Below are positions 1 to 64,000 of a DNA stretch of 64,000 nucleotides, piece after piece. The translations under genes and the position numbers were made by a program. The notes under the pieces are model-generated. The model ran no database searches and was not told where the DNA came from. It saw only the letters and a list, made by a program, of their open reading frames with translations. This DNA comes from Thermodesulfobacteriota bacterium. Its GTDB lineage: Bacteria > Desulfobacterota_D > UBA1144 > Nemesobacterales > JAJCZQ01. The stretch lies in the NCBI GenBank assembly GCA_965215275.1, contig OZ244044.1:640001-704000 (forward strand), written 5' to 3'. Each line of letters begins with the position of its first letter. Position 1 is the first letter of the stretch.

Positions 1-1107
1 ATAGCCCATATATCAGATAATTTTTATGAAATAAAAGATTACTTAAATGAGGATGGTATAAAAGGTCTAAAGTTATATAAAAAGGGAACGATTTTAATGC
101 CTAAAAATGGACTTTTAAATCATCGAGTTCTATTAAGTATAAATAGTTATGTCTCAAGTCATCTAGCAATAGTATGCTCATACCCAAAAAAGTTTAATAC
201 AAAATTTTTATTTTATTTTCTATTAGGAATAGACTCTAAAAATCTTACAAGTACTCAAGATTATCCATCACTAAAATTAGAAGAAATAAAAAAAGTTAAA
301 ATCCCCCACCCTCCTCTTTCTGAACAAAAGAAAATTGCAGCAGTACTTAATAAAATTAAACGAAATATCAAAATTAAAGACGAACTTATTAAAAAAACTC
401 AGGAACTCAAAAGATCCACAATGAAATATCTTTTTACTTATGGAACAAAAGTAGAAAAAACCATACAAACAGAGATTGGAAAGATTCCTGAAAGCTGGGA
501 TGTTAAAAGCTTTTCAGAGTTGTGTAGCTTTTCAACAGGGAAAAACCCGGCAAGAAATATGGAAATATATTGGGATAATGGAACTTTTCGATGGCTTACT
601 ATATCTGATATGAAGCAAGGACAAACCATTTCAAAAACAAAGGAAAAAGTATCACAACAAGCTATAGTAGAATGCTTTAAGGGAAAATATGTAAAAAAAG
701 GAACTTTATTGATGAGTTTAAAACCAACTATAGGTAGAACTTGTTTTGCAGGATGTGACCTTGTGCATAACGAAGATATAATTTCTATCAATCCCAAAAA
801 AGAATTGAATAAAACTTTTATCAGCTATTATTTGCCTATATTAGATTATAAACAATATGAAGACCGTCAGATAAAGGGACACACTTTGAATAAGGCAAAA
901 ATAAGTAAAATCCAAATCCCCCTACCCTCTCTTCCTGAACAAAAGAAAATTGCCTCAATCCTTTCAAAACTAGATGAAAGAATTAAAAACTATGAAGAAC
1001 AAAAAACAAATATTCAGACTCTTTTTAAGTCCATGCTCAGCAAACTTACAACAGGGCAAATTCGAGTCCATAATTTAGACATTGATACCTCGGAGGTTGA
1101 GCAATGA
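1..1107 (+). CDS. hsdS: Type I restriction-modification specificity subunit (5' end lies outside the window; frame open from base 1)
   Basis: Two TRD/conserved-repeat halves (IPHPPLSEQKKIA and IPLPSLPEQKKIA), central 'QTEIGKIPESW', C-terminal 'SMLSKLTTGQIRV'. Frame 1 is open upstream of the ORF-track ATG at 97. Confidence 0.92.
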   Translation: MAHISDNFYEIKDYLNEDGIKGLKLYKKGTILMPKNGLLNHRVLLSINSYVSSHLAIVCSYPKKFNTKFLFYFLLGIDSKNLTSTQDYPSLKLEEIKKVKIPHPPLSEQKKIAAVLNKIKRNIKIKDELIKKTQELKRSTMKYLFTYGTKVEKTIQTEIGKIPESWDVKSFSELCSFSTGKNPARNMEIYWDNGTFRWLTISDMKQGQTISKTKEKVSQQAIVECFKGKYVKKGTLLMSLKPTIGRTCFAGCDLVHNEDIISINPKKELNKTFISYYLPILDYKQYEDRQIKGHTLNKAKISKIQIPLPSLPEQKKIASILSKLDERIKNYEEQKTNIQTLFKSMLSKLTTGQIRVHNLDIDTSEVEQ

Positions 1108-1350
1108 AAAAAATGACCAAACAAATTTATTCAGTAGTCAAATTACTATATATACCTAAAGGACAAAAAAGGGAATTCAGGTTAAATTAGATAAAGAGAC
1201 GATCTGGCTATCACTAAATCAGATGGTTCTAAAAAATTTTACGATAATGCTTTAATCTCTCTAACTCTCCTTATAGCTGAAAGCAACCCTCAAGATAAAG
1301 ACCTTGTCATTAGTCTCATTGCAAATTTAATAAATAAAAGAAATAAATAG
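1104..1350 (+). pseudogene. Internally deleted RhuM/Fic-DOC-type gene remnant
   Basis: Fragments in different frames read GIQVKLDKETIWLSLNQM (RhuM-like N-terminus) and FYDNALISLTLLIAESNPQDKDLVISLIANLINKRNK* (typical C-terminus of RhuM-Fic proteins). The middle is missing. ATG overlaps the hsdS stop. Confidence 0.6.
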
Positions 1351-1613
1351 TGAATAGACTTACAAAGAAAAGAAAATCCGTTCAGAATCTTTTTTGAAAT
1401 ATAATTAAAAAGCTGGGTGGAAATATATTCCCCGAGAAAAAGCTCTTTCTTATTGATGTATGAAGTAAGACAAGTTTTTTATGACATTTTAGAAAGAAAT
1501 CTTATAAGACTTAATGAAAGTTTTTTTAAGTAAAGAAAAGGTTCAAGAAATTATTAAAAAATAAAAACTGTTTCTGATTCTCTTGAGGGAAATAAACAAA
1601 TTTCAACCTCTAT
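1350..1613 (+). pseudogene. hsdR: Frameshifted N-terminal remnant of type I restriction subunit HsdR
   Basis: Broken frames read KAGWKYIPREKALS, FYDILERNLIRLNESF and IKTVSDSLEGNKQI, resembling HsdR N-termini. Lies downstream of hsdS and ends where the S8 paralog-1 upstream block starts. Confidence 0.6.
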
Positions 1614-1682
1614 TTAAGAGAATACTCCTTCCATCCCGAAGATCATTATCATTGCAAGAAAGGAAAGAGAAAGACGTTACAC

Positions 1683-1712
1683 TTGACATTCGTTCATAAT
1701 ACCTGTTAAAGT
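1683..1712 (+). promoter_or_regulatory. Sigma70-like promoter of S8 paralog 1
   Basis: TTGACA (1683-1688), 18 nt, then TAAAGT (1707-1712) preceded by TG. The same arrangement is conserved before paralogs 2, 4 and 5. Confidence 0.65.
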
Positions 1713-1721
1713 AAAAGAGTT

Positions 1722-4700
1722 ATGAAACATTTCAAAACAAAAACACGTAATTCCATTACTCCCCCCCCCCCCGTGTATACATGACCTTTCAGTCTGGTAT
1801 AAGTATTTTTTAAGAACAATGTTTAAGATAATACCCCCCCCCATCTAAGTCATTACTAACATTAGTCTTATTTCTTCTGTGTATCATGGTCATAGCTGCA
1901 AAAGGACAGAGCAGTCTGGAAGAAACATTATCTGAATGCAGAGGTAACAGTGCAGAAACGGAAGATCCGTTATACGGATGTCAGTGGCATCTGAAGAACA
2001 CGGGGCAGTTTATTTATTCAGGAAAGGAAATAACAGCAGGAGAAGATATAAACATAGAGGGGGTGTGGAACGAAGACGTATACGGTACCGGAATTAACGT
2101 AGCAATAGTAAGTGACGGTATCGACCTTTCACATGAGGACCTTTCTGCAAACGTCCGTTCCGGACCGAACTATGATCTTTCTGGAAGAAACAGTTCTGAA
2201 GAGAACAGTTCTGAAAAAGATAATTCAGAAAGAGATGATCATTCTGACGGTTCATCCTTTACCGGAACACGAGCGGCAGGTGTTATTGCAGCGGCTGGAT
2301 ATAACGGACTGGGAGTAAGAGGAACAGCACCTGGTGCGAGTATATACAGTTACAGGTTATCCGATGATCTCAGGGAAGCGGACGCGGTGGTCCGTAATAA
2401 GGAAATAACCGCTGTATCGGTTAACGGCCTGGGATCTGAGGACGGAGCTTTTTTTCAGGAGGCTTCAACTTCCTGGGAAGAAGGAGTGGAACTTGGTATA
2501 AGTAAAGGGTTTTATGGTAAAGGTGTGTTTTACGTCCGGGGAGCAGGGGACGGGCATGAGAATAACGATCAGGCTAATTTTTCTGAATATTCTAATTACT
2601 ACGGGGTAACATCTGTGTGTTCAACAGACGGTTTTGGAAAAAAGAGTATTTTTTCAGAAGAGGGAGTAAATCTATGGGTATGTGCACCTGGTTCTGATAT
2701 TGTAACCACAGATAACAACAACGATTACGTTGTAACATCCGGAACATTTCTATCAGCTTCACAGGTTGGAGGAGTGGCAGCACTGCTGAGAGAGGTAAAT
2801 GGACAGCTGAGCTGGAGGGATATAAAGCTTATACTTGCGGGTTCAGCACGTCAGAACGATTTTTCTGATATGAGCTGGGAGACTGGAACTGTTAAATACG
2901 GCTCTGATACGGAAAGATATAATTATAATCCTAAGTATGGTTTTGGAGTGGTAGACGCAGAAGCGGCGGCAGAACTTGCAAAAAGCTGGAAAGGCGTTGG
3001 AGAAATGAGGACCGTTACCGCCTTTTCAGATAAAGAGATAACAATTCCTGATGGAGAAGGAAATGGAGAAGGAGAAGCAGACGGGGTACTTGTCTCCAGA
3101 CTTATAATACCGGACCTGGAGGAAATATTTACGGAATTCGTTGAGGTAGAACTTGTTTTTTCTCATGACCGCTTACAGGACCTTGATATAAAAATAACCT
3201 CTCCTTCCGGAACAGTATCTGAACTTGTAAGGGAGTTTTCAGGGGAGGAAGAAGACGCTGAGATCAGTTACCTGAGAAGAACACATCGTTTCGGGTCGGC
3301 AAAGCACCTCGGAGAAGACCCTTCCGGAGAATGGGTCCTTAAGATATCCGATACTGCTTCCGGAGATGAAGAAGATGGAGAAAATACTGTTACCTTACAC
3401 TCATGGAGCATTAAGGTATACGGGAATTTTTATCAGGGACCTGGCAGTGAGATAAGTGCTAAACATCATGATCTTAGTTTTGGTGGTGCAACGGTAGATG
3501 AGCAGGTGTATGTTGTACGCTCAATAGCAGGTCTTCCAGTAACTCTGCCTGAAGCAACGAGAGGTACTGCTCCATATACTTACAGTTTAACTCCTCGTTT
3601 ACCTTCTGGATTGAACTTTAACAGTAACGATCGGCAAATAAATGGATTACCTACCAGTGTAAAAAGTAAAACTGAGTATACATATAAAGTAACGGACAAT
3701 GATGGAGATATGGATAATCTGACGTTCGGAATTACTGTAGAAGCTAATACCGTACCAAGCTTTACTAGCGGTGAGATGATAGATAATCTGGTGTATACAG
3801 TTGGGGTTCAAATAACACCAGTAACTCTGCCAGAGGCAACGGGAGGGAATGGAGCATTAAGATATTTACTTTCTCTTTTACCTCTTGGATTGAATTTTGA
3901 TCCTGACACCCGAGTAATAAGTGGCACACCCACCCGTGCATCTATTAGGCATATGCTATATACAGTATTAGACATAGATGGAAGTAGTGCTCAATTAGAG
4001 TTCAGGATAAGAATAACAGTAGCAGAACCAAACACGGAACCAACCTTCGGCAGTGAAACGATAGATAATAAAGTGTATATAAACGGCATTACAGCAGTAA
4101 ATGAAACACTGCCAGAAGCAACGTCAGGGAATGCTCCATTAACTTACAGTTTAACTCCTGCCTTACCTGCCGGATTGGATTTTACCCCTGCTACACAAGT
4201 TATAAGCGGAACACCGACTACTGCAACGTCTGAGACTGATTACACGTATACAGTAACGGACGCAGATAATGATACAGATGAACTGGAGTTCAGTATTACA
4301 GTGGAAGAAGACAGCATGCCGGAGATAGACGGGAGTACAATACCAGCACAGATGGAGTACAGGGCAGGGGGAGCACCATTAAGGTTTCCTGAGGCAACGG
4401 GAGGTAATGCACCTGTTACTTACAGTATAACACCTGAACTGCCAGCTGGATTGAGATTTAACGAAGTAACGCGGGAAATAAGTGGGACACCCAGGAGTGC
4501 ATTAACTGGTACTTACATGTATACGGTAACGGACAGGAATGGAGATACGGACGAGGTGAGTTTCATGCTCAGTGTAATACCAGGAACGTCAGGTACTGAT
4601 GCAGGCGGAGGTGGAGGATGTGCGATCTCTGATCAGAGCAGCGTTGTCTCTGACCTGCTCGGAGCAGTGGTATGTCTGATGCTTATACCTGTGTCAGTAA

Positions 4701-4738
4701 TGATCAGAAGGAAGAGAAGAGCTCAGATAAAGACTTAG
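1722..4738 (+). CDS. S8 paralog 1: kexin-like S8 pseudo-peptidase + P-domain + 4 putative Ig repeats + GGGGC-CTERM anchor; currently frameshifted at poly-C tracts (main ORF 1886-4738)
   Basis: S8 motifs QWHL, SWRDIKLILA and YGFGVVDA; P-domain DLDIKITSPSGT and GEWVLKISD; repeats LPEATGGNAPLTYSLTP..LPxGL.F...ISGTPT; C-terminal GGGGGCAIS-TM-RRKRR. The triad positions read VSDG, TGT and GTF. Confidence 0.88.
1761..1772 (+). repeat. Poly-C tract (C12), first tract in the paralog-1 leader
   Basis: Read directly; lies 39 nt after ATG 1722. Confidence 0.9.
1834..1842 (+). repeat. Poly-C tract (C9), second tract in the paralog-1 signal-peptide region
   Basis: Read directly; immediately precedes the in-frame hydrophobic stretch SKSLLTLVLFLLCIMVIAAKG. 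Confidence 0.9.
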
Positions 4739-4958
4739 TAATAAGGTCCTTTCCAAAACACTGAATGAATTAAAATCTCTCAGCCAGAAGAAAGGAATAA
4801 TAGTGGAAAGACTAAATATAGATTTATCGGCAGATGGGTACCTTGATGTATTGATGCTTGTTTTTTAATCTCGGACCAAAATATATAATGTCATAAAATA
4901 AAATTACCTCTTAAGTACCCGTCTTTAGTAAACATACTTGGCAGCTGCGAGACCAGCA

Positions 4959-6161
4959 TCAATTATTCTCAAACTTGATCTTCTTATCCTTTAAGGCTTT
5001 AACAGCACCGTTAATCCCTGAAAGGGTCATAGGAAACATCCTGTCCTCAAAAAACTCTCTCAACATCCCTATGCTCTCGGTCCATTTCCAATCCTCTAGG
5101 GGAACGGGGTTCAACCACACCGTATAAGGAAAATGTTCCTTGATCCTCTGCATCCATTGAAAACCAGGTTCCTCGTTGTGATGCTCAACGCTGCCGTTCG
5201 GATACATAAGCTCCCATGGCGACATTGAAGCATCCCCAACTACAATACATTTATAATCACCGTTGTATTTGTGAAGCACTTCAAACGTAGGTATCTGCTC
5301 CTGCCAGCGCCTTGCGTTATTTTTCCACAACCTTTCGTAAACGCAGTTATGAAAATAGTAAAATTCCAAGTGTTTAAACTCATATCTGGCAGCGGAAAAC
5401 ATCCTTGAGCAGAGTTCCACGTGATCGTCCATTGAACCACCTATATCAAAAAGCATTATCACTTTTACGTTGTTCTTTTTCTCCGGAACCATCTCAAGTT
5501 CAAGAAAACCTGCATTCTTAGAGGTCTTTTCAATTGTTCCTTCCAGATCGACCTCTTCCTTCTGTCCCTCTCGGGTCAGAACGCGAAGGCGGCGAAGTGC
5601 CATTTTCATATTCCTTGTTTGAAGTTCAACTGAATCATCAAGGTCTCTGAACTCCCTTTTATCCCAGACCTTTACAGCTCTCCTGTGCCTGCTTTCATTC
5701 TGCCCTATCCTTATCCCAGCTGGATTATACCCATAAGCACCGAACGGAGAAGTTCCACCCGTGCCAAGCCATCTGTCCCCACCCTGGTGTCTGCCTTTCT
5801 GTTTTTCCATGATCTCTCTCAAACGTTCCATAAGTTCGTCCAAGTTGCCCATTGATTTGATAAGTTCTTTCTCTTCATCGCTCAGCATATTTTCAAAATT
5901 TTTCCGCAACCAGTCTTCGGGGATTTTCATGAACTCCTCGTTACTTATAAGTTCGACCCCTTTGAAGTAATGCCCGAATAACTGGTCAAATCTGTCAATG
6001 TGCTGCTCGTGTTTGATCAACGCCGACCGACTGAGATAGTAAAAATCATCCACGCTGTGATCCACAACATTTTTATCAAGAGCCTCAAGAAGGGTTAAGT
6101 ACTCTTTGATCGTGACGGGTATTCCGTCGTTTTTTAGTAGCAGGAATAAATCTAAGAACAC
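4959..6161 (-). CDS. VWA-domain protein (CoxE-like partner of MoxR ATPase)
   Basis: MIDAS 'LFDIGGSMDDH', 'GTGGTSPFGAYGYNP', 'VGDASMSPWE'; same strand and cluster as the MoxR gene. Confidence 0.88.
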   Translation of the reverse strand: MFLDLFLLLKNDGIPVTIKEYLTLLEALDKNVVDHSVDDFYYLSRSALIKHEQHIDRFDQLFGHYFKGVELISNEEFMKIPEDWLRKNFENMLSDEEKELIKSMGNLDELMERLREIMEKQKGRHQGGDRWLGTGGTSPFGAYGYNPAGIRIGQNESRHRRAVKVWDKREFRDLDDSVELQTRNMKMALRRLRVLTREGQKEEVDLEGTIEKTSKNAGFLELEMVPEKKNNVKVIMLFDIGGSMDDHVELCSRMFSAARYEFKHLEFYYFHNCVYERLWKNNARRWQEQIPTFEVLHKYNGDYKCIVVGDASMSPWELMYPNGSVEHHNEEPGFQWMQRIKEHFPYTVWLNPVPLEDWKWTESIGMLREFFEDRMFPMTLSGINGAVKALKDKKIKFENN

Positions 6162-7576
6162 TGTCTATACTCAAAATCAATTTGCAAAGTCTTCTTGATA
6201 AAATTAATAAATGTCTTCTCTTCTTCATCCGGGGCATATTTTCCTGCTATTACTATTTTCTTTTTTCTTGTGTCGTCTTCAAAGCTATAAATATAAGAAA
6301 GAAGCTGACCTAACCCTTCTTTTATACAACGTATTGGTCTGCCAAGTTTTACTTCGTAAAGTGTAACTTGCTTGTCATTTTCTACCTTAATATCAATATA
6401 GTTCGCTTCCATCTCCACCGTGTCTGTTTCACCTTTACTGTTATATAACTTCTCATATATCTTGTTCTGCAGTTTATTATGTTCTTGCTTTACTACGATA
6501 TCCTCGCCGCCTTTCCTTAATTGGTCTTGAACAGATTTAGATTGTAATTGAACTCTTGTTTGTCTTTTCACACCTTTTGTATACTTATCTGCTTGTACGG
6601 CAGGCCAATCATCACTTCTTTCCTCAAGATGTTTTTTAATAGTCAACTCATCATCAAAATCATTTATCGTTCTTTCCTTTGTTTTATCTTTCTCTTTTGT
6701 TGCTTCAGTTCGTGAAGGCTTTGTTGCTTGATAACTACTACCTTGTCCGGCAGCTTCAACTTCAGCCATTGTTACCAAACCGCCAAAGCGGGATTCCACA
6801 TACTTAACACCGAATTTACCGGAACCTGCAAGATCAGTAGCACACCGAATGCCCCACTCGTTTTTGTGATGACCTACGGGTCGTGTTGACCTTCGTATTT
6901 CACGGTTAAGCATAAATTCACTTATACTATGCCCGTTTTTTTCAAGAAGCTCGCGACCAATAGACTTTAACTCGTCAAGGGTGTTATCACTACTTTTAAG
7001 TAGTGGTGATAAATATTTTCTTAACAAAACATACTTGTTGAGATATCGGTCTGCTTCTTCTAATTCCTCCGGTATTAATATTTCTTTATCAGCCTGTTCT
7101 TGGACTGTTTTTTTCTTATTTTTTGGAATAGACCTCACATTGTCTTTAGTTTTTACATTAGTATTTTTTTGCAGTGCACGTTCGCTGAGAATTTTATATT
7201 TGTCAATGCCTCCGTTAGCTTTAGCTGCGGATTCCAATGTATGAAATTCCACTCCGTATTTTGCTTTATAATTCGCACAGCTAAAAGTGCCGTCTGCTTC
7301 GGAATAAAGAGCATTTACTCCCAAGATGTTTTTAGGATGATCCAAGGGACGAGTTGCTCTACTTATTGTTCTATAAACCGGATTTTCAAAATCCGTCGGT
7401 GGCTTAGAACCATAGCTAATGCCTCTTTCATCAAGAAATTTACACGCCTTCACGCTTATATCAGATTTTGTATGACCGCCTTCAACCAGCATTTTAGTAA
7501 TCAGTGGAATTAAACAGTTATATTTCCCCCACCCATAACCGTGCTGATTACTTACTTGTTTTGATACTTTATCCAT
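6152..7576 (-). CDS. Uncharacterised protein with duplicated N-terminal module and C-terminal PD-(D/E)XK-like nuclease domain
   Basis: C-terminal HNKLQ..E..YIDI..YEVK..EGLGQLLSY pattern; internal repeat RATRPLDHPKNILG / RSTRPVGHHKNEWG. Confidence 0.6.
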   Translation of the reverse strand: MDKVSKQVSNQHGYGWGKYNCLIPLITKMLVEGGHTKSDISVKACKFLDERGISYGSKPPTDFENPVYRTISRATRPLDHPKNILGVNALYSEADGTFSCANYKAKYGVEFHTLESAAKANGGIDKYKILSERALQKNTNVKTKDNVRSIPKNKKKTVQEQADKEILIPEELEEADRYLNKYVLLRKYLSPLLKSSDNTLDELKSIGRELLEKNGHSISEFMLNREIRRSTRPVGHHKNEWGIRCATDLAGSGKFGVKYVESRFGGLVTMAEVEAAGQGSSYQATKPSRTEATKEKDKTKERTINDFDDELTIKKHLEERSDDWPAVQADKYTKGVKRQTRVQLQSKSVQDQLRKGGEDIVVKQEHNKLQNKIYEKLYNSKGETDTVEMEANYIDIKVENDKQVTLYEVKLGRPIRCIKEGLGQLLSYIYSFEDDTRKKKIVIAGKYAPDEEEKTFINFIKKTLQIDFEYRQCS

Positions 7577-7686
7577 AGTTTATGCACCTATTGTTTGTAT
7601 TTTTGCCATAAAGACAGTGTATTGCAGTTACTGCAAGTCTCGGTTTAATCCACCGAACTTGATTATCATAATAAATTGTTTTCTCG

Positions 7687-8001
7687 TCACTTTTTAACAC
7701 TTCTATAATAAAACACCTTACCAACATTCTCTATATGCTCTAAAAGAGGCTTATACTGAATTGATTCACACCCTATAACGTCAAACTTATAAGGAAGCGG
7801 TAACTCATCAAGGGCAGTTCTAACTCTTTCTATTTCCAGACTATCTTTAATTCCATACACTGCAAAATCAATGTCGGAATTGTGCTTGAATTTACCATTC
7901 GCACGTGAACCAAAAATAACTACTTTTTCAATGCGGTCGTCGGACAAAAAAACTCCGCTAATAAGGTCTTGCTCCCTTTCGTTAAGTCCGGTATTAATCA
8001 T
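7687..8001 (-). CDS. Minimal nucleotidyltransferase (MNT) antitoxin
   Basis: FGSRANGKFKHNSDIDFAV matches GSx10DxD; overlaps the upstream HEPN gene. Confidence 0.9.
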   Translation of the reverse strand: MINTGLNEREQDLISGVFLSDDRIEKVVIFGSRANGKFKHNSDIDFAVYGIKDSLEIERVRTALDELPLPYKFDVIGCESIQYKPLLEHIENVGKVFYYRSVKK

Positions 8002-8422
8002 TTTTTTTCATCTCGGATAATAGTGTTTCATGTAGGTAAATAAATGCATCCATATAATATTCTTCAACTGCCGTAAGTACCTCTTGGAATTTGCTAAAAT
8101 CGTAATCATGAGAAAGTATATTGCGATGGTCCATCATATCAATCCACACTTGCCCGTCATCTATAAGTCCACTATTATATGCCTCTTTTATAACGTTTCT
8201 GGGAGTTGAAGGTTTGAAAACTATTCCTCCATATTCAAGGTAAGCTTTGATCGTTTTCCATGAGAGCTCATAAGTGTACTTAAAGCGCTGTATAATCCCC
8301 TCCTGCTCCAAGTCCGAATACTCACTAATCTTCTTTGCTCTAATAGCAGTATGAAGAAGCGTAAAAGCCTTATCAAATTTATCAAATTGCTGTCTAAACC
8401 TTACCCCTTTGCCATTGTCCAT
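7994..8422 (-). CDS. HEPN (HI0074-like nucleotidyltransferase substrate-binding) toxin
   Basis: 'EQEGIIQRF..YELSWK', 'PRNVIKEA', intact RX4H motif 'RNILSHDY'. Confidence 0.88.
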   Translation of the reverse strand: MDNGKGVRFRQQFDKFDKAFTLLHTAIRAKKISEYSDLEQEGIIQRFKYTYELSWKTIKAYLEYGGIVFKPSTPRNVIKEAYNSGLIDDGQVWIDMMDHRNILSHDYDFSKFQEVLTAVEEYYMDAFIYLHETLLSEMKKND

Positions 8423-8426
8423 TCCT

Positions 8427-9260
8427 TCACCCTCTTCTGTACCTCAAAACATTCAACAATTCATGGTCCTGCTCGTTTTTCAGCAGCGAACCTAAATACG
8501 GTGGCATCTTTTCTCTGAAATCAACCTCTTTCAGTTCATCTGCATTGATCTTGCCCACAGTTAATAATTTCAGCCAGTCTATAAGTTCGCTCGTGGAAGG
8601 CTTCTTCTTAAAACCATCAACCTCTCTCAAAGAATAAAAAAGCGTAAGAGCCTGATCAAGCAGTTTCTTTTCAAGATCAGGGTAGTGGACTTTTACTATC
8701 TCAGCCAGCGTTTCCCGTTCTGGAAAAGCAATGTAATGAAAAAAGCATCTCCTTAAAAAAGCGTCGGGCAACTCCTTTTCATTATTTGAAGTGATTATAA
8801 CGGCTGGACGATTTTCTGCTTTTATTGTTTTTCGCAGTTCGTAGCAATAAAACTCCATAGTATCAAGTTCAAGAAGCAGATCATTTGGAAACTCAATGTC
8901 CGCTTTATCAATCTCATCGATCAGCAGAACGCACTGCTCCTCTGACTTAAATGCTTCCCAAAGTTTTCCTTTTTTAATGTAGTTTGATATATCGTTCACC
9001 CTGTCGTCCCCAAGCTGAGAGTCTCGCAGTCTTGCAACGGCATCATACTCGTAAAGTCCCTGCTGCGCAGTTGTTGTTGATTTGACGTGCCAAGTTATTA
9101 TCTTCTTTTTTAAAGCCTTCGCCACTTCGAACGCAAGCATGGTTTTACCGGTTCCCGGCTCGCCTTTTACAAGAAGAGGTCTTTCCAAGGTGATCGAAGC
9201 ATTGACTGCAAGCGTCAGGTCCTTGGTTGATATATAACTGTCCGTTCCTTCAAATTTCAT
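8427..9260 (-). CDS. MoxR-family AAA+ ATPase
   Basis: Walker A GEPGTGKT, Walker B LLIDEIDKAD, 'ELPDAFLRRC'. Confidence 0.93.
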   Translation of the reverse strand: MKFEGTDSYISTKDLTLAVNASITLERPLLVKGEPGTGKTMLAFEVAKALKKKIITWHVKSTTTAQQGLYEYDAVARLRDSQLGDDRVNDISNYIKKGKLWEAFKSEEQCVLLIDEIDKADIEFPNDLLLELDTMEFYCYELRKTIKAENRPAVIITSNNEKELPDAFLRRCFFHYIAFPERETLAEIVKVHYPDLEKKLLDQALTLFYSLREVDGFKKKPSTSELIDWLKLLTVGKINADELKEVDFREKMPPYLGSLLKNEQDHELLNVLRYRRG

Positions 9261-9482
9261 ATAAGCCCCTTTTTTCTATTTTTTGCTTACAAGAGTACTT
9301 CATTTCAAATATTTTCAATTTGCAATTTTCCTGCTCAATTAACCTGATATGTTCTCGTGATTCTTTGTCTCTTTCTTCCAAACCCTGAAAATTATAAAAA
9401 CTTTCCTAGTGGTTGACAAATGACCAGCTCCATTACCAATTCTTACAAGTAGCACACTTGCTCTCTATAAATCGTTTTCTCG

Positions 9483-9806
9483 TCACTTTTTAACACTTCT
9501 ATAATAAAACACCTTACCAACTTTCTCTATATGCTCTAAAAGAGGTTTATACTGAATTGATTCACACCCTATAACGTCAAACTTATAAGGAAGCGGTAAC
9601 TCGTCAAGGGCAGTTCTGACTCTTTCTATCTCCAGACTACCTTTAATTCCATACACTGCAAAATCAATGTCAGAATTGTGCTTGAATTTACCATTCGCAC
9701 GTGAACCGAAAATAACTACTTTTTCAATGCGGTCGTCGGACAAAAAAACTCCGCTAATAAGGTCTTGCACCCTTTTATTAAGTCCGGTATTAATCATTTT
9801 TTTCAT
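9483..9806 (-). CDS. Second, near-identical MNT antitoxin copy without a HEPN partner
   Basis: Protein nearly identical to 7687-8001; DNA 9467-9807 duplicates 7671-8012. Confidence 0.85.
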   Translation of the reverse strand: MKKMINTGLNKRVQDLISGVFLSDDRIEKVVIFGSRANGKFKHNSDIDFAVYGIKGSLEIERVRTALDELPLPYKFDVIGCESIQYKPLLEHIEKVGKVFYYRSVKK

Positions 9807-9807
9807 C

Positions 9808-9932
9808 CCGGTTCCCGACTCCTCCTTTTACAAGAAGAGGGCTTTCCAAGGTGGTCGAAGCATTGACTGCAAGCGTCAGGTCCTTGGTTAATATATAACT
9901 ATCCGTTCCTTCAAATTTCGTATAAGCCCCTT
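9808..9932 (-). pseudogene. Duplicated 5' fragment of the MoxR gene
   Basis: Matches 9148-9271 with scattered substitutions, an indel, and the start codon changed ATG to ACG. Confidence 0.85.
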
Positions 9933-10136
9933 GATAATTTCACACAGAGATATCAAATTTAATCGCCAGTCTTTTTAGATTACACGCTGAGGGGCGGAAA
10001 ATAAAGGGGAGAAACAGTATTGCTGGGACGGGAAATGCGTAAGTGCTTGACTTTCAAATTAGCCAAATTTCAAAGAATATCAGTGATCTATGGAAGTAAA
10101 TGCCCTACCCTAGTGTGAAAGGATTTCTGACTAAGA

Positions 10137-10409
10137 TCACTTTTCATAATGATAACGACAGGAAATGATAGTTAGCTGATCATCGTCAAACGCATATACC
10201 AAGCGATTTTTATTATCTATACGCCGAGACCACAAACCTGTCAAATTTTTACTTCCTTTCAGGAGTTTCGGTTTACCAATGCCCTCAAATGGCGACTGCC
10301 GTGTATCATGAACGAGTTTATTAATGCGGTTTAAGGTTTTTCTGTCTTGATCTTGCCAATAAAGATAGTCCGCCCATGCTTCTCTTGTCCATGAAATAAT
10401 TTCAATCAT
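10137..10409 (-). CDS. yoeB: Txe/YoeB family mRNA interferase toxin
   Basis: 'AWADYLYWQ..D.K..RIN.L', 'PFEGIGKP', 'WSRRID..NRLVY', 'CRYHY'. Confidence 0.93.
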   Translation of the reverse strand: MIEIISWTREAWADYLYWQDQDRKTLNRINKLVHDTRQSPFEGIGKPKLLKGSKNLTGLWSRRIDNKNRLVYAFDDDQLTIISCRYHYEK

Positions 10410-10656
10410 CCATTAATTCATGCTGTTTGGTTTTGCCCGCACGATACTGTTTTATGGACTTTGACAAATGTGCCACATTGGCAGGGCTTTTTAACAAATA
10501 AACAGTTTCCATAAGTGAATTGTACTGATTCAAGGACATAACAACTGCGTCTTCTGCATCACGACGAACAATAACCGTGTGGTTAGAGTCTTCAACGACT
10601 TGATCTAATACTCTTTTTAATTTATTTCGTGCGTCTGAAAAACTTATGGTCCTCAT
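10402..10656 (-). CDS. yefM: Phd/YefM antitoxin
   Basis: 'ISFSDARNKLKRVLDQV', 'METVYLLKSPANVAHL..SI.Q'; overlaps yoeB. Confidence 0.93.
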   Translation of the reverse strand: MRTISFSDARNKLKRVLDQVVEDSNHTVIVRRDAEDAVVMSLNQYNSLMETVYLLKSPANVAHLSKSIKQYRAGKTKQHELMDD

Positions 10657-10974
10657 TTAGATACACCCACTTATATATAATGTAGGATAAATCTAACTTG
10701 TACAAGAATTTATGCAAATTAAAGCATCTTGCACTTTTTAACAAAACAGCGAGGTTCTGGAAATCCCAAGTAAGTGAAAGGAAATTTATTTCTCCCGATA
10801 TGCCCATTAAACTATTAAGCGACTTTTCCTGCCAACTCCCTTTCATTTGATTTGACACTTTTAATCATACTAAAACTCTCAAGTTCATTTATCCTTTGGC
10901 TATTTTTATGATAACCTGTTTTTATGTTACCTGTCTGAGAGAAAAGACACAGATGGACAGACAAGGAGATAAAA

Positions 10975-12045
10975 ATGATCAAGCCCATTAAAGGCATAGA
11001 CAAAATCGCTGAAATTTTGGAAGATCAAGCTGATTATCTTATAGATCATCAATGCAAAACCGTTACCAAAGACCAACTTCACCTTCCCGGTAAGGATTTT
11101 GTTGACAGGGTTTTTATTCCCACGGACAGACCGATAGCCGTACTCAGGAATTTACAGACCATATTTAATACCGGCAATCTAAAAGGAACAGGCTATATAT
11201 CAATACTGCCGGTCGATCAAGGTATTGAGCATTCTGGAGGAGCATCATTTGCCCCAAATCCCATTTATTTTGATCCCGAGAACATAGTAAAACTGGCAAT
11301 AGAAGGCGGATGTAACGCAGTTGCATCATCACTTGGCGTACTTGGTGCGGTGGCAAGAAAATACGCACATAAAATACCTTTTATTCTCAAGATCAACCAC
11401 AACGAACTCCTTACCTATCCAAACAAAGCAGACCAGATCATGTTCGCAAACGTTGACCAGGCATTTGAAATGGGCGCGGTTGCGGTGGGAGCTACTATCT
11501 ATTTTGGTTCAGAGCAAAGCTCAAGACAGATACAAGAAGTTTCAGAGGCTTTCCGGTACGCTCACAGCCTAGGACTTGTAACTGTCCTGTGGGCTTATCT
11601 GAGAAACCCAGCGTTTAAAAAAGACGGTGTTGATCACCACCTATCGGCAGACCTGGAAGGACAAGCCGATCATCTTTCCGCAACTATCGAGGCTGATATC
11701 GTCAAGCAGAAACTGGCAGAAAATAACGGTGGTTTTAACGCGATTGGCTTTGGAAAAACGGATGAGAAAGTCTATTCGGAGCTGAGTTCGGAACATCCGA
11801 TAGACTTAAATCGCTACCAGGTTATTAACTGCTATATGGGTAGAGCAGGCTTGATAAATTCCGGTGGTGCGTCAGGTTCCAACGACCTGGCTGATGCTGT
11901 AAGAACAGCGGTCATAAACAAAAGAGCAGGTGGAATGGGACTTATCTCCGGCAGAAAGGTATTTCAACGACCGGTGAAAGAAGGTGTAGCTATCCTGAAT
12001 TCAATTCAGAACGTTTATCTGGAACGAAAAATCACTGTGGCTTAA
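10975..12045 (+). CDS. fbaB: Class I fructose-bisphosphate aldolase (DhnA type)
   Basis: '[20 protein letters not shown]', 'ADIVKQK', '[15 protein letters not shown]'. Confidence 0.95.
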
Positions 12046-12379
12046 TCCTTTGGACTGTCCAATGCAGAGAAACTGAAGTACTAACCTGCAAAAGAGCAAT
12101 GCTACTGTAATTAATATTAAGCATTGTACAAAAGCGGAAGCAAACTGCCAAGGTCATAGTATTAATAATAGAGGATGGAAAGTTTTTACGGTTTATAAAA
12201 GGTTTGTTATAACCGCAACATAATAATTTGTATAGTTACAATTTGAAACCTATGTATATATCACATTGTTATACTCATGTTACAAATTAAGGGAACTATA
12301 TATTTAACTAAGAAGAGAATACTTCCTATATCCCGAATATCATTATCATTGTAAGAAAAGAAAGAAAAAGACCTTACAC

Positions 12380-12409
12380 TTGACATTCGTTCATAATACT
12401 TGGTAAAAT
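12380..12409 (+). promoter_or_regulatory. Sigma70-like promoter of S8 paralog 2
   Basis: TTGACA (12380-12385), 18 nt, TAAAAT (12404-12409); ATG at 12419. Confidence 0.65.
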
Positions 12410-12418
12410 ATAAATGTT

Positions 12419-15400
12419 ATGAAAAATCCAAACATAAAAACACGTAGTTCCATTACCCCCCCCCATCTAAGTCATTACTAACCTTAGTCTTATTTCTTCT
12501 GTTTATACTGGTAATAGCTGCAAAAGGGCAGAGCAGCCTGGAAGAAACATTATCTGAATGCAGAGGTATGAGTTCAGACATAGAAGATCCGTTATACGGA
12601 TGTCAGTGGCATCTGAAGAACACTGGACAGTTTATTTATTCAGGGAAGGAAATAACTGCAGGAGAAGATATAAACATAGAGGGAGTGTGGAACGAAGACG
12701 TATACGGTACCGGAATTAACTTAGCAATAGTAAGTGACGGTATCGACCTTTCACATGAGGACCTTTCTGTAAACGTCCGTTCCGGACCGAACTATGATCT
12801 TTCTGAAAGAAACAATTCTGAAAGAAACAGTTCTGAAAAAGATAATTCAGAAAGAGATGATCATTCAGACGGTTCATCCTTTACCGGAACACGAGCGGCA
12901 GGTGTTATTGCAGCAACTGGATATAACGGACTGGGAGTAAGAGGAGTTGCACCCGGTGCGAGTATATACAGTAATGAGTTAACTGGTGATAACAGGGAAG
13001 CGGACGCGGTGGTCCGTAATAAGGAAATAACTGCAGTATTGGTTAACGGCCGGGGATCTGAGGACGGAGCTTTTTTTCAGGAGGCTTCAACTTCCTGGGA
13101 AGAAGGAGTGGAACTTGGAATAAGTAAAGGGTTTTATGGTAAAGGAGTGTTTTACGTCTGGGGAGCAGGGGACGGTCATGAAAGAGGAGATCAGGCTAAT
13201 TTTTCTGAATATTCTAATTACTACGGCGTAACTGCCGTTTGTTCAACTGACGGTTTTGGAAAAAAGAGTATTTTTTCAGAAGAGGGAGTAAATCTATGGG
13301 TATGTGCACCTGGTTCTGATATTGTAACTACTGATAACAAAAACGATTACGTTGTAACTTCCGGAACATTTCTATCAGCTTCACAGGTTGGAGGAGTGGC
13401 AGCACTGCTGAGAGAGATAAACGGGAATCTGAGCTGGAGGGATATAAAGCTTATACTTGCGGGTTCAGCACGGCAGAACGATTTTTTTGATCCGAGCTGG
13501 GAGACTGGAGCTGTTAAATACGGTTCTGATACGGAAAGATATAATTCTAATCCTAAGTATGGTTTTGGCGTGGTAGACGCAGAAGCAGCTGCAGAACTTG
13601 CAAAAAGCTGGAAAGGCGTTGGAGAGATGAGGACCATTACAGCTTCTTCAGATAATGAACTGACAATTCCTGATGGAGATGGAGAAGCGGACGGGGTCCT
13701 TGTTTCCAGACTTATGATACCGGACCTTGAAGAGGTAACATTTACGGAGTTCGTTGAAGCTGAGCTTGTTCTTTCGTGTGACTGCTTACAGGACCTTAAT
13801 ATACAGATAACCTCTCCTTCCGGGACAGTATCTGAACTTGTGCGGGAGGTTGTAAGGGGATCTTCGAATGAAGAAGAAAACTGCGTCAGTTACCTGAGAA
13901 GAACACATCGTTTCGGGTCGGCTAAACACCTCGGAGAAGACCCTTCCGGAGAATGGATCCTTAAGATCTCTGATACTGCTCCCGGAGATGAAGAAGATGG
14001 AAAAAACACTGTTACCTTACACTCATGGAGCATTAAGGTATACGGGAATTTTTATCAGGGACCTGGCAGTGAGATAAGTACTAAACATCATTTCAGTTTT
14101 GGCAGTCAGACGATAGATGATCAGGTGTATACAACAAGGGTTCAGATAACACCATTAGTGCTGCCTAGGGGAACTGGAGCGAATGGATCAGTAGGTTACA
14201 GTATATCTCCTAATGTACCTGCTGGATTGAGTTTTGATCCTGACACCCGGGTGCTGAGCGGAACACCAACTACTCCACAGGGCAAGACTACTTATACATA
14301 TAGAGCAACAGACGAAAGACCCGATACGATTAGTTTGCGCTTCGGTATCACGGTAAAAGGTCCAGCCGGTGATCCGAGCTTCGGCAGTCAGACGGTAGAA
14401 AATCAGGTTTTTGTTAATGGTTCAGCAGTAACGTTAACTCTGCCTGCTGCAACGGGAGGGGATGGAACTTTAAATTACAGTTTAACTAATAGTATAGGTG
14501 ATCCAATTAAAATTAATGGATTGGATTATAACGAAAACACCAGAACGTTAAGTGGAACGCTCAACGTTTCTCCAAGTGGATTACCTATAACTCAAACTTA
14601 TACTTACAAGGTAACTGATGATGACGGTGATTCTGACAGTATTACTTTCTCTATTACTATAACGGACCTGGCCTTTGACGGTGGGCTTCCTTCTTCTTTT
14701 TATGAATTAGCAGCAAATATATTATCAATAATACCCATTGTACCGGGTAATTCGTTTCCTGTTGCAACGGGAGGTACTCCTCCATATAGATACAGTTTTA
14801 CTCCTGTATTACCAGACGGATTAGCGTATAACTCTAATGACAGAGTTATACGCGGGACACCAACTACTGCAACGCCCAGGACTACCTATGCGTATACCGT
14901 TACTGACAATAACGGACATACGGCTGAATTGATGTTCGATATTGCTGTAAGAGCAGCCTTTAGAGGAAGCACTGTGATAAATAACAAGGTGTATTTAACC
15001 GGTACAGCAGTAACGGAAGTGCTGCCTGAAGCAGATGGACATAATGGAACGTTAACGTACAGTTTAACTCCCAAATTACCTTCCGGACTGGATTTTAATG
15101 AAAACACCCGAGAGATAACCGGAACTCCAGATACTGCAACTTCCAGAAGCACTTATACTTATACGGTAACTGACACAGATGGATTTAAGACCTCAAGGAC
15201 GTTCGATATCACAGTAAGAGCAGAACCCAACACAATGCCTACCTTCGGCAGTGAGACCATAGAAAATAAGGTATATATAAACGGAGAAGCAGTAATGGAA
15301 ACACTGCCTGAAGCAACATCAGGGAATGCTCCATTAACTTACAGTTTAAGTGCTGATTTACCAACTGGATTGAACTTTAATCCTGATACCCGAGTGATAA

Positions 15401-15933
15401 GTGGCACACCTTCTACTGCAACGTCTGAGGCTGATTACACATATACGGTTACTGATATAGATGGAGACACGGATGAGAGAACGTTCAGTATAACAATAGA
15501 AGAAGACAGCGAGCCGGACTTCAGCGTGACGACGATAGAAGATCAGGTGTACATGGGGAGATCAATAAGGTTGCCGGTAGCAACGGGAGGGAATGCACCG
15601 TTAGTATACAGTATAACGCCTCCCTTACCTCCTGGGTTGAGATTGGACAGAAACACCGGGGTAATAAGCGGGACGCCCGCGAGTGCGTCGTCTGAGAGGA
15701 CCTACACGTACACGGTAACGGACAGGAATGGAGACATTAAAGAGTTGACCTTCAGGTTCAGTGCAGCGGCTCCGCCACCGACAGGTAGTGATCCAGGCGG
15801 AGGTGGAGGAGGATGTGCCGTATCAGAGCAAAGCAGCGTTGATGAAGATATTCCTGGAGTAATGGCATGTCTGATACTTATACCCGTGTCGGTATTGATC
15901 AGAAGGAAGGGAAGAGCTTATATAAAGACTTAG
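12419..15933 (+). CDS. S8 paralog 2: pseudo-peptidase + P-domain + 6 putative Ig repeats + GGGGC-CTERM anchor; frameshifted at poly-C (main ORF 12568-15933)
   Basis: S8/P region nearly identical to paralog 1 (triad positions VSDG/TGT/GTF), different Ig stalk, C-terminal GGGGGGCAVS-TM-RRKGR. Confidence 0.88.
12456..12464 (+). repeat. Poly-C tract (C9) in the paralog-2 signal-peptide coding region
   Basis: Read directly; C10 would join ATG 12419 to the main ORF. Confidence 0.9.
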
Positions 15934-16207
15934 TAATTCACTTCTTTCCAGGACATTGAACGGGCTGGAAATTCCTCTAATAAATATATTTAGTAAAGGA
16001 AACTTTATATTGTATGGGAAAGTTTATTCTCCCGATGGGTGCTAAAGATATTATAAACCAGAAGGAAACGAGAGTGAGAGAAGTATCCCGCACTCAGAAC
16101 AGTATGCTTTTTATTTAATAGTTTTTTCTTAAAACATCAGTTGAAGGTTCAAGAAGATATACTGTTTCGGGTTCTTTTTGTGAAGTGTTTTTATTATTAG
16201 CCATTTT

Positions 16208-17098
16208 TTACAACCCACACATCCCTTCGCATTCATCCCTGAGAGATGGTTGTTCCTCTTCCCTGGTGGAAACAAAATCCACTTCTTCAAGTGGAGTTCT
16301 GCTTCTGTGCAAATAAAGATGTCCTCCAAATTTATCTTTTCTTTTAATTTTTCTCAGTGACCTGTCAATTTCAACAGCCTGTTCCCAGCTCTCTATGTCG
16401 TTTTCTTTCATGTGTAGCCACTCCGCGTCCGTATGTAATGGACAACCTATACAAGCACTGCGAGGCAGATTATATCCGGGATAATGTTCTCTAAACCACT
16501 CCACGCAGTCCTTTCGCTCCATTTTCATATCGATCAAGGGCCAACAATTAACACACCACTTGTCCCTGCTACCTTTCATTCTGAACAACTCGTCATAGGA
16601 AAGTCCTATCCATTGCTCCACAACTGAGTTTTTAGGAAAACATTGCCTTTTGCTTAAACCGATCATCTGTCTAATCTGCTGTCTTATAGGCGTTATCTTA
16701 TATTCATTAGTGCATTGACGACGAGCAATTGCCTTTTTTCCATCTTGATTAAATGTATAAACAGGTATTGTAACAAAGCTGTTACCTGAGCTGTTCGTTC
16801 CGTGCATGATGTGATCCTGGATACTGGCTTTCAGAAACCGACCGTGGGCATCTCTTGGTCTCTTACGTCTGTATTTAACTTTGGTTCTATAAACTTTAAA
16901 AGGAAGTTCTTCTTCGAGCCAATCAAGATGTTTATAAACGCTTTGTGGTTCCCAACCTGTGTCAGCAAATATTGCTGCGTCAGGCAGAGGCAAAGATTCT
17001 CCATCCTTACCTGTCAATTCTTCACGAGACGCCATAAGGGCCATAACAGAAGATTGAACACCGGCACCTAAACTGATAACTCTAATTTCCGTTTTCAT
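16208..17098 (-). CDS. PAPS-reductase/PP-loop family protein with Cys clusters (orphan)
   Basis: PP-loop-like 'SLGAGVQSS', 'FADTGWEP', 'RQCTNEYKITPI', 'SACIGCP', C-terminal 'ECEGMCGL'. Confidence 0.75.
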   Translation of the reverse strand: MKTEIRVISLGAGVQSSVMALMASREELTGKDGESLPLPDAAIFADTGWEPQSVYKHLDWLEEELPFKVYRTKVKYRRKRPRDAHGRFLKASIQDHIMHGTNSSGNSFVTIPVYTFNQDGKKAIARRQCTNEYKITPIRQQIRQMIGLSKRQCFPKNSVVEQWIGLSYDELFRMKGSRDKWCVNCWPLIDMKMERKDCVEWFREHYPGYNLPRSACIGCPLHTDAEWLHMKENDIESWEQAVEIDRSLRKIKRKDKFGGHLYLHRSRTPLEEVDFVSTREEEQPSLRDECEGMCGL

Positions 17099-17336
17099 TT
17101 ACCTACTAATTGGCACAGAATTAATGATGTATTGAGTTTGAAATTTCGCTTGTGGATTTAATCTTTTCACCCGAAATTTCAATGGTCTTAATTAATTAGA
17201 ATTATACCTCAAAAATCTCCCTTTTACTACTCATCATATCCATTTTCACTGACATACTAAAAAGTTTTCGTTCTTTCACTGCAAGATCTGTCTTATAGTC
17301 TTAAAAGTTTTTTCTATAGTTTGAGATAAAGCAATT

Positions 17337-18377
17337 TTAACTGAAAAACGGCAGAACTTCCTTTGTAAGAACATCAAAAGAATGGTCAAGGTCGGGACTG
17401 AAATCCCTCAGGATAAAGTGGTTTACTCCACAGCCGATATATTCCTCGAGCCTTGCCTTAACGTCTTCCGCAGTGCCGTATATTACAAAGTCCGACAGTA
17501 TATCTCTCGTGTAATACCTCTGGCCCATCTCCCTGAACTTTGCAAGCATCTTTGCATCATTGGGCATGATAGTGGTATAGGAAAGCCCATCGTACTCTTC
17601 CGCGATGTTTAACTTGTAACCAGCTTCTCTGATAACATCGGGCCAGATCACGGCATGCTTTATGTTATCAAGGGGTTTATATGCTTCATCCTTATCTCGG
17701 GCGATCGAAACGAAAATATATATGGCTTTTTCAAATCTGCCGCCGGTGCAGATATTCTCTTTTAATCCCTCTTTTACCGTACTTATCTTGTTCGAGTAAA
17801 CCCAGGTGGGCATCGCATTGGTAACCCATCCATCACCAATTTCACCTGCAACCCTCAGGGATTTAGGTCCCGTGGCAGCTACATAAATAGGCACGGACTT
17901 GTTCACAGGGGTAATTCGCAGTTCGGCACTGTTTAACCTGAAATGATCACCGCTGTAGTTTACTTCCTCCCCTCGCCATAGCTTCCTTATAACCGCCACT
18001 GATTCTCTCAGGCGAGCAAGCGCCTTGTCCCATTTAATTCCATAATAATCAAGGTTCATCTTTTCTCCATATCCAAGACAGCTGAAAATCCTGCCGTCAG
18101 ATATATGGTCGACAGTTGCCAGCCTGTGGGCAAGAGTAGCCGGGTGCATCCTGTGAGGGTCCCCTATGGCACCCAGACCTATTTTACTGGTTACAACTGA
18201 TGCACCGGTAATTACCGACCAGACCTCGGGAGTGAGTTTTTTTGCCATGAACATTATGTGGTCGGGAAACCACACACTGTCAAAGCCACCTTTCTCACAT
18301 TTCTGCGTAAAAGCGATCAGGTCCTTAACTGCGATACCCGGTAACGGGGCAACTATCCCTATTTTTGTTTTTTCCAT
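17337..18377 (-). CDS. LLM-class flavin/F420-dependent oxidoreductase
   Basis: 'GFDSVWFPDH', 'DHISDGR', 'PIYVAATGPKSLRVAGEIGDGW'. Confidence 0.88.
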   Translation of the reverse strand: MEKTKIGIVAPLPGIAVKDLIAFTQKCEKGGFDSVWFPDHIMFMAKKLTPEVWSVITGASVVTSKIGLGAIGDPHRMHPATLAHRLATVDHISDGRIFSCLGYGEKMNLDYYGIKWDKALARLRESVAVIRKLWRGEEVNYSGDHFRLNSAELRITPVNKSVPIYVAATGPKSLRVAGEIGDGWVTNAMPTWVYSNKISTVKEGLKENICTGGRFEKAIYIFVSIARDKDEAYKPLDNIKHAVIWPDVIREAGYKLNIAEEYDGLSYTTIMPNDAKMLAKFREMGQRYYTRDILSDFVIYGTAEDVKARLEEYIGCGVNHFILRDFSPDLDHSFDVLTKEVLPFFS

Positions 18378-18476
18378 GACACGTCCATGTTCGGTCTTTC
18401 AGTAAAAATACTATAACGTACTGTCAGAAAGTGCAATTTGACACTAAAATAGCATCTTGGTAACGTTATTTTTGCA

Positions 18477-18773
18477 GTGAAGGTGAAAAAAGTTCACTTG
18501 ACCATTCAGGGAAGAGTTCAGGGAGTTTTCTTCAGAGCTTCGGCAAAGGAGCAAGCGGACAGGCTACGGCTTACCGGATGGGTCAGAAATCTTCCCGAAG
18601 GTTCCGTGGAAATTCAGGTCGAAGGTACGGAAGACGGTCTGGATGAGTTTATTAACTGGTGTCACAAGGGTCCGCCAGGCGCCTCGGTAACAAACGTAGA
18701 CCTGGAATATTTACAGCCGTCTGGAGATATGACTTCTTTTAGTATAGAGTATAGTTTTGAGAGAGAACAATGA
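18477..18773 (+). CDS. acyP: Acylphosphatase
   Basis: 'GRVQGVFFR', 'GWVRNLPEGSVE', 'GPPGASV'. Confidence 0.95.
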   Translation: MKVKKVHLTIQGRVQGVFFRASAKEQADRLRLTGWVRNLPEGSVEIQVEGTEDGLDEFINWCHKGPPGASVTNVDLEYLQPSGDMTSFSIEYSFEREQ

Positions 18774-19414
18774 TAATAAAGTGTATTCCCGGAGGAATGT
18801 TTTTAGAGAACTGCTACATAGTCGGCGATGAAAGTTCGAACGAAGGTATCCTTGTAGACCCCGGCGAGCAGATCGACGATATACTGGAACAGGTAGAAAG
18901 GTCCGGACTTAACATATCAAAAATAGTGAACACGCATAACCACCTTGATCACGTAGCCGGCGTGGAAATAGCCAAGAACAGGCTCCAGATACCCTTTTAT
19001 ATACATAAAAAAGACCAGCCGGTTCTGGATGCCCTGCCGGAGGCATGCCAGAGATGGCCTCAATTCTCGGATATAGTCAAGCCGGAGGTAGATCATTATA
19101 TAGAAGAAGGGGATAAAGTGAAGATCGGTTCTCTGGAGGCAGAGGTCCTTTTAGTCCCCGGACATTCATGGGGACATATATGCCTCGTTGTAGAGGACAA
19201 TATAATTGCAGGGGACACTTTATTTGCGGGGAGCGTGGGCAGAGTGGACCTTACCGGAGGAACCAGCATGGAAGAGCTCCTGGGTTCCATAAGATCAAAA
19301 CTGTTCGTACTGCCTGATTCCTGCAACGTGTTTCCCGGACATGGTCCATCTACCACGATCGGGATAGAAAAAAATTCAAATCCTTTTTTCACAAGAAGTA
19401 TGATGAATTTTTAG
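18770..19414 (+). CDS. MBL-fold metallo-hydrolase (glyoxalase II-like)
   Basis: THNHLDH, PGHSWGH, GDTLF, PGHGP. Confidence 0.92.
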   Translation: MIIKCIPGGMFLENCYIVGDESSNEGILVDPGEQIDDILEQVERSGLNISKIVNTHNHLDHVAGVEIAKNRLQIPFYIHKKDQPVLDALPEACQRWPQFSDIVKPEVDHYIEEGDKVKIGSLEAEVLLVPGHSWGHICLVVEDNIIAGDTLFAGSVGRVDLTGGTSMEELLGSIRSKLFVLPDSCNVFPGHGPSTTIGIEKNSNPFFTRSMMNF

Positions 19415-19429
19415 CAGTTTCATGTCGTC

Positions 19430-19702
19430 ATGTACAGAAAAATAATACGAAATACACTGGTATTGAGCGCGGTGATCGGTTTCGGTTTTGTCTTTCTGTC
19501 AGAAATATCGAAACTCGATCATCTGAAAAAGCAAAACGATGCCATCACGGAAAGGATCGAAGATATAAGCAGACAGAACGAGGATTACAGGGACAAGATC
19601 AAATCCATGAACGAAGATACAAGATACGTTGAGAAGGTAATTCGTGAAGAACTCGGGATGATAAAAGAAGGTGAGAAGATCTACAAGTTTTATAATGAAT
19701 GA
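19430..19702 (+). CDS. Septum formation initiator (FtsB/DivIC family)
   Basis: N-terminal TM, coiled coil, 'YVEKVIREELGMIKEGE'. Confidence 0.85.
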   Translation: MYRKIIRNTLVLSAVIGFGFVFLSEISKLDHLKKQNDAITERIEDISRQNEDYRDKIKSMNEDTRYVEKVIREELGMIKEGEKIYKFYNE

Positions 19703-19785
19703 ACCTTAGCTCCCGCACTTTATCACGCAGTACACGTCCTTGAGACCTTTAACCTCTGAAACCGGTGTCTTGATCACAAAATAAC

Positions 19786-20634
19786 GTGAACGTCCTGAAT
19801 AAAGAAGTTCAAAGGTTCAGACCAACGAAAAAGCTCGGGCAGAACTTTCTTAAAGACAGTACCGTCGTACACGGTATCTGCCAAGCTGCCGGGCTAAACG
19901 AGAGCGATACCGTTATAGAGGTCGGACCGGGATACGGCATACTGACAAAAAAAATACTGGAAAAAGCCGGTCTGCTCTACGCGATAGAAAAAGACACAAG
20001 GCTATACGAACGACTGAAGAACGAACTTTCAGATACAGGTAACGTCAGGATCATCAACGGTGATTTCCTTAAAATGGACATTAAGGAACTCAAGTTCAGT
20101 AACGCACTTAAGTTCGTTTCCAATATCCCATACAATATAACGTCCCCCATCTTATCAATACTCCTTAATAACGGCCGCATGTTCTCAGACGTAGTGATCA
20201 TGGTCCAAAAGGAGTTTGGTGAAAGAATGAGGTCAGCACCTGAAGGAAGGACCTACGGTTCACTTTCCGTTATCTCGCAGACGTACTTTGATATAAAAAA
20301 GGTGTGCCGGGTATCACCGGAGGCGTTCAGACCAAGACCGAAGGTGGAATCGATCGTTCTGAAGTTAAACCCCACGGACAGGTATAAGACCGAAATTACC
20401 GATCATTCTCTTTATAAGGACGTTGTCAGGGCTTCCTTTTCCTTGAAAAGAAAGATGGTCAGTAATTCCTTAAGGTCCGCCTTTAAAAAAGAAGATATAG
20501 ATATCTGCCTTGAAAGATCGGGTATTGAGGGAAAAAGAAGGGCCGAAACCATTGAAATAGAGGAATTTATCCGGCTTGCAAACAGTTTTCATCAGCTGCA
20601 GCAATCAAGCAGCTGTGCAAGAAATATCTCGTAA
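19786..20634 (+). CDS. rsmA: 16S rRNA m6,2A dimethyltransferase
   Basis: 'KKLGQNFL', 'EVGPGYG', 'SNIPYNITSP', 'FRPRPKVES'. Confidence 0.95.
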   Translation: MNVLNKEVQRFRPTKKLGQNFLKDSTVVHGICQAAGLNESDTVIEVGPGYGILTKKILEKAGLLYAIEKDTRLYERLKNELSDTGNVRIINGDFLKMDIKELKFSNALKFVSNIPYNITSPILSILLNNGRMFSDVVIMVQKEFGERMRSAPEGRTYGSLSVISQTYFDIKKVCRVSPEAFRPRPKVESIVLKLNPTDRYKTEITDHSLYKDVVRASFSLKRKMVSNSLRSAFKKEDIDICLERSGIEGKRRAETIEIEEFIRLANSFHQLQQSSSCARNIS

Positions 20635-22001
20635 AAATCCTTTATCTCATCGCCAGGCCCATTGTAAATGACCGAAAATACCAATACGTTACCATTTTCA
20701 GCATAAATATAACCGGACAATGCCCTGACCTCGTTCAGATACCCCGTCTTTGCAATAACTCGTCCCTTGATCAGTGAGTTGCTGAAATTTTTCTTAAGTG
20801 TGCCATCGACTCCCGCTACCGGAAGGGATGATAAAAATTCAGAAGAAAAACCAGGGTCGTAATATGCCAGCACTAATATTTCCGCCAGTACTTTTGGAGA
20901 TACTTTATTGTATACCGAAAGACCGGAACCATCGTATATCTCCATTTTGTTCCCAATTCCCTGTTCCCGTATGAACTCCATGATCACCGAGGCACCGTCC
21001 TCCCGTGTTCCCGGAGACCGTACAAATTCCGCTCCCAGTGTCTTTACCAGTGCTTCACCTATAATGTTAACGCTGTCCTTATTGAACTCATTGATGATCT
21101 CATAAAGCGGGTCGGAGTAATGAACGTAAAGAAGCTTGGACGATCTGGGGACTTTCCTTGAGGAGATCCTGCCGTTAAACCTTATCCCTTCACTGGCAAG
21201 GAGTTCTGTAAACACCTTACCGAAATACTTCCTCGGATCTGATACTGCAACCTCAATGGTTTTTACGCCGTCTCTGGGATCTATATCGCCACTTACTTTA
21301 AGCACCTTATCGGACTTTAGTTCAACCGTCAGTTCCCCGTCCCTGGTCTTCCTGCTGGTTACCGCCCTGTTCCTTACACGCAGACCATAATGCTCAGGGT
21401 AGACCTTCACTTCCGGACGACGACCCGATCTTAAAGGAGTTACGACGACCTTCACCGTGTTGTAATTCAGGTTAAAGGCACTGATAGGCGGAGAGTAGTA
21501 ATCCCCTATCCACTCTGTTTTCCAGCCGGCAGGGTATTTAACGTTATCAAAATAGGTCTCATCAAAATACAGGTTGCCTTTTATCCTCTTGATCCCTATC
21601 GCCTTCATGCTCCTTATGATCTCTATCAGGTCTTCGGTCTTTATGCTCGGGTCCCCGTAGGCCTTTACGTATAATCCTCCCCGGAGCGATCCCTTATGAA
21701 CTTCCTCGTCTGCGTAAAATTCCGTTTTAAACCTGTAATATTTTCCAAGTAAGGAAAGTGCGGCATAGGAAGATATGAGCTTGTTATTAGAAGCAGGAAT
21801 AAAGTTTTCGCTTTCGTTGTGGCCAAATACAACCGGACCGTCGTCTTTAAGGGATCTTACATAAACGCCCAGCCTGCCGCCGCTTTCTGTACTGTAAGGT
21901 ATTAAGGCCCTGAGCTTCTGCTGATAGCCGGTAAAGCAGTAGCCGGACAGTGGAAATAAGATCAGGGCAAGGAACAGCAAACCTCTGTAAACTCTGTTCA
22001 T
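20592..22001 (-). CDS. dacB: D-Ala-D-Ala carboxypeptidase/endopeptidase PBP4 (S13)
   Basis: SxxK 'PASNNK', SxN 'DSVN', 'DGSGLS', 'AKTG'. Confidence 0.92.
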   Translation of the reverse strand: MNRVYRGLLFLALILFPLSGYCFTGYQQKLRALIPYSTESGGRLGVYVRSLKDDGPVVFGHNESENFIPASNNKLISSYAALSLLGKYYRFKTEFYADEEVHKGSLRGGLYVKAYGDPSIKTEDLIEIIRSMKAIGIKRIKGNLYFDETYFDNVKYPAGWKTEWIGDYYSPPISAFNLNYNTVKVVVTPLRSGRRPEVKVYPEHYGLRVRNRAVTSRKTRDGELTVELKSDKVLKVSGDIDPRDGVKTIEVAVSDPRKYFGKVFTELLASEGIRFNGRISSRKVPRSSKLLYVHYSDPLYEIINEFNKDSVNIIGEALVKTLGAEFVRSPGTREDGASVIMEFIREQGIGNKMEIYDGSGLSVYNKVSPKVLAEILVLAYYDPGFSSEFLSSLPVAGVDGTLKKNFSNSLIKGRVIAKTGYLNEVRALSGYIYAENGNVLVFSVIYNGPGDEIKDFYEIFLAQLLDCCS

Positions 22002-22019
22002 GATCCGTTCTTTGTATAT

Positions 22020-24719
22020 CTATGTATCCGCCCAGTTGCTTCCCTGCCCCATCTCGACCTTTACCGGTACGCTAAGCTTATAAGCATTTTCCATCTCTTC
22101 TTTTATTTTCTGCCTGAGGTCCTGAACGGCCTCTTCCTTGATCTCAAAGATCAGTTCATCGTGGACCTGCAGTATCATCTTACAGTCGGAACTCTTTATC
22201 TCTCTGTCGATATTTATCATTGCAAGGTTTATAATATCAGCGGCCGACCCCTGTATCGGAGTGTTAATAGCCGCTCTTTCCGCAATACCCCTCTGGACGC
22301 GGTTTTTCGAATCAAGCCCTGAGATCAATCTTCGTCTGCCAATGATAGTTACTGCATAACCGCAGCTTTTTGCTTCCTCAAGAGAAGCGTCCAGATAATG
22401 CCTGACTCCTGGATATCTGCTGAAATACATACCCATGTATTTCTTTGCTTCAAACACCCCGGTCCCGATCTGTTTAGACAGGCCAAACGGACTTATACCG
22501 TAAATGATCCCAAAATTTATATTTTTCGCCAGCCTTCTCATATCTTTAGTGACCATATCCTCATCCACTGAAAGTATCTCAGATGCCGTCCTGGCGTGTA
22601 TATCGCTGTCATTAATGAACGCCTCAATCAGCTTTTCATCCTGAGAGAAATGAGCCAGAAGTCTTAGCTCTATCTGTGAATAATCAGCAGACAGGAACAC
22701 GTGTCCCTGAGCGGGAACGAACGCTTCTCTGATCTTCCTGCCTTCAGCCGACTTTACCGGAATGTTCTGTAAGTTTGGGTCACTTGAACTGAGCCTGCCC
22801 GTGGAAGTTCCAACGGAGTTGTAGGAAGTATGGAGCCTTCCAGTCCTTGGATTGATCAGCCTGGGTAAGGAATCAACGTAAGTCGACTTGAGCTTTGCCA
22901 CCTCACGATATCTTAAAATAAGAGATGGAAGTTCATGTCGGGTACTAAGGTCGACCAGGACCTCATGGTCGGTGGAAGGTTCTCCTTTCTTGGTCTTTTT
23001 CTTGACTTCCAGCTTAAGTTTGCCAAACAGGATCTCCCTGAGCTGAACGGGTGATTTTATATTGAACTCCTCTCCGGCGGAACAGTATATAAGATCGGTT
23101 ATTCGCTCCAGGTCATCACTGAACTCCTGAGACAGGGCCTTTAAAACGTCCTCTCTGATCAGAACGCCGTTCATCTCTACTTTTGCAAGAACGGGAACCA
23201 GTTTAATTACCTTTTCAGAAAATGTGTACTCAAGGTCGCTTTCTGCCAGTCTGTCACGCAGGACCTTATACAGCTTCATTGATACATCGGCATTTTCGCA
23301 GGAATGCTCTTTAGCGTCATTTATATCCATGTCCGCAAATCCCAACGCGGCTTTATCTTTTTTTACAGTGTCCTTATAGACGGACATGGCAGGATCAAGA
23401 AAAACCTGCGAAAGTCTGTCCAGCTGGTAGTTCTGTCTGGACGAATTGAGCAGATGGGCGGCAAGCATCGTATCAAAAAAGATCCCATCCAGGTCTATTC
23501 CGTATCCATGAAGCACAATGATCTTATACTTCAGGTTCTGGCCGATCTTACGGACAGTACTATCCTCAAGTACCGGCTTCAGCCTGCTCAGGACAAGCTC
23601 CATGCTCAGCTGCTCCACGTCGCCTTTGTGAGCCAGAGGTATATAAAAACCCTCTCCAGGAGCCGGGGTCAGGGATATGCCGATCATCTCGGCAAACGTC
23701 GGCCAGCGTGACGTTGTCCACAGATCTATTGAGAGTTCCTTGGTACCGTGTATCTTCTCTATGACTTCACTCAGGACATCTTCAGACAGTACAAGACGGT
23801 AGCTGGAGCTGTCCGGTCTGACGTCGTCATTTTCTTCGGACGCTCCACCGCCGGTCAGACCTGACTTTAAATTCCTGAACTCAAACTCATCGAACAGAGT
23901 CAGCAGCTTTTCACTGTTGAACCCGGAATATCTGAACTTTTCATAGCCGGTCTCTATATCCACGTCAGTATCGATGGTAACGAGCCTCTTACTTAAAAAA
24001 GCATGGTCCTTATCTTCAATGAGGTTGTTCCTCTGTTTTCCTTTAACCAGATCGATCTGCTCGTACAGACCGTCCAGGGACCCGAATTCTTTTATCAGTT
24101 TTGATGCGGTCTTTTCCCCAACCCCCCTGACGCCGGGGACATTGTCCACCTGATCGCCCGAGAGGGCCAGAACGTCCGTCACCTGATCGGGATCAACCCC
24201 GAACCTTTTTAAGACCTCATCCCTGTCGGTGACACGGTCCTTCATGGTGTCAAGCATCTTTATCCTGTCCGATACCAGCTGGCAGAAATCCTTATCCCCC
24301 GTGACAAGGACTATATCAATTTCCTTATCTTCGTTTTTCTTCGCTATAGTGCCAATAAGATCATCGGCTTCATACCCTTTAAGCTGAACGAGAGGAATTG
24401 AAAAAGCTTCAACCATTTCATATATCTTATCGAACTGCGGGACCAGGTCCGACGGCGGGGAATCTCGATTAGCCTTATAAAGAGGATAGATATCGTGCCT
24501 GAACGTCCTATCGGCGGAATCGAACACCATCGCTATATAGTCAGGTTCATAGTCCTTGATAAACTTCAAGATCATCGAGGTAAAACCATACACGGCGTTC
24601 GTGGGAAACCCCCTGGAAGTGCTTAGATGGCGTATGGCATAATAAGCTCTGAATATATATGAACTGCCGTCAATGAGGTACAGGGTCTTAGAAAACATAT
24701 CTCCGTTAAGTATCCTCAC
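22020..24719 (-). CDS. polA: DNA polymerase I
   Basis: 5' nuclease 'LIDGSSYIFRAYYA', polymerase motifs 'ADYSQIELR', 'AKNINFGIIYG', 'LQVHDEL'. Confidence 0.97.
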   Translation of the reverse strand: MRILNGDMFSKTLYLIDGSSYIFRAYYAIRHLSTSRGFPTNAVYGFTSMILKFIKDYEPDYIAMVFDSADRTFRHDIYPLYKANRDSPPSDLVPQFDKIYEMVEAFSIPLVQLKGYEADDLIGTIAKKNEDKEIDIVLVTGDKDFCQLVSDRIKMLDTMKDRVTDRDEVLKRFGVDPDQVTDVLALSGDQVDNVPGVRGVGEKTASKLIKEFGSLDGLYEQIDLVKGKQRNNLIEDKDHAFLSKRLVTIDTDVDIETGYEKFRYSGFNSEKLLTLFDEFEFRNLKSGLTGGGASEENDDVRPDSSSYRLVLSEDVLSEVIEKIHGTKELSIDLWTTSRWPTFAEMIGISLTPAPGEGFYIPLAHKGDVEQLSMELVLSRLKPVLEDSTVRKIGQNLKYKIIVLHGYGIDLDGIFFDTMLAAHLLNSSRQNYQLDRLSQVFLDPAMSVYKDTVKKDKAALGFADMDINDAKEHSCENADVSMKLYKVLRDRLAESDLEYTFSEKVIKLVPVLAKVEMNGVLIREDVLKALSQEFSDDLERITDLIYCSAGEEFNIKSPVQLREILFGKLKLEVKKKTKKGEPSTDHEVLVDLSTRHELPSLILRYREVAKLKSTYVDSLPRLINPRTGRLHTSYNSVGTSTGRLSSSDPNLQNIPVKSAEGRKIREAFVPAQGHVFLSADYSQIELRLLAHFSQDEKLIEAFINDSDIHARTASEILSVDEDMVTKDMRRLAKNINFGIIYGISPFGLSKQIGTGVFEAKKYMGMYFSRYPGVRHYLDASLEEAKSCGYAVTIIGRRRLISGLDSKNRVQRGIAERAAINTPIQGSAADIINLAMINIDREIKSSDCKMILQVHDELIFEIKEEAVQDLRQKIKEEMENAYKLSVPVKVEMGQGSNWADT

Positions 24720-24739
24720 ATATCAGGCATGTAACAATG

Positions 24740-25324
24740 CTATTTTTTTTCAGCACAATAAATAAAGGCAGGAGGCAGATTTGACCAGACCGTCTTGGTT
24801 TTAACGACCTTTGGGAATTTATCATAAAGCTTTGCCCTGAAACGCTTTGCCGTTGGAAAGGGAACTCCATATAGATATGCCATGGTAAGAAGCCTTCCAC
24901 CAGGCCTTAAGATATCATACACGGTACCCAGCAGCCTGTCCTGCATATTAGAATTGAAGATCGCCCATGGAAGACCGGATATTATACAGTCACAACTGTC
25001 CTTACCGTGCTTCCTGAGATGGAACCTGGCGTTCTCAGCCGTATCATTGTAAACAATGGCATCTGGACATCTTCTTTTAGTGGCTTCAGCAAATTCAGGG
25101 TTTATCTCAAGTGCAAAAAAAGTAGCGTCATCAGATATCTTCTGCAGGATCTTTTCAGTAAAAACCCCCGTACCGGATCCGAACTCAACCACTGTATAGG
25201 CTTTGTCAAGCTGAGCCTTATCGGTAATCAGTTCGCTCAGTTCACTACATGAAGGAGCGATCGAACCCGTCCTTGTCGGATAGCAAAGAAACTGTTTCAA
25301 GTAATGGAAAATACCATGTTTCAT
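24740..25324 (-). CDS. Class I SAM methyltransferase (phospholipid N-methyltransferase-like)
   Basis: 'TGSIAPS', 'VEFGSGTGVFT', 'IISGLPW', 'VWSNLPPAFIY'. Confidence 0.8.
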   Translation of the reverse strand: MKHGIFHYLKQFLCYPTRTGSIAPSCSELSELITDKAQLDKAYTVVEFGSGTGVFTEKILQKISDDATFFALEINPEFAEATKRRCPDAIVYNDTAENARFHLRKHGKDSCDCIISGLPWAIFNSNMQDRLLGTVYDILRPGGRLLTMAYLYGVPFPTAKRFRAKLYDKFPKVVKTKTVWSNLPPAFIYCAEKK

Positions 25325-25699
25325 ACACTCTTCAGAAAAACCAGCAGCACTTGGATTTTATAAAATTACTTTATTTAATCATACTTTGCAGATTTTTTCC
25401 ATAAATATTTTTGGACTATACATACTTGATTACCCGAACAGTCTAACTGCTTACCATAATTCAAACTTATCTTTTGAAGGATCTTGTTAACTCAATCAGA
25501 CATTACAACTTCTTAGCCTAGTCCATCTATTACCCATTCTTAGTTCCTCTCTTAATGCTTGCCGTCAATAAGGGTGTATATATCTTTTCCATTGAAAACA
25601 CAAACTACAGACACAACGTCAAGTTCGATTTTCCCGACAGCAGTGAACAGATATGCAAAACGGAAAATTTAGTTCGTTCTCTTGGAAATGACCGTATTA

Positions 25700-28600
25700 C
25701 TATGTTTTTATCTGATACCTTCTCTTCCTTTTAATTAATACTGATACAGATATCAGCATCAGACATGCCATCACTCCGAATAGATCAGAAACAACATTGC
25801 TCTGATCGGAAACCGCACATCCTCCTCCTGTACCAGTATCTGATGTTGTCGGTCTTCGTGGTGGTGACGGAGCGGGGGGAGCCTCTACACTGAGCATGAA
25901 ACTCACCTCATCCGTATCTCCATTTCTGTCCGTTACCTTATACGTGTAAGTATTAGATGATGCACGGATGGGTGTGCCACTTATAACTTGGGTAACTTCG
26001 TTAAAACTCAATCCAGCAGGTAAATCAGGAGTTATACTGTAAGTAACTGGCGGATTCCCTCCCGTTGATGCAGGCAGCGTTAATGGTCTCCCTGCTGTAT
26101 ACACCATTTGAGTTGAAATTGTCGCATCGTCAAGGTCCGGAGTGCTGTCTTCTTCTATAGTAATACTGAATGTCAAATCAGCTGTATCTCCATCTATGTC
26201 TTCTACCGTATATGTATAAGTATTCCTGCTCGTTGCAGTAGCCGGTATCCCGCTTATCTCTTGGGTAACTTCGTTAAAATCCAATCCAGTTGGTAAAGGA
26301 GGAGTTAAACTGTATCTCAATCCTCCATTCCCTCCTGTTGCCTCAGGCAGTGTTACTGGTGTTATTCGACTTCCTGCTATGTACTCCTGATCATCTATCG
26401 TCTCACCACTAAAAGTTGGCATTGCATCAGCTAATATCGTGATCCCGAACGTCAAATCAGCCGTATCTCCATCTATGTCTTCTACCATATATGTATAAGT
26501 AGTCCTGCTCGTTGCAGTAGTTGGTGTTCCACTTATCTCTCGGGCAGATGCGTCAAAATCCAATCCAGTTGGTAAAAGAGGAGTTAAACTGTACCTTAAT
26601 GTTCCATTCCATCCTGCTGCATCAGGCAGCGTTACTGGAAGGTTTATTGTTTTCCCTGCTACGTACTCCTGATCGGTTATCGTATCACTGAAGGTTGGTT
26701 CTTCATCTGTAGCTACCGTGATACCGAACGTCAAATCAGCCGTATCTCCATCTATGTCTTCTACCATATATGTATAAGTAGTTTTACTCACTGCAGTAAT
26801 AGGAGTTCCGCTTATCACTCGGGTAGCAGAGGTAAAATTCAACCCGGTTGGTAATGCAGGAGTTATGCTGTATCTCAATCCTCCATTCCCTCCCGTCGCT
26901 GCAGGCAGCGTTACTGGTTTTATTGGACTCCCTGCTATATACTCCTGATCATCTATCATCTCACCGCTAAAGGTTGGCATTGCGTCTGCTTCTACTGTGA
27001 TATTGAATGTCAATTCAGCCGTATCTCCATCTACATCAGTTACCGTATATGTATAAGTATTCTTACTCATCGCAATAGTGGGTGTTCCACTTAACACTCG
27101 GGTAGCAGGAGTAAAATTCAACCCGGTTGGTAATGCAGGAGTTATGCTGTATCTCAATCCTCCATTCCCTCCCGTCGCTGCAGGCAGCGTTACTGGTTTT
27201 ATTGGACTCCCTGCTATATACTCCTGATCATCTATCATCTCACCGCTAAAGGTTGGCATTGCGTCTGCTTCTACTGTGATATTGAATGTCAATTCAGCCG
27301 TATCTCCATCTACATCAGTTACCGTATATGTATACATAGTCCTGCTCATTGCAGTAGTGGGTGTTCCATTTATCACTCGGGTAGCAGGAGTAAAATTCAA
27401 CCCGGTTGGTAATGCTGGGGTTATATTGTAGGTTAATGGAGCATTCCCTCCCGTTGCATCAGGCAGCGTCACCGGAAGGTTTATTGCTGTCCCTGCTATG
27501 TACTCCTGATCATCTATCGTCTCACCACCAAAATCCGGCATGCTGTCAGCTTCTACCGTAATCCCAAACGTCAACTCAGCCGTATCTCCTTCTTCGTCTC
27601 TTACCGTATACGTGTAAGCAGTTTTACTCATTGCAGTAGCGGGTGTGCCACTTAGCACTCGGGTAGTGGCATCAAAGATCAATCCATCCGGCACAGTATC
27701 TAAACTATAAGTTAATGCTCCATCCCCTCCCACTGCAACAGGTAGCATTTCTGTTATTGCTGTACCTGTCACATATTCCTTATCATCTATTGTCTCACCA
27801 CCAAAGGTTGGCACATCAGATCCTACAATGATCCCGAACTTTATTTGATCTGTATCTCCATCATCATCGGTAACAGTATATGTATACATAGTCTTACTCG
27901 TTACAGTAGTGGGTGTGCCGCTTATCTCGCGGCAACTTCGTCAAAATCCAATCCATCAGGTAAAGCAGGTGTTAAACTATAAGTTAATGTTCCATTTCCT
28001 TCCGTCGCCGCAGGCAGTATTTCTGTTACTGCTGTACCCGTCATATACTCTTTATCATCTATCATCTCACTGCTAAAGGTTGGCACTGTATCGTTATTCC
28101 TATGACCATAAACTTTAATGCTCCACGAGTGTAAAATTCCTGTATTGTCAGAATCAGGATCAGATATATTCAAAGTCCAGTCTCCAGCGGGATCTTCTCC
28201 CAAGTGTTTGGCTGAACCAAAACGATGAGTTCTGTTGATGAAATCAAAGTCGTCTGTACTTCTCGTAAAAATTTGCGACACAGTGCCGTTAGGGGATGTT
28301 ATTTGTATATCTGGGACATATTCGTAAGTGAACCTGATATTAATCTCTACAAATTCCGTAAAAAGATCAGTATCGGGTATGTTCAGGCTGGAGACGGTAT
28401 CTCTGTTTTTTCCATCTAGGTGATCGGGGGGGGGGGGGGGGGAAGGGATTATTATGTCAATATTATTCGAAGAAGCAGTAAGGGTTCTCATTGGCGGAAC
28501 GGCAGTCCAATCTTCGGCAAGTTCTACTGCTGCTTCAGCATCCACTACCCCGAAACCGTACTTTGGATTGTAATTATAACTGTCTGAATCAGAACCGTAT

Positions 28601-30042
28601 TTAACTGCTACTGTCTCCCAGCCTGGGTCGGTCGGGTCGTTCTTGCGAGCTGAAGCTGCCAGTATCAACTTTAAGTCTCGCCAGCTCATATCACTGTTTA
28701 TCTCTCGCATCAGTGCTGCAACCCCTGAAACAACCGGAGCAGAAAATGATGTTCCTTTAACTAAAAAATAGTGGTCGTTATTATCAGTTGTTGTAATAAT
28801 TAAACCTGGAGCACATACCCATAAATTTACTCCTTCTTCCGAAACATTAATTTTCTTACCAAAACCGTCTACTGAACAAACGGAAGTTACAGCGTAGTAA
28901 TTAGAATACTCATCAGCATTAGTTTGATCTCTATTGTAATGTCCATTTCCACCTGCCCAGACATAAAAAACTCCTTTACCACCAAACCCTTCCTTGATAC
29001 CTGTTTCCACTGCCATTTCCCAAACTCTCTCAGCAGAGTAAAGACCAGAATTATCCGGCGGTCCCCAGCTGTTGTTGGATACCGCTGTTATAATGTGATT
29101 ACGGGTCATAGCATCTGCCCTGTTAGCAGAATTATTAAAAAGATGTGGCGCCTTTAACAGATCATAACTATATATACTTGCTTGAGGTGCTACCCCTCTC
29201 ACACCAACCCCATTATCACCCATTGCTGCTATAATGCCCGCTACTTGTGTACCATGGCCACTTCTAGGATTGAAGACATTATCCTCTCCAAGGTAATCAT
29301 GATTAAGATCGGAATTTACATTGGCAGCCAGGTCCTCATGATCTGTGTCCATACCATCATCGACCACTGCCACGTTAACTCCACTACCAAATATTCCATC
29401 ATTCCAGACTTCCTCCACGTTTATATCTTCGCCGGCGGGCATTCTCCGCCTGTTGATCCTCCACTGTCCTGTATTGTTCAAATGCCACTGACAACTGTAT
29501 AAAGGATCATCGGGAAAACTGGCAGTAATAAGGTCCTCACAATCAGAGGAATAAGTATTAGGTCTTGTATCTCTTATAACTTGAAGCTGGTACTGATCGG
29601 TACCACTGCTTCCTACAACGATATAGTACGTTCCCGGAACGAGAGGAGATGAAATATTCCGATTATCGTTGCTGTCACTTGCTATCAGGTTATCACTGCT
29701 GTCACACAACTGTAAACTGTATTCGAGATTGTTATCAGTGAAAGTCGTTTCTATAGTTACATCAATATCGTTTGCCGGGTCTATCTGAAAGTAATGCAGT
29801 CCACCGGCACTTTCAAAACTTCCATCGTGTGCCTCTGCGTTTACTGTCAACGTGGCTTCGACCGGTTCACTGGAGTCACAGTTATTAACACTGGTCTGAC
29901 CATATGCACCAATGGACATAAAACACAGAAGAAAGAAAAAGGGAATTACATAAACAACTTTATATACAGGCAAGTCGTCAGTGACTTTATCTGCCCATTT
30001 CTCCCTTGAAATAAAACTACGTAATTGATGAGGGTAAAACAT
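25700..30042 (-). CDS. S8 paralog 3: catalytically intact kexin-like protease + P-domain + 8 putative Ig repeats + GGGC-CTERM anchor; split by a 1-nt frameshift near 27930 (ORFs 27922-30042 and 25700-27889)
   Basis: Intact VVDDG / HGT / GGNG / GTS. The first Ig repeat continues across the frameshift (expected DEVAREISGTPTT). Ends GTGGGCAVS-TM-KRKRR. Confidence 0.87.
26821..27335 (-). repeat. Near-identical tandem Ig-repeat units (279-bp period)
   Basis: The unit EADAMPTFSGEMIDDQEYIAGSPIKPVTLPAATGGNGGLRYSITPALPTGLNFT occurs twice, with DNA offset 26922 vs 27201. Confidence 0.85.
28426..28442 (-). repeat. G17 (C17 on coding strand) homopolymer inside paralog 3, currently in frame
   Basis: Read directly; encodes SPPPPP at the start of the P-domain. 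Confidence 0.9.
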
Positions 30043-30365
30043 TGAACTAACGAAGTATTAATATTTTATCCTAACTAATATGTTAAAAATAATGTCTTTC
30101 ATGTCCAAATTATATACGTAATTCCCCTTAAATAGTATAAGTTGAAAGATCCGTTTAGAAACCGTTTCACTACTATTGGAACACTTGCTCCCTGTTACCT
30201 GTACTTGCATTTTCTTGTATTTTAATATTTTTCTCCTGCCGTTTTCACAAACCCAACGTGAAAATTACAATTATTTGACTTTAAAATACCTGTGTATGAT
30301 AATAAATTCAGTGATCAGGGGATAATTTCCGTTGCTGAAAAAGCGAAGAAACCGTACATTGATAA

Positions 30366-31700
30366 ATGTTTGAAGGCATATCTCAAAAGCTAAATACAAC
30401 GTTAAAAAAGGTCAGAGGCTACGGAAAGCTCAGTGAAGACAATATACAAAGCTCCCTTAGAGAGATAAGGCTTAGCCTGTTAGAAGCAGACGTTAACTTT
30501 GCGGTCACACGCGAGTTCATCAGTTCCATAAAAGAAAGAGCTATCGGCAGTGAAGTTGCGGAAAGCCTTACGCCGGGTCAGCAGTTTGTAAAGATCGTCC
30601 ATCAAGAACTGATCAAGGTACTTGGAGAAAGCAGTTCGGAGATCAATCTCAGTGCGGCACCACCGGTCGTAATAATGCTGGTCGGACTTCAAGGTTCTGG
30701 TAAGACCACTTCCTCGTCCAAGCTGGCTAAATACCTTGTCGGGTCTAAAAAGAAAAACCCCCTTCTGGTACCAGCCGACGTTTACAGACCAGCCGCCATT
30801 GAACAACTGAAGGTACTCGGAAAGAGCATAGATATTCCAGTGTTCGATACCAGTCCGGGTTCCAGTCCCATAGATATATGCCAGAACGCCCGAAAGAGCG
30901 CAGAACTGAACGGGAACGATGTCCTTATAATAGATACAGCCGGAAGACTGCATATAGACCAGGAACTGATGAATGAACTGATATCCATAAAAAACTCACT
31001 GGATCCCAACGAAATACTGCTTGTAGCCGATGCAATGACGGGACAGGACGCCGTGAACGCTTCAAAAAGTTTTAACGAGTCACTGGATATAGACGGAGTG
31101 ATACTAACGAAGATGGACGGAGACGCAAGAGGTGGTGCGGCACTGTCAATAAAATCAGTAACGGGAAAACCCATTAAATTCTTTGGCACGGGAGAAAAAC
31201 TTGACGCCCTTGAGGTATTTCACCCGGATAGAATAGCATCCAGAATACTGGGTATGGGGGACGTTCTGTCTTTAATAGAAAAAACCCAGAACGTCTTTGA
31301 AGAAAAAAAAGCCGAAAAGATAGCAAAGAACATTCAGAAGAAGCAGTTCTCACTGGAGGATTTCAAGGAATCAATAATGGCCATGGATAAACTCGGGTCC
31401 CTTGAAAACATCACCGCAATGCTCCCGCTAAAGAACAACGCCAGTATAGACCCAAGGGCGATGAAGACAGCAGAAAAGGATCTGAAGAAATATCTTGCCA
31501 TAATTGATTCAATGACCTCTAAAGAAAGGAAAAACCATACTATACTGAACGGAAGGAGAAGAAAAAGAATTGCCAAAGGCAGTGGTACTAAGGTGCAAGA
31601 TGTCAATAAGATGATAAAAAACTACATGCAGATGCAAAAAATGATGAAAAATATGGGAAGAACGGGTAAATTAGCAAAAAGAGTTATGAAATACATTTAA
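30366..31700 (+). CDS. ffh: Signal recognition particle protein
   Basis: GLQGSGKTT, DTAGR, TKMDGDARGGAALS, M-domain. Confidence 0.97.
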   Translation: MFEGISQKLNTTLKKVRGYGKLSEDNIQSSLREIRLSLLEADVNFAVTREFISSIKERAIGSEVAESLTPGQQFVKIVHQELIKVLGESSSEINLSAAPPVVIMLVGLQGSGKTTSSSKLAKYLVGSKKKNPLLVPADVYRPAAIEQLKVLGKSIDIPVFDTSPGSSPIDICQNARKSAELNGNDVLIIDTAGRLHIDQELMNELISIKNSLDPNEILLVADAMTGQDAVNASKSFNESLDIDGVILTKMDGDARGGAALSIKSVTGKPIKFFGTGEKLDALEVFHPDRIASRILGMGDVLSLIEKTQNVFEEKKAEKIAKNIQKKQFSLEDFKESIMAMDKLGSLENITAMLPLKNNASIDPRAMKTAEKDLKKYLAIIDSMTSKERKNHTILNGRRRKRIAKGSGTKVQDVNKMIKNYMQMQKMMKNMGRTGKLAKRVMKYI

Positions 31701-31750
31701 TAATACAGTTATAATTATAGGTTATTGACCATACAGGAGGTAGGTACGTT

Positions 31751-31984
31751 TTGGTAAAATTAAGACTCACGAGACTAGGGTCCAAAAAGAGACCTTTTTA
31801 CAGGATCGTTGCAGCGGACGTTCGCGCACCTAGGGATGGAAAGTTTTTAGACATATTAGGATACTATGACCCAAGAAAGAAACCTCACGTTGTGAAAGTT
31901 GACGAGAATAAGGTTAAGTCATGGATAGGCAACGGTGCACAGCCAACGAATCGGGTAAAAAAACTCATAGCTGAGCTACTGTGA
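31751..31984 (+). CDS. rpsP: 30S ribosomal protein S16
   Basis: '[19 protein letters not shown]', 'GAQPT'. Confidence 0.97.
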
Positions 31985-32037
31985 TTTTTGAAAATAAACA
32001 GCGGTGGGCTAATATTAATGATTGAGGAGGAAACACC

Positions 32038-32277
32038 ATGGAACAGCTCAAAGATTTAGTTTTAATGTTGGCAAAGTCCCTTGTTGACAGTCCGGATGCA
32101 GTAGAAGTGCAAGAGGTCGTTGGAGAACAAACAACGGTTATAGAACTGAAGGTGGCAACTGATGACCTGGGCAAAATAATCGGTAAGCAGGGAAAGACCG
32201 CAAAAGCGATCAGAACTATACTTAGTGCCGCAGCAGCTAAAATGAAAAAGCGTGCAGTGCTGGAAATTTTAGAATGA
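32038..32277 (+). CDS. khpA: KH-domain RNA-binding protein
   Basis: '[18 protein letters not shown]'; canonical position between rpsP and rimM. Confidence 0.92.
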
Positions 32278-32280
32278 TCA

Positions 32281-32784
32281 ATGAAGTTCATCGCTTATGG
32301 TAAGATCCTGAAACCGCACGGACTTAAAGGGGAGATCAAAGTCCTTCCATACAGCACCAGCCCTGAAAACTTCAAGCAGGTCCAGTACATATATACAGAA
32401 CCGGACAGTAAAAACCCTCAAAGACACAAAGTATCAGATAAAAGGTTCCATAAACACTTTATCATTGCCAAGCTCCAGAACGTCAACAGTATAGAAGAAG
32501 CAGAAGCACTGCGGAACAAGGAAGTACACGTTGACAGAAACGAACTGCCTTCAAAACAAGAGGATGAATACTACTGGTTTGAACTTATCGGACTGAACGT
32601 TTACGACGAGAACGAGTGCCTGATAGGTCAGGTGGATTCTCTGATAGATAATACCGCTCAGCCAATACTTGTTATTAAAAACGGTTCTGAAGAGTACATG
32701 GTTCCGTTCATAGACCGCTTCGTTAAGGAAGTCGATCTTAACAGTTCAAAAATAGCAGTGGAGTCCATAGCGGATTTAATTTAG
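32281..32784 (+). CDS. rimM: Ribosome maturation factor RimM
   Basis: 'GKILKPHGLKGEIKV', 'EYYWFELIG'. Confidence 0.94.
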   Translation: MKFIAYGKILKPHGLKGEIKVLPYSTSPENFKQVQYIYTEPDSKNPQRHKVSDKRFHKHFIIAKLQNVNSIEEAEALRNKEVHVDRNELPSKQEDEYYWFELIGLNVYDENECLIGQVDSLIDNTAQPILVIKNGSEEYMVPFIDRFVKEVDLNSSKIAVESIADLI

Positions 32785-32808
32785 CAGGTCGTTCAGTCCA
32801 AAACTGCC

Positions 32809-34110
32809 ATGAAGTACGATATTATCACAATTTTTCCTGGTTTTTTTGACTCGATATTCTCGTCTGGAGTGATCAAGAAAGCCCTTGATAGTTCTATAAT
32901 AGACGTTAAGGTCCACGATCTCAGAGACTACGCTGAAAACAAGCACAGATCGGTAGATGACACACCTTACGGTGGGGGCGGGGGAATGCTGATGAGTGCC
33001 AAACCCCTTTCAAAAGCCATTGAGAACATAAAAAAAAATGACGAAAAATCCCTTGTAGTCCTCACCTCTCCGCAAGGCGAGATACTGAACGACGATATGG
33101 TAAACGAGCTAAAGAATTATGAGCAGATGGTAATTTTATGCGGAAGGTACGAAGGAATAGACGAGAGGATCAGAGAACTTTACGTGAATAGAGAAATTTC
33201 AATTGGCGACTACGTTGTCTCGGGAGGAGAATACGCAGCGGTAATAATAGTGGATGCTGTCTCAAGGAACATCCCAGGTGTACTGGGAAACAAGGATTCA
33301 GCCGTTAATGATTCATATAGAAATGGTTTGCTTGAACACCCTCATTACACAAAACCTGAACTGTTCAAAGGTGCAAGAGTACCTTCGGTACTTTTATCAG
33401 GTAACCACCGGCAAATAAATAAATGGAGGCTTACCGAAAGTATAAAGAGAACGTTCATTAATCGTCCGGAACTTCTGGACCATGCAAAACTGGACGTTGA
33501 TGGAACGCAGCAACTTATAGAGGTCCAGAACGAGTTAAAACCTGATTTTAAAGTTTATATTGCATTAATTCACTATCCCGTTTACAATAGGAACTTCAAA
33601 AAAATCACAACTTCGTTTACGAATCTGGATGCTCACGACATTGCAAGAGCGGCAAAGACCTATGGTGTCAGTAAATTCTATCTTGTAAATCCAAACCAGG
33701 ACCAGAGAGCATTGGTAACGAAAGTGATCGAGCACTGGACCAAAGGGGCCGGAGTAGAATTTAATCCAACCCGTAAAGAGGCTTTGGAAACAGTAGATAT
33801 CAAAAAAGATCTTGAAGAAGTGCTGAACGAAATAGAAGAAACAGAGGGGACCAGACCAAAAGTGATCGCCACGGACGCAAGGATCAAGAAAAATAATATG
33901 GTTGGTTATAAAGAGTTAAGGAACGAAATATTGAAAGAAGAACGACCGTTCCTGATCCTTTTCGGAACCGGATGGGGATTGGATGATGATATTATAGATT
34001 CTGCAGACTACACCCTAAAACCCATTAAAGGATTTGAAGACTATAACCATCTGTCGGTCAGAAGTGCGGCATCAATAGTGTTAGACAGGCTGTTATGCTG
34101 TACAATATAA
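32809..34110 (+). CDS. trmD: tRNA (m1G37) methyltransferase TrmD fused to a C-terminal SPOUT domain
   Basis: 'VDDTPYGGGGGM', 'CGRYEGIDER', 'SIGDYV'; extra ~190 aa 'ALIHYPV...DAHDIARAAKTYG...FGTGWGL...YNHLSVRSAASIVLDRL'. Confidence 0.93.
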   Translation: MKYDIITIFPGFFDSIFSSGVIKKALDSSIIDVKVHDLRDYAENKHRSVDDTPYGGGGGMLMSAKPLSKAIENIKKNDEKSLVVLTSPQGEILNDDMVNELKNYEQMVILCGRYEGIDERIRELYVNREISIGDYVVSGGEYAAVIIVDAVSRNIPGVLGNKDSAVNDSYRNGLLEHPHYTKPELFKGARVPSVLLSGNHRQINKWRLTESIKRTFINRPELLDHAKLDVDGTQQLIEVQNELKPDFKVYIALIHYPVYNRNFKKITTSFTNLDAHDIARAAKTYGVSKFYLVNPNQDQRALVTKVIEHWTKGAGVEFNPTRKEALETVDIKKDLEEVLNEIEETEGTRPKVIATDARIKKNNMVGYKELRNEILKEERPFLILFGTGWGLDDDIIDSADYTLKPIKGFEDYNHLSVRSAASIVLDRLLCCTI

Positions 34111-34125
34111 TTCAGGAGTATAAAG

Positions 34126-34467
34126 ATGAACGTTATAAATGAATTCGAAAAAGCACAAATAAGGGACGACGTACCCGATTTCAGAGCAGGTGACACCGTA
34201 GCCGTGCATTACAACATCAAAGAAGGTGACAGAAGAAGAAATCAGATATTCGAAGGTGTAGTAATTGCAAAAAAAGGCGGAGGTTTTAAAGAAACCTTTA
34301 CCATCAGAAAGATCTCTTATGGTATCGGAGTTGAAAGAATATTCCCAGTTCATTCACCTCTCATAAACAAGATCGAAGTAAAAAGAAAGGGTAAGGTCAG
34401 AAGAGCAAAACTTTATTACCTGCGTGGACTGTCAAAGAAAGCAAGTCGTATCAAAGAAAGGACGTAA
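34126..34467 (+). CDS. rplS: 50S ribosomal protein L19
   Basis: 'FRAGDTV', 'GVERIFP', '[12 protein letters not shown]'. Confidence 0.97.
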
Positions 34468-34539
34468 GACCGGTCATCCGGTACCAGGCACGCGTTCTTC
34501 CGATAACTTGAAGTTTTGTAACCCGTGTTCTTCAGGCCG

Positions 34540-35268
34540 CTAACCTTCGTTCTGCTTCAAAGCCCCCATCACGTGAAACATTCGCTGCAGAGCAGTATAA
34601 ACAGAAAATATAAATAAGATAGCAAGCGATATTTTCAGCAAATAGTCTGATCCTGTAAAACCTATATACGCCGTGAGCATGTTCCCAAAATAGTTAAAAA
34701 CGGAAAGCAGGCCCAGGTAAACGACCCTTTCCGTTCTTTGCATAATCCCAACCTCACAGTTAACTCCTAACCCTTCTGCACGTGCCCGTGTATAACTAAC
34801 CATCATGGTTGAAACCACAATTAAGAATATCACATAAATATAATACGAATCTCTGAAATAGCTTAAAAGTCCCATATATATAAATGCTTCTGAGAACCTG
34901 TCCAGACAGGAATCAAAAAACGCCCCATGAGAAGAACTCAGATCCTGAGCTCTCGCAACTCTACCATCAAATATATCAAAAGTTGAACCGGCAAGTATTA
35001 AAACCCCTGCTACGAAGATCCAGCCAAGATGGAAAAAATATCCAGCAACTATAGAAACTATGAGAGTTGTAACGGTTAATACATTAGGGTGGTATTTATG
35101 CTCTATAAGATAATTCTCAATTGGTCTGACCAGAAGAAGCCACCATTCTTTCACACCTACGCCCAATAATTTGGACGATTCAGGTCTTTTTTTCCCCTTG
35201 GACCTATCAGTAAGTTCTTCTGATGAAATCATATATAAATTATAATCAGAATTTGCAGAAAAATGCAA
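34540..35268 (-). CDS. CDP-alcohol phosphatidyltransferase (start may be the second Met)
   Basis: 'PNVLT', signature 'DIFDGRVAR..GAFFDSCLDR'. Confidence 0.9.
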   Translation of the reverse strand: MHFSANSDYNLYMISSEELTDRSKGKKRPESSKLLGVGVKEWWLLLVRPIENYLIEHKYHPNVLTVTTLIVSIVAGYFFHLGWIFVAGVLILAGSTFDIFDGRVARAQDLSSSHGAFFDSCLDRFSEAFIYMGLLSYFRDSYYIYVIFLIVVSTMMVSYTRARAEGLGVNCEVGIMQRTERVVYLGLLSVFNYFGNMLTAYIGFTGSDYLLKISLAILFIFSVYTALQRMFHVMGALKQNEG

Positions 35269-35465
35269 AAATATGCTGGATATTATAACGCTGAATTTTG
35301 AGAATTATACAGACAGCTATGCTGAATGAACAAAGACGGCGTTCTTAACAAAACTATATCTGACGGAAAGATCTCAGTTAGTTCAATACCTTTGAAAGGA
35401 CCGCTGCTAATTTTTTGGGACTTATATACTTAACTCCACAAAATTTAACACTTTATTTTTATCGT

Positions 35466-37078
<1,613 letters not shown>

Positions 37079-37082
<4 letters not shown>

Positions 37083-38002
37083 CCAACTAATCTCTTATAA
37101 GTCAGTCTTTTATTAAATGATCTGTCACACAACGAGTTAATTCTCTCCGTAGTGTGTCTCTTAACATTACCATCATTTAATCTGAAAGAAAACTCATTTA
37201 CATATCTGCCTATATGCTTTCTGTTTATTCTACCATGAAACACTCCGTCGAAACCCCTCTTTAATACTGCCCAGAAAGACTCTACACCATTCGTGCTTGC
37301 CATTCCTTTTACATATTCCTTAACGCTGTGATTAACAGAATCATGGTTATATCCTGCTACACCTCTTTTCCAGTGACTCGCATCATCCGTATAAAGTTGT
37401 GAACCACTTTCTATACTTTTATAAACTGCATTATGAACTGTAGATAAACTTGTATCTTCAACAGGCATTGCTTTAGTCTTGCCAGTTCGTTCCCTCATAC
37501 CAAGTATAACGGATTTTGTTTTTGTACTTTTTCCCTGATTATGTGGTGTTCTTTTATCTCTATGTTTGTTTTTTTCTTTACCTCCCACATAGGTCTCATC
37601 TATTTCTACTATACCTTTAAGCATTAAACTATCTTCCCCGCATGCCTCTCGTATCCTATGAAGCATAAACCACGCTGTCTTCTGCGTGACCCCTATCTCT
37701 TTTGCCATCTGAACCGATGATATACCTTTTCTTGCCGTTACAACTAAATACATTACATATATCCATTTGTGGAGTTGAACATGACTTTTACCAAATATCG
37801 TGCCACTGCGAACCGTAAAGTGCTTATAACAACCATTGCATTTATGGTAAGGTTTTCTCTTTAATCTTGTAGTATCAAAACATCCACATTCAGGACAAAA
37901 CACTCCATTCTTCCATCTTCTACTTTCCAGATATTCAATCGCTTTATCTTCATCAGAAAATTTAGACATAAGATCGTATGTGCTTATTGTGCTTTTACTC
38001 AT
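37079..38002 (-). CDS. IS1595-family DDE transposase
   Basis: Zn ribbon CPECG..CNGC, 'KTAWFMLHRIR', 'VEIDETYVGG', 'LYTDD', 'TNGVESFW', 'YVNEFSFR'. Confidence 0.95.
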
Positions 38003-38053
38003 TACTTTTCCTCCGTTATTATATCCATTAATATAATAATTTACCTTGTGGAG

Positions 38054-40554
38054 TCAAGTATATAAGTCCCAATTTTTTATCCGAGACCTTATCTTCCTTC
38101 TGATAACAACGGATACAGGTATAAGCATCAGAGATGCTACTGCTGTGAGCATATCAGAAGCAGCTTCGTTCTGCTCGGAGACCGCACATCCTCCTCCACC
38201 TGCATCACTACCTGATGGTGTTGGTCTTCGTGTCGGTGGTCTTGTTGTTGGTGGGTCTGTTGGTCCTGGCGGCGTGGTTGTTACCCTGATAGTGAATCTC
38301 AGCTCGTCCGTATCTCCATCTTCATCCGTTACCGTATATGTATAACTGCCGGAAGATACAGCAGTTGGTGTTCCGCTGATCACTCGGTCAGTTTCACTGA
38401 AAGTAAGTCCAGCAGGTAAAGAAAGAGGGGACAGGCTGTAGGTTAATTCTCCATTCCCTGCTGTTGCCTCAGGCAGTGTTTCCTTTATTGCAGTTCCCGG
38501 CACGTAATTCTTATCTGGTATGGTCCAGCTGTTAAACGTCGGTTTATTACCAGACATATGACCATAGACCTTAATGTTCCATGAGTGTAAGGTCCCCGCA
38601 CCTGCGACTGAAGCGTTGGTTATCTTCAAGGTCCACTCTCCGGCAGGGTCCGTTCCCAAGTGATTAGCTAAACCAAAACGATGCTCTCTGCCTGTATAGT
38701 CAAAGTCGTCTACAGTAAGAGATCTGCCAGATAATAAAAGTGATAAAGCTTCTGCTGGATATGCCTCAGTGAGTTTTGACACTCTACCGTCAGGGGAAGT
38801 TATTTCTATACTTAAAAAAGGAAAGAAAGGGTGAGTGAAATTGATACCGATCTCTATAAATTCCGTAAATACCTCAGTACCTGTTATATCGATATCAGGT
38901 ACTGTAAGTGTGAAAACAGCGGAAACATCTTTTGCATCTTCTCCCGTTGTGAATCCTGGTATAACCGTATCGATATTACCCGAGGAAACCGTCACGGGTC
39001 TCATTGGCGGTGGAACGTTGGTCCAGCTTTCGGCAAGTTCTGCTGCAGCAGCAGCGTCTACAATGCCAAAACCGAATTTTGGATTGTAACGATAATATTC
39101 TGAATCAGAACCGTATTGAAGTGCCACTCTAGTCCATTGTGTGTCGGTAAAACCTAACTGTACGTCATGACTGGTTGAACCTGCCAGTATCAGTTTCAGG
39201 TCTCGCCAGCTAAGATCACTGTTTACCTCCCGCAGCAGTGCTGCTACTCCTGAAACGACAGCAGCTGAATTTGACGTTCCAGGGAACTCAAAACTGTAAC
39301 CGTCGTTATTGTCGGTAGTTACAATACCAGAACCCGGTGCACATACCCACAGATTGAAACCCTCTTCTGAAAAGGAACTTTTAGTAACACTAGATGAAGT
39401 CTTACCGCTCTCTGCTGAACATACAGTGGTTACAGCGTAGTAGTTGGAATACTCATCAAAATTAGCCTGCTCTGCTCCTTCATGTCCGTCCCCTGCTGCC
39501 CACACGTAAAATACTCCTTTACCACCAAATCCTTCTCTTATACCCGTTCTCACTCCTTCTTCCCATTCTGATGAAGCCTCTGTAAGAACCGGCAGGTCCT
39601 TCGGTCCCCAGTTGTTGACCGATACAGCCGTTATATCCTTATTACGGACCATGGCATCCTTTGCGTTAGCATCACTGAAGTTATCAGCTAAATTATAACT
39701 GTAGATGCCTGCCTGAGGTGCTACACCTCTTACTCCAAGGCTGTTATCACCCACTGCTGCTATAATGCCAGCCACACGTGTACCACGACCACTTGAAGGA
39801 CTGTACAGATCACCGCTTCCTGAATAATCATGAGAAAGTGTGGTATCCACGTTATCAGCAAGGTCCTCATGATCTGTGTCCATACCATGATCTACCACTG
39901 CTACGTTAATCCCAGCTCCAAATATACTATCATCCCAGACCTCTTCTATGTTTATATCTATATCTTCTTCAGAGGTTTGGAATATCAGCTCGCCACTTAC
40001 TTGCACATCAACTGCTGGACGTTTCAGATACCACTGACACCCGTATAAGGGATCATTTGGAAAATTGGTAGTGATATCTGTACAGTCGCCGAGTAAGTTT
40101 TGAGAATCAGCTAATAAAACTCTGATATTGTAGGGTGTACTTCCACTGCTTCCCACAACTATATAGTACATTCCCTGTCTTAAGCGGGTTTGTAGAGTGG
40201 CCGTTGCTGCGTTACCTGACAAAGTCACTTCAGCAGTACTTGCTATCAGACCATCATTGCTGTCACATAACTGTAAGCTGTATCCCAGATCATTGGAGAA
40301 GGGGAAATTTGCCTTTATATCTACAATAAGATCTTCATTTATGTTTGTCCGAAAGTAATGCGGACCAGAACCGGCAGCTAAACTTCCACTACGTGTACTT
40401 CCGGCTACTCTCAACGTAGCTTCGGTCGTTGCACTGGAGTCACAGTTATTAACGCTGGTCTGACCATATGCACCAACGTTTACAAAGCACAGAAGAAAGA
40501 AAAAGGGAATTAATAACTTATGGGGGGGGGTATTACTCTGAATAAGATGTTCAT
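38054..40554 (-). CDS. S8 paralog 4: His-less pseudo-peptidase + P-domain + 1 Ig repeat + GGGGC-CTERM; frameshifted at poly-C (main ORF 38054-40414); stop codon interrupted by the IS
   Basis: VVDHG / GRGT / AGDG / GTS. ATG at 40554 followed by C9; C10 gives MNILFRVIPPPHKLLIPFFFLLCFVNVGAYGQ. Confidence 0.87.
40522..40530 (-). repeat. G9 (C9 coding) tract in the paralog-4 signal peptide
   Basis: Read directly. Confidence 0.9.
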
Positions 40555-40563
40555 GACCTTTTC

Positions 40564-40593
40564 ATTTTACTTTGTATTATTAATGAATGTCAA
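40564..40593 (-). promoter_or_regulatory. Sigma70-like promoter of S8 paralog 4
   Basis: Minus strand TTGACA (40593-40588), 18 nt, TAAAAT (40569-40564). Confidence 0.65.
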
Positions 40594-40805
40594 GAATAAT
40601 TTCTTTTTTAACATGTACAAGTGCGGTACTGTACCATACCCTAACTCTCACCAATATCATCATAACCAGCCACAGTCCCAGTTCCTGCTCAAGCCGGGGT
40701 GAAACCGGCATGGGAAAAACTACCCGTCTGCAAATAAACGGATAGAAAATAATCAGACATATCAGACCCGAGCCTGCTTTCCATTCAGTCGGTGAAACAT
40801 GCCAG

Positions 40806-41450
40806 CTAAACAACATAAACAACCAAATAAACGACATTTGCCATGAAATGGAACGCCACACTTGACCAGATAGTGCCCGTTTTCATAAAAAGATATCCCA
40901 TTACGAGAGATGGAAAGAAAGTGCAGGCGTTGTTTACACAAACGGTACCTACGCTTCCCGCCGTCACGCAAACCAGTATCAGGTGAGCTATTGCAAACAA
41001 AGCACTGACCAGAACTATGGATTTGTACGTATTTCCAAACTCTCTCTGTAAATATCCTCGGAAAAAGAACTCTTCGGGAAAAGCAATTAATACAAACTGC
41101 GAAAATAAAAAGATACCGATCTCCCTTGTATCGCCAAACTTCCTGATATCCAAACTGCTTCCAACCCATTTGGAATATAGAAAGAGAAACAAGACATAAA
41201 AGAACAGGATAATGATCGATAAACCCAGTCCTTTAAGCAGTTTCGGTGTATTGAAGTGAAAAAAATCCAGGTCTTTGACCAATAATGCCGGAAGAATAAG
41301 CATTATATAGACACTGATATCCCATCCCAAAAACAGCTTTACAAAAAGAGAGGCAAGGAGCAAGACCAGATATGAAAAGACGGGTACTTTATAACGCTTA
41401 ATCAGTTCCTTTACCTTATAAAGCAAGGGAGTTCGTTTTATAAAAAGCAC
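40806..41450 (-). CDS. CPBP/CAAX (Rce1-like) glutamic intramembrane protease; candidate sorting enzyme
   Basis: Multi-TM; 'PEEFFFRGYLQ', 'SALFAIAH', 'AFHFMAN' (EExxxR, FxxxH, HxxxN). Confidence 0.88.
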   Translation of the reverse strand: MLFIKRTPLLYKVKELIKRYKVPVFSYLVLLLASLFVKLFLGWDISVYIMLILPALLVKDLDFFHFNTPKLLKGLGLSIIILFFYVLFLFLYSKWVGSSLDIRKFGDTREIGIFLFSQFVLIAFPEEFFFRGYLQREFGNTYKSIVLVSALFAIAHLILVCVTAGSVGTVCVNNACTFFPSLVMGYLFMKTGTIWSSVAFHFMANVVYLVVYVV

Positions 41451-41488
41451 TGATTACAAGCCCTTGGGTTAAACCTATCACGCGTCAT

Positions 41489-41926
41489 TTAATAAACGTT
41501 TTCAGTTTTCTCTGATTCACATACTTCGTTTACAGTGTCCTTTACCAGCTGTCCATCTTCCCAGACTCTTTCTCTGACCTTATGACAGTTCGTTCGCTCA
41601 TTAAAATCCTGTGGTGTGGCCTCGATCCTCCTGTATCCGTCCTCGCTCCTGTAAACCACGGGTCTGCCTTCCCGTGCAGCCTCGCGTGACGCCTGCTCGG
41701 ATATATCTGCAAGAGAACCTCCAAAGATAGCTCCCAGAGCGCTCCCTATAGAAGCACCTCTCCAGCGATTTTCTCTATCTATCAACGCCCCTGCGGCAGC
41801 GCCTACCGCAGCACCTATACTTGCACCTTCTCCAACGCTCTTGGTACATGACGGCATAAAAAATAAGCATCCAGCAAATAAAACCAAAGAAATTTTCAAA
41901 CAGATGTTCCTTAAACTGTTTATCAC
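41489..41926 (-). CDS. Glycine-zipper lipoprotein
   Basis: Lipobox-like 'FFMPSC'; 'GASIGAAVGAAAGALI...GASIGSALGAIFG'. Confidence 0.75.
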   Translation of the reverse strand: MINSLRNICLKISLVLFAGCLFFMPSCTKSVGEGASIGAAVGAAAGALIDRENRWRGASIGSALGAIFGGSLADISEQASREAAREGRPVVYRSEDGYRRIEATPQDFNERTNCHKVRERVWEDGQLVKDTVNEVCESEKTENVY

Positions 41927-42033
41927 TTTAATTCTCCCGTTAATGAACTTAACGATGAAATTCTAATCAAAATCAAATAAGTTGCAAAGCAATTAACGTT
42001 TTTTTGAAAATACTATATAATTACATTTTTTGA

Positions 42034-45030
42034 TTGAGGTTAAAACAACTGAAAATGAACTTGAGAAGGGCTTTTAAAATACTTAACGGAAATACTCTCC
42101 TGGTCATACTTATATCCCTGCTGCTGTCGCTGTTTTTAATTTCCGATAATTCCGCACAGCAGCGATCCAGTGACTACAACCTGGCAATATTACCAGCGAC
42201 CCTTAACTACGTAGACCAATACTACGTGGATGAAACGAAAATCGATCTTAATCAGATGACGATCAAAGGACTTAACAAACTTGAGAGTCTGGTCAATGAG
42301 ATACTCGTTCATTTTCCCGACCCGCAAAGCAGTTCTGATTTCACCGTGCAGGTCAATAAAGAAGTAAAAAGTTACAGGAACGTGAAAACAGACAGCTGGA
42401 GCAGCATTAATGAGGTCATGCAGGACGTCTTTTCGTTCGTAATACCCAGTCTGAAAAGCACCCGGATAAAACCCGTTGAAATAGAGTATGCGGTCATGGA
42501 TACAATGCTGAAAACCCTGGACAAGCATTCAGGGATCATCACACCCGAAGTTTATAATGAGTTCAGGATCGAAACCGAAGGACATTTTGGCGGACTTGGC
42601 ATCGTTATAGGGATCAGAGACGGGCAACTTACGGTAATTTCCCCTCTTGAAGGCACACCGGCCTACAGAGCCGGAATAAAGTCAAATGACAAAATAGTGC
42701 AAATTGAGAGTGAATCGACCATTAATATGTCCCTTATGGAAGCGGTAAACAGGTTAAGAGGAAAAAAGGGAACAAAGGCAAAGATCTATATCATGAGAGA
42801 TTCCTTCAACGAGATAAAAGAATACTTAATAACAAGAGACACCATAAAGATCGAAAGCGTTGAAGACCTTTCCCTTGACGGTGAAATACTGTATATAAAG
42901 ATCAGGGATTTTCATAAGAACACCATTAAGAGCCTCAAAGAAACAATACGTAATAACAGGAACGATATAAATGGGATCATACTGGACCTGAGAGGAAATC
43001 CTGGAGGACTGCTTGAGCAGGCAGAACAAGTGGCAAATCTTTTTCTTTCTTACGGAACCATCGTTACTACCAAAGCCAATAATTATCAAAGAAGCTATTA
43101 TGCAAAATCGTACCGGTCCGAATTCAATGGAAAGGTCGTAGTGCTCGTGGACTCCGGAAGTGCAAGTGCTTCCGAGATCGTCGCAGGGGCTTTAAAGAAC
43201 AATCAAAGAGCAATAATAATCGGAGAAAAGACCTTCGGAAAAGGTTCGGTACAGCAGATCTTTGACCTGAAGGGCGGAGCTGCTCTAAAACTCACTATTG
43301 CAGATTATCTGACGCCCGGAGACATCTCCATCCAGAACGTAGGAATTACACCCGACATTGAAGTAGTACCCGTGATAATTACAGAAAAGGATGTAATGTA
43401 CAATGATATAAAGAAAAATGAGCAGACAGAAACAGTTCCTGTACACAAGATCAAATACTTATATAAAATGCCAATTCAGGAACAGGATGAACAGATCCAT
43501 GACGAGGCACTGGCAGAAAGCGAGAAAAAGGAAAAAATAAATAAGGATTTTGCGGTTCAGCTTGCAAAGAACATCATCGAATCGGTAAACGTTCTGGACA
43601 GAGAAGAGGTACTGAAAAAAGGTAAACGTGTAATTACTGATTTTATCTCCAAGGAAGAAAAACATATTGAACTGAAATGGAAAGAACTCGGCATAGACTG
43701 GTCATCTGGAAACGGTTTTTCATCCGACCCGGACCTCCAGTTCCAGCTGCATCCATCAAAACCGAAGTTCATTGCCGGAGAAAAAACCGCAACGGCCGTA
43801 ACGGCAACGAACAACGGGACCAATCCCATTTACAGATTAAGAGCTATAACAGCTTCTGATAATCCCGTTCTTAACGGCAAAGAGGTGATATTTGGAAAGC
43901 TGCTTCCGGGACGGTCAAAAAGTCTGGATATAAACTTTGACGTTCCGGAATGGGTCAACACAAGGAACGACGAGGTGAAGATCAAGTTCTTCCACTCGGA
44001 CAATGAATATATCAAGGAGAGTAATTTCGATATAAGCACTATTGCAAAGGGCAAGCCGCTTTTTGCCTATAACTTCGAGGTCGTTGACGACGGCAGATAT
44101 GGATCCACGGGCAATGCAAATGGTGAACTGGACGAAGGAGAGCAGATATCATTAGTATTTAATATAAAGAACACGGGTACCAGCAGATCCCCAAAGACCA
44201 TAGTTACCATCAAAAATCTGTCAGGGGAAGCCTTATATCTTCAAAAGGGCAGATTTGAACTTGCCGAGCTGAAACCAGGTGAAAGCCAGATAGCTTCTTT
44301 TCTTTTTAGAGTTAATAACAAAAACAACATAAATCTGGAGATCAGCATCACTGACGACGCGTCCAGACAGATAATAACAACCAACCGAGTAGACCTGGTC
44401 AGATCAAACAATACTGAAAAGTTCGTAAGGTCCGAAGGCTGGGTAACCATAGAAAAAAGGACCCCGATCATGGGAGGGAACGATACCTTACCGTTAATTG
44501 CCTACGCCGAGAGCGGTTCAGTTTTCGACCTGCTTGGTTACAAGGGTGAGCATGCCAAGATCAGGCTGCCCACTTTAGAAAGAGCAGGATGGGTACTGAA
44601 AGAAAACATTAAAATAGATAAAGAACAAAAGAAAGAAAAAGACAGTCATGACTTTAAGGAAGTGTTTTTTTACAGCCAGCCCAGTATGGAAAATATGATT
44701 AATGATAGAAGAGACTTTAAGGAAGTGTTTTTTTACAGCCAGCCCAGTATAGATATCGCAAGTACGTCACTGGTAACGAACAAGAAAGAGATAAGTATCA
44801 GAGGCTCAGTTACCGATAACAATAAAATAGAGAGCATATCTATTTTTAAAGGCGACGATAAGATCAAGCTGTTAACCCCCAATAAAAACAGTCAGGTATT
44901 TTCATTTAATTCAAGTCTGGAAGACGGTATAAACGTTTTCAGTATAGTTGCAAAGGACACCAGCGGTTTATTTTCCAAAGAAACCGTTACGATAAGAAAA
45001 TCCACCTCTCCTGTAACCTTGAATGATTAA
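42034..45030 (+). CDS. S41A C-terminal processing peptidase with long C-terminal extension
   Basis: PDZ 'FGGLGIVIG', 'LDLRGNPGG', catalytic 'SASASEI', 'TFGKGSVQ'; ~500 extra aa of beta-rich domains. Confidence 0.9.
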   Translation: MRLKQLKMNLRRAFKILNGNTLLVILISLLLSLFLISDNSAQQRSSDYNLAILPATLNYVDQYYVDETKIDLNQMTIKGLNKLESLVNEILVHFPDPQSSSDFTVQVNKEVKSYRNVKTDSWSSINEVMQDVFSFVIPSLKSTRIKPVEIEYAVMDTMLKTLDKHSGIITPEVYNEFRIETEGHFGGLGIVIGIRDGQLTVISPLEGTPAYRAGIKSNDKIVQIESESTINMSLMEAVNRLRGKKGTKAKIYIMRDSFNEIKEYLITRDTIKIESVEDLSLDGEILYIKIRDFHKNTIKSLKETIRNNRNDINGIILDLRGNPGGLLEQAEQVANLFLSYGTIVTTKANNYQRSYYAKSYRSEFNGKVVVLVDSGSASASEIVAGALKNNQRAIIIGEKTFGKGSVQQIFDLKGGAALKLTIADYLTPGDISIQNVGITPDIEVVPVIITEKDVMYNDIKKNEQTETVPVHKIKYLYKMPIQEQDEQIHDEALAESEKKEKINKDFAVQLAKNIIESVNVLDREEVLKKGKRVITDFISKEEKHIELKWKELGIDWSSGNGFSSDPDLQFQLHPSKPKFIAGEKTATAVTATNNGTNPIYRLRAITASDNPVLNGKEVIFGKLLPGRSKSLDINFDVPEWVNTRNDEVKIKFFHSDNEYIKESNFDISTIAKGKPLFAYNFEVVDDGRYGSTGNANGELDEGEQISLVFNIKNTGTSRSPKTIVTIKNLSGEALYLQKGRFELAELKPGESQIASFLFRVNNKNNINLEISITDDASRQIITTNRVDLVRSNNTEKFVRSEGWVTIEKRTPIMGGNDTLPLIAYAESGSVFDLLGYKGEHAKIRLPTLERAGWVLKENIKIDKEQKKEKDSHDFKEVFFYSQPSMENMINDRRDFKEVFFYSQPSIDIASTSLVTNKKEISIRGSVTDNNKIESISIFKGDDKIKLLTPNKNSQVFSFNSSLEDGINVFSIVAKDTSGLFSKETVTIRKSTSPVTLND
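44650..44750 (+). repeat. 38-bp direct repeat with 63-bp period (in-frame duplication)
   Basis: gactttaaggaagtgtttttttacagccagcccagtat at 44650-44687 and 44713-44750. Confidence 0.9.
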
Positions 45031-45949
45031 GCTTGCCTTTCTTCGTATTGCAACCGGAATAACGGTCATATTATTTGTGGTAAGTCTCACTTTTATCTTA
45101 CTGCGATTTTTACCAGGTGGACCATTTGACAATGAAAAACAGGTTCCTGCCGCGATCATGGAGAACCTTGAAAAGAAATACAAGTTCAATGAACCGATCT
45201 GGAAGCAGTATACGATCTATATGACAAATCTCCTTAAGGGGGACTTTGGACCATCGTATAAATATCACAACAGGTCAGCAAACGACATAATCAAGGAAAC
45301 TTTCCCTGTATCCGTCCAGCTCGGCATAGCAGCGCTTTTTATATCGGTCGTGCTTGGGATCTCTCTTGGAGTTGCAGCCTCGTTCTCTCCCGGGAACTTC
45401 CTGGACACGTCAACGGCGGTCTTGTCCGTGTCCCTCGTTTCAGTTCCTAACTTCGTTATAGGTGCAGTTCTCATCTATATATTTTCCATAAAAACGGGAT
45501 GGCTTCCGGCCGCTTTGTGGGGCAAGCCTGAAAACTATGTACTTCCCGCACTGACCCTCGCCTCTGGTTCCATGGCCTATATTGCAAGGCTGGTGAGAGC
45601 AAATATGATCGAAGCTTCAAAGGAACTTTATGTAAGGACTGCAAAGGCAAAGGGACTGAGCAGGGTCCAGATCACTTTCAAGCACGTTTTAAAGAACGCC
45701 CTGACCCCGGTGGTCACGGTACTTGGCCCTATCTCGGCTTACCTTGTAACGGGATCATTCGTCGTGGAGCATATATTCGCCATACCGGGTATGGGGCGCT
45801 TCTTCGTTCTTGCCGTCTCCAACAGGGACTACTCCGTAGTGCTTGCAATTACGGTCCTATATACGGTCATTCTGGTAATAGCTAACCTTATAGTTGATCT
45901 TCTGTACCTGTGGCTGGACCCGAGGATCAGTTATGAAGGCAGGTCATGA
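45023..45949 (+). CDS. oppB: Oligopeptide ABC transporter permease
   Basis: 'LPGGPFD', 'GDFGPSY', EAA-like 'YVRTAKAKGL', 'NRDY'. Confidence 0.88.
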   Translation: MIKLAFLRIATGITVILFVVSLTFILLRFLPGGPFDNEKQVPAAIMENLEKKYKFNEPIWKQYTIYMTNLLKGDFGPSYKYHNRSANDIIKETFPVSVQLGIAALFISVVLGISLGVAASFSPGNFLDTSTAVLSVSLVSVPNFVIGAVLIYIFSIKTGWLPAALWGKPENYVLPALTLASGSMAYIARLVRANMIEASKELYVRTAKAKGLSRVQITFKHVLKNALTPVVTVLGPISAYLVTGSFVVEHIFAIPGMGRFFVLAVSNRDYSVVLAITVLYTVILVIANLIVDLLYLWLDPRISYEGRS

Positions 45950-46680
45950 GAAATATAAAACTGACCATAGAATACAACGGAACAGCTTACAGCGGCTGGC
46001 AAAGACAGCCGGGAAGAAGAACGGTTCAAAGAGAGATCGAAGACTCGATCATGGAAATTACCAGGGAAAAGACCACTGTAAACGGGTCGGGAAGAACTGA
46101 TTCCGGCGTGCACGCACTTGGCCAAGTCGCCAATTTTCAAACCGGTTCCGGTTTAACCGTCCGTCAGTTTAAAAAGGCACTGAACGCCCGTCTGCCAAGC
46201 GACATAGCCGTTATTGAGCTCAGGGAGGTCCCTGATGATTTTCACTCTCAGTTCAGTTCAAAAAGCAAAGTATATCTGTATAGGATATTAAACAGGGACT
46301 ACAGGTCCGCTCATGAGCATAAAAGGTCCTGGAACGTCAGGCAAAAACTTGATACAGAAAGTATGAAGCAGGCATCACAGTGCCTTATCGGCAGACATGA
46401 CTTCAAGGTATTTGCCCATCAGGATATAAACGTCAGATCAACGGTGAGGACAGTTAAAAAACTAAGCATAAGCAGAAAAAAAGATATGATAAGCCTTGAG
46501 ATCGAAGCGGACGGATTTCTGAAAAGAATGGTCAGAATGATAACGGGAACGCTGACGCAGGTCGGGAAGGAAAGGCTTACCCCTGACGGCTTTAAGCAGA
46601 TCCTGGCAGATGGAAAGAGGAACAAATACGTCTATACGGCGCCGGCGCACGGACTGTTCCTGAAAAAGGTAAAATACTGA
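45946..46680 (+). CDS. truA: tRNA pseudouridine(38-40) synthase
   Basis: 'YSGWQRQ', 'GRTDSGVHALGQ', 'FLKRMVR', 'APAHGL'. Confidence 0.95.
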   Translation: MRNIKLTIEYNGTAYSGWQRQPGRRTVQREIEDSIMEITREKTTVNGSGRTDSGVHALGQVANFQTGSGLTVRQFKKALNARLPSDIAVIELREVPDDFHSQFSSKSKVYLYRILNRDYRSAHEHKRSWNVRQKLDTESMKQASQCLIGRHDFKVFAHQDINVRSTVRTVKKLSISRKKDMISLEIEADGFLKRMVRMITGTLTQVGKERLTPDGFKQILADGKRNKYVYTAPAHGLFLKKVKY

Positions 46681-46690
46681 GGAGCGAGCA

Positions 46691-47461
46691 ATGAAAACAG
46701 CAAGATTCCTGAACGAGAACGGTGAAGAAAGAACCGGAATACTGGACGATACGACCATCAGGGAGATCAGCGGTGATATATATTCAGAATACCGTGAGAA
46801 CGGAAAGGTCCATAAACTTGACGAGGTAAAGATACTCCCTCCCTGCAGACCAACGAAGATAATCGCAGTGGGACTTAACTACGAAGACCATGCCAAAGAG
46901 ATGAAAAGAGCATTGCCGAAGGAACCTATGCTGTTCTTAAAACCGAACACTACCGTCATTTCTCACAAGGAAGACATAATCTACCCTTCTCACATGTCCC
47001 AGAGAGTGGACTATGAAGGAGAACTTGCAGTTGTTATAGGCAGAGAGGCCCATATGGTCGAAGAAAAAGATACAAAAAACCATATATACGGCTATACGTG
47101 CATAAACGACGTAACGGCAAGGGACCTTCAGGCAAAAGACGTTCAGTTTACAAGAGGTAAGGGGTTCAATACCTTTGCACCGATCGGACCTTGTATAGAA
47201 ACTGACGTGGACCCCGGCGATCTTGAAATACAGACCACGTTAAACGGAGAGATCAGACAAAGCTCAAACACGAGTAATCTGATATTTAACGTCGGTCAGC
47301 TCGTAAGCTTTATCTCAAAGGTAATGACCCTTCTTCCAGGAGATATAATAGCAACAGGTACACCCAGCGGAATTGGTCCGATGTCTCCGGGCGACCAGGT
47401 ACAGGTGAAGATCTCCGGTATTGGAACTTTAACGAACTTCGTCCGGTCTATTTATGGTTGA
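46691..47461 (+). CDS. Fumarylacetoacetate hydrolase family protein
   Basis: 'VGLNYEDH', 'DYEGEL', 'NDVTARD', 'GDIIATGTP'. Confidence 0.92.
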   Translation: MKTARFLNENGEERTGILDDTTIREISGDIYSEYRENGKVHKLDEVKILPPCRPTKIIAVGLNYEDHAKEMKRALPKEPMLFLKPNTTVISHKEDIIYPSHMSQRVDYEGELAVVIGREAHMVEEKDTKNHIYGYTCINDVTARDLQAKDVQFTRGKGFNTFAPIGPCIETDVDPGDLEIQTTLNGEIRQSSNTSNLIFNVGQLVSFISKVMTLLPGDIIATGTPSGIGPMSPGDQVQVKISGIGTLTNFVRSIYG

Positions 47462-49217
47462 TGATCTGCTTTGCCTGCTGATCATCAGGAGCGGCCAGAC
47501 CGTACCTGAGGGCAGTTTTTGCGTACTTTTTGGCATTTTTCAGGTCACCCAGTTCAAAATATACCCTGGCGGCTCCCAGATATCCCTTGGAATAATTTCT
47601 CTTAGCCTCGATCGATTTTAAAAAATACCTTCCAGACCATCGTAACATCTCCTTTGATCTTTCAGGCGTGGTCATTTTCGCCCCTGAGTGGTAGATCAAC
47701 CCCAGGTGATAATAGGACTTATGAAACCTTCTGTCTTCTTTTACTGCCTCCTGAAAGGCCCTGTGAGCCCTTTTGAACTTTTTCTGCTTCATGTATGCAA
47801 TACCAAGATTATTCAAAGCAATCGATTTCATCATAGAAGACGCGTTCTTGTCAGCTTTGAGCGCGGCTCTGAGAACCCTGGCACCTTTATCCAACTGGTC
47901 TGAATCAATAAGTGCCATACCATAATTAATAAGAGGTATTGAATCACTGGTATCCCTTGACGCGTCCTTCCAGAAAGTAACCCTGTCCTTCCAGACGGAC
48001 TGTCTGGTAATTGTAGAAACGCTGAGTACCACGATTATCAAACCGAACAGAATAACGGATAATCGGCGATATTCTCCCTGGTTCAACCTGTATAATGCAA
48101 AAGCAACCAGCAGAGAGAACGGTGCTAACGGCAGATATAAATACCTCTCCGCCAGCGGCGTTGACGCAATCTGCACAACTGCAACGATCGATGAAGGTCC
48201 AAGGACCAAAAGAAGCCAAAGTATACAGAAGCCCTTAAAGCCAGACCTTATATACGAAGAAAAGAACGCGTATCCTATCGCTAAGAAACTGATCAGGGAT
48301 AAGACCAGATATATCGAACCCTTTGGAACATTGCTTATGAACGAACTGAACCAAAAAGGCACTAACAGTTTATAAAAATAAAACAGATAGGTAACGAACA
48401 GGGTCTTGATCAGTACAAGATACTTAACGAATTCAAAGCCACTCCCGGACGTAACCTGCTTTGCTCCCGAAGTGACCTCACTGGAAATATCCGCGGCGAC
48501 GCTCGTACCACCTCTGGTTCTTAAGTAAAGATATATCCCGATAAAAACAAGGTATATCAGAAACCTCAGCAAGGACTCTCTTTTAATTTTCCTTTCGGCA
48601 AGGAAATCACATGCTATAACCGCAAAGGGAAAAGCCAGTGCAAGCTCTTTCGACAGCAGTGAAGCGTAGAACAAAACACAGGTAGGTATTATCAGATACC
48701 TGTTTTCATAAGACTTTAAGTGAGTGATAAAAGCTCCTATGAAGAACAGACTGCACAAAATATCCGTCCTGCCTGCGATCCAGGACACGGATTCAACGTG
48801 CATCGGGTGAACTATGAATATCATCGACGCGGTAAAAGCTATTATCTTTCTGCCTTCTATTTCAAATCGTTTAAGGACCAGCAGAAAAAGAAAATATGCC
48901 AGTATAGACGTGGCGGAATTAAATATAAGATTTGCCAGGTGAAAACCATGGGGATTGTCCAGCCCCCATATTTTATAATCATACGCAAGAGTGATATAAG
49001 ATACAGGTCTGTAGTAGCCAGTGCGCTTTACTTCTCTCTTATCTGGAAATATGGACCTTAACAGGCCAACCCTTTCCAGTTTGAAATGGTTTTTTTCCAT
49101 TTCTATCGTATCGTCCCACACAAATCCATTACTGAGCGAGGGAACATATATGGAAAAGGAAACGAGAAATATGACAAGTCCCGCTAAATATCTGTTCTGT
49201 ATGATCTGACTTTGCAT
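47448..49217 (-). CDS. TMTC-like GT-C membrane glycosyltransferase with C-terminal TPRs
   Basis: 'GFVWDD', 'YYRP', 'HPMHVESVSWIAGRTD', 'SKE', 'AERYLYLP', TPR 'ALNNLGIAY'. Confidence 0.8.
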   Translation of the reverse strand: MQSQIIQNRYLAGLVIFLVSFSIYVPSLSNGFVWDDTIEMEKNHFKLERVGLLRSIFPDKREVKRTGYYRPVSYITLAYDYKIWGLDNPHGFHLANLIFNSATSILAYFLFLLVLKRFEIEGRKIIAFTASMIFIVHPMHVESVSWIAGRTDILCSLFFIGAFITHLKSYENRYLIIPTCVLFYASLLSKELALAFPFAVIACDFLAERKIKRESLLRFLIYLVFIGIYLYLRTRGGTSVAADISSEVTSGAKQVTSGSGFEFVKYLVLIKTLFVTYLFYFYKLLVPFWFSSFISNVPKGSIYLVLSLISFLAIGYAFFSSYIRSGFKGFCILWLLLVLGPSSIVAVVQIASTPLAERYLYLPLAPFSLLVAFALYRLNQGEYRRLSVILFGLIIVVLSVSTITRQSVWKDRVTFWKDASRDTSDSIPLINYGMALIDSDQLDKGARVLRAALKADKNASSMMKSIALNNLGIAYMKQKKFKRAHRAFQEAVKEDRRFHKSYYHLGLIYHSGAKMTTPERSKEMLRWSGRYFLKSIEAKRNYSKGYLGAARVYFELGDLKNAKKYAKTALRYGLAAPDDQQAKQIINHK

Positions 49218-49742
49218 CTGCTGTTACTAATTATAGGTTAAAAGGATCTTTTGTCATTAATTACGGGATCATTAAGGAAAGTTGACAAAACATTATGATT
49301 TCCCTTAATCTCTAACTTCTTTAACAGACTGGTCTACCCTTTGAACTTACGGTCAGAGTAAACCGTTGATCCAGCTGTTCCCTGGTCGGTCCGGGTGGTC
49401 TTTTAGGCAGAACTGCACCTGCGTTAAGAAATGACGTTACTGATTTGTCTGACCTGTTCCACTCTGCCTTTTTATTCATTATTATTTCAGTATAACACAG
49501 ATTAAAGCTTGTTTCCATATTCGTTCATATACATTACCTGCACTGTCAACCCCTTTATAAACCCCTGCTCCACACCTTCAAAATATCTATATCTTATTAA
49601 TATGGCTTTTAAGCATCTGTAAGGTCACAGAGCGGGTCCGTACCATATTGCATGTCCTTTTCTGTCAACTTCCCCTGGCAGTTCCCTTAATTTTTACTAA
49701 ATCTTCAGTTATATTATAGGGTTTTTAAGTCGAGCAAGAAAA

Positions 49743-50813
49743 ATGTCGAAAATACTGGTAGTTCCGGGCGACGGGATCGGAGTTGAAGTAACTGAAGTCA
49801 GCCTGAGAGTTTTAAAGGTCATAGAGAAGAAATACGATCTGAACTTTGAGATCGAACGGGAGTTTTTCGGAGGTATCTCAATTGATAGGAACGGGGTGCC
49901 CGTTACCGACCAGGTAATTAAAAAGGCACAAGGTTCAGACGCCGTTCTGTTAGGTGCCGTTGGCGGACCGCAATGGGAAAACCTTGAGCATAACCTGAAA
50001 CCCGAAGCAGGACTGCTTAAGCTCAGACGATCACTTGACACTTTCGCGAACCTCCGACCTGCAGTTGTCTACAGTGCTCTTTCTGATGCATCAACTCTGA
50101 AAAGAGAGGTCGTGCAGGACGTGAACATAATGGTCGTAAGGGAACTGACCAGTGGGATATATTTTGGAAAGCCCAGAGGAATAAACAAGATAAACGGTGA
50201 AGACACGGGTTTTAACACCCTTAGCTACACAGCTTCTCAAATTACAAGAATTGCCGAACTTGCCTTCCAGATCGCAGATACAAGAAAAAAGAAACTCACG
50301 TCGGTCGATAAATCGAACGTTTTAGAATCCATGGTGCTGTGGAGGGACGTGGTGACCGAACTGCATAAAAACCATTATTCTCACATCGAACTTGAGCATC
50401 TTTACGTTGATAACGCGGCAATGCAGTTAATAAGAAGACCCAGGACCTTTGACGTAATACTTGCAGGCAATATGTTCGGGGACATAATCAGTGACGAAGC
50501 GGCACAGCTTACAGGGTCCCTTGGCATGTTACCTTCAGCAAGCATCGGGAACAAGGGAGCTATCTACGAACCAGTGCACGGAAGTGCTCCTGACATCGCA
50601 GGTAAAGACGTTGCCAATCCAATAGCCTCCATCTTATCGCTTTCAATGATGTTTAAATATTCTTTCAACCTTGAACCGGTCGCAAGAGACATTGAGACGG
50701 CGATAAACAGTGCTCTGGAAAAAGGTTACAGAACGGCGGATATATACGAAGAAGGAACGGTCAAGGTCGGTTGTGATGAAATGGGAAAGATAATAATAGA
50801 CGAACTTCAGTAA
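49743..50813 (+). CDS. leuB: 3-isopropylmalate dehydrogenase
   Basis: 'GDGIGVEV', 'RELTSGIYFG', 'NMFGDIISDEA', 'EPVHGSAPDIAG'. Confidence 0.96.
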   Translation: MSKILVVPGDGIGVEVTEVSLRVLKVIEKKYDLNFEIEREFFGGISIDRNGVPVTDQVIKKAQGSDAVLLGAVGGPQWENLEHNLKPEAGLLKLRRSLDTFANLRPAVVYSALSDASTLKREVVQDVNIMVVRELTSGIYFGKPRGINKINGEDTGFNTLSYTASQITRIAELAFQIADTRKKKLTSVDKSNVLESMVLWRDVVTELHKNHYSHIELEHLYVDNAAMQLIRRPRTFDVILAGNMFGDIISDEAAQLTGSLGMLPSASIGNKGAIYEPVHGSAPDIAGKDVANPIASILSLSMMFKYSFNLEPVARDIETAINSALEKGYRTADIYEEGTVKVGCDEMGKIIIDELQ

Positions 50814-50835
50814 ACCACTGCTGTTACTTTTATAA

Positions 50836-53800
50836 GTGCTACACAAGAAAGTTTTTTTAAACAAGTTAATAAATTCCCGTCTTGACGACATTACAACCTC
50901 CCTGAACAACGGCTTAAGAAGTCTGACCATTTCCGGTCTCGAGGGCACGTACAAGTACCTTATAGCCAGTCTTATAAGCAGGTCTTTAAACAGGCCGTAC
51001 CTTTACGTGTTCGGCTCAAAGGCCGACGGGGAAGCCGTTTCAGAAAACCTGAAATTCTTTATCAGAAAAGAGATACCAGTGTTCAGAAGAAAGGTCCTTT
51101 CAAAGGGATCACCCGTTGATAAAGGTGCTGATAATAACAGACATCAGAGACTCAGTACCCTGATATCCATCATAGATAAGAGACCTTTGTGCACGGAAGC
51201 CGCGTCCCTGTCCGAACTGGTAATACCAAGTAAGGTCCTCAGAGAAAGCTTTACTGAAATAAACGTAAAGGATAAGGTCGAACGGGATAAGTTTATCGTT
51301 CAGTTAAATAAATATGGCTACAGGAAGAGTGATTTTGTAACCTCTCCGTGCGAGATGAGCGTAAGGGGGTCGATCGTTGATCTGTACTCGTCCGGACATG
51401 AATTTCCGATCAGAATTGAATATGAAGGTGACGTAGTAAGGTCTCTCAGGTACTTCTCCTCCAGTTCGCAAAAATCGTTAAACAAACTCCGGTCCGCCAC
51501 AATACGTCCGGTCAGTGAGTTTGTTCCATACGGCAGCTCTGAAAGCCTGCATAACAAGATCGTTGAAGCGGCGAACAGGAGGGGAGTTTCCGCACAGCTA
51601 AAAAACACCCTGCTGGACTTAATAAAGAACGGGGTTTATACCGACGAACTGGAACACCTTGTACCATATGTATACAGCGAGCGTGAAAACATCCTGAATT
51701 TTCTGGACGAAAGTTATCTGCTCTTTCTGGACCTGGACAACGGCCTTGAAACTGAACTTGAGAAAGTCCGTAAAACGGCTGACAAAGACGGCATCAGATC
51801 TCAGAGGTTCCATGAACTTCTGCCTGATCCCGAGGAACGCTATTTTACTCCGGACGAAATAAGGAAAAAGCTGACGAGGTTTCAGATCATAAGGATCAAC
51901 GACCTCATAAGTCGCTCGGAAGATCACTTTAAGTTCCGGTCACACAGCTCCAAGCTGAAACCTTCCGACGTCAGATCGCCCGTTCAGGAACTGGCAGAAC
52001 AACTGAGGAAGCTCATCAAAAGGCAATTCGAGGTCTTTATCGTTTCATACAATGAAAACGAGCAGAGTAAATTAAAGGAACTGCTGTCGGATTATAACGT
52101 TGAAAAGATAAACTACCTTACGGGTAATATAGGGACCGGGTTCATATCAGACGATCTGAAACTTGCCGTTTTCTGCGAAAATGATCTTTCGGAAAAGTAC
52201 AAGGTCCCGGACCATAAAGCGGAAGAAAACGTCTCCTCCGTTTTCATATCCAATTTCAGCAAGCTGAAGACCGGTGATTTTATCGTTCATAAGAACTTCG
52301 GCATAGGGATCTACAATGGCCTGAAGAAGCTGGATGTGAACGATAAAAAAAGCGACTTTCTCGAGTGTGAATATAAAGACGGGAACAAGCTCTTCGTTCC
52401 GGTGGAGAACTTAAAACTGATCCAAAGGTACGTAGGCGGCAAAACCGCTCCTGCAGTTGACGGACTGGGCGGCAGCAGCTGGAAAAGAAAAATAAGCAAA
52501 GTAAAAAAAGCCGTGGATAAGATCGCCATGGAACTGCTTGAACTTTATGCAAAGAGAAAATCCATAAAGGGATTTAAGTTCTCAAAGCGGGATCACGCGT
52601 TCAAGGAATTCGAGATAGATTTTGACTTTGAAGAAACGGCCGATCAGTCAAAAGCAATAGAAGACGTAATGTACGATATGGAAAGGCCCAGACCAATGGA
52701 CCGTTTGATCTGTGGAGACACGGGATTTGGCAAAACGGAGATCGCTATGCGAGCTTCGTTCAAAGCAGCCATGGACGGCAAACAGACGGCCTTTCTGGTA
52801 CCCACCACGCTGCTTGCCGGTCAGCACTATGATAATTTCATAAAAAGGTTCAAGAACCATCCGATCAATATTGAAGTGATCTCTCGTTTTAAGACGGCAG
52901 CTGAATCTAACAAAATATTCAGAAGATTGAGCGATGGGCTCATAGACATAATCATCGGTACTCATAAACTGCTCGGTAAAAGAACGAAATTTAAGAACCT
53001 GGGACTTGTAATAACAGACGAGGAACATAAATTCGGGGTCAGGCACAAGGAGAAATTAAGGTTAATATCCAACGGCGTGGACGTGTTATCCTTATCAGCG
53101 ACCCCAATACCCAGGTCCCTTCAGCTTTCCCTTACCAGCATCAGGGACATCAGCCTAGTTAACACACCTCCGGAGGGAAGAATGCCGGTAAGCGTCTATA
53201 TCGATAATTACAACGAAAAGGTCATCCGAGAGGCCGTGATGAAAGAACTTTCACGGAACGGTCTGGTGCTTTTCATTAACAACAGGATAAGGAACATATC
53301 AGAAATAGCCGAAACCCTGAAGACGCTCGTCCCTGAGGCATCGATCGGGATAACGCACGGGCAGATGAACGAAAAGGTCCTCGAAAACCGTATATCGATG
53401 TTCAGGGATGGAAAGATCAATCTGCTGGTCACGACCGCTATAGTGGAATCGGGACTGGACATACCCAGGGCGAACACGATTATCATAAATGACGCACATA
53501 AGTTCGGACTGGCAGACCTTTATCAACTCAAAGGACGTGTAGGAAGGGGTAAAATAAAGGCCCATGCATATTTTTTAGTACCATCTATCAACGCACTGAC
53601 CACGGACGCCAGAAAAAGATTAACGAAGCTTTCCGAACTGCAGAACCTGGGAACGGGATTCAAGCTCGCTTTATACGACATGGAGATCAGAGGAGCGGGA
53701 AGCCTGTTCGGTGAGGAACAGTCGGGCACGATCTCGGAAGTGGGACTGGAACTCTACCTGGAAATGCTCCAGGAAACCATCAGGAACTTAAACAAGTGCA

Positions 53801-54231
53801 GGGAGGCTGAAGATTACGACCCTGAAATACAGAGTTACGAGAGTGCTTTTATTCCCGAAGACTATATAGAGAACAGTTCCGAAAGGCTTTACTACTATAA
53901 AAGGTTTTCCTCGTATAACAAACTAAAGGAACTCAACGAAATAAAAGAGGAGATTAACGACAAGTTCGGAAAGGTCCCCAGGGAACTGACAACGCTGATA
54001 AAAATGCTGGAGTTGAAGTTCAGGATAAAGAAAGTCAGAATATCCAGGCTGGAGATCCAGAAAAATCATGCACTGTTTGTCCTGAAAGACGATTCCGTCC
54101 TGTATAAAAAGTTTAAACTTCCTGAAAAAATAAAGATATACTATGAAGAACACGACAAATACGAAGAGATACACAAAAAGCTCAGAGAACTGAGCAGCAG
54201 TTCTATCACCGGGAAAGAAACTAACGCTTAA
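50836..54231 (+). CDS. mfd: Transcription-repair coupling factor
   Basis: UvrB-homology N-terminus, RID 'GDFIVHKNFGIG', 'GDTGFGKTE', DEEH, 'QLKGRVGR', TRCF C-terminus. Confidence 0.95.
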   Translation: MLHKKVFLNKLINSRLDDITTSLNNGLRSLTISGLEGTYKYLIASLISRSLNRPYLYVFGSKADGEAVSENLKFFIRKEIPVFRRKVLSKGSPVDKGADNNRHQRLSTLISIIDKRPLCTEAASLSELVIPSKVLRESFTEINVKDKVERDKFIVQLNKYGYRKSDFVTSPCEMSVRGSIVDLYSSGHEFPIRIEYEGDVVRSLRYFSSSSQKSLNKLRSATIRPVSEFVPYGSSESLHNKIVEAANRRGVSAQLKNTLLDLIKNGVYTDELEHLVPYVYSERENILNFLDESYLLFLDLDNGLETELEKVRKTADKDGIRSQRFHELLPDPEERYFTPDEIRKKLTRFQIIRINDLISRSEDHFKFRSHSSKLKPSDVRSPVQELAEQLRKLIKRQFEVFIVSYNENEQSKLKELLSDYNVEKINYLTGNIGTGFISDDLKLAVFCENDLSEKYKVPDHKAEENVSSVFISNFSKLKTGDFIVHKNFGIGIYNGLKKLDVNDKKSDFLECEYKDGNKLFVPVENLKLIQRYVGGKTAPAVDGLGGSSWKRKISKVKKAVDKIAMELLELYAKRKSIKGFKFSKRDHAFKEFEIDFDFEETADQSKAIEDVMYDMERPRPMDRLICGDTGFGKTEIAMRASFKAAMDGKQTAFLVPTTLLAGQHYDNFIKRFKNHPINIEVISRFKTAAESNKIFRRLSDGLIDIIIGTHKLLGKRTKFKNLGLVITDEEHKFGVRHKEKLRLISNGVDVLSLSATPIPRSLQLSLTSIRDISLVNTPPEGRMPVSVYIDNYNEKVIREAVMKELSRNGLVLFINNRIRNISEIAETLKTLVPEASIGITHGQMNEKVLENRISMFRDGKINLLVTTAIVESGLDIPRANTIIINDAHKFGLADLYQLKGRVGRGKIKAHAYFLVPSINALTTDARKRLTKLSELQNLGTGFKLALYDMEIRGAGSLFGEEQSGTISEVGLELYLEMLQETIRNLNKCREAEDYDPEIQSYESAFIPEDYIENSSERLYYYKRFSSYNKLKELNEIKEEINDKFGKVPRELTTLIKMLELKFRIKKVRISRLEIQKNHALFVLKDDSVLYKKFKLPEKIKIYYEEHDKYEEIHKKLRELSSSSITGKETNA

Positions 54232-54260
54232 GTACTTTACTGAAAGGAGTAAACAAACCT

Positions 54261-55184
54261 ATGAACAGATCAGCAATCTACGTGCTAATTACATTTACGG
54301 TCATAAACCTTCTGTGTACCAGTGCAGCCGCACGGGATCAGGTGGACAGAATTGTAGCGGTAATCAACGACAAGATAATAACGCTGACCGAGTATGAAGA
54401 ACAGGCAAAGCTCAACGGGGTCAAGCTCGGGGAAATTGAGACCGACTTTGCTTTTCTGGAGCAGATAATAGACAAGACGATAATAGAACAGGAAGCTAAA
54501 AAAACGGGAATAGTCATAACTGATAACGAAGTGGAACTGTCCATCCAGGAAATGCAGTCATTTTACAACCTAGATAAACAAGATATGGAGAAAGGCATCA
54601 AGGAACAGAACATTACCGAGGAAGGATTTAAGGACCAGTGGAAGTTCCAGCTCATTACAAGAAGGCTCATTCAAAGAGAGATCAAGGGCAGTATAGCCAT
54701 AACCGATGAAGAGGTCGCTCGGTATTATAAAAAGACCTACGGTGAAGAACTTGAAAAGGGTAACGTAGATGAACTTGAGATCGCGCACATACTCATATCT
54801 TCCAAGACCCCGCAGATAGCATCTCAGATCGCCGAGAGGGCAAAACAGGGAGAGGACTTTGCCAGGCTGGCAAAAGATCATTCTCAAGATGCAATGTCCG
54901 CTTCAGGTGGCGGAGTTCTCGGACATTTTAAAAAAGGAGAACTGGTGGAACCACTTGACCAGGCAGTTCAGAACGCAGAGGTGAACGAGATCGTCGGACC
55001 CGTGGAATCTCCCGCCGGATTTCATATAATCAAGGTCCTGGACAGACAGGAAATTAAAAACGGTATATCTAAAACTTACTCTGACGAAATAAGGACCATT
55101 CTTTACAATCAGAAAGCAGAGGAAATATTAAAGAACTATCTGATAAAAATTAAGAATTCGGCTTATATAGAAAGAAAGCTCTAG
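54261..55184 (+). CDS. SurA-like peptidyl-prolyl isomerase/chaperone
   Basis: '[13 protein letters not shown]', parvulin '[27 protein letters not shown]'. Confidence 0.88.
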
Positions 55185-58093
55185 TCCGGCTGTTCATATT
55201 CATCCACGGGAGGACAGGTACATACAAGGTTCCTGTCTCCAAAAGCGTTATCAACCCTGCCCACGGACGACCAGAACTTGTTCCTGAGAAGGTACGTAAG
55301 CGGATAACAGGCTTTCTCCCTGGAGTATTCATAGCTCCACTCTGACAGAACGGCGTCACCTATCGTATGCGGCGAGTTCTTCAGTACGTTGTTTTCCTTT
55401 GAAAATTCCCCCCTCTCTACTTCCCTGATCTCTTTTCTTATCTCTATCAAAGCGTCACAAAATCTGTCCAGTTCCTCCTTGGATTCACTTTCGGTCGGTT
55501 CGATCATTAACGTTCCGGGCACGGGCCATGACATCGTCGGAGCATGAAATCCGTAGTCTATCAGCCTCTTGGCTATATCTTCAACATCAACGTCACAGGT
55601 TTTTTTAAAACCCCTGAGATCCAGTATGAACTCATGTGCGACCCTTCCGTTCTCCCCTTCATAAAGCACGGGATAGTACTTTGCAAGTCTGGACTTAAGG
55701 TAGTTCGCGTTCAGGATGGCGTACTTGGTAGCCTCCGTTACACCGGCTGCCCCGAGCAGTCTGATATAAGCGTAGGAAATAAGTAAAATACTTGCACTTC
55801 CCCACGGAGACGAACTGACCGCGAACGTCGCACTCTCACCCGTTCCGTTATCAACTACGGGATGTCCGGGAAGAAATGGAGAAAGGTGTCTGGCCACGCA
55901 TATCGGTCCCATACCCGGGCCTCCGCCACCGTGCGGGATACTGAAGGTCTTATGCAGATTTATATGACAGACGTCCGCTCCTATGATGGAAGGATTGGTC
56001 AGACCGACCTGAGCGTTCAGATTTGCACCGTCCATGTAAACCTGTCCGCCACTTTCATGAACTAGGTCACATATCTCTTTTATCCTTGTTTCAAAAACGC
56101 CATGAGTGGAAGGATAGGTGATCATTATTGCAGAAAGATCATCCTTATACCTGCTGCATTTTGACTTCAGGTCGTCAAAATCTATATTGCCGTGCGGGTC
56201 GCACTTTATCACCACGACCTTCATTCCCGCCATCACGGCACTGGCAGGATTAGTACCATGAGCGGAAAACGGTACAAATACCACGTCCCTGCCGGTCTGG
56301 TCAAGGCTGTGATGATATGCTCTTATTACGGTCAGTCCCGCGTACTCTCCCTGAGAGCCGGAATTTGGCTGCAGGGAAACGGCATCAAATCCTGAAATTT
56401 CACACAGAAAATGCTCCAGTTCATCAAATACCTCTCTATACCCCAACGCCTGATCCAGCGGAACGAACGGATGGACCTCGCCAAATTCAGGCCAGCTTAC
56501 CGGTATCATCTCTGTCGTGGCGTTCAGTTTCATCGTACACGAACCAAGCGGGATCATGGAATGTGCCAGTGACAGGTCCTTGTTCTCCAGGCTCTTTATA
56601 TATCTGAGCATCTTTGTCTCGGACCGGTTGACGTTAAACACGGGATGAACCAAAAAGCCGGACGTACGGGTCAGTTTTTCAGGTAAGTGCACGGCTGAAT
56701 TCGAACTGTAAAGGTCTTTTACGCCGTCAGTACCACTGGCCGAGGCAAAAACGTTCACTATATTTAAAACATCATCGTCCGTTGTCGTTTCATCCAGAGA
56801 TATATAGACCTCTTTTTTGCCGTACCTGAAGTTAATGCTTTCAGACAGTGCCTCTTTACGTAACGCTTTTATAAATACCCCTTCCCTGCCTGACAGATCT
56901 ATACGCAAGGTATCAAAATAGCTTTTGTTCAGCTGATCAAATCCGAGCTTTTTAAGTTCCTGCTCAAGGGTCGATGTTCGTCTGTGAATGCAAAGTGCCG
57001 TGTTCTTAAGTCCTTCTGGACCATGATACACGCAGTACATGCCTGCCATTACGGCAAGTAACGCCTGGGCGGTGCAGATATTTGAAGTGGCCTTCTCTCT
57101 CCTTATATGCTGCTCACGGGTCTGTAAGGACATCCTGTATGCTTTTTTCCCCTTTCTGTCGACCGAAGCACCTATTATCCTTCCGGGAACACTTCTCTTA
57201 AATTCGTCCCTTGTGGCGAAATAGGCCGCATGGGGACCTCCGTAGCCAGCCGGAACCCCAAGCCTCTGAGTGGACCCAACAACGATATCCGCTCCGGACT
57301 CTCCCGGGGGCTTTAATAACGCAAGGCTCATAATATCCGCCGCAACGACCGCCAGAGCGCCCTGATCGTGCAGTTTTTCAATAAAACCGCCCATATCGTA
57401 CACGTTTCCGTCCCCGTCCGGGTATTGCAGAAGGGCACCAAAGGTACCGAGGGATATATCTGCCTTGTTAAGGTCTCCGATCTCAAGCTCTATTCCCAGC
57501 GGCTCCGACCTTGACCTCAGAACGTCAATGGTCTGAGGAAAGCATTTTTCAGAAACGAAAAACCTGTTCGCACCACTTTTAACAAGTGCTTTTTCACGAA
57601 GTCTGTAAGCCATCGTCATAGCTTCAGCTGCGGCATTTCCTTCATCAAGCAAAGAGGAATTCGCGATCTCCATACCCGTCAGGTCGCATACCGCAGTCTG
57701 AAAGTTCAGAAGTGCCTCCAGTCTGCCCTGTGATATTTCGGCCTGATAAGGAGTGTACTGCGTGTACCAGCCTGGGTTTTCCAGAACGTTCCTCAGGATC
57801 ACGGGCGGAACGATACAGCCGTAATAACCAAGCCCTATATAAGACTTGAACAGGAGATTTTTTCCCGCGACCTCTCTTATGTGCTTTATATACTCATGTT
57901 CCGATAAGGCAGCGGGCAGATCAAGTTCATCAGTGGTCCTGATATCGGAAGGTATGGTCTGTGCAACCAGTTCGTCCAGGGAATCAACGTTCAGCACCTC
58001 AAGCATCTGCCTGGTCTCATCCTCTGAAACACCTATATGCCTCAGTATAAACTCACTATCTGAATACTCCTGCATGATAAAATACTGCTTCAC
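55181..58093 (-). CDS. gcvP: Glycine dehydrogenase (P protein)
   Basis: '[14 protein letters not shown]', 'ATSNICTAQ', 'HINLHKTF', 'PHGGGGPG'. Confidence 0.97.
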
Positions 58094-58485
58094 TCGTCCA
58101 TTTCGCTCTCAACAAGACCGATGTAACGTTCACAGCTAAGAAGGTCCTTCAGTTCGTCCTCGTCGTTCATTTTGATCCTGACTATCCACCCGTTTCCATA
58201 TGGGTCTTCATTTATCGTTTCAGGCGATGCTGAAAGTTCATCGTTCACTTCAACTATCTCGCCAGATACCGGAGAATATATATCCGATACTGATTTAGTT
58301 GACTCCACGGCACCAAATGAATCACCTTTCACCGCTCCATCGCCCTCATCAGGTAACTCAATAAAAACTATCTCACCCAAAGCTTCCTGTGCGTAATCGG
58401 TAATACCGATCTCCACACTGTCCCCCCTGGTTCTAACCCACTCGTGATTTTCCGTATATTTTAAATCATCAGGAACGTGAGACAT
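58090..58485 (-). CDS. gcvH: Glycine cleavage system H protein
   Basis: '[11 protein letters not shown]', lipoyl 'VESTKSVSD', 'DPYGNGW'. Confidence 0.96.
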
Positions 58486-58506
58486 ATAACTTACCTCCTT
58501 AAAAGC

Positions 58507-59601
58507 CTATTTCCTGTAAAAGGGTATTGGCACTACTTTAGCTGATCTCTTCTTACCTCTTATATCCACTGATAATACGTCTTTTTTCACGTTTTTCGGA
58601 TCTATCATACCGAGTCCAATGGATCTTTTCAGGCTCGGGGAAAATGTACCACTTGTAACGTATCCTACAACACTGTTTTCGGAGTAGATCTCATACCCCT
58701 TTCTTGGAATGGCCCTGTCTGTCATTTCGAATGTCACTAATTTTTTCTTAAGACCGGCTTTTATATATTTTTCCAGGCTCTCCCGTCCTATGAACGACCC
58801 TTTGTTCAGCTTTACGTATCTTTGCAGTCCAGCTTCCAGGGGATTTATGCTCTCACCTATCTCGCAGCCATAAAGACTATACCCCATCTCGATCCTCAGA
58901 GTATCCCTTGATCCCAGACCGCAGGGCAGAAAACCGGTCCCACCAGCCTCTTCTAATATACTGTTCCATAATTCAGGTCCCCTATCCCAGGGAAGATATA
59001 TCTCAAAGCCGTCCTCCCCGGTATATCCGGTTCTTGAAACAAGGACTTCCCGACCATTTAGCCGGACCTTTTCAAAATGGAACGTTCTGATCGACGTCAC
59101 TTCACTTCCAAAGATACTTTCCATTATATTGACCGACCCCGGACCCTGGAGTGCAAGCTGTGAATACAGGCAACTGACGTTATCGACCTTCACGTCAAAA
59201 CCGCCTCTGTTCTCAAGCATCCAGTTAAAATCCTTGTCCGTGTTCGAAGCGTTAACGCAAAAAAAGAACTCATCGTTACTTATTTTATATATCAGCAGAT
59301 CATCTATAACTCCGCCGTCGTTATTGCACATCAGCGAATACTGTGCCTGCCCGTCCCTGATCCTGCTCAGATCATTGGTGGATAAAAACTGACAGAAGCT
59401 CAAAGCATCCTTTCCCCTGACCAGTATCTCTCCCATATGACTGACATCGAACAATCCTGCATACTTCCTGACTGCCAGATGCTCTTCTATTATCCCGGAG
59501 TACGAAACCGGCATTTGCCATCCGGCAAAATCAACGATCTTTGCGTTGCTTGACACGTGGATACTGTAAATAGCGGTTTTTCTCATTGAAGGATCAGGCA
59601 C
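58507..59601 (-). CDS. gcvT: Aminomethyltransferase (T protein)
   Basis: 'GLFDVSHMG', 'SRTGYTGEDGFE', 'RDTLRIEMG'. Confidence 0.96.
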   Translation of the reverse strand: MPDPSMRKTAIYSIHVSSNAKIVDFAGWQMPVSYSGIIEEHLAVRKYAGLFDVSHMGEILVRGKDALSFCQFLSTNDLSRIRDGQAQYSLMCNNDGGVIDDLLIYKISNDEFFFCVNASNTDKDFNWMLENRGGFDVKVDNVSCLYSQLALQGPGSVNIMESIFGSEVTSIRTFHFEKVRLNGREVLVSRTGYTGEDGFEIYLPWDRGPELWNSILEEAGGTGFLPCGLGSRDTLRIEMGYSLYGCEIGESINPLEAGLQRYVKLNKGSFIGRESLEKYIKAGLKKKLVTFEMTDRAIPRKGYEIYSENSVVGYVTSGTFSPSLKRSIGLGMIDPKNVKKDVLSVDIRGKKRSAKVVPIPFYRK

Positions 59602-59670
59602 TCACCAGTTATACAGGTTCGTTCAGAAAAAAAGTATAATACATTAAACACCTTTAATTGAAAATAACGG

Positions 59671-60537
59671 CTAACTCAGATAAAGGAAAATAAGGGTCAG
59701 ATAGTAAGCAGCGGGAAATACAAAAAAGAAACTGTCGAATCTGTCCAGGATCCCTCCATGTCCAGGGACAATGCCACCAGAATCCTTAACTGCCGCCCCC
59801 CTCTTCAGTGCAGATTCGACCAGATCACCAAACATAGCCGTTATTCCTATCAGTAACCCGTAGATCACGCACCATTGCCAGCTCAGCGGGTCTGAGAAAA
59901 AGCCGTTGATAAGTAACGCACCTACCACTGATAATAAAACCCCACCTACTGTACCTTCCACCGTTTTGCCCGGGCTTATGGTCGAAGAAAGCTTGTTCCT
60001 TCCAAATTTCTTACCTATAAAGAAAGCACCCGTATCATTAACGAAAGTGCATCCATAAACGATCACGAGAAAGAAAAAACCGGGGTCACGCAGACCATCC
60101 AGAAGCCTTACGGCATTTTCATCAAACCCTATATTGCGTATTAATATCCCATGGCCTAGGAACCACCCGAAATACATCACTGGAAAAACAGATGACCCGG
60201 CCACCTGTGAGAAATTTGAAACGTTATCGGAACTTAAATTAGAAGCTACGGTAAACACGACGACCAGCGTAAAAAGCATCATAAAGGCGACCGGATGAAT
60301 AAACGCCCCCGCGGCGATCAGTAGAGAACCCAGTAAAACAACGTTAAAGTTCGGTTTTTTCTTGTGATTTTTTATAAGTTCAAAATACTCTATTATTCCA
60401 AGAACTGTTAAAATGGATATGAAAAAGAAAAACACGACCTCGTCCAGGTAGGAAACAATGAGTATAACGGGCACGCCTACAAGGGAAGTGATCAGTCTCT
60501 GTATTAAGTTTTTCATATTTGAAGCCTGTAATTTCAT
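59671..60537 (-). CDS. cdsA: Phosphatidate cytidylyltransferase
   Basis: 'DTGAFFIG', 'ISPGKTVEG', 'KDSGGIVPGHGGILDRFDS'. Confidence 0.95.
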   Translation of the reverse strand: MKLQASNMKNLIQRLITSLVGVPVILIVSYLDEVVFFFFISILTVLGIIEYFELIKNHKKKPNFNVVLLGSLLIAAGAFIHPVAFMMLFTLVVVFTVASNLSSDNVSNFSQVAGSSVFPVMYFGWFLGHGILIRNIGFDENAVRLLDGLRDPGFFFLVIVYGCTFVNDTGAFFIGKKFGRNKLSSTISPGKTVEGTVGGVLLSVVGALLINGFFSDPLSWQWCVIYGLLIGITAMFGDLVESALKRGAAVKDSGGIVPGHGGILDRFDSFFFVFPAAYYLTLIFLYLS

Positions 60538-60561
60538 AATCTATAATTCTGTTTTTTTCAA

Positions 60562-61311
60562 ATGAGTACAACTAAAGTTTATTCACCCGTCCAGAACAGA
60601 CCTATGTCAGTTGCGGTTTTACTGTCCGGTTCGGGACGCAATTTTGAAGCACTTTACAGAAAGCAGACAGAGCTTTACAAACAGAATATCAAGTCTGCAA
60701 AGATCGACCTGGTATTTTCAAACGTTCCGGAATGCAGAGGTATAATAACGGCCAAGGAACTGGGCATTAAGACAGCGGTATTAAGTTCGAAACAGTTCTT
60801 TGGATCACTTGGAAAACCAGTTGACGATGAAGGTTCAAGAAAACTGTACGACATTGAAGCAATAAAGCTGATCGAAGATAACTCCACACCCGACCTGATC
60901 GTACTGGCCGGATACAGGAGAAAACTGAGCAGCGTTTTCTATCAAAGATTTAAAAATGCAGTTATTAACATGTATCCCGGGGACATAACAAAAAATTATC
61001 TGATCCGTGGCGTGCCAGCGGCAGTTCAGGGAATCAGGAACAAGGATACTGAAATAAGATGCACGGTATATATCGATCAGGAAGATCAAAGGTTCGGGTC
61101 TGCGGTAGCACAGTCAAAACCTGTTTCTCTGGAGAAATACAGCGAAAGGGACATTGAAGACCTGAACTATAAAATAAGAGCAGAAGCTGAATGGGTCACC
61201 CTGCCGATTGTGGTCTTTGACCTTATCTCCCAAGGAAGAATATCTACCGATAACAGTGGCAAGGTATATATGGACAAAAAACTTCTTCCAAAGACGGGCT
61301 ATCGGTTATAG
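60562..61311 (+). CDS. PurN-like formyltransferase-fold protein (atypical active site)
   Basis: 'AVLLSGSGRNFEAL', 'DLIVLAGY', but 'INMYP' in place of INIHP. Confidence 0.7.
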   Translation: MSTTKVYSPVQNRPMSVAVLLSGSGRNFEALYRKQTELYKQNIKSAKIDLVFSNVPECRGIITAKELGIKTAVLSSKQFFGSLGKPVDDEGSRKLYDIEAIKLIEDNSTPDLIVLAGYRRKLSSVFYQRFKNAVINMYPGDITKNYLIRGVPAAVQGIRNKDTEIRCTVYIDQEDQRFGSAVAQSKPVSLEKYSERDIEDLNYKIRAEAEWVTLPIVVFDLISQGRISTDNSGKVYMDKKLLPKTGYRL

Positions 61312-61450
61312 ACGGGTCAGTATTTTTACGGTAAGACCGGATAAAAAATCCACAGTAATTCAGACGAATTTTAATCCTTTCATCTAAATTAAGGGGAATT
61401 ATATATTTAACTGTGCGAAAATAAAATATAGCCTTTGTATATTTATACAC

Positions 61451-61480
61451 TTGACATTCATTAATAATACAAAGTAAAAT
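61451..61480 (+). promoter_or_regulatory. Sigma70-like promoter of S8 paralog 5
   Basis: TTGACA (61451-61456), 18 nt, TAAAAT (61475-61480); ATG at 61490. Confidence 0.65.
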
Positions 61481-61489
61481 AAAAAGGTT

Positions 61490-63971
61490 ATGAACATTTT
61501 ATTTAGAATATCCCCCCCCCCACCATAAATTATTAATTCCCTTTTTCTTTTTTCTGTGCCTTGTAAACGTTAGTGCATATGGTCAGACCAGCATTAATAA
61601 CTGTGACTCCAGTGCAACGACCGAAGCTACGTTGAGAGTAGCCGGAAGTACACGTAGTGGAAGTTTAGCTGCCGGTTCTGGTCCGCATTACTTTCGGACA
61701 AACATAAATGAAGATCTTATTGTAGATATAAAGGCAAATTTCCCCTTCTCCAATGATCTGGGATACAGCTTACAGTTATGTGACAGCAATGATGGTCTGA
61801 TAGCAAGTACTGCTGAAGTGACTTTGTCAGGTAACGCAGCAACGGCCACTCTACAAACCCGCCTCAGAACGGGAACGTACTATATAGTTGTAGGAAGCAG
61901 TGGTGCTACATCCTATACAGTTCAAGTTCTATTAGCTGATTCTAGTGAACTCTTTGAGATCTGTCAAATTATCACTACCAATTTTCCAAATGATCCCTTA
62001 TACGGCTGTCAGTGGTATCTGAAACGTCCAGCAGTTGATGTGCAAGTAAGTGGCGAGCTGATATTCCAAACCTCTGGAGAAGATATAGATATAAACATAG
62101 AAGAGGTCTGGGATGATAGTGTATTTGGAGCTGAGATTAACGTAGCGGTTGTAGATCATGGCATGGACACAGATCATGAGGACCTTGCTGATAACGTAGA
62201 TACCACCCTTTCTCATGATTACTCAGGAAGCGGTGATCTGTACAGTCCTTTCAGTGGTCGTGGTACACGTGTAGCTGGCATTATAGCAGCAGTGGGTGAT
62301 AACAGCCTTGGAGTAAGAGGTGTAGCACCACAGGCAAACATCTACAGTTATAATTTAGCTGGTAACTTCAGTGATGCTAATGCAAAGGACGCCATGATCC
62401 GTAATATGGATACAACGGCTGTATCGGTCAACAACTGGGGACCGAAGGACCTGCCGGTTCTTACAGAGGCTTCATCAGAGTGGGAAGAAGGAGTGAGAAC
62501 TGGTATAAGAGAAGGGTTTGGTGGTAAAGGAGTATTTTACGTATGGGCGGCAGGGGACGGACATGAAGGATCAGATCAGGCTAATTTTGATGAGTATTCC
62601 AACTATTACGCTGTAACTACCGTATGTTCAGCAGAGATCAGTAATATTACAGGCAATAACAATATTATTAAGAGTTCTTTTTCAGAAGAGGGGTTCAATC
62701 TGTGGGTATGTGCACCGGGTTCTGATATTGTAACTACCAACAATAACGACGGTTATACTTTTGAGTTCCCTGGAACTTCAAATTCAGCTGCGGTCGTTTC
62801 AGGGATAGCAGCACTGATTAGAGAGGTAAACAGTGATCTCAGCTGGCGGGACCTGAAACTGATACTGGCAGGTTCAGCCAGTCATGACATACAGTTAGGT
62901 TTTACCGACACAGCCTGGAGACCAGTAGCATTTAAATACGGTTCTGATTCAGAACGTTATCGTCACAATCCAAAGTTCGGTTTTGGCATGGCAGACGCTG
63001 CTGCGGCAGCAGAACTTGCAGGAAGCTGGACCAATGTTCCACCGCCAATGAGACCTCTGACGGTTTCCTCGGGTAATATCGATACAGTTATCCCGGACTT
63101 CACAACGGGAGAAGACGTTTCCGATGTTTTCACACTGACAGTACCTGATATTGATATACCAGGTACTGAGGTCTTTACGGAATTTATAGAGATAGGTATC
63201 AATTTCACTCACCCTTTCTTTCCTTTTTTAGATATAGAAATAACTTCCCCTGACGGTACCGTATCAAAACTTGTTGAGGCATATCCAGCAGACGCAATAT
63301 CACATTTATCTGACAGATCTGTTACTGTAAACGACTTTAAGTACACGGGCAGAGAGCACCGTTTTGGTTTAGCCAATCACCTGGGAACAGACCCTGCCGG
63401 AGAGTGGACTTTGAAAATAACTAATAATTCACCTTCAGGTACGGGGACCTTACACTCATGGAACATTAAGGTCTATGGTCATATGTCTGGGGATACACCT
63501 ACGTTTAACAGCTGGACTATACCAGATAAGAACTACGTGCCAGGAATTGCAGTAAAGGAAACACTGCCTGAGGCAACAGCAGGGAATGGAGAATTAACCT
63601 ACAGCCTTTCCCCTCTTTCTTTACCTGTTGGACTTACTTTCAGTGAAACTGACAGAGTGATCAGCGGAACACCAACTGCTGTATCTTCCGGCAGTTATAC
63701 ATATACGGTAACGGATGAAGATGGAGATACGGACGAACTCATCTTTACCATCAGGGTAACGACTACGCCACCAGGACCGACAGACCCACCAACAACAGGA
63801 CCACCGACACGAAGACCGACATCATCAGGTACAGGCGGAGGTGGAGGAGGATGTGCGGTCTCCGATCAGAACGAAGCTGCTTCTGATCTGCTCACAGCAT
63901 TGGCATCTCTGATGCTTATACCTGTATCCGTTGTGATAAGAAGAAAGATAAGGTCTCGGATAAAGACATAG
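61490..63971 (+). CDS. S8 paralog 5: His-less pseudo-peptidase + P-domain + 1 Ig repeat + GGGGC-CTERM; frameshifted at poly-C (main ORF 61632-63971)
   Basis: Close copy of paralog 4 (VVDHG / GRGT / AGDG / GTS). C9 gives MNILFRISPPHHKLLIPFFFFLCLVNVSAYGQ. Ends GGGGGGCAVS-TM-RRKIRSRIKT. Confidence 0.87.
61512..61521 (+). repeat. Poly-C tract (C10) in the paralog-5 signal peptide
   Basis: Read directly; C9 or C12 restores the frame. Confidence 0.9.
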
Positions 63972-64000
63972 CAATGCGGTATTTTCCAAGCGTTGAACTA

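Follow-up and report, generated by a model that had tools for sequence, protein, structure and literature searches.

The question raised by this locus is whether its five related genes, four of which have a run of cytosines between the start codon and a body lying in another frame, are simply broken or form a set of surface proteins switched by slippage, as the original prediction proposed. The window, i.e. the whole stretch of 64,000 nt that was analysed, contains paralogs P1 to P5, numbered K23 to K27 in the genome-wide family. The six predicted tracts were found with exactly the expected positions and lengths, and are the only C/G runs of at least 7 nucleotides in the window. Motif matching also recovered the TTGACA-N18-TAAA(A/G)T promoters of four paralogs, starting at 1683, 12380, 40593 (minus strand) and 61451, with 9 bases between the -10 hexamer and the ATG in each case. 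P1 (1722..4738, plus strand) is, from its tracts, the frame test and domain calls, double-gated and OFF. Behind a sigma70-type promoter (TTGACA-N18-TAAAGT, 1683..1712, plus strand) it has a first tract of C12 (1761..1772), in frame at C11 or C14, and a second of C9 (1834..1842), in frame at C8 or C11; as predicted, both must change length to open a frame of 1004 aa. A degenerate second promoter-like unit with a second ATG lies between the two tracts (1781..1821, plus strand); the promoter-leader-tract module was probably duplicated in tandem in P1, and the second unit is best preserved in K4 (TTGACC-N17-TACAAT). The body of P1 comprises an S8 domain in which S/T/D/F replaces D/H/N/S, a P domain, four He_PIG repeats and a Cys tail of the type GGC-spacer-TM-Arg/Lys, a predicted sorting signal (4613..4738).

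The other paralogs are simpler at their 5′ end. P2 (K24; 12419..15933, plus strand; promoter 12380..12409), an S/T/D/F pseudoprotease with six He_PIG repeats and a Cys tail, has one tract of C9 (12456..12464) and would be open at C7, C10 or C13, giving 1171 aa at C10. P4 (K26; 38054..40554, minus strand; promoter 40564..40593) also has one C9 tract (40522..40530), open at C7, C10 or C13 (833 aa; C10 being the nearest in-frame length), and encodes a PPC-like domain, a D/R/D/S protease domain in which Arg replaces the catalytic His, one He_PIG repeat and a Cys tail. P5 (K27; 61490..63971, plus strand; promoter 61451..61480), likewise D/R/D/S with one He_PIG repeat and a Cys tail, has a C10 tract (61512..61521) and is open at C9 or C12 (826 aa). 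All three are OFF, and run counts and frame tests agreed throughout with the predicted arithmetic. For P3 (K25) the agreement is partial. Its internal C17 (28426..28442, minus strand) is indeed present, in frame, at the junction of the S8 and P domains; a one-base frameshift close to 27920, away from any long tract, in fact divides the single gene proposed at 25700-30042 into a 5′ piece with a PPC-like domain, an S8 domain with intact D/H/N/S and a P domain (27922..30042, minus strand), and a 3′ piece with seven He_PIG repeats and the Cys tail (25700..27937, minus strand). P3 has neither a 5′ gate nor the promoter and leader common to the other window paralogs.

Could the out-of-frame starts be assembly artefacts, miscalled long C runs having hidden genes whose true frame is open? 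Homopolymers are the usual long-read error, but we consider this explanation extremely improbable. Counted over the whole genome, C/G runs number 787 at length 5, 78 at length 6, none at 7, 6 at 8 and 133 at 9 or more; extrapolation of the 6:5 ratio predicts 0.08 for the last class, so that the long runs are not due to chance, and their existence would be left unexplained by miscalls. Long A/T runs remain in frame: among mid-gene runs of at least 8, 115 A/T runs are in frame and 8 shifted, as compared to 9 and 10 for C/G runs. P1 would require two errors, orthologs in other assemblies are likewise called from internal starts, and a contig of a public run, which may come from the source sample, matches positions 1200-1811 without a gap and has C12 at 1761 too. 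The contig of a second run aligns up to 1760, followed by 23 unaligned letters, which is a hint at most. Frame-setting 5′ G/C runs are thus over-represented, which is a mark of contingency loci. Most of the runs of at least 8 (86 out of 139) lie inside or beside the family; methyltransferase-like and TPR-like genes have tracts of this class as well.

The five genes of the window do belong to one family, as predicted, but the family is far larger: 60 paralogs occupy 184 kb, i.e. 9.2% of a 2-Mb genome that is probably dadabacterial, and share a furin/kexin-like S8+P module, Ig repeats and a Cys-TM-Arg tail. A frame-setting 5′ poly-C gate is present in 52 of them, single in 24 and double in 28, with tract lengths ranging from 8 to 13; K14, K17, K20 and K25 have tracts at unrelated positions. 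Five gated loci are ON and 47 OFF. With random frames, double gates included, about 11 would be expected ON, and for single-tract genes alone (4 of 24 ON) the excess of OFF is not significant (p 0.06); we therefore do not claim strong selection for the OFF state. There is no replication-strand bias (34 of the 60 loci are on the inferred leading strand). Nor do we claim leaderless translation, since no genome-wide signature peak was seen among 901 long frames. Almost every gated copy has retained a promoter, a signal peptide and a tail of its own, and the proteins are predicted to be on the cell surface.

The gated copies are dead enzymes. None of the 49 that have an S8 domain retains an intact triad, each missing at least one residue, whereas D/H/S is kept in 7 of the 8 ungated copies; the full Asp-His-Ser triad with the oxyanion Asn is found in K18, K19, K20, K25 (P3), K31 and K44, all ungated. 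The kexin-like scaffold of the original prediction is right, furin and kexin being the nearest solved structures, with the correction that P1, P2, P4 and P5 lack catalytic residues and are pseudoproteases; P3 alone in the window has the complete set. Copies with an intact triad branch basally in the family tree, and the association between triad and gate depends on a small number of evolutionary events. It might be supposed that a slippery run was copied by chance with the leader during an expansion now in decay, most copies being young frameshifted pseudogenes. The lost catalytic residues, the 47 OFF loci, the split in P3 and the broken bodies (6 out of 60, plus one stub) are what such decay would produce; nevertheless we hold it to be highly unlikely. 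Behind the gates, 48 of the 52 bodies are unbroken from signal peptide to tail, and core dN/dS is 0.26-0.39 in three dead groups, well under 1, and 0.38 in five intact copies, these being pairwise values between converting paralogs that may mirror old selection. An intact body behind an OFF tract, as expected of a contingency locus, is thus the rule. Moreover, the residues that replaced the catalytic ones are conserved within dead groups, tracts arose at several unrelated positions, and tracts of the same class are found on the methyltransferase-like and TPR-like genes and on other surface families of relatives.

Another possibility is a silent archive, in which the copies are mostly stably OFF donors of gene conversion for a few expressed ones, tract changes being rare and occurring between lineages. 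Recombination is evident: 46 exact shared segments of at least 200 nt link 29 loci, the longest being 1562 nt, and P2 is a mosaic with 870 nt identical to K36 and 506 nt identical to K2. States are often common to assemblies (K42 ON in 3/3, K29 ON in 2/2, K16 with an internal start in 2/2), the ON states of K42 and K29 in particular fitting such an archive, as does the presence of mismatch-repair genes, MutS (868-aa frame) and MutL (617-aa frame). The latter rule out loss of mismatch repair as the driver, and slippage in this genome may consequently be slow; Campylobacter jejuni, to our knowledge, has no working mismatch repair, in contrast to this genome with its mutS and mutL. However, donors need no promoter, signal peptide or tail, so that the retention of all three in nearly all gated copies counts against the archive, as does the variation of tract length from 8 to 13, and we regard it as unlikely. 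Length differences between assemblies cover the internal tract of P3 and, indirectly, K46; none was seen at any of the window's five 5′ tracts. P0001, an ortholog of P3 in another assembly (91% identical and clustering with it), ends exactly as a C10 allele predicts, as read from the predicted protein, vs C17 in the window; K46 is ON here, and two of its orthologs, again known as predicted proteins, are called from an internal start. No mixture of alleles was seen in contigs of any sample; among the pieces listed, one run spans tract 1761 and none reaches the other tracts.

As for the proteins themselves, furin and kexin, along with the ASP of Aeromonas sobria, are the nearest solved structures in sequence comparison, with E values of 1.7e-46 (P3) and 3.5e-34 (P1), and also when folds are compared (E 1.4e-20), and the order S8 then P domain is that of the S8B furin/kexin type. 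By sequence alignment, P3 retains acidic residues at the positions that form the basic-residue pockets of furin. For P1, AlphaFold gives a poor model of the S8 domain (pLDDT <50 for residues 1-175). The C-terminal tail, a tripartite signal of CTERM type with a Cys motif, a TM stretch and an Arg-rich basic end, is present in 59 of the 60 paralogs. Four of the five window tails score 9.6-15.2 bits with the Synerg-CTERM model (cut-off 22.5), no other CTERM model matches them, and the tail stays under every catalogued cut-off. Directly upstream of P4 lies the only CPBP/Rce1-like intramembrane protease gene of the genome (40806..41450, minus strand), a candidate sorting enzyme for the Cys tail. MYXO-, JDVT- and Synerg-CTERM sorting uses CPBP proteases and the signals have the same Cys motif, TM stretch and Arg-rich end (PMC11980579; 10.1101/2023.06.07.544157). 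The adjacency of the CPBP gene and its candidate substrate would be a further likeness to these systems; unlike them, both the tail and the protease, the latter below all Mrt cut-offs, are outside the models. Among 29 Dadabacteria-type loci, 3 have similar tails near the CPBP gene. Cys tail and single CPBP gene together predict a further sorting system.

Fold, tails, conserved OFF bodies and one phase difference between assemblies thus support the predicted combinatorial surface repertoire. We find it probable that these furin-like paralogs are switched by slippage at their poly-C frame gates, each cell showing a small and changing subset of dead proteins. Replication slippage in one or two runs behind the start codon would set the frame, each gated gene flipping ON and OFF independently and reversibly within the population, so that each cell likely displays its own subset, as in some pathogens. 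The signal peptide would export the proteins, the single CPBP protease may cleave the Cys tail, with lipidation, and the dead domains are predicted to serve as binding or decoy modules; phage or host recognition could be the selective force. Two serial tracts would act as an AND gate, perhaps supplemented by a weak internal promoter, and the history may have begun with the acquisition of an active protease, which lost its catalysis before the gate was gained and then duplicated. A more specific version is tentative, and we lean slightly against it: a horizontally gained furin-like protease became a library of binders made of dead enzymes under 52 switches, loss of catalysis being coupled to gain of the switch and the tandem-duplicated switches being AND gates that set the rarity of each variant. 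The double tracts offer a natural test of serial gating.

The system was predicted to be undescribed. This does not apply to the mechanism, known from NalP and Opa, but a literature search (open papers, main text) found no description of the family, its scaffold, scale or double gate, which as far as that search shows are new. The 60-member scale, the dead catalysis of gated members and the two serial gates in half had escaped the original prediction. NalP of Neisseria meningitidis is a subtilisin-like surface serine protease that a poly-C tract in its coding sequence switches through slipped-strand mispairing, the mechanism proposed here, but it is a single, active autotransporter with an N-terminal lipid anchor (PMC5472700); the present family has 52 gated paralogs with no intact triad, an S8+P module, an Ig stalk, a C-terminal tail and double gates. 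Like this family, the opa genes of Neisseria encode surface proteins, are dispersed and carry individual repeat switches, and recombination adds variation, but they number 4 to 12, use CTTCT repeats and encode outer-membrane adhesins (PMC5953494), vs 52 poly-C copies here; the whole Neisseria phasome peaks at about 54 loci in the gonococcus and 82 in N. lactamica (PMC5953494). G/C runs of about 9-10 are the dominant switch in Campylobacter also, with a median of 20 tracts per C. jejuni genome (PMC6321876) vs 139 in this genome, and are not clustered in one 60-gene family. CspC and CspA of Clostridioides difficile are subtilisin-like pseudoproteases acting as signal or binding modules, and the family has a weak NCBIfam match to CspC; these are two soluble spore proteins with neither repeat switch nor large family (PMC12880746). 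Finally, most copies differ from furin, kexin and the ASP of Aeromonas sobria (S8B + P domain) in the missing triad, the Ig-repeat stalk and the Cys tail, and the short forms have no space for a prodomain. If our reading is true, this uncultured lineage has one of the largest comparable single-family repeat-switched repertoires (52 gates vs 4-12 Opa copies), and whether bacterial pseudoenzymes can provide a scaffold for diversified binding becomes a question that data of existing types could address.

At E 1e-40, a search of the order's 101 genomes found close S8 relatives in G000 only; in the congener G001 none was found, which is not absence as that genome is only 80% complete. A DNA pattern scan of metagenome contigs gave 0 matches, and a protein scan gave 67 loci with a best identity of 44%, hence no conspecific DNA there; 9 of the 67 have a C/G run of at least 8 and none has the Cys tail. 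Relatives bear on a last alternative, namely that RNA polymerase or the ribosome slips on the C run and all copies are constantly expressed at a low level from static DNA. A tract near the start codon would suit such recoding, but frame repair takes +1 or -1 depending on the copy, the DNA length of the C17 tract differs between assemblies (as read from the protein end), and in relatives the run sits in a promoter spacer, a place in which the length of the DNA is all that counts; we judge this recoding very improbable. Taken together with the gated families of such relatives, the more specific version given above, if true, would make large stochastic surface repertoires a strategy that Dadabacteria have built repeatedly and independently outside the vertebrate immune setting, and one may ask what selects for systems resembling antigenic variation outside vertebrate hosts (phage, predation or innate recognition). 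Promoter-spacer poly-G was found in 10 of the 101 genomes, with 56 cases in G011 and 0 in reversed controls, and it gates other surface families there, collagen-like proteins and an Ig/LRR lipoprotein family.

All six C/G tracts of the original prediction are present in the window (at 1761, 1834, 12456, 28426, 40522 and 61512), and they are its sole C/G runs of at least seven nucleotides. The promoter TTGACA-N18-TAAA(A/G)T also proved to be located upstream of the four ATGs to which it had been assigned (1722, 12419, 40554 and 61490). When tract lengths were varied, full-length frames were obtained, as proposed, with C10 for the paralogs P2 (12419-15933, +) and P4 (38054-40554, -) and with C9 for P5 (61490-63971, +); P1 (1722-4738, +) was full-length only with C11 and C8 together, or with +3 forms. 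P3 (25700-30042, -) differs from these four in being without the common promoter and leader. The internal C17 described for P3 is there, separating the S8 domain from the P domain, and is in frame; this copy is broken by a one-base frameshift near 27920, distant from any long run. Neighboring genes include a Type I restriction specificity subunit gene immediately 5′ of P1 (97-1107), a VWA, an AAA ATPase and a nucleotidyltransferase/substrate-binding pair (4959-9806) with a second similar nucleotidyltransferase gene (9483-9806), and, immediately downstream of P4, an N6/N4 methylase-HNH fusion gene and an IS1595-family transposase (35466-38002).

The window is part of a single 1.99-Mb contig, 99.87% complete, in which the family comprises 60 loci (59 tblastn clusters, one with two genes) and occupies 183.7 kb, i.e. 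9.2% of the genome. Pfam domains of the window paralogs are S8, P domain and He_PIG repeats, the long forms having perhaps a PPC-like N-terminal domain as well, and the nearest solved structures are furin and kexin, for catalytically intact P3 and dead P1 alike. At 59 of the 60 loci, the encoded protein has a C-terminal tail in which GGC and a spacer are followed by a hydrophobic stretch and then by basic residues; this tail scores under the cut-off of catalogued sorting signals. The only CPBP protease gene of the genome lies directly upstream of P4; since enzymes of this type cleave Cys-containing tails in Myxococcus (PMC11980579), the family proteins are predicted to be anchored at the cell surface. 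Long proteins with similar GGC-TM-Arg tails are found at most 6 kb from a CPBP gene in other Dadabacteria-type genomes (L025, L026 and L037).

One 5′ coding tract, or gate, is found at 24 loci and two at 28; the remaining 8 have no frame-setting 5′ tract (K16, K29, K36, K44 and K50, where the search pattern missed or misplaced the tracts, were classified from separate readings). From the first ATG, 5 of the 52 gated loci are ON, i.e. have their body in frame (K29, K35, K42, K46 and K48), four others are in frame from a second ATG, and K10 and K51 were scored OFF despite an in-frame ATG four bases 5′ of the usual start. Random frames would give about 11 ON loci, and therefore the OFF majority requires no selection beyond double gates. 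Because the 59-63 bases separating paired tracts look like a degenerate repeat of the promoter and leader (K4 has the best-preserved one), we infer that the paired tracts are a duplicated switch working as an AND gate: duplication of a promoter-leader-tract module would have put two tracts in series, with expression only when both are in frame.

The catalytic triad is absent in all 49 gated copies having S8, the other three being without this domain; the residues at the Asp, His, oxyanion Asn and Ser positions are D/R/D/S, D/R/x/A or S/(S or T)/D/(F or V), plus a few singles. The eight ungated copies have D/H/N/S in six cases, D/H/D/S in K14 and G/H/D/S in K17, and four of them carry tracts at other places (leader C9 in K14; G11 ahead of the ATG and internal G13 in K17; internal C9 in K20; C17 in K25, i.e. 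P3). The placement ahead of the start codon seen in K17 recurs as G9-G10 in three lipoprotein-like paralogs (G000:C1:94069, 1295437 and 1301357), where tuning of the ribosome-binding site is possible. A tree that covers 49 of the family's 60 loci (K38 extracted as a fragment only) together with 31 foreign proteins has the intact copies on its earliest branches, the gated dead ones being nested; the gated-dead versus ungated-intact split corresponds to few independent events. Foreign homologs beyond the species group are 40-51% identical, with different accessory domains, and a search of 101 genomes of the order found close relatives in 1 (G000, the genome studied here), which suggests that the family was recently gained and expanded.

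Bodies are unbroken at 48 of the 52 gated loci; of all 60 bodies, 6 are broken, and one locus is reduced to a stub. For the core, an alignment omitting nine loci gave dN/dS values of 0.37, 0.39 and 0.26 for three groups of dead copies, and of 0.38 for five intact ones. Exact shared segments of at least 200 nt (46 in number, the longest of 1562 nt) connect 29 loci; these and the mosaic structure of P2 suggest that gene conversion also generates variety.

Genome-wide, there are 787 C/G runs of length 5, 78 of length 6, none of length 7, 6 of length 8 and 133 of at least 9, against 0.08 expected by extrapolation for the last class. The family contains or adjoins 86 of the 139 runs of at least 8; many of the other 53 are in frames resembling, as judged by eye from translations, DNA methyltransferases, TPR proteins and lipoproteins. 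The 5′ tract of one methyltransferase-like gene is C13 in G000 (G000:C1:828763) versus C9 in the congener (L081:2082), and about 12 such frames in G000 have tracts of that kind. The members of a second, TPR-like paralog family carry C9-C11 at a shared internal site; the frame is kept in four of them and shifted in the other four (G000:C1:19539, 20737, 31545, 1068992, 1899949, 1901573, 1914729 and 1964984). That assembly error accounts for out-of-frame tracts is unlikely, because mid-gene A/T runs of at least 8 mostly keep the frame (115 of 123) whereas C/G runs often do not (9 of 19 in frame). P0001, an ortholog of P3 from another assembly (91% identity, clustering with P3), ends, as read from the protein, with exactly the residues that a C10 allele would give. 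K46 is ON in G000, whereas the gene calls for two of its orthologs begin at an internal start codon. Fast random switching is disfavored, since K42 is ON in three of three assemblies and K29 in two of two, a contig of one public run also has C12 at 1761, and both mutS and mutL are present.

Judged by analogy, the proposed switch mechanism is a known one, as in NalP, a surface subtilase under a coding poly-C (PMC5472700), and Opa, whose dispersed paralogs are switched individually (PMC5953494): the family shares with the former a coding poly-C on a predicted surface subtilase scaffold, and with the latter its dispersed, individually gated paralogs. The tract count of the genome is about seven times the C. 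jejuni median (PMC6321876), and CspC/CspA are a precedent for dead proteases serving as binding modules (PMC12880746). Targeted literature searches found no account of the 60-paralog furin/kexin-like family; the present analysis adds the full family count, the strict gated-dead versus ungated-intact split, the double gate and a phase difference between assemblies, as read from a protein end.

In G001, a congener genome 80% complete, Ig-repeat lipoprotein genes (L069:7075, L070:1040, L071:1027 and L072:1074, three with LRR-like C-termini) have promoters whose spacer, 16-17 bp from the -35 to the -10 box, contains G9-G10; this would be a transcriptional switch on a family having Ig repeats in common with that of G000. 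In G011, of the same order, poly-G promoters precede collagen-like lipoprotein genes at 10 of 20 sampled tract loci (L091, L093, L095, L098-L103 and L105). Since switched families and switch positions differ among relatives, these comparisons argue for switching as an evolved strategy. A scan of 101 genomes of the order found the poly-G promoter pattern in 10 (56 cases in G011, 13 in G025, 5 in G001), with none in G000 and none in reversed controls; among the promoters listed, spacer length is 14-16 bp for G011 and 18-20 bp for G025, neither matching the usual 17.

Follow-up and report, generated by a model that had tools for sequence, protein, structure and literature searches.

A candidate CPBP sorting protease and its putative Cys-containing C-terminal signal in Dadabacteria

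The closest described relatives of the system reported here are C-terminal sorting signals with a Cys that are paired with CPBP-family proteases. These include MYXO-CTERM with the enzymes MrtX, MrtC and MrtP (TIGR03901, NF040914; bioRxiv 10.1101/2023.06.07.544157; PMC11980579), JDVT-CTERM with MrtJ (NF033191, NF033192), and Synerg-CTERM with MrtS (TIGR04564, NF040589). Haft described two specificity peaks in MrtX, and co-presence across genomes is the pattern that defined JDVT-CTERM (bioRxiv 10.1101/2023.06.07.544157). According to PMC11980579, cleavage by MrtX, its dependence on the Cys, and its role in surface display have been demonstrated experimentally; MrtX also functions in E. coli, which has a single Lgt, and is the sole prokaryotic CPBP sorting enzyme with an experimental test. 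The same source gives Lgt as the leading guess for the enzyme that lipidates the tail Cys.

We analyzed a stretch of 64,000 nucleotides (the window) from a closed 1.99-Mb genome (99.87% complete). It encodes a CPBP/Rce1-like glutamic intramembrane protease at 40806–41450 on the minus strand, as well as five paralogs of an S8 family associated with a Gly-Cys tail. Very probably this CPBP is a housekeeping enzyme of the myxosortase type that would cut a tail made of a Gly-Cys motif, a spacer, a Pro-containing transmembrane (TM) helix and a basic cluster, thereby keeping the tagged proteins anchored at the surface. CPBP and tail are found or missing together, and the CPBP is therefore likely to cut the tail.

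The CPBP protein and catalogued myxosortases

The ORF encodes 214 amino acids from a GTG start codon whose assignment is uncertain, and it contains the motifs EEFFFR, FAIAH and HFMAN, as originally predicted. It scores 63.5 bits against PF02517 (gathering cut-off 22.4) and is the only match to this family in the genome. In an alignment of 29 orthologs P-E126-E127-x-F-F-R131, H156, C161, T-F-F-P-S, H201 and N205 are invariant, and every ortholog keeps PEExFFRGY. Both specificity peaks of MrtX, VVALPEEFFYRGY and RLSVFFPALIFGW, are matched by the ortholog motifs. The closest named orthologs are in records of Candidatus Dadabacteria or Thermodesulfobacteriota bacterium. A search by sequence found no solved structure for the protein. 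Its predicted model is helical (pLDDT 92) and appears to adopt an Rce1-like multi-helix fold; the top Foldseek rows are 6u0o and MmRce1 4cad (probability 1.0, TM 0.57–0.67), with E values of 2e-3 and 5e-2 that both lie over the 1e-3 line. In Dadabacteria orthologs residues 161–171 contain the invariant Cys161 along with a further loop Cys whose position varies. The two residues suggest a periplasmic disulfide; the Nitrospirota relatives of the CPBP are without this Cys-bearing loop.

The CPBP remains under every myxosortase cut-off, scoring 65 against 100 for Mrt_core (NF040914), 69 against 250 for MrtP, 58 against 195 for MrtC, 45 against 180 for MrtX and 33 against 325 for MrtZ. Similarly, none of the window tails reaches the cut-off of a CTERM model, including those for MYXO-, JDVT- and Synerg-CTERM. 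The best NCBIfam match of all 29 orthologs is a Mrt model. Of the 150 representatives nearest to the CPBP out of 1.84 billion, 117 were scanned (34 hand-picked, several for MrtP-like length, and 83 of lower rank), and 50 of these pass Mrt_core. None of the 18 scanned representatives in ranks 1–42 passes. In a tree of 77 cores the sequences that pass Mrt_core form a clade (95/86) with most of the Myxococcota-titled rows. The window CPBP falls outside this clade, in a group (94/73, not starred) with rows from Dadabacteria, Nitrospirota and Aquificota; the tree is unrooted, has 111 columns and is without a generic CPBP outgroup. Left out of it were 12 Dadabacteria rows that are near-duplicates and 2 rows that were mis-anchored.

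The CPBP resembles MrtX, MrtC and MrtP in being a single-copy housekeeping protein encoded outside any client operon. With MYXO-CTERM and its enzymes the system shares the PEEFF.RGY and FFP motifs, dozens of clients, a tail consisting of Gly-Cys, TM helix and basic end, together with a type II secretion system (T2SS). However, the CPBP is short (~200 aa), has a Cys-bearing loop between its FxxxH helix and its TFFP helix, scores under every Mrt cut-off and, in the unrooted tree, lies outside the Mrt_core clade. The window-type tail differs from MYXO-CTERM in having one signature Cys and a spacer of 10–15 residues. Additionally, a Pro in the helix is usual for this tail whereas MYXO-CTERM has none, the host lies outside the Myxococcota and Bradymonadales, and the clients in this genome belong to one paralog family. 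MYXO-CTERM membership involves a cut-off of 20 bits (TIGR03901) and a TM helix free of Pro and charge, and the window tails fall outside it; the cut-off is passed by none of the five window tails, 2 of 20 relatives' tails and none of 13 sister-clade tails.

JDVT-CTERM is similar in its GGGGGC start, single Cys and spacer, and the Nitrospirota sister form of the system described here is also a one-client adjacent cassette. However, the DP motif located nine residues past the Cys in JDVT-CTERM is absent, tail and enzyme score 10 against 27 and 33.5 against 75, and in Dadabacteria there are many clients per genome rather than one. Synerg-CTERM and MrtS share with the window sequences a Gly-rich motif ending in one Cys, a Pro inside the TM helix and a link to T2SS. 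Synerg-CTERM has no spacer between Cys and helix, whereas the window tails do, and the scores are again under the cut-offs (10–16 against 22.5 for the window tails, 59 against 130 for the enzyme).

The system is well supported as an uncatalogued variant of the Cys-CTERM/CPBP class, with a presumed myxosortase-like action, outside every catalogued Mrt family. The original prediction of a lineage-specific member or new variant holds, since the window sequences miss every Mrt and CTERM cut-off. The housekeeping form in Dadabacteria, the cassette form in Nitrospirota and the T2SS-linked form at Phycisphaerae-type loci are all absent from NCBIfam 20.0. Literature searches on Dadabacteria sorting, myxosortase or CTERM, and on CTERM and CPBP in the sister phyla, gave no description of the system among the publications listed.

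The Cys tail and its co-distribution with the CPBP

The five window tails consist of G-rich-C-A-[IV]-S-[DE]-Q, a spacer, a hydrophobic helix and a basic cluster. This is the motif that had been predicted for them, except that the helix LMLIPVSV is found in just three; the other two have LILIPVSV and LMLISVSV. A Pro is present within the helix in four of the five. The accompanying claim that five S8 paralogs end in the tail needs a correction for paralog 3, which is split into two ORFs on the minus strand. The N-terminal ORF (27922–30042) encodes an S8 domain with an intact D/H/S triad, while the C-terminal ORF (25700–27889), in a different frame, encodes Ig repeats and the Cys tail (25700–25828). 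Contigs from all four sequencing runs match the window across this junction.

The tail had been presented as a feature of five genes in the window. A profile search instead identified 60 strong copies and one remnant, scattered over the whole 1.99-Mb genome. In 52 cases the tail shares an ORF with an S8 domain, and in the remaining eight its gene is a split or shortened copy from that family, such that all 60 sit on one S8 paralog family. This family occupies 9.4% of the genome, and it was detected in only one of 41 genomes. As in the tripartite signals described by Haft, the tail is C-terminal and multi-copy, combines motif, TM helix and basic cluster, and occurs on proteins with an N-terminal signal peptide, the latter assessed by eye. 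Inside this genome its carriers are a single family; across the order they are unrelated proteins (G8/CEMIP, Chlam_PMP, DUF7107, beta-propeller, fn3, PPDK_N and S8). All 29 aligned tails keep the Cys, these rows having been selected for this residue.

Myxococcota give no natural losses for phylogenetic profiling; this order does. We searched 101 of its genomes with a 29-row enzyme model and a 29-row tail model. The tail model was built from 17 of the same 101 genomes, and a minority of the tail matches was inspected by eye. Enzyme and tail occur together in 84 genomes and are both absent from 9, with seven genomes having the tail only and one the enzyme only; these eight discordant genomes are all at most 92% complete. 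Among the 85 genomes at least 90% complete the corresponding numbers are 73, 7, 4 and 1. For the 70 at least 93% complete, a line set after the table was seen, 63 have both, seven have neither and none is discordant. A single-copy enzyme in strict co-occurrence with the signal is what is expected of Cys-CTERM sorting enzymes, and the link between enzyme and signal that was originally proposed is supported by profiling both here and in the Nitrospirota (below), as well as by the lack of a rhomboid match in this closed genome.

The seven double-negative genomes at this completeness comprise G002 and six members of a single genus (family f6), which points to two independent losses. PF02517 as a family is missing from all seven. 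In the window a glycine-zipper lipoprotein-like gene (41489–41926, minus strand) lies upstream of the CPBP and serves as a marker of synteny. In G002 (99% complete, read whole in 108 stretches) this gene lies 232 bp before a gene that we take from its sequence to be nadE-like, and the CPBP is gone. Unfiltered HMM and pattern scans of the whole G002 genome found neither enzyme nor tail. G002 is not broadly reduced. Of 1613 called genes in the genome studied here 1263 are also in G002, and it is without just 8 of the 377 genes common to this genome and 580 kb of G015, a denominator that leans toward core genes. For G015 itself (1.16 Mb) the absence of enzyme and tail comes from a profile search of the genome, the gene comparison having covered the 580 kb. 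The f6 genomes are reduced, and GspG is missing from both that were searched. Rhomboid (PF01694) is also missing from G002 and f6, and thus the co-loss of enzyme and tail in these lineages is not unique to the CPBP.

Several individual genomes deserve mention. G060, assembled in 7 contigs and one of the five discordant genomes at least 90% complete, has 14 tails and no match to the enzyme model. The closed genome G029 has kept the enzyme with a single tail found and has no second Lgt paralog (Lgt2, below); it possibly represents the system in decay. The CPBP of G006 was rejected as an ortholog, as EExxxR is missing. Weak tail matches in G015, G009, G031 and G004 were attributed to chance; the G015 match, which was inspected, has no Cys.

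In one class of Nitrospirota, enzyme and tail are both present in the same 10 of 81 genomes (side by side in eight) and both absent from 71, a co-occurrence inflated by physical linkage, by kinship and by the use of some of these genomes in training the models. The related CPBP has a tail gene directly beside it or close by at 7 of the 10 loci in Nitrospirota, 6 of the 13 of Phycisphaerae type and one of the two in Aquificota. Both of the Nitrospirota tail clients scanned are S8 subtilases. A gspD-like gene is found at 12 of the 13 Phycisphaerae-type loci, and gspC and gspD were confirmed at one. In the Phycisphaerae-type records L260, L265, L269, L273, L282 and L287 the tail gene, the CPBP, a gspC-like gene and a gspD-like gene are consecutive, and the tails end in an uncatalogued pattern, ...LLPY-I-G-L...K-L-R/K-D. 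None of 13 sister-clade tails passes a catalogued CTERM model.

Genomic context and competing explanations

The CPBP was originally predicted to be dedicated to paralog 4, from its position about 250 bp upstream on the same strand. The distance is correct: the paralog 4 ATG at 40554 is 251 nt past the CPBP stop. Paralog 4 (38054–40554, minus strand) encodes an S8 domain with a His to Arg change, a P domain, an Ig repeat and the Cys tail (38054–38200, Cys codon at 38188). A C9 tract eight codons past its ATG (40522–40530, minus strand) throws the signal peptide out of frame. Two features on the same strand separate the genes. A terminator-like hairpin 3' of the CPBP (40720–40745) has a 10-pair stem and a T run and is weak evidence by itself, with one found compared with 1.6 expected in shuffled sequences. 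Immediately before the ATG is a sigma70-like promoter (40564–40593, TTGACA-18-TAAAAT) that matches 11 of 12 positions.

With tails dispersed in 60 copies, 7.0% of the non-family genes (108 of 1549) are next to a family gene, and for this reason adjacency is weak evidence; 32 of the 1549 (2.1%) lie directly upstream of a family gene on the same strand. At 24 of 29 loci in the order the CPBP ortholog is directly upstream of, and co-directional with, the nadE-like gene, and at none of the 29 is there a tail within 1.5 kb. With the CPBP a housekeeping gene usually beside nadE, and with a terminator and a promoter before paralog 4, the argument from adjacency fails here. The CPBP is a housekeeping enzyme in this genome; it is in Nitrospirota that a dedicated cassette form occurs.

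Paralogs 4 and 5 are mutual best matches, 91% identical and in inverted orientation. Paralog 5 (61512–63971, plus strand; leader C10 at 61512–61521, His to Arg, tail at 63834–63971) stands before a mobile-element-like ORF and the nadE-like gene. Between 38054 and 63971 these two paralogs bound a 21-kb segment, which was likely inverted by recombination between them. On the simplest reading of the sequence an S8 gene was inserted between the CPBP and nadE, and the inversion followed. Paralog 4 would be one ordinary client that was likely inserted between these genes. The window also encodes a C-terminal processing peptidase of the MXAN_5808 family (42034–45030; TIGR03900, cut-off passed), which was rejected as the tail processor as it is retained in the tail-less G002.

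We infer every biochemical step of the proposed pathway from sequence anatomy and co-distribution and by analogy with MrtX. The putative substrates carry an N-terminal signal-peptide-like stretch as well as the C-terminal tail. After Sec export the tail helix would hold the protein in the inner membrane, as for MrtX clients. Lipidation of the tail Cys would come next, with the second Lgt paralog as a possible enzyme for it here, and the CPBP would cut C-terminal to the Cys using the EExxxR glutamate. A T2SS, of which GspF and GspG pass their cut-offs in this genome, would carry the lipid-anchored protein to the surface. The clients here would be about 60 proteins, all from a single S8/P/Ig family that expanded recently; most are predicted pseudo-proteases, and their expression is likely phase-variable.

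Three other explanations were weighed against a housekeeping sorting enzyme. Under one, the CPBP is co-transcribed with paralog 4 and serves it alone, in the JDVT-like manner of one enzyme and one client. The shared strand and short interval, the scarcity of genes so placed (just 2.1%) and the S8-tail and CPBP cassettes conserved in Nitrospirota are in its favor. However, 60 tails share the one enzyme, the tail is on unrelated proteins across the order, and terminator and promoter stand between the two genes. The orthologs adjoin the nadE-like gene rather than a tail, the S8 family was seen in only one of 41 genomes, and paralog 4 is out of frame in the assembly, all of which make a dedicated pair highly improbable. 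Slightly less remote, though still very unlikely, is that the tail stays uncut as a membrane anchor and that the CPBP performs some other job, both having been lost in reduced genomes. Tail processing in this order is a prediction, the same two lineages are also without rhomboid, and G029 retains the enzyme with one tail found. This explanation is at odds with G002, with the exact match in 10 of 81 Nitrospirota genomes and the adjacency there, which recurs at Phycisphaerae-type and Aquificota loci, and with a Cys that never varies among the aligned tails, chosen though these were for it.

Cleavage at the glycine run by a rhombosortase or exosortase is the least probable of the three and can be given almost no weight. 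The run is similar to GlyGly-CTERM, and processing by a rhombosortase had been named from the start as the outcome that would count against the CPBP. However, the closed genome studied here has no PF01694 rhomboid match and closed G005 also lacks one, and both bear tails. Exosortase (PF09721) was found in none of five genomes searched, among them this one, and no GlyGly-CTERM match was obtained among 38 tails scanned. For this genome both enzymes were rejected as tail processors, and the sequence evidence largely refutes this explanation.

A second Lgt paralog and poly-C tracts

The genome has two Lgt-family genes outside the window, 46% identical, at C1:1811865–1812617 (plus strand) and 1894699–1895445 (minus strand). 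Against TIGR00544 (equivalog cut-off 118.9) Lgt1 passes with 121.4 and Lgt2 fails with 90.4. Lgt1 adjoins a gene that, by eye, we presume to be lnt-like. In G003 and G005 the two fall into distinct ortholog groups; G009, G015 and G029 have one Lgt copy each, which is Lgt1. Among the 70 genomes of the order at least 93% complete, all seven without enzyme and tail have one Lgt copy, and 61 of the 63 with enzyme and tail have two or more. Both loss lineages have lost Lgt2 along with enzyme and tail, and in G002 the genes that flank its position are contiguous. G002 has a weak further match to PF01790 (18 bits, with two stops), which was rejected as an Lgt2 remnant, as tblastn did not recover it.

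Other observations count against the association. G029 has enzyme and tail without Lgt2, and G022 (230 contigs) also has one Lgt copy. A strict ortholog search for Lgt2 was positive in 29 of the 70 genomes, with the second copy of genus g10 over the cut-off in 0 of 31. In Nitrospirota at least two Lgt matches are found in 3 of 10 tail-positive compared with 13 of 71 tail-negative genomes, no link being apparent, and a second Lgt was rejected as a general requirement. We consider it possible, but somewhat doubtful, that Lgt2 is the acyl-transferase of the tail in this order. A still more tentative and on balance unlikely proposal is a three-part C-terminal lipoprotein pathway in Dadabacteria in which Lgt2 would lipidate the tail Cys, the CPBP would cut behind it and a T2SS would follow, with this species displaying about 50 dead kexin-like proteins on Ig stalks, poly-C-switched in a manner resembling antigenic variation. 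If true, this pathway would identify the acyl-transferase that Cys-CTERM sorting still lacks. The losses in the order remove enzyme, tail and second Lgt together, which makes the question of the transferase testable with three small genes. The publications listed in a search on Lgt paralogs contained no description of this system.

Asp, His and Ser are kept, at what we take to be the catalytic triad positions, in seven of 57 aligned S8 domains; the other 50 are without the full triad. The genome has 139 C/G runs of eight or more and none of exactly seven, compared with 7 and 27 in G002. The leaders of the S8 family hold 80 of the 139. Other runs are in genes that by eye are TPR-like, methylase-like and glycosyltransferase-like. 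With one split gene left out, a leader tract is present in all 49 triad-broken S8 genes compared with one of seven triad-intact genes, where it is far upstream. Of 51 tract-bearing heads without the triad, 11 are in frame, 38 are out of frame and two have no near ATG.

In the window paralogs 1, 4 and 5 are out of frame. Paralog 1 (1761–4738, plus strand; tail at 4604–4738) has leader tracts C12 (1761–1772) and C9 (1834–1842), and paralog 2 (12456–15933, plus strand; tail at 15796–15933) has a leader C9 (12456–12464); the triad is lost in both. The triad-intact paralog 3 has no leader tract and an internal C17 (28426–28442). Compared with this length, X1 contigs have 1, 2 or 3 fewer C, X2 contigs 2 fewer and X4 contigs 3 fewer, differences to which sequencing slippage can contribute. 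A contig of run X1 is identical to the window over 40511–40575, which contains the C9 of paralog 4, at a position where contigs of the paralogs pile up.

Homopolymer-tract contingency loci of Campylobacter and Neisseria have slippery runs at the starts of surface genes. The tracts described here are similar in that C/G runs of eight or more lie just past the starts of putative surface genes and occur in methylase- and glycosyltransferase-like genes. They differ in that about 50 putatively switchable copies belong to one predicted pseudo-protease family and in that mutS is present. Loss of mismatch repair was rejected as the cause of the tracts, mutS being found in all five genomes searched, this one included. 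The poly-C runs are likely contingency loci despite the intact mutS, and expression of the S8 family, judging from the tracts, is probably phase-variable. A tract-switched family of predicted pseudo-proteases would thus fill the 9.4% of a 2-Mb genome given above. No description was found among the publications listed for Dadabacteria phase variation, sponge-symbiont tracts and pseudoprotease phase variation.

Elsewhere, a plasmid search with an ffh-like gene as query gave no match. At C1:5595–13524 of the same genome are three large unique ORFs, which we presume encode a Cas4 and two Cas12-like proteins.
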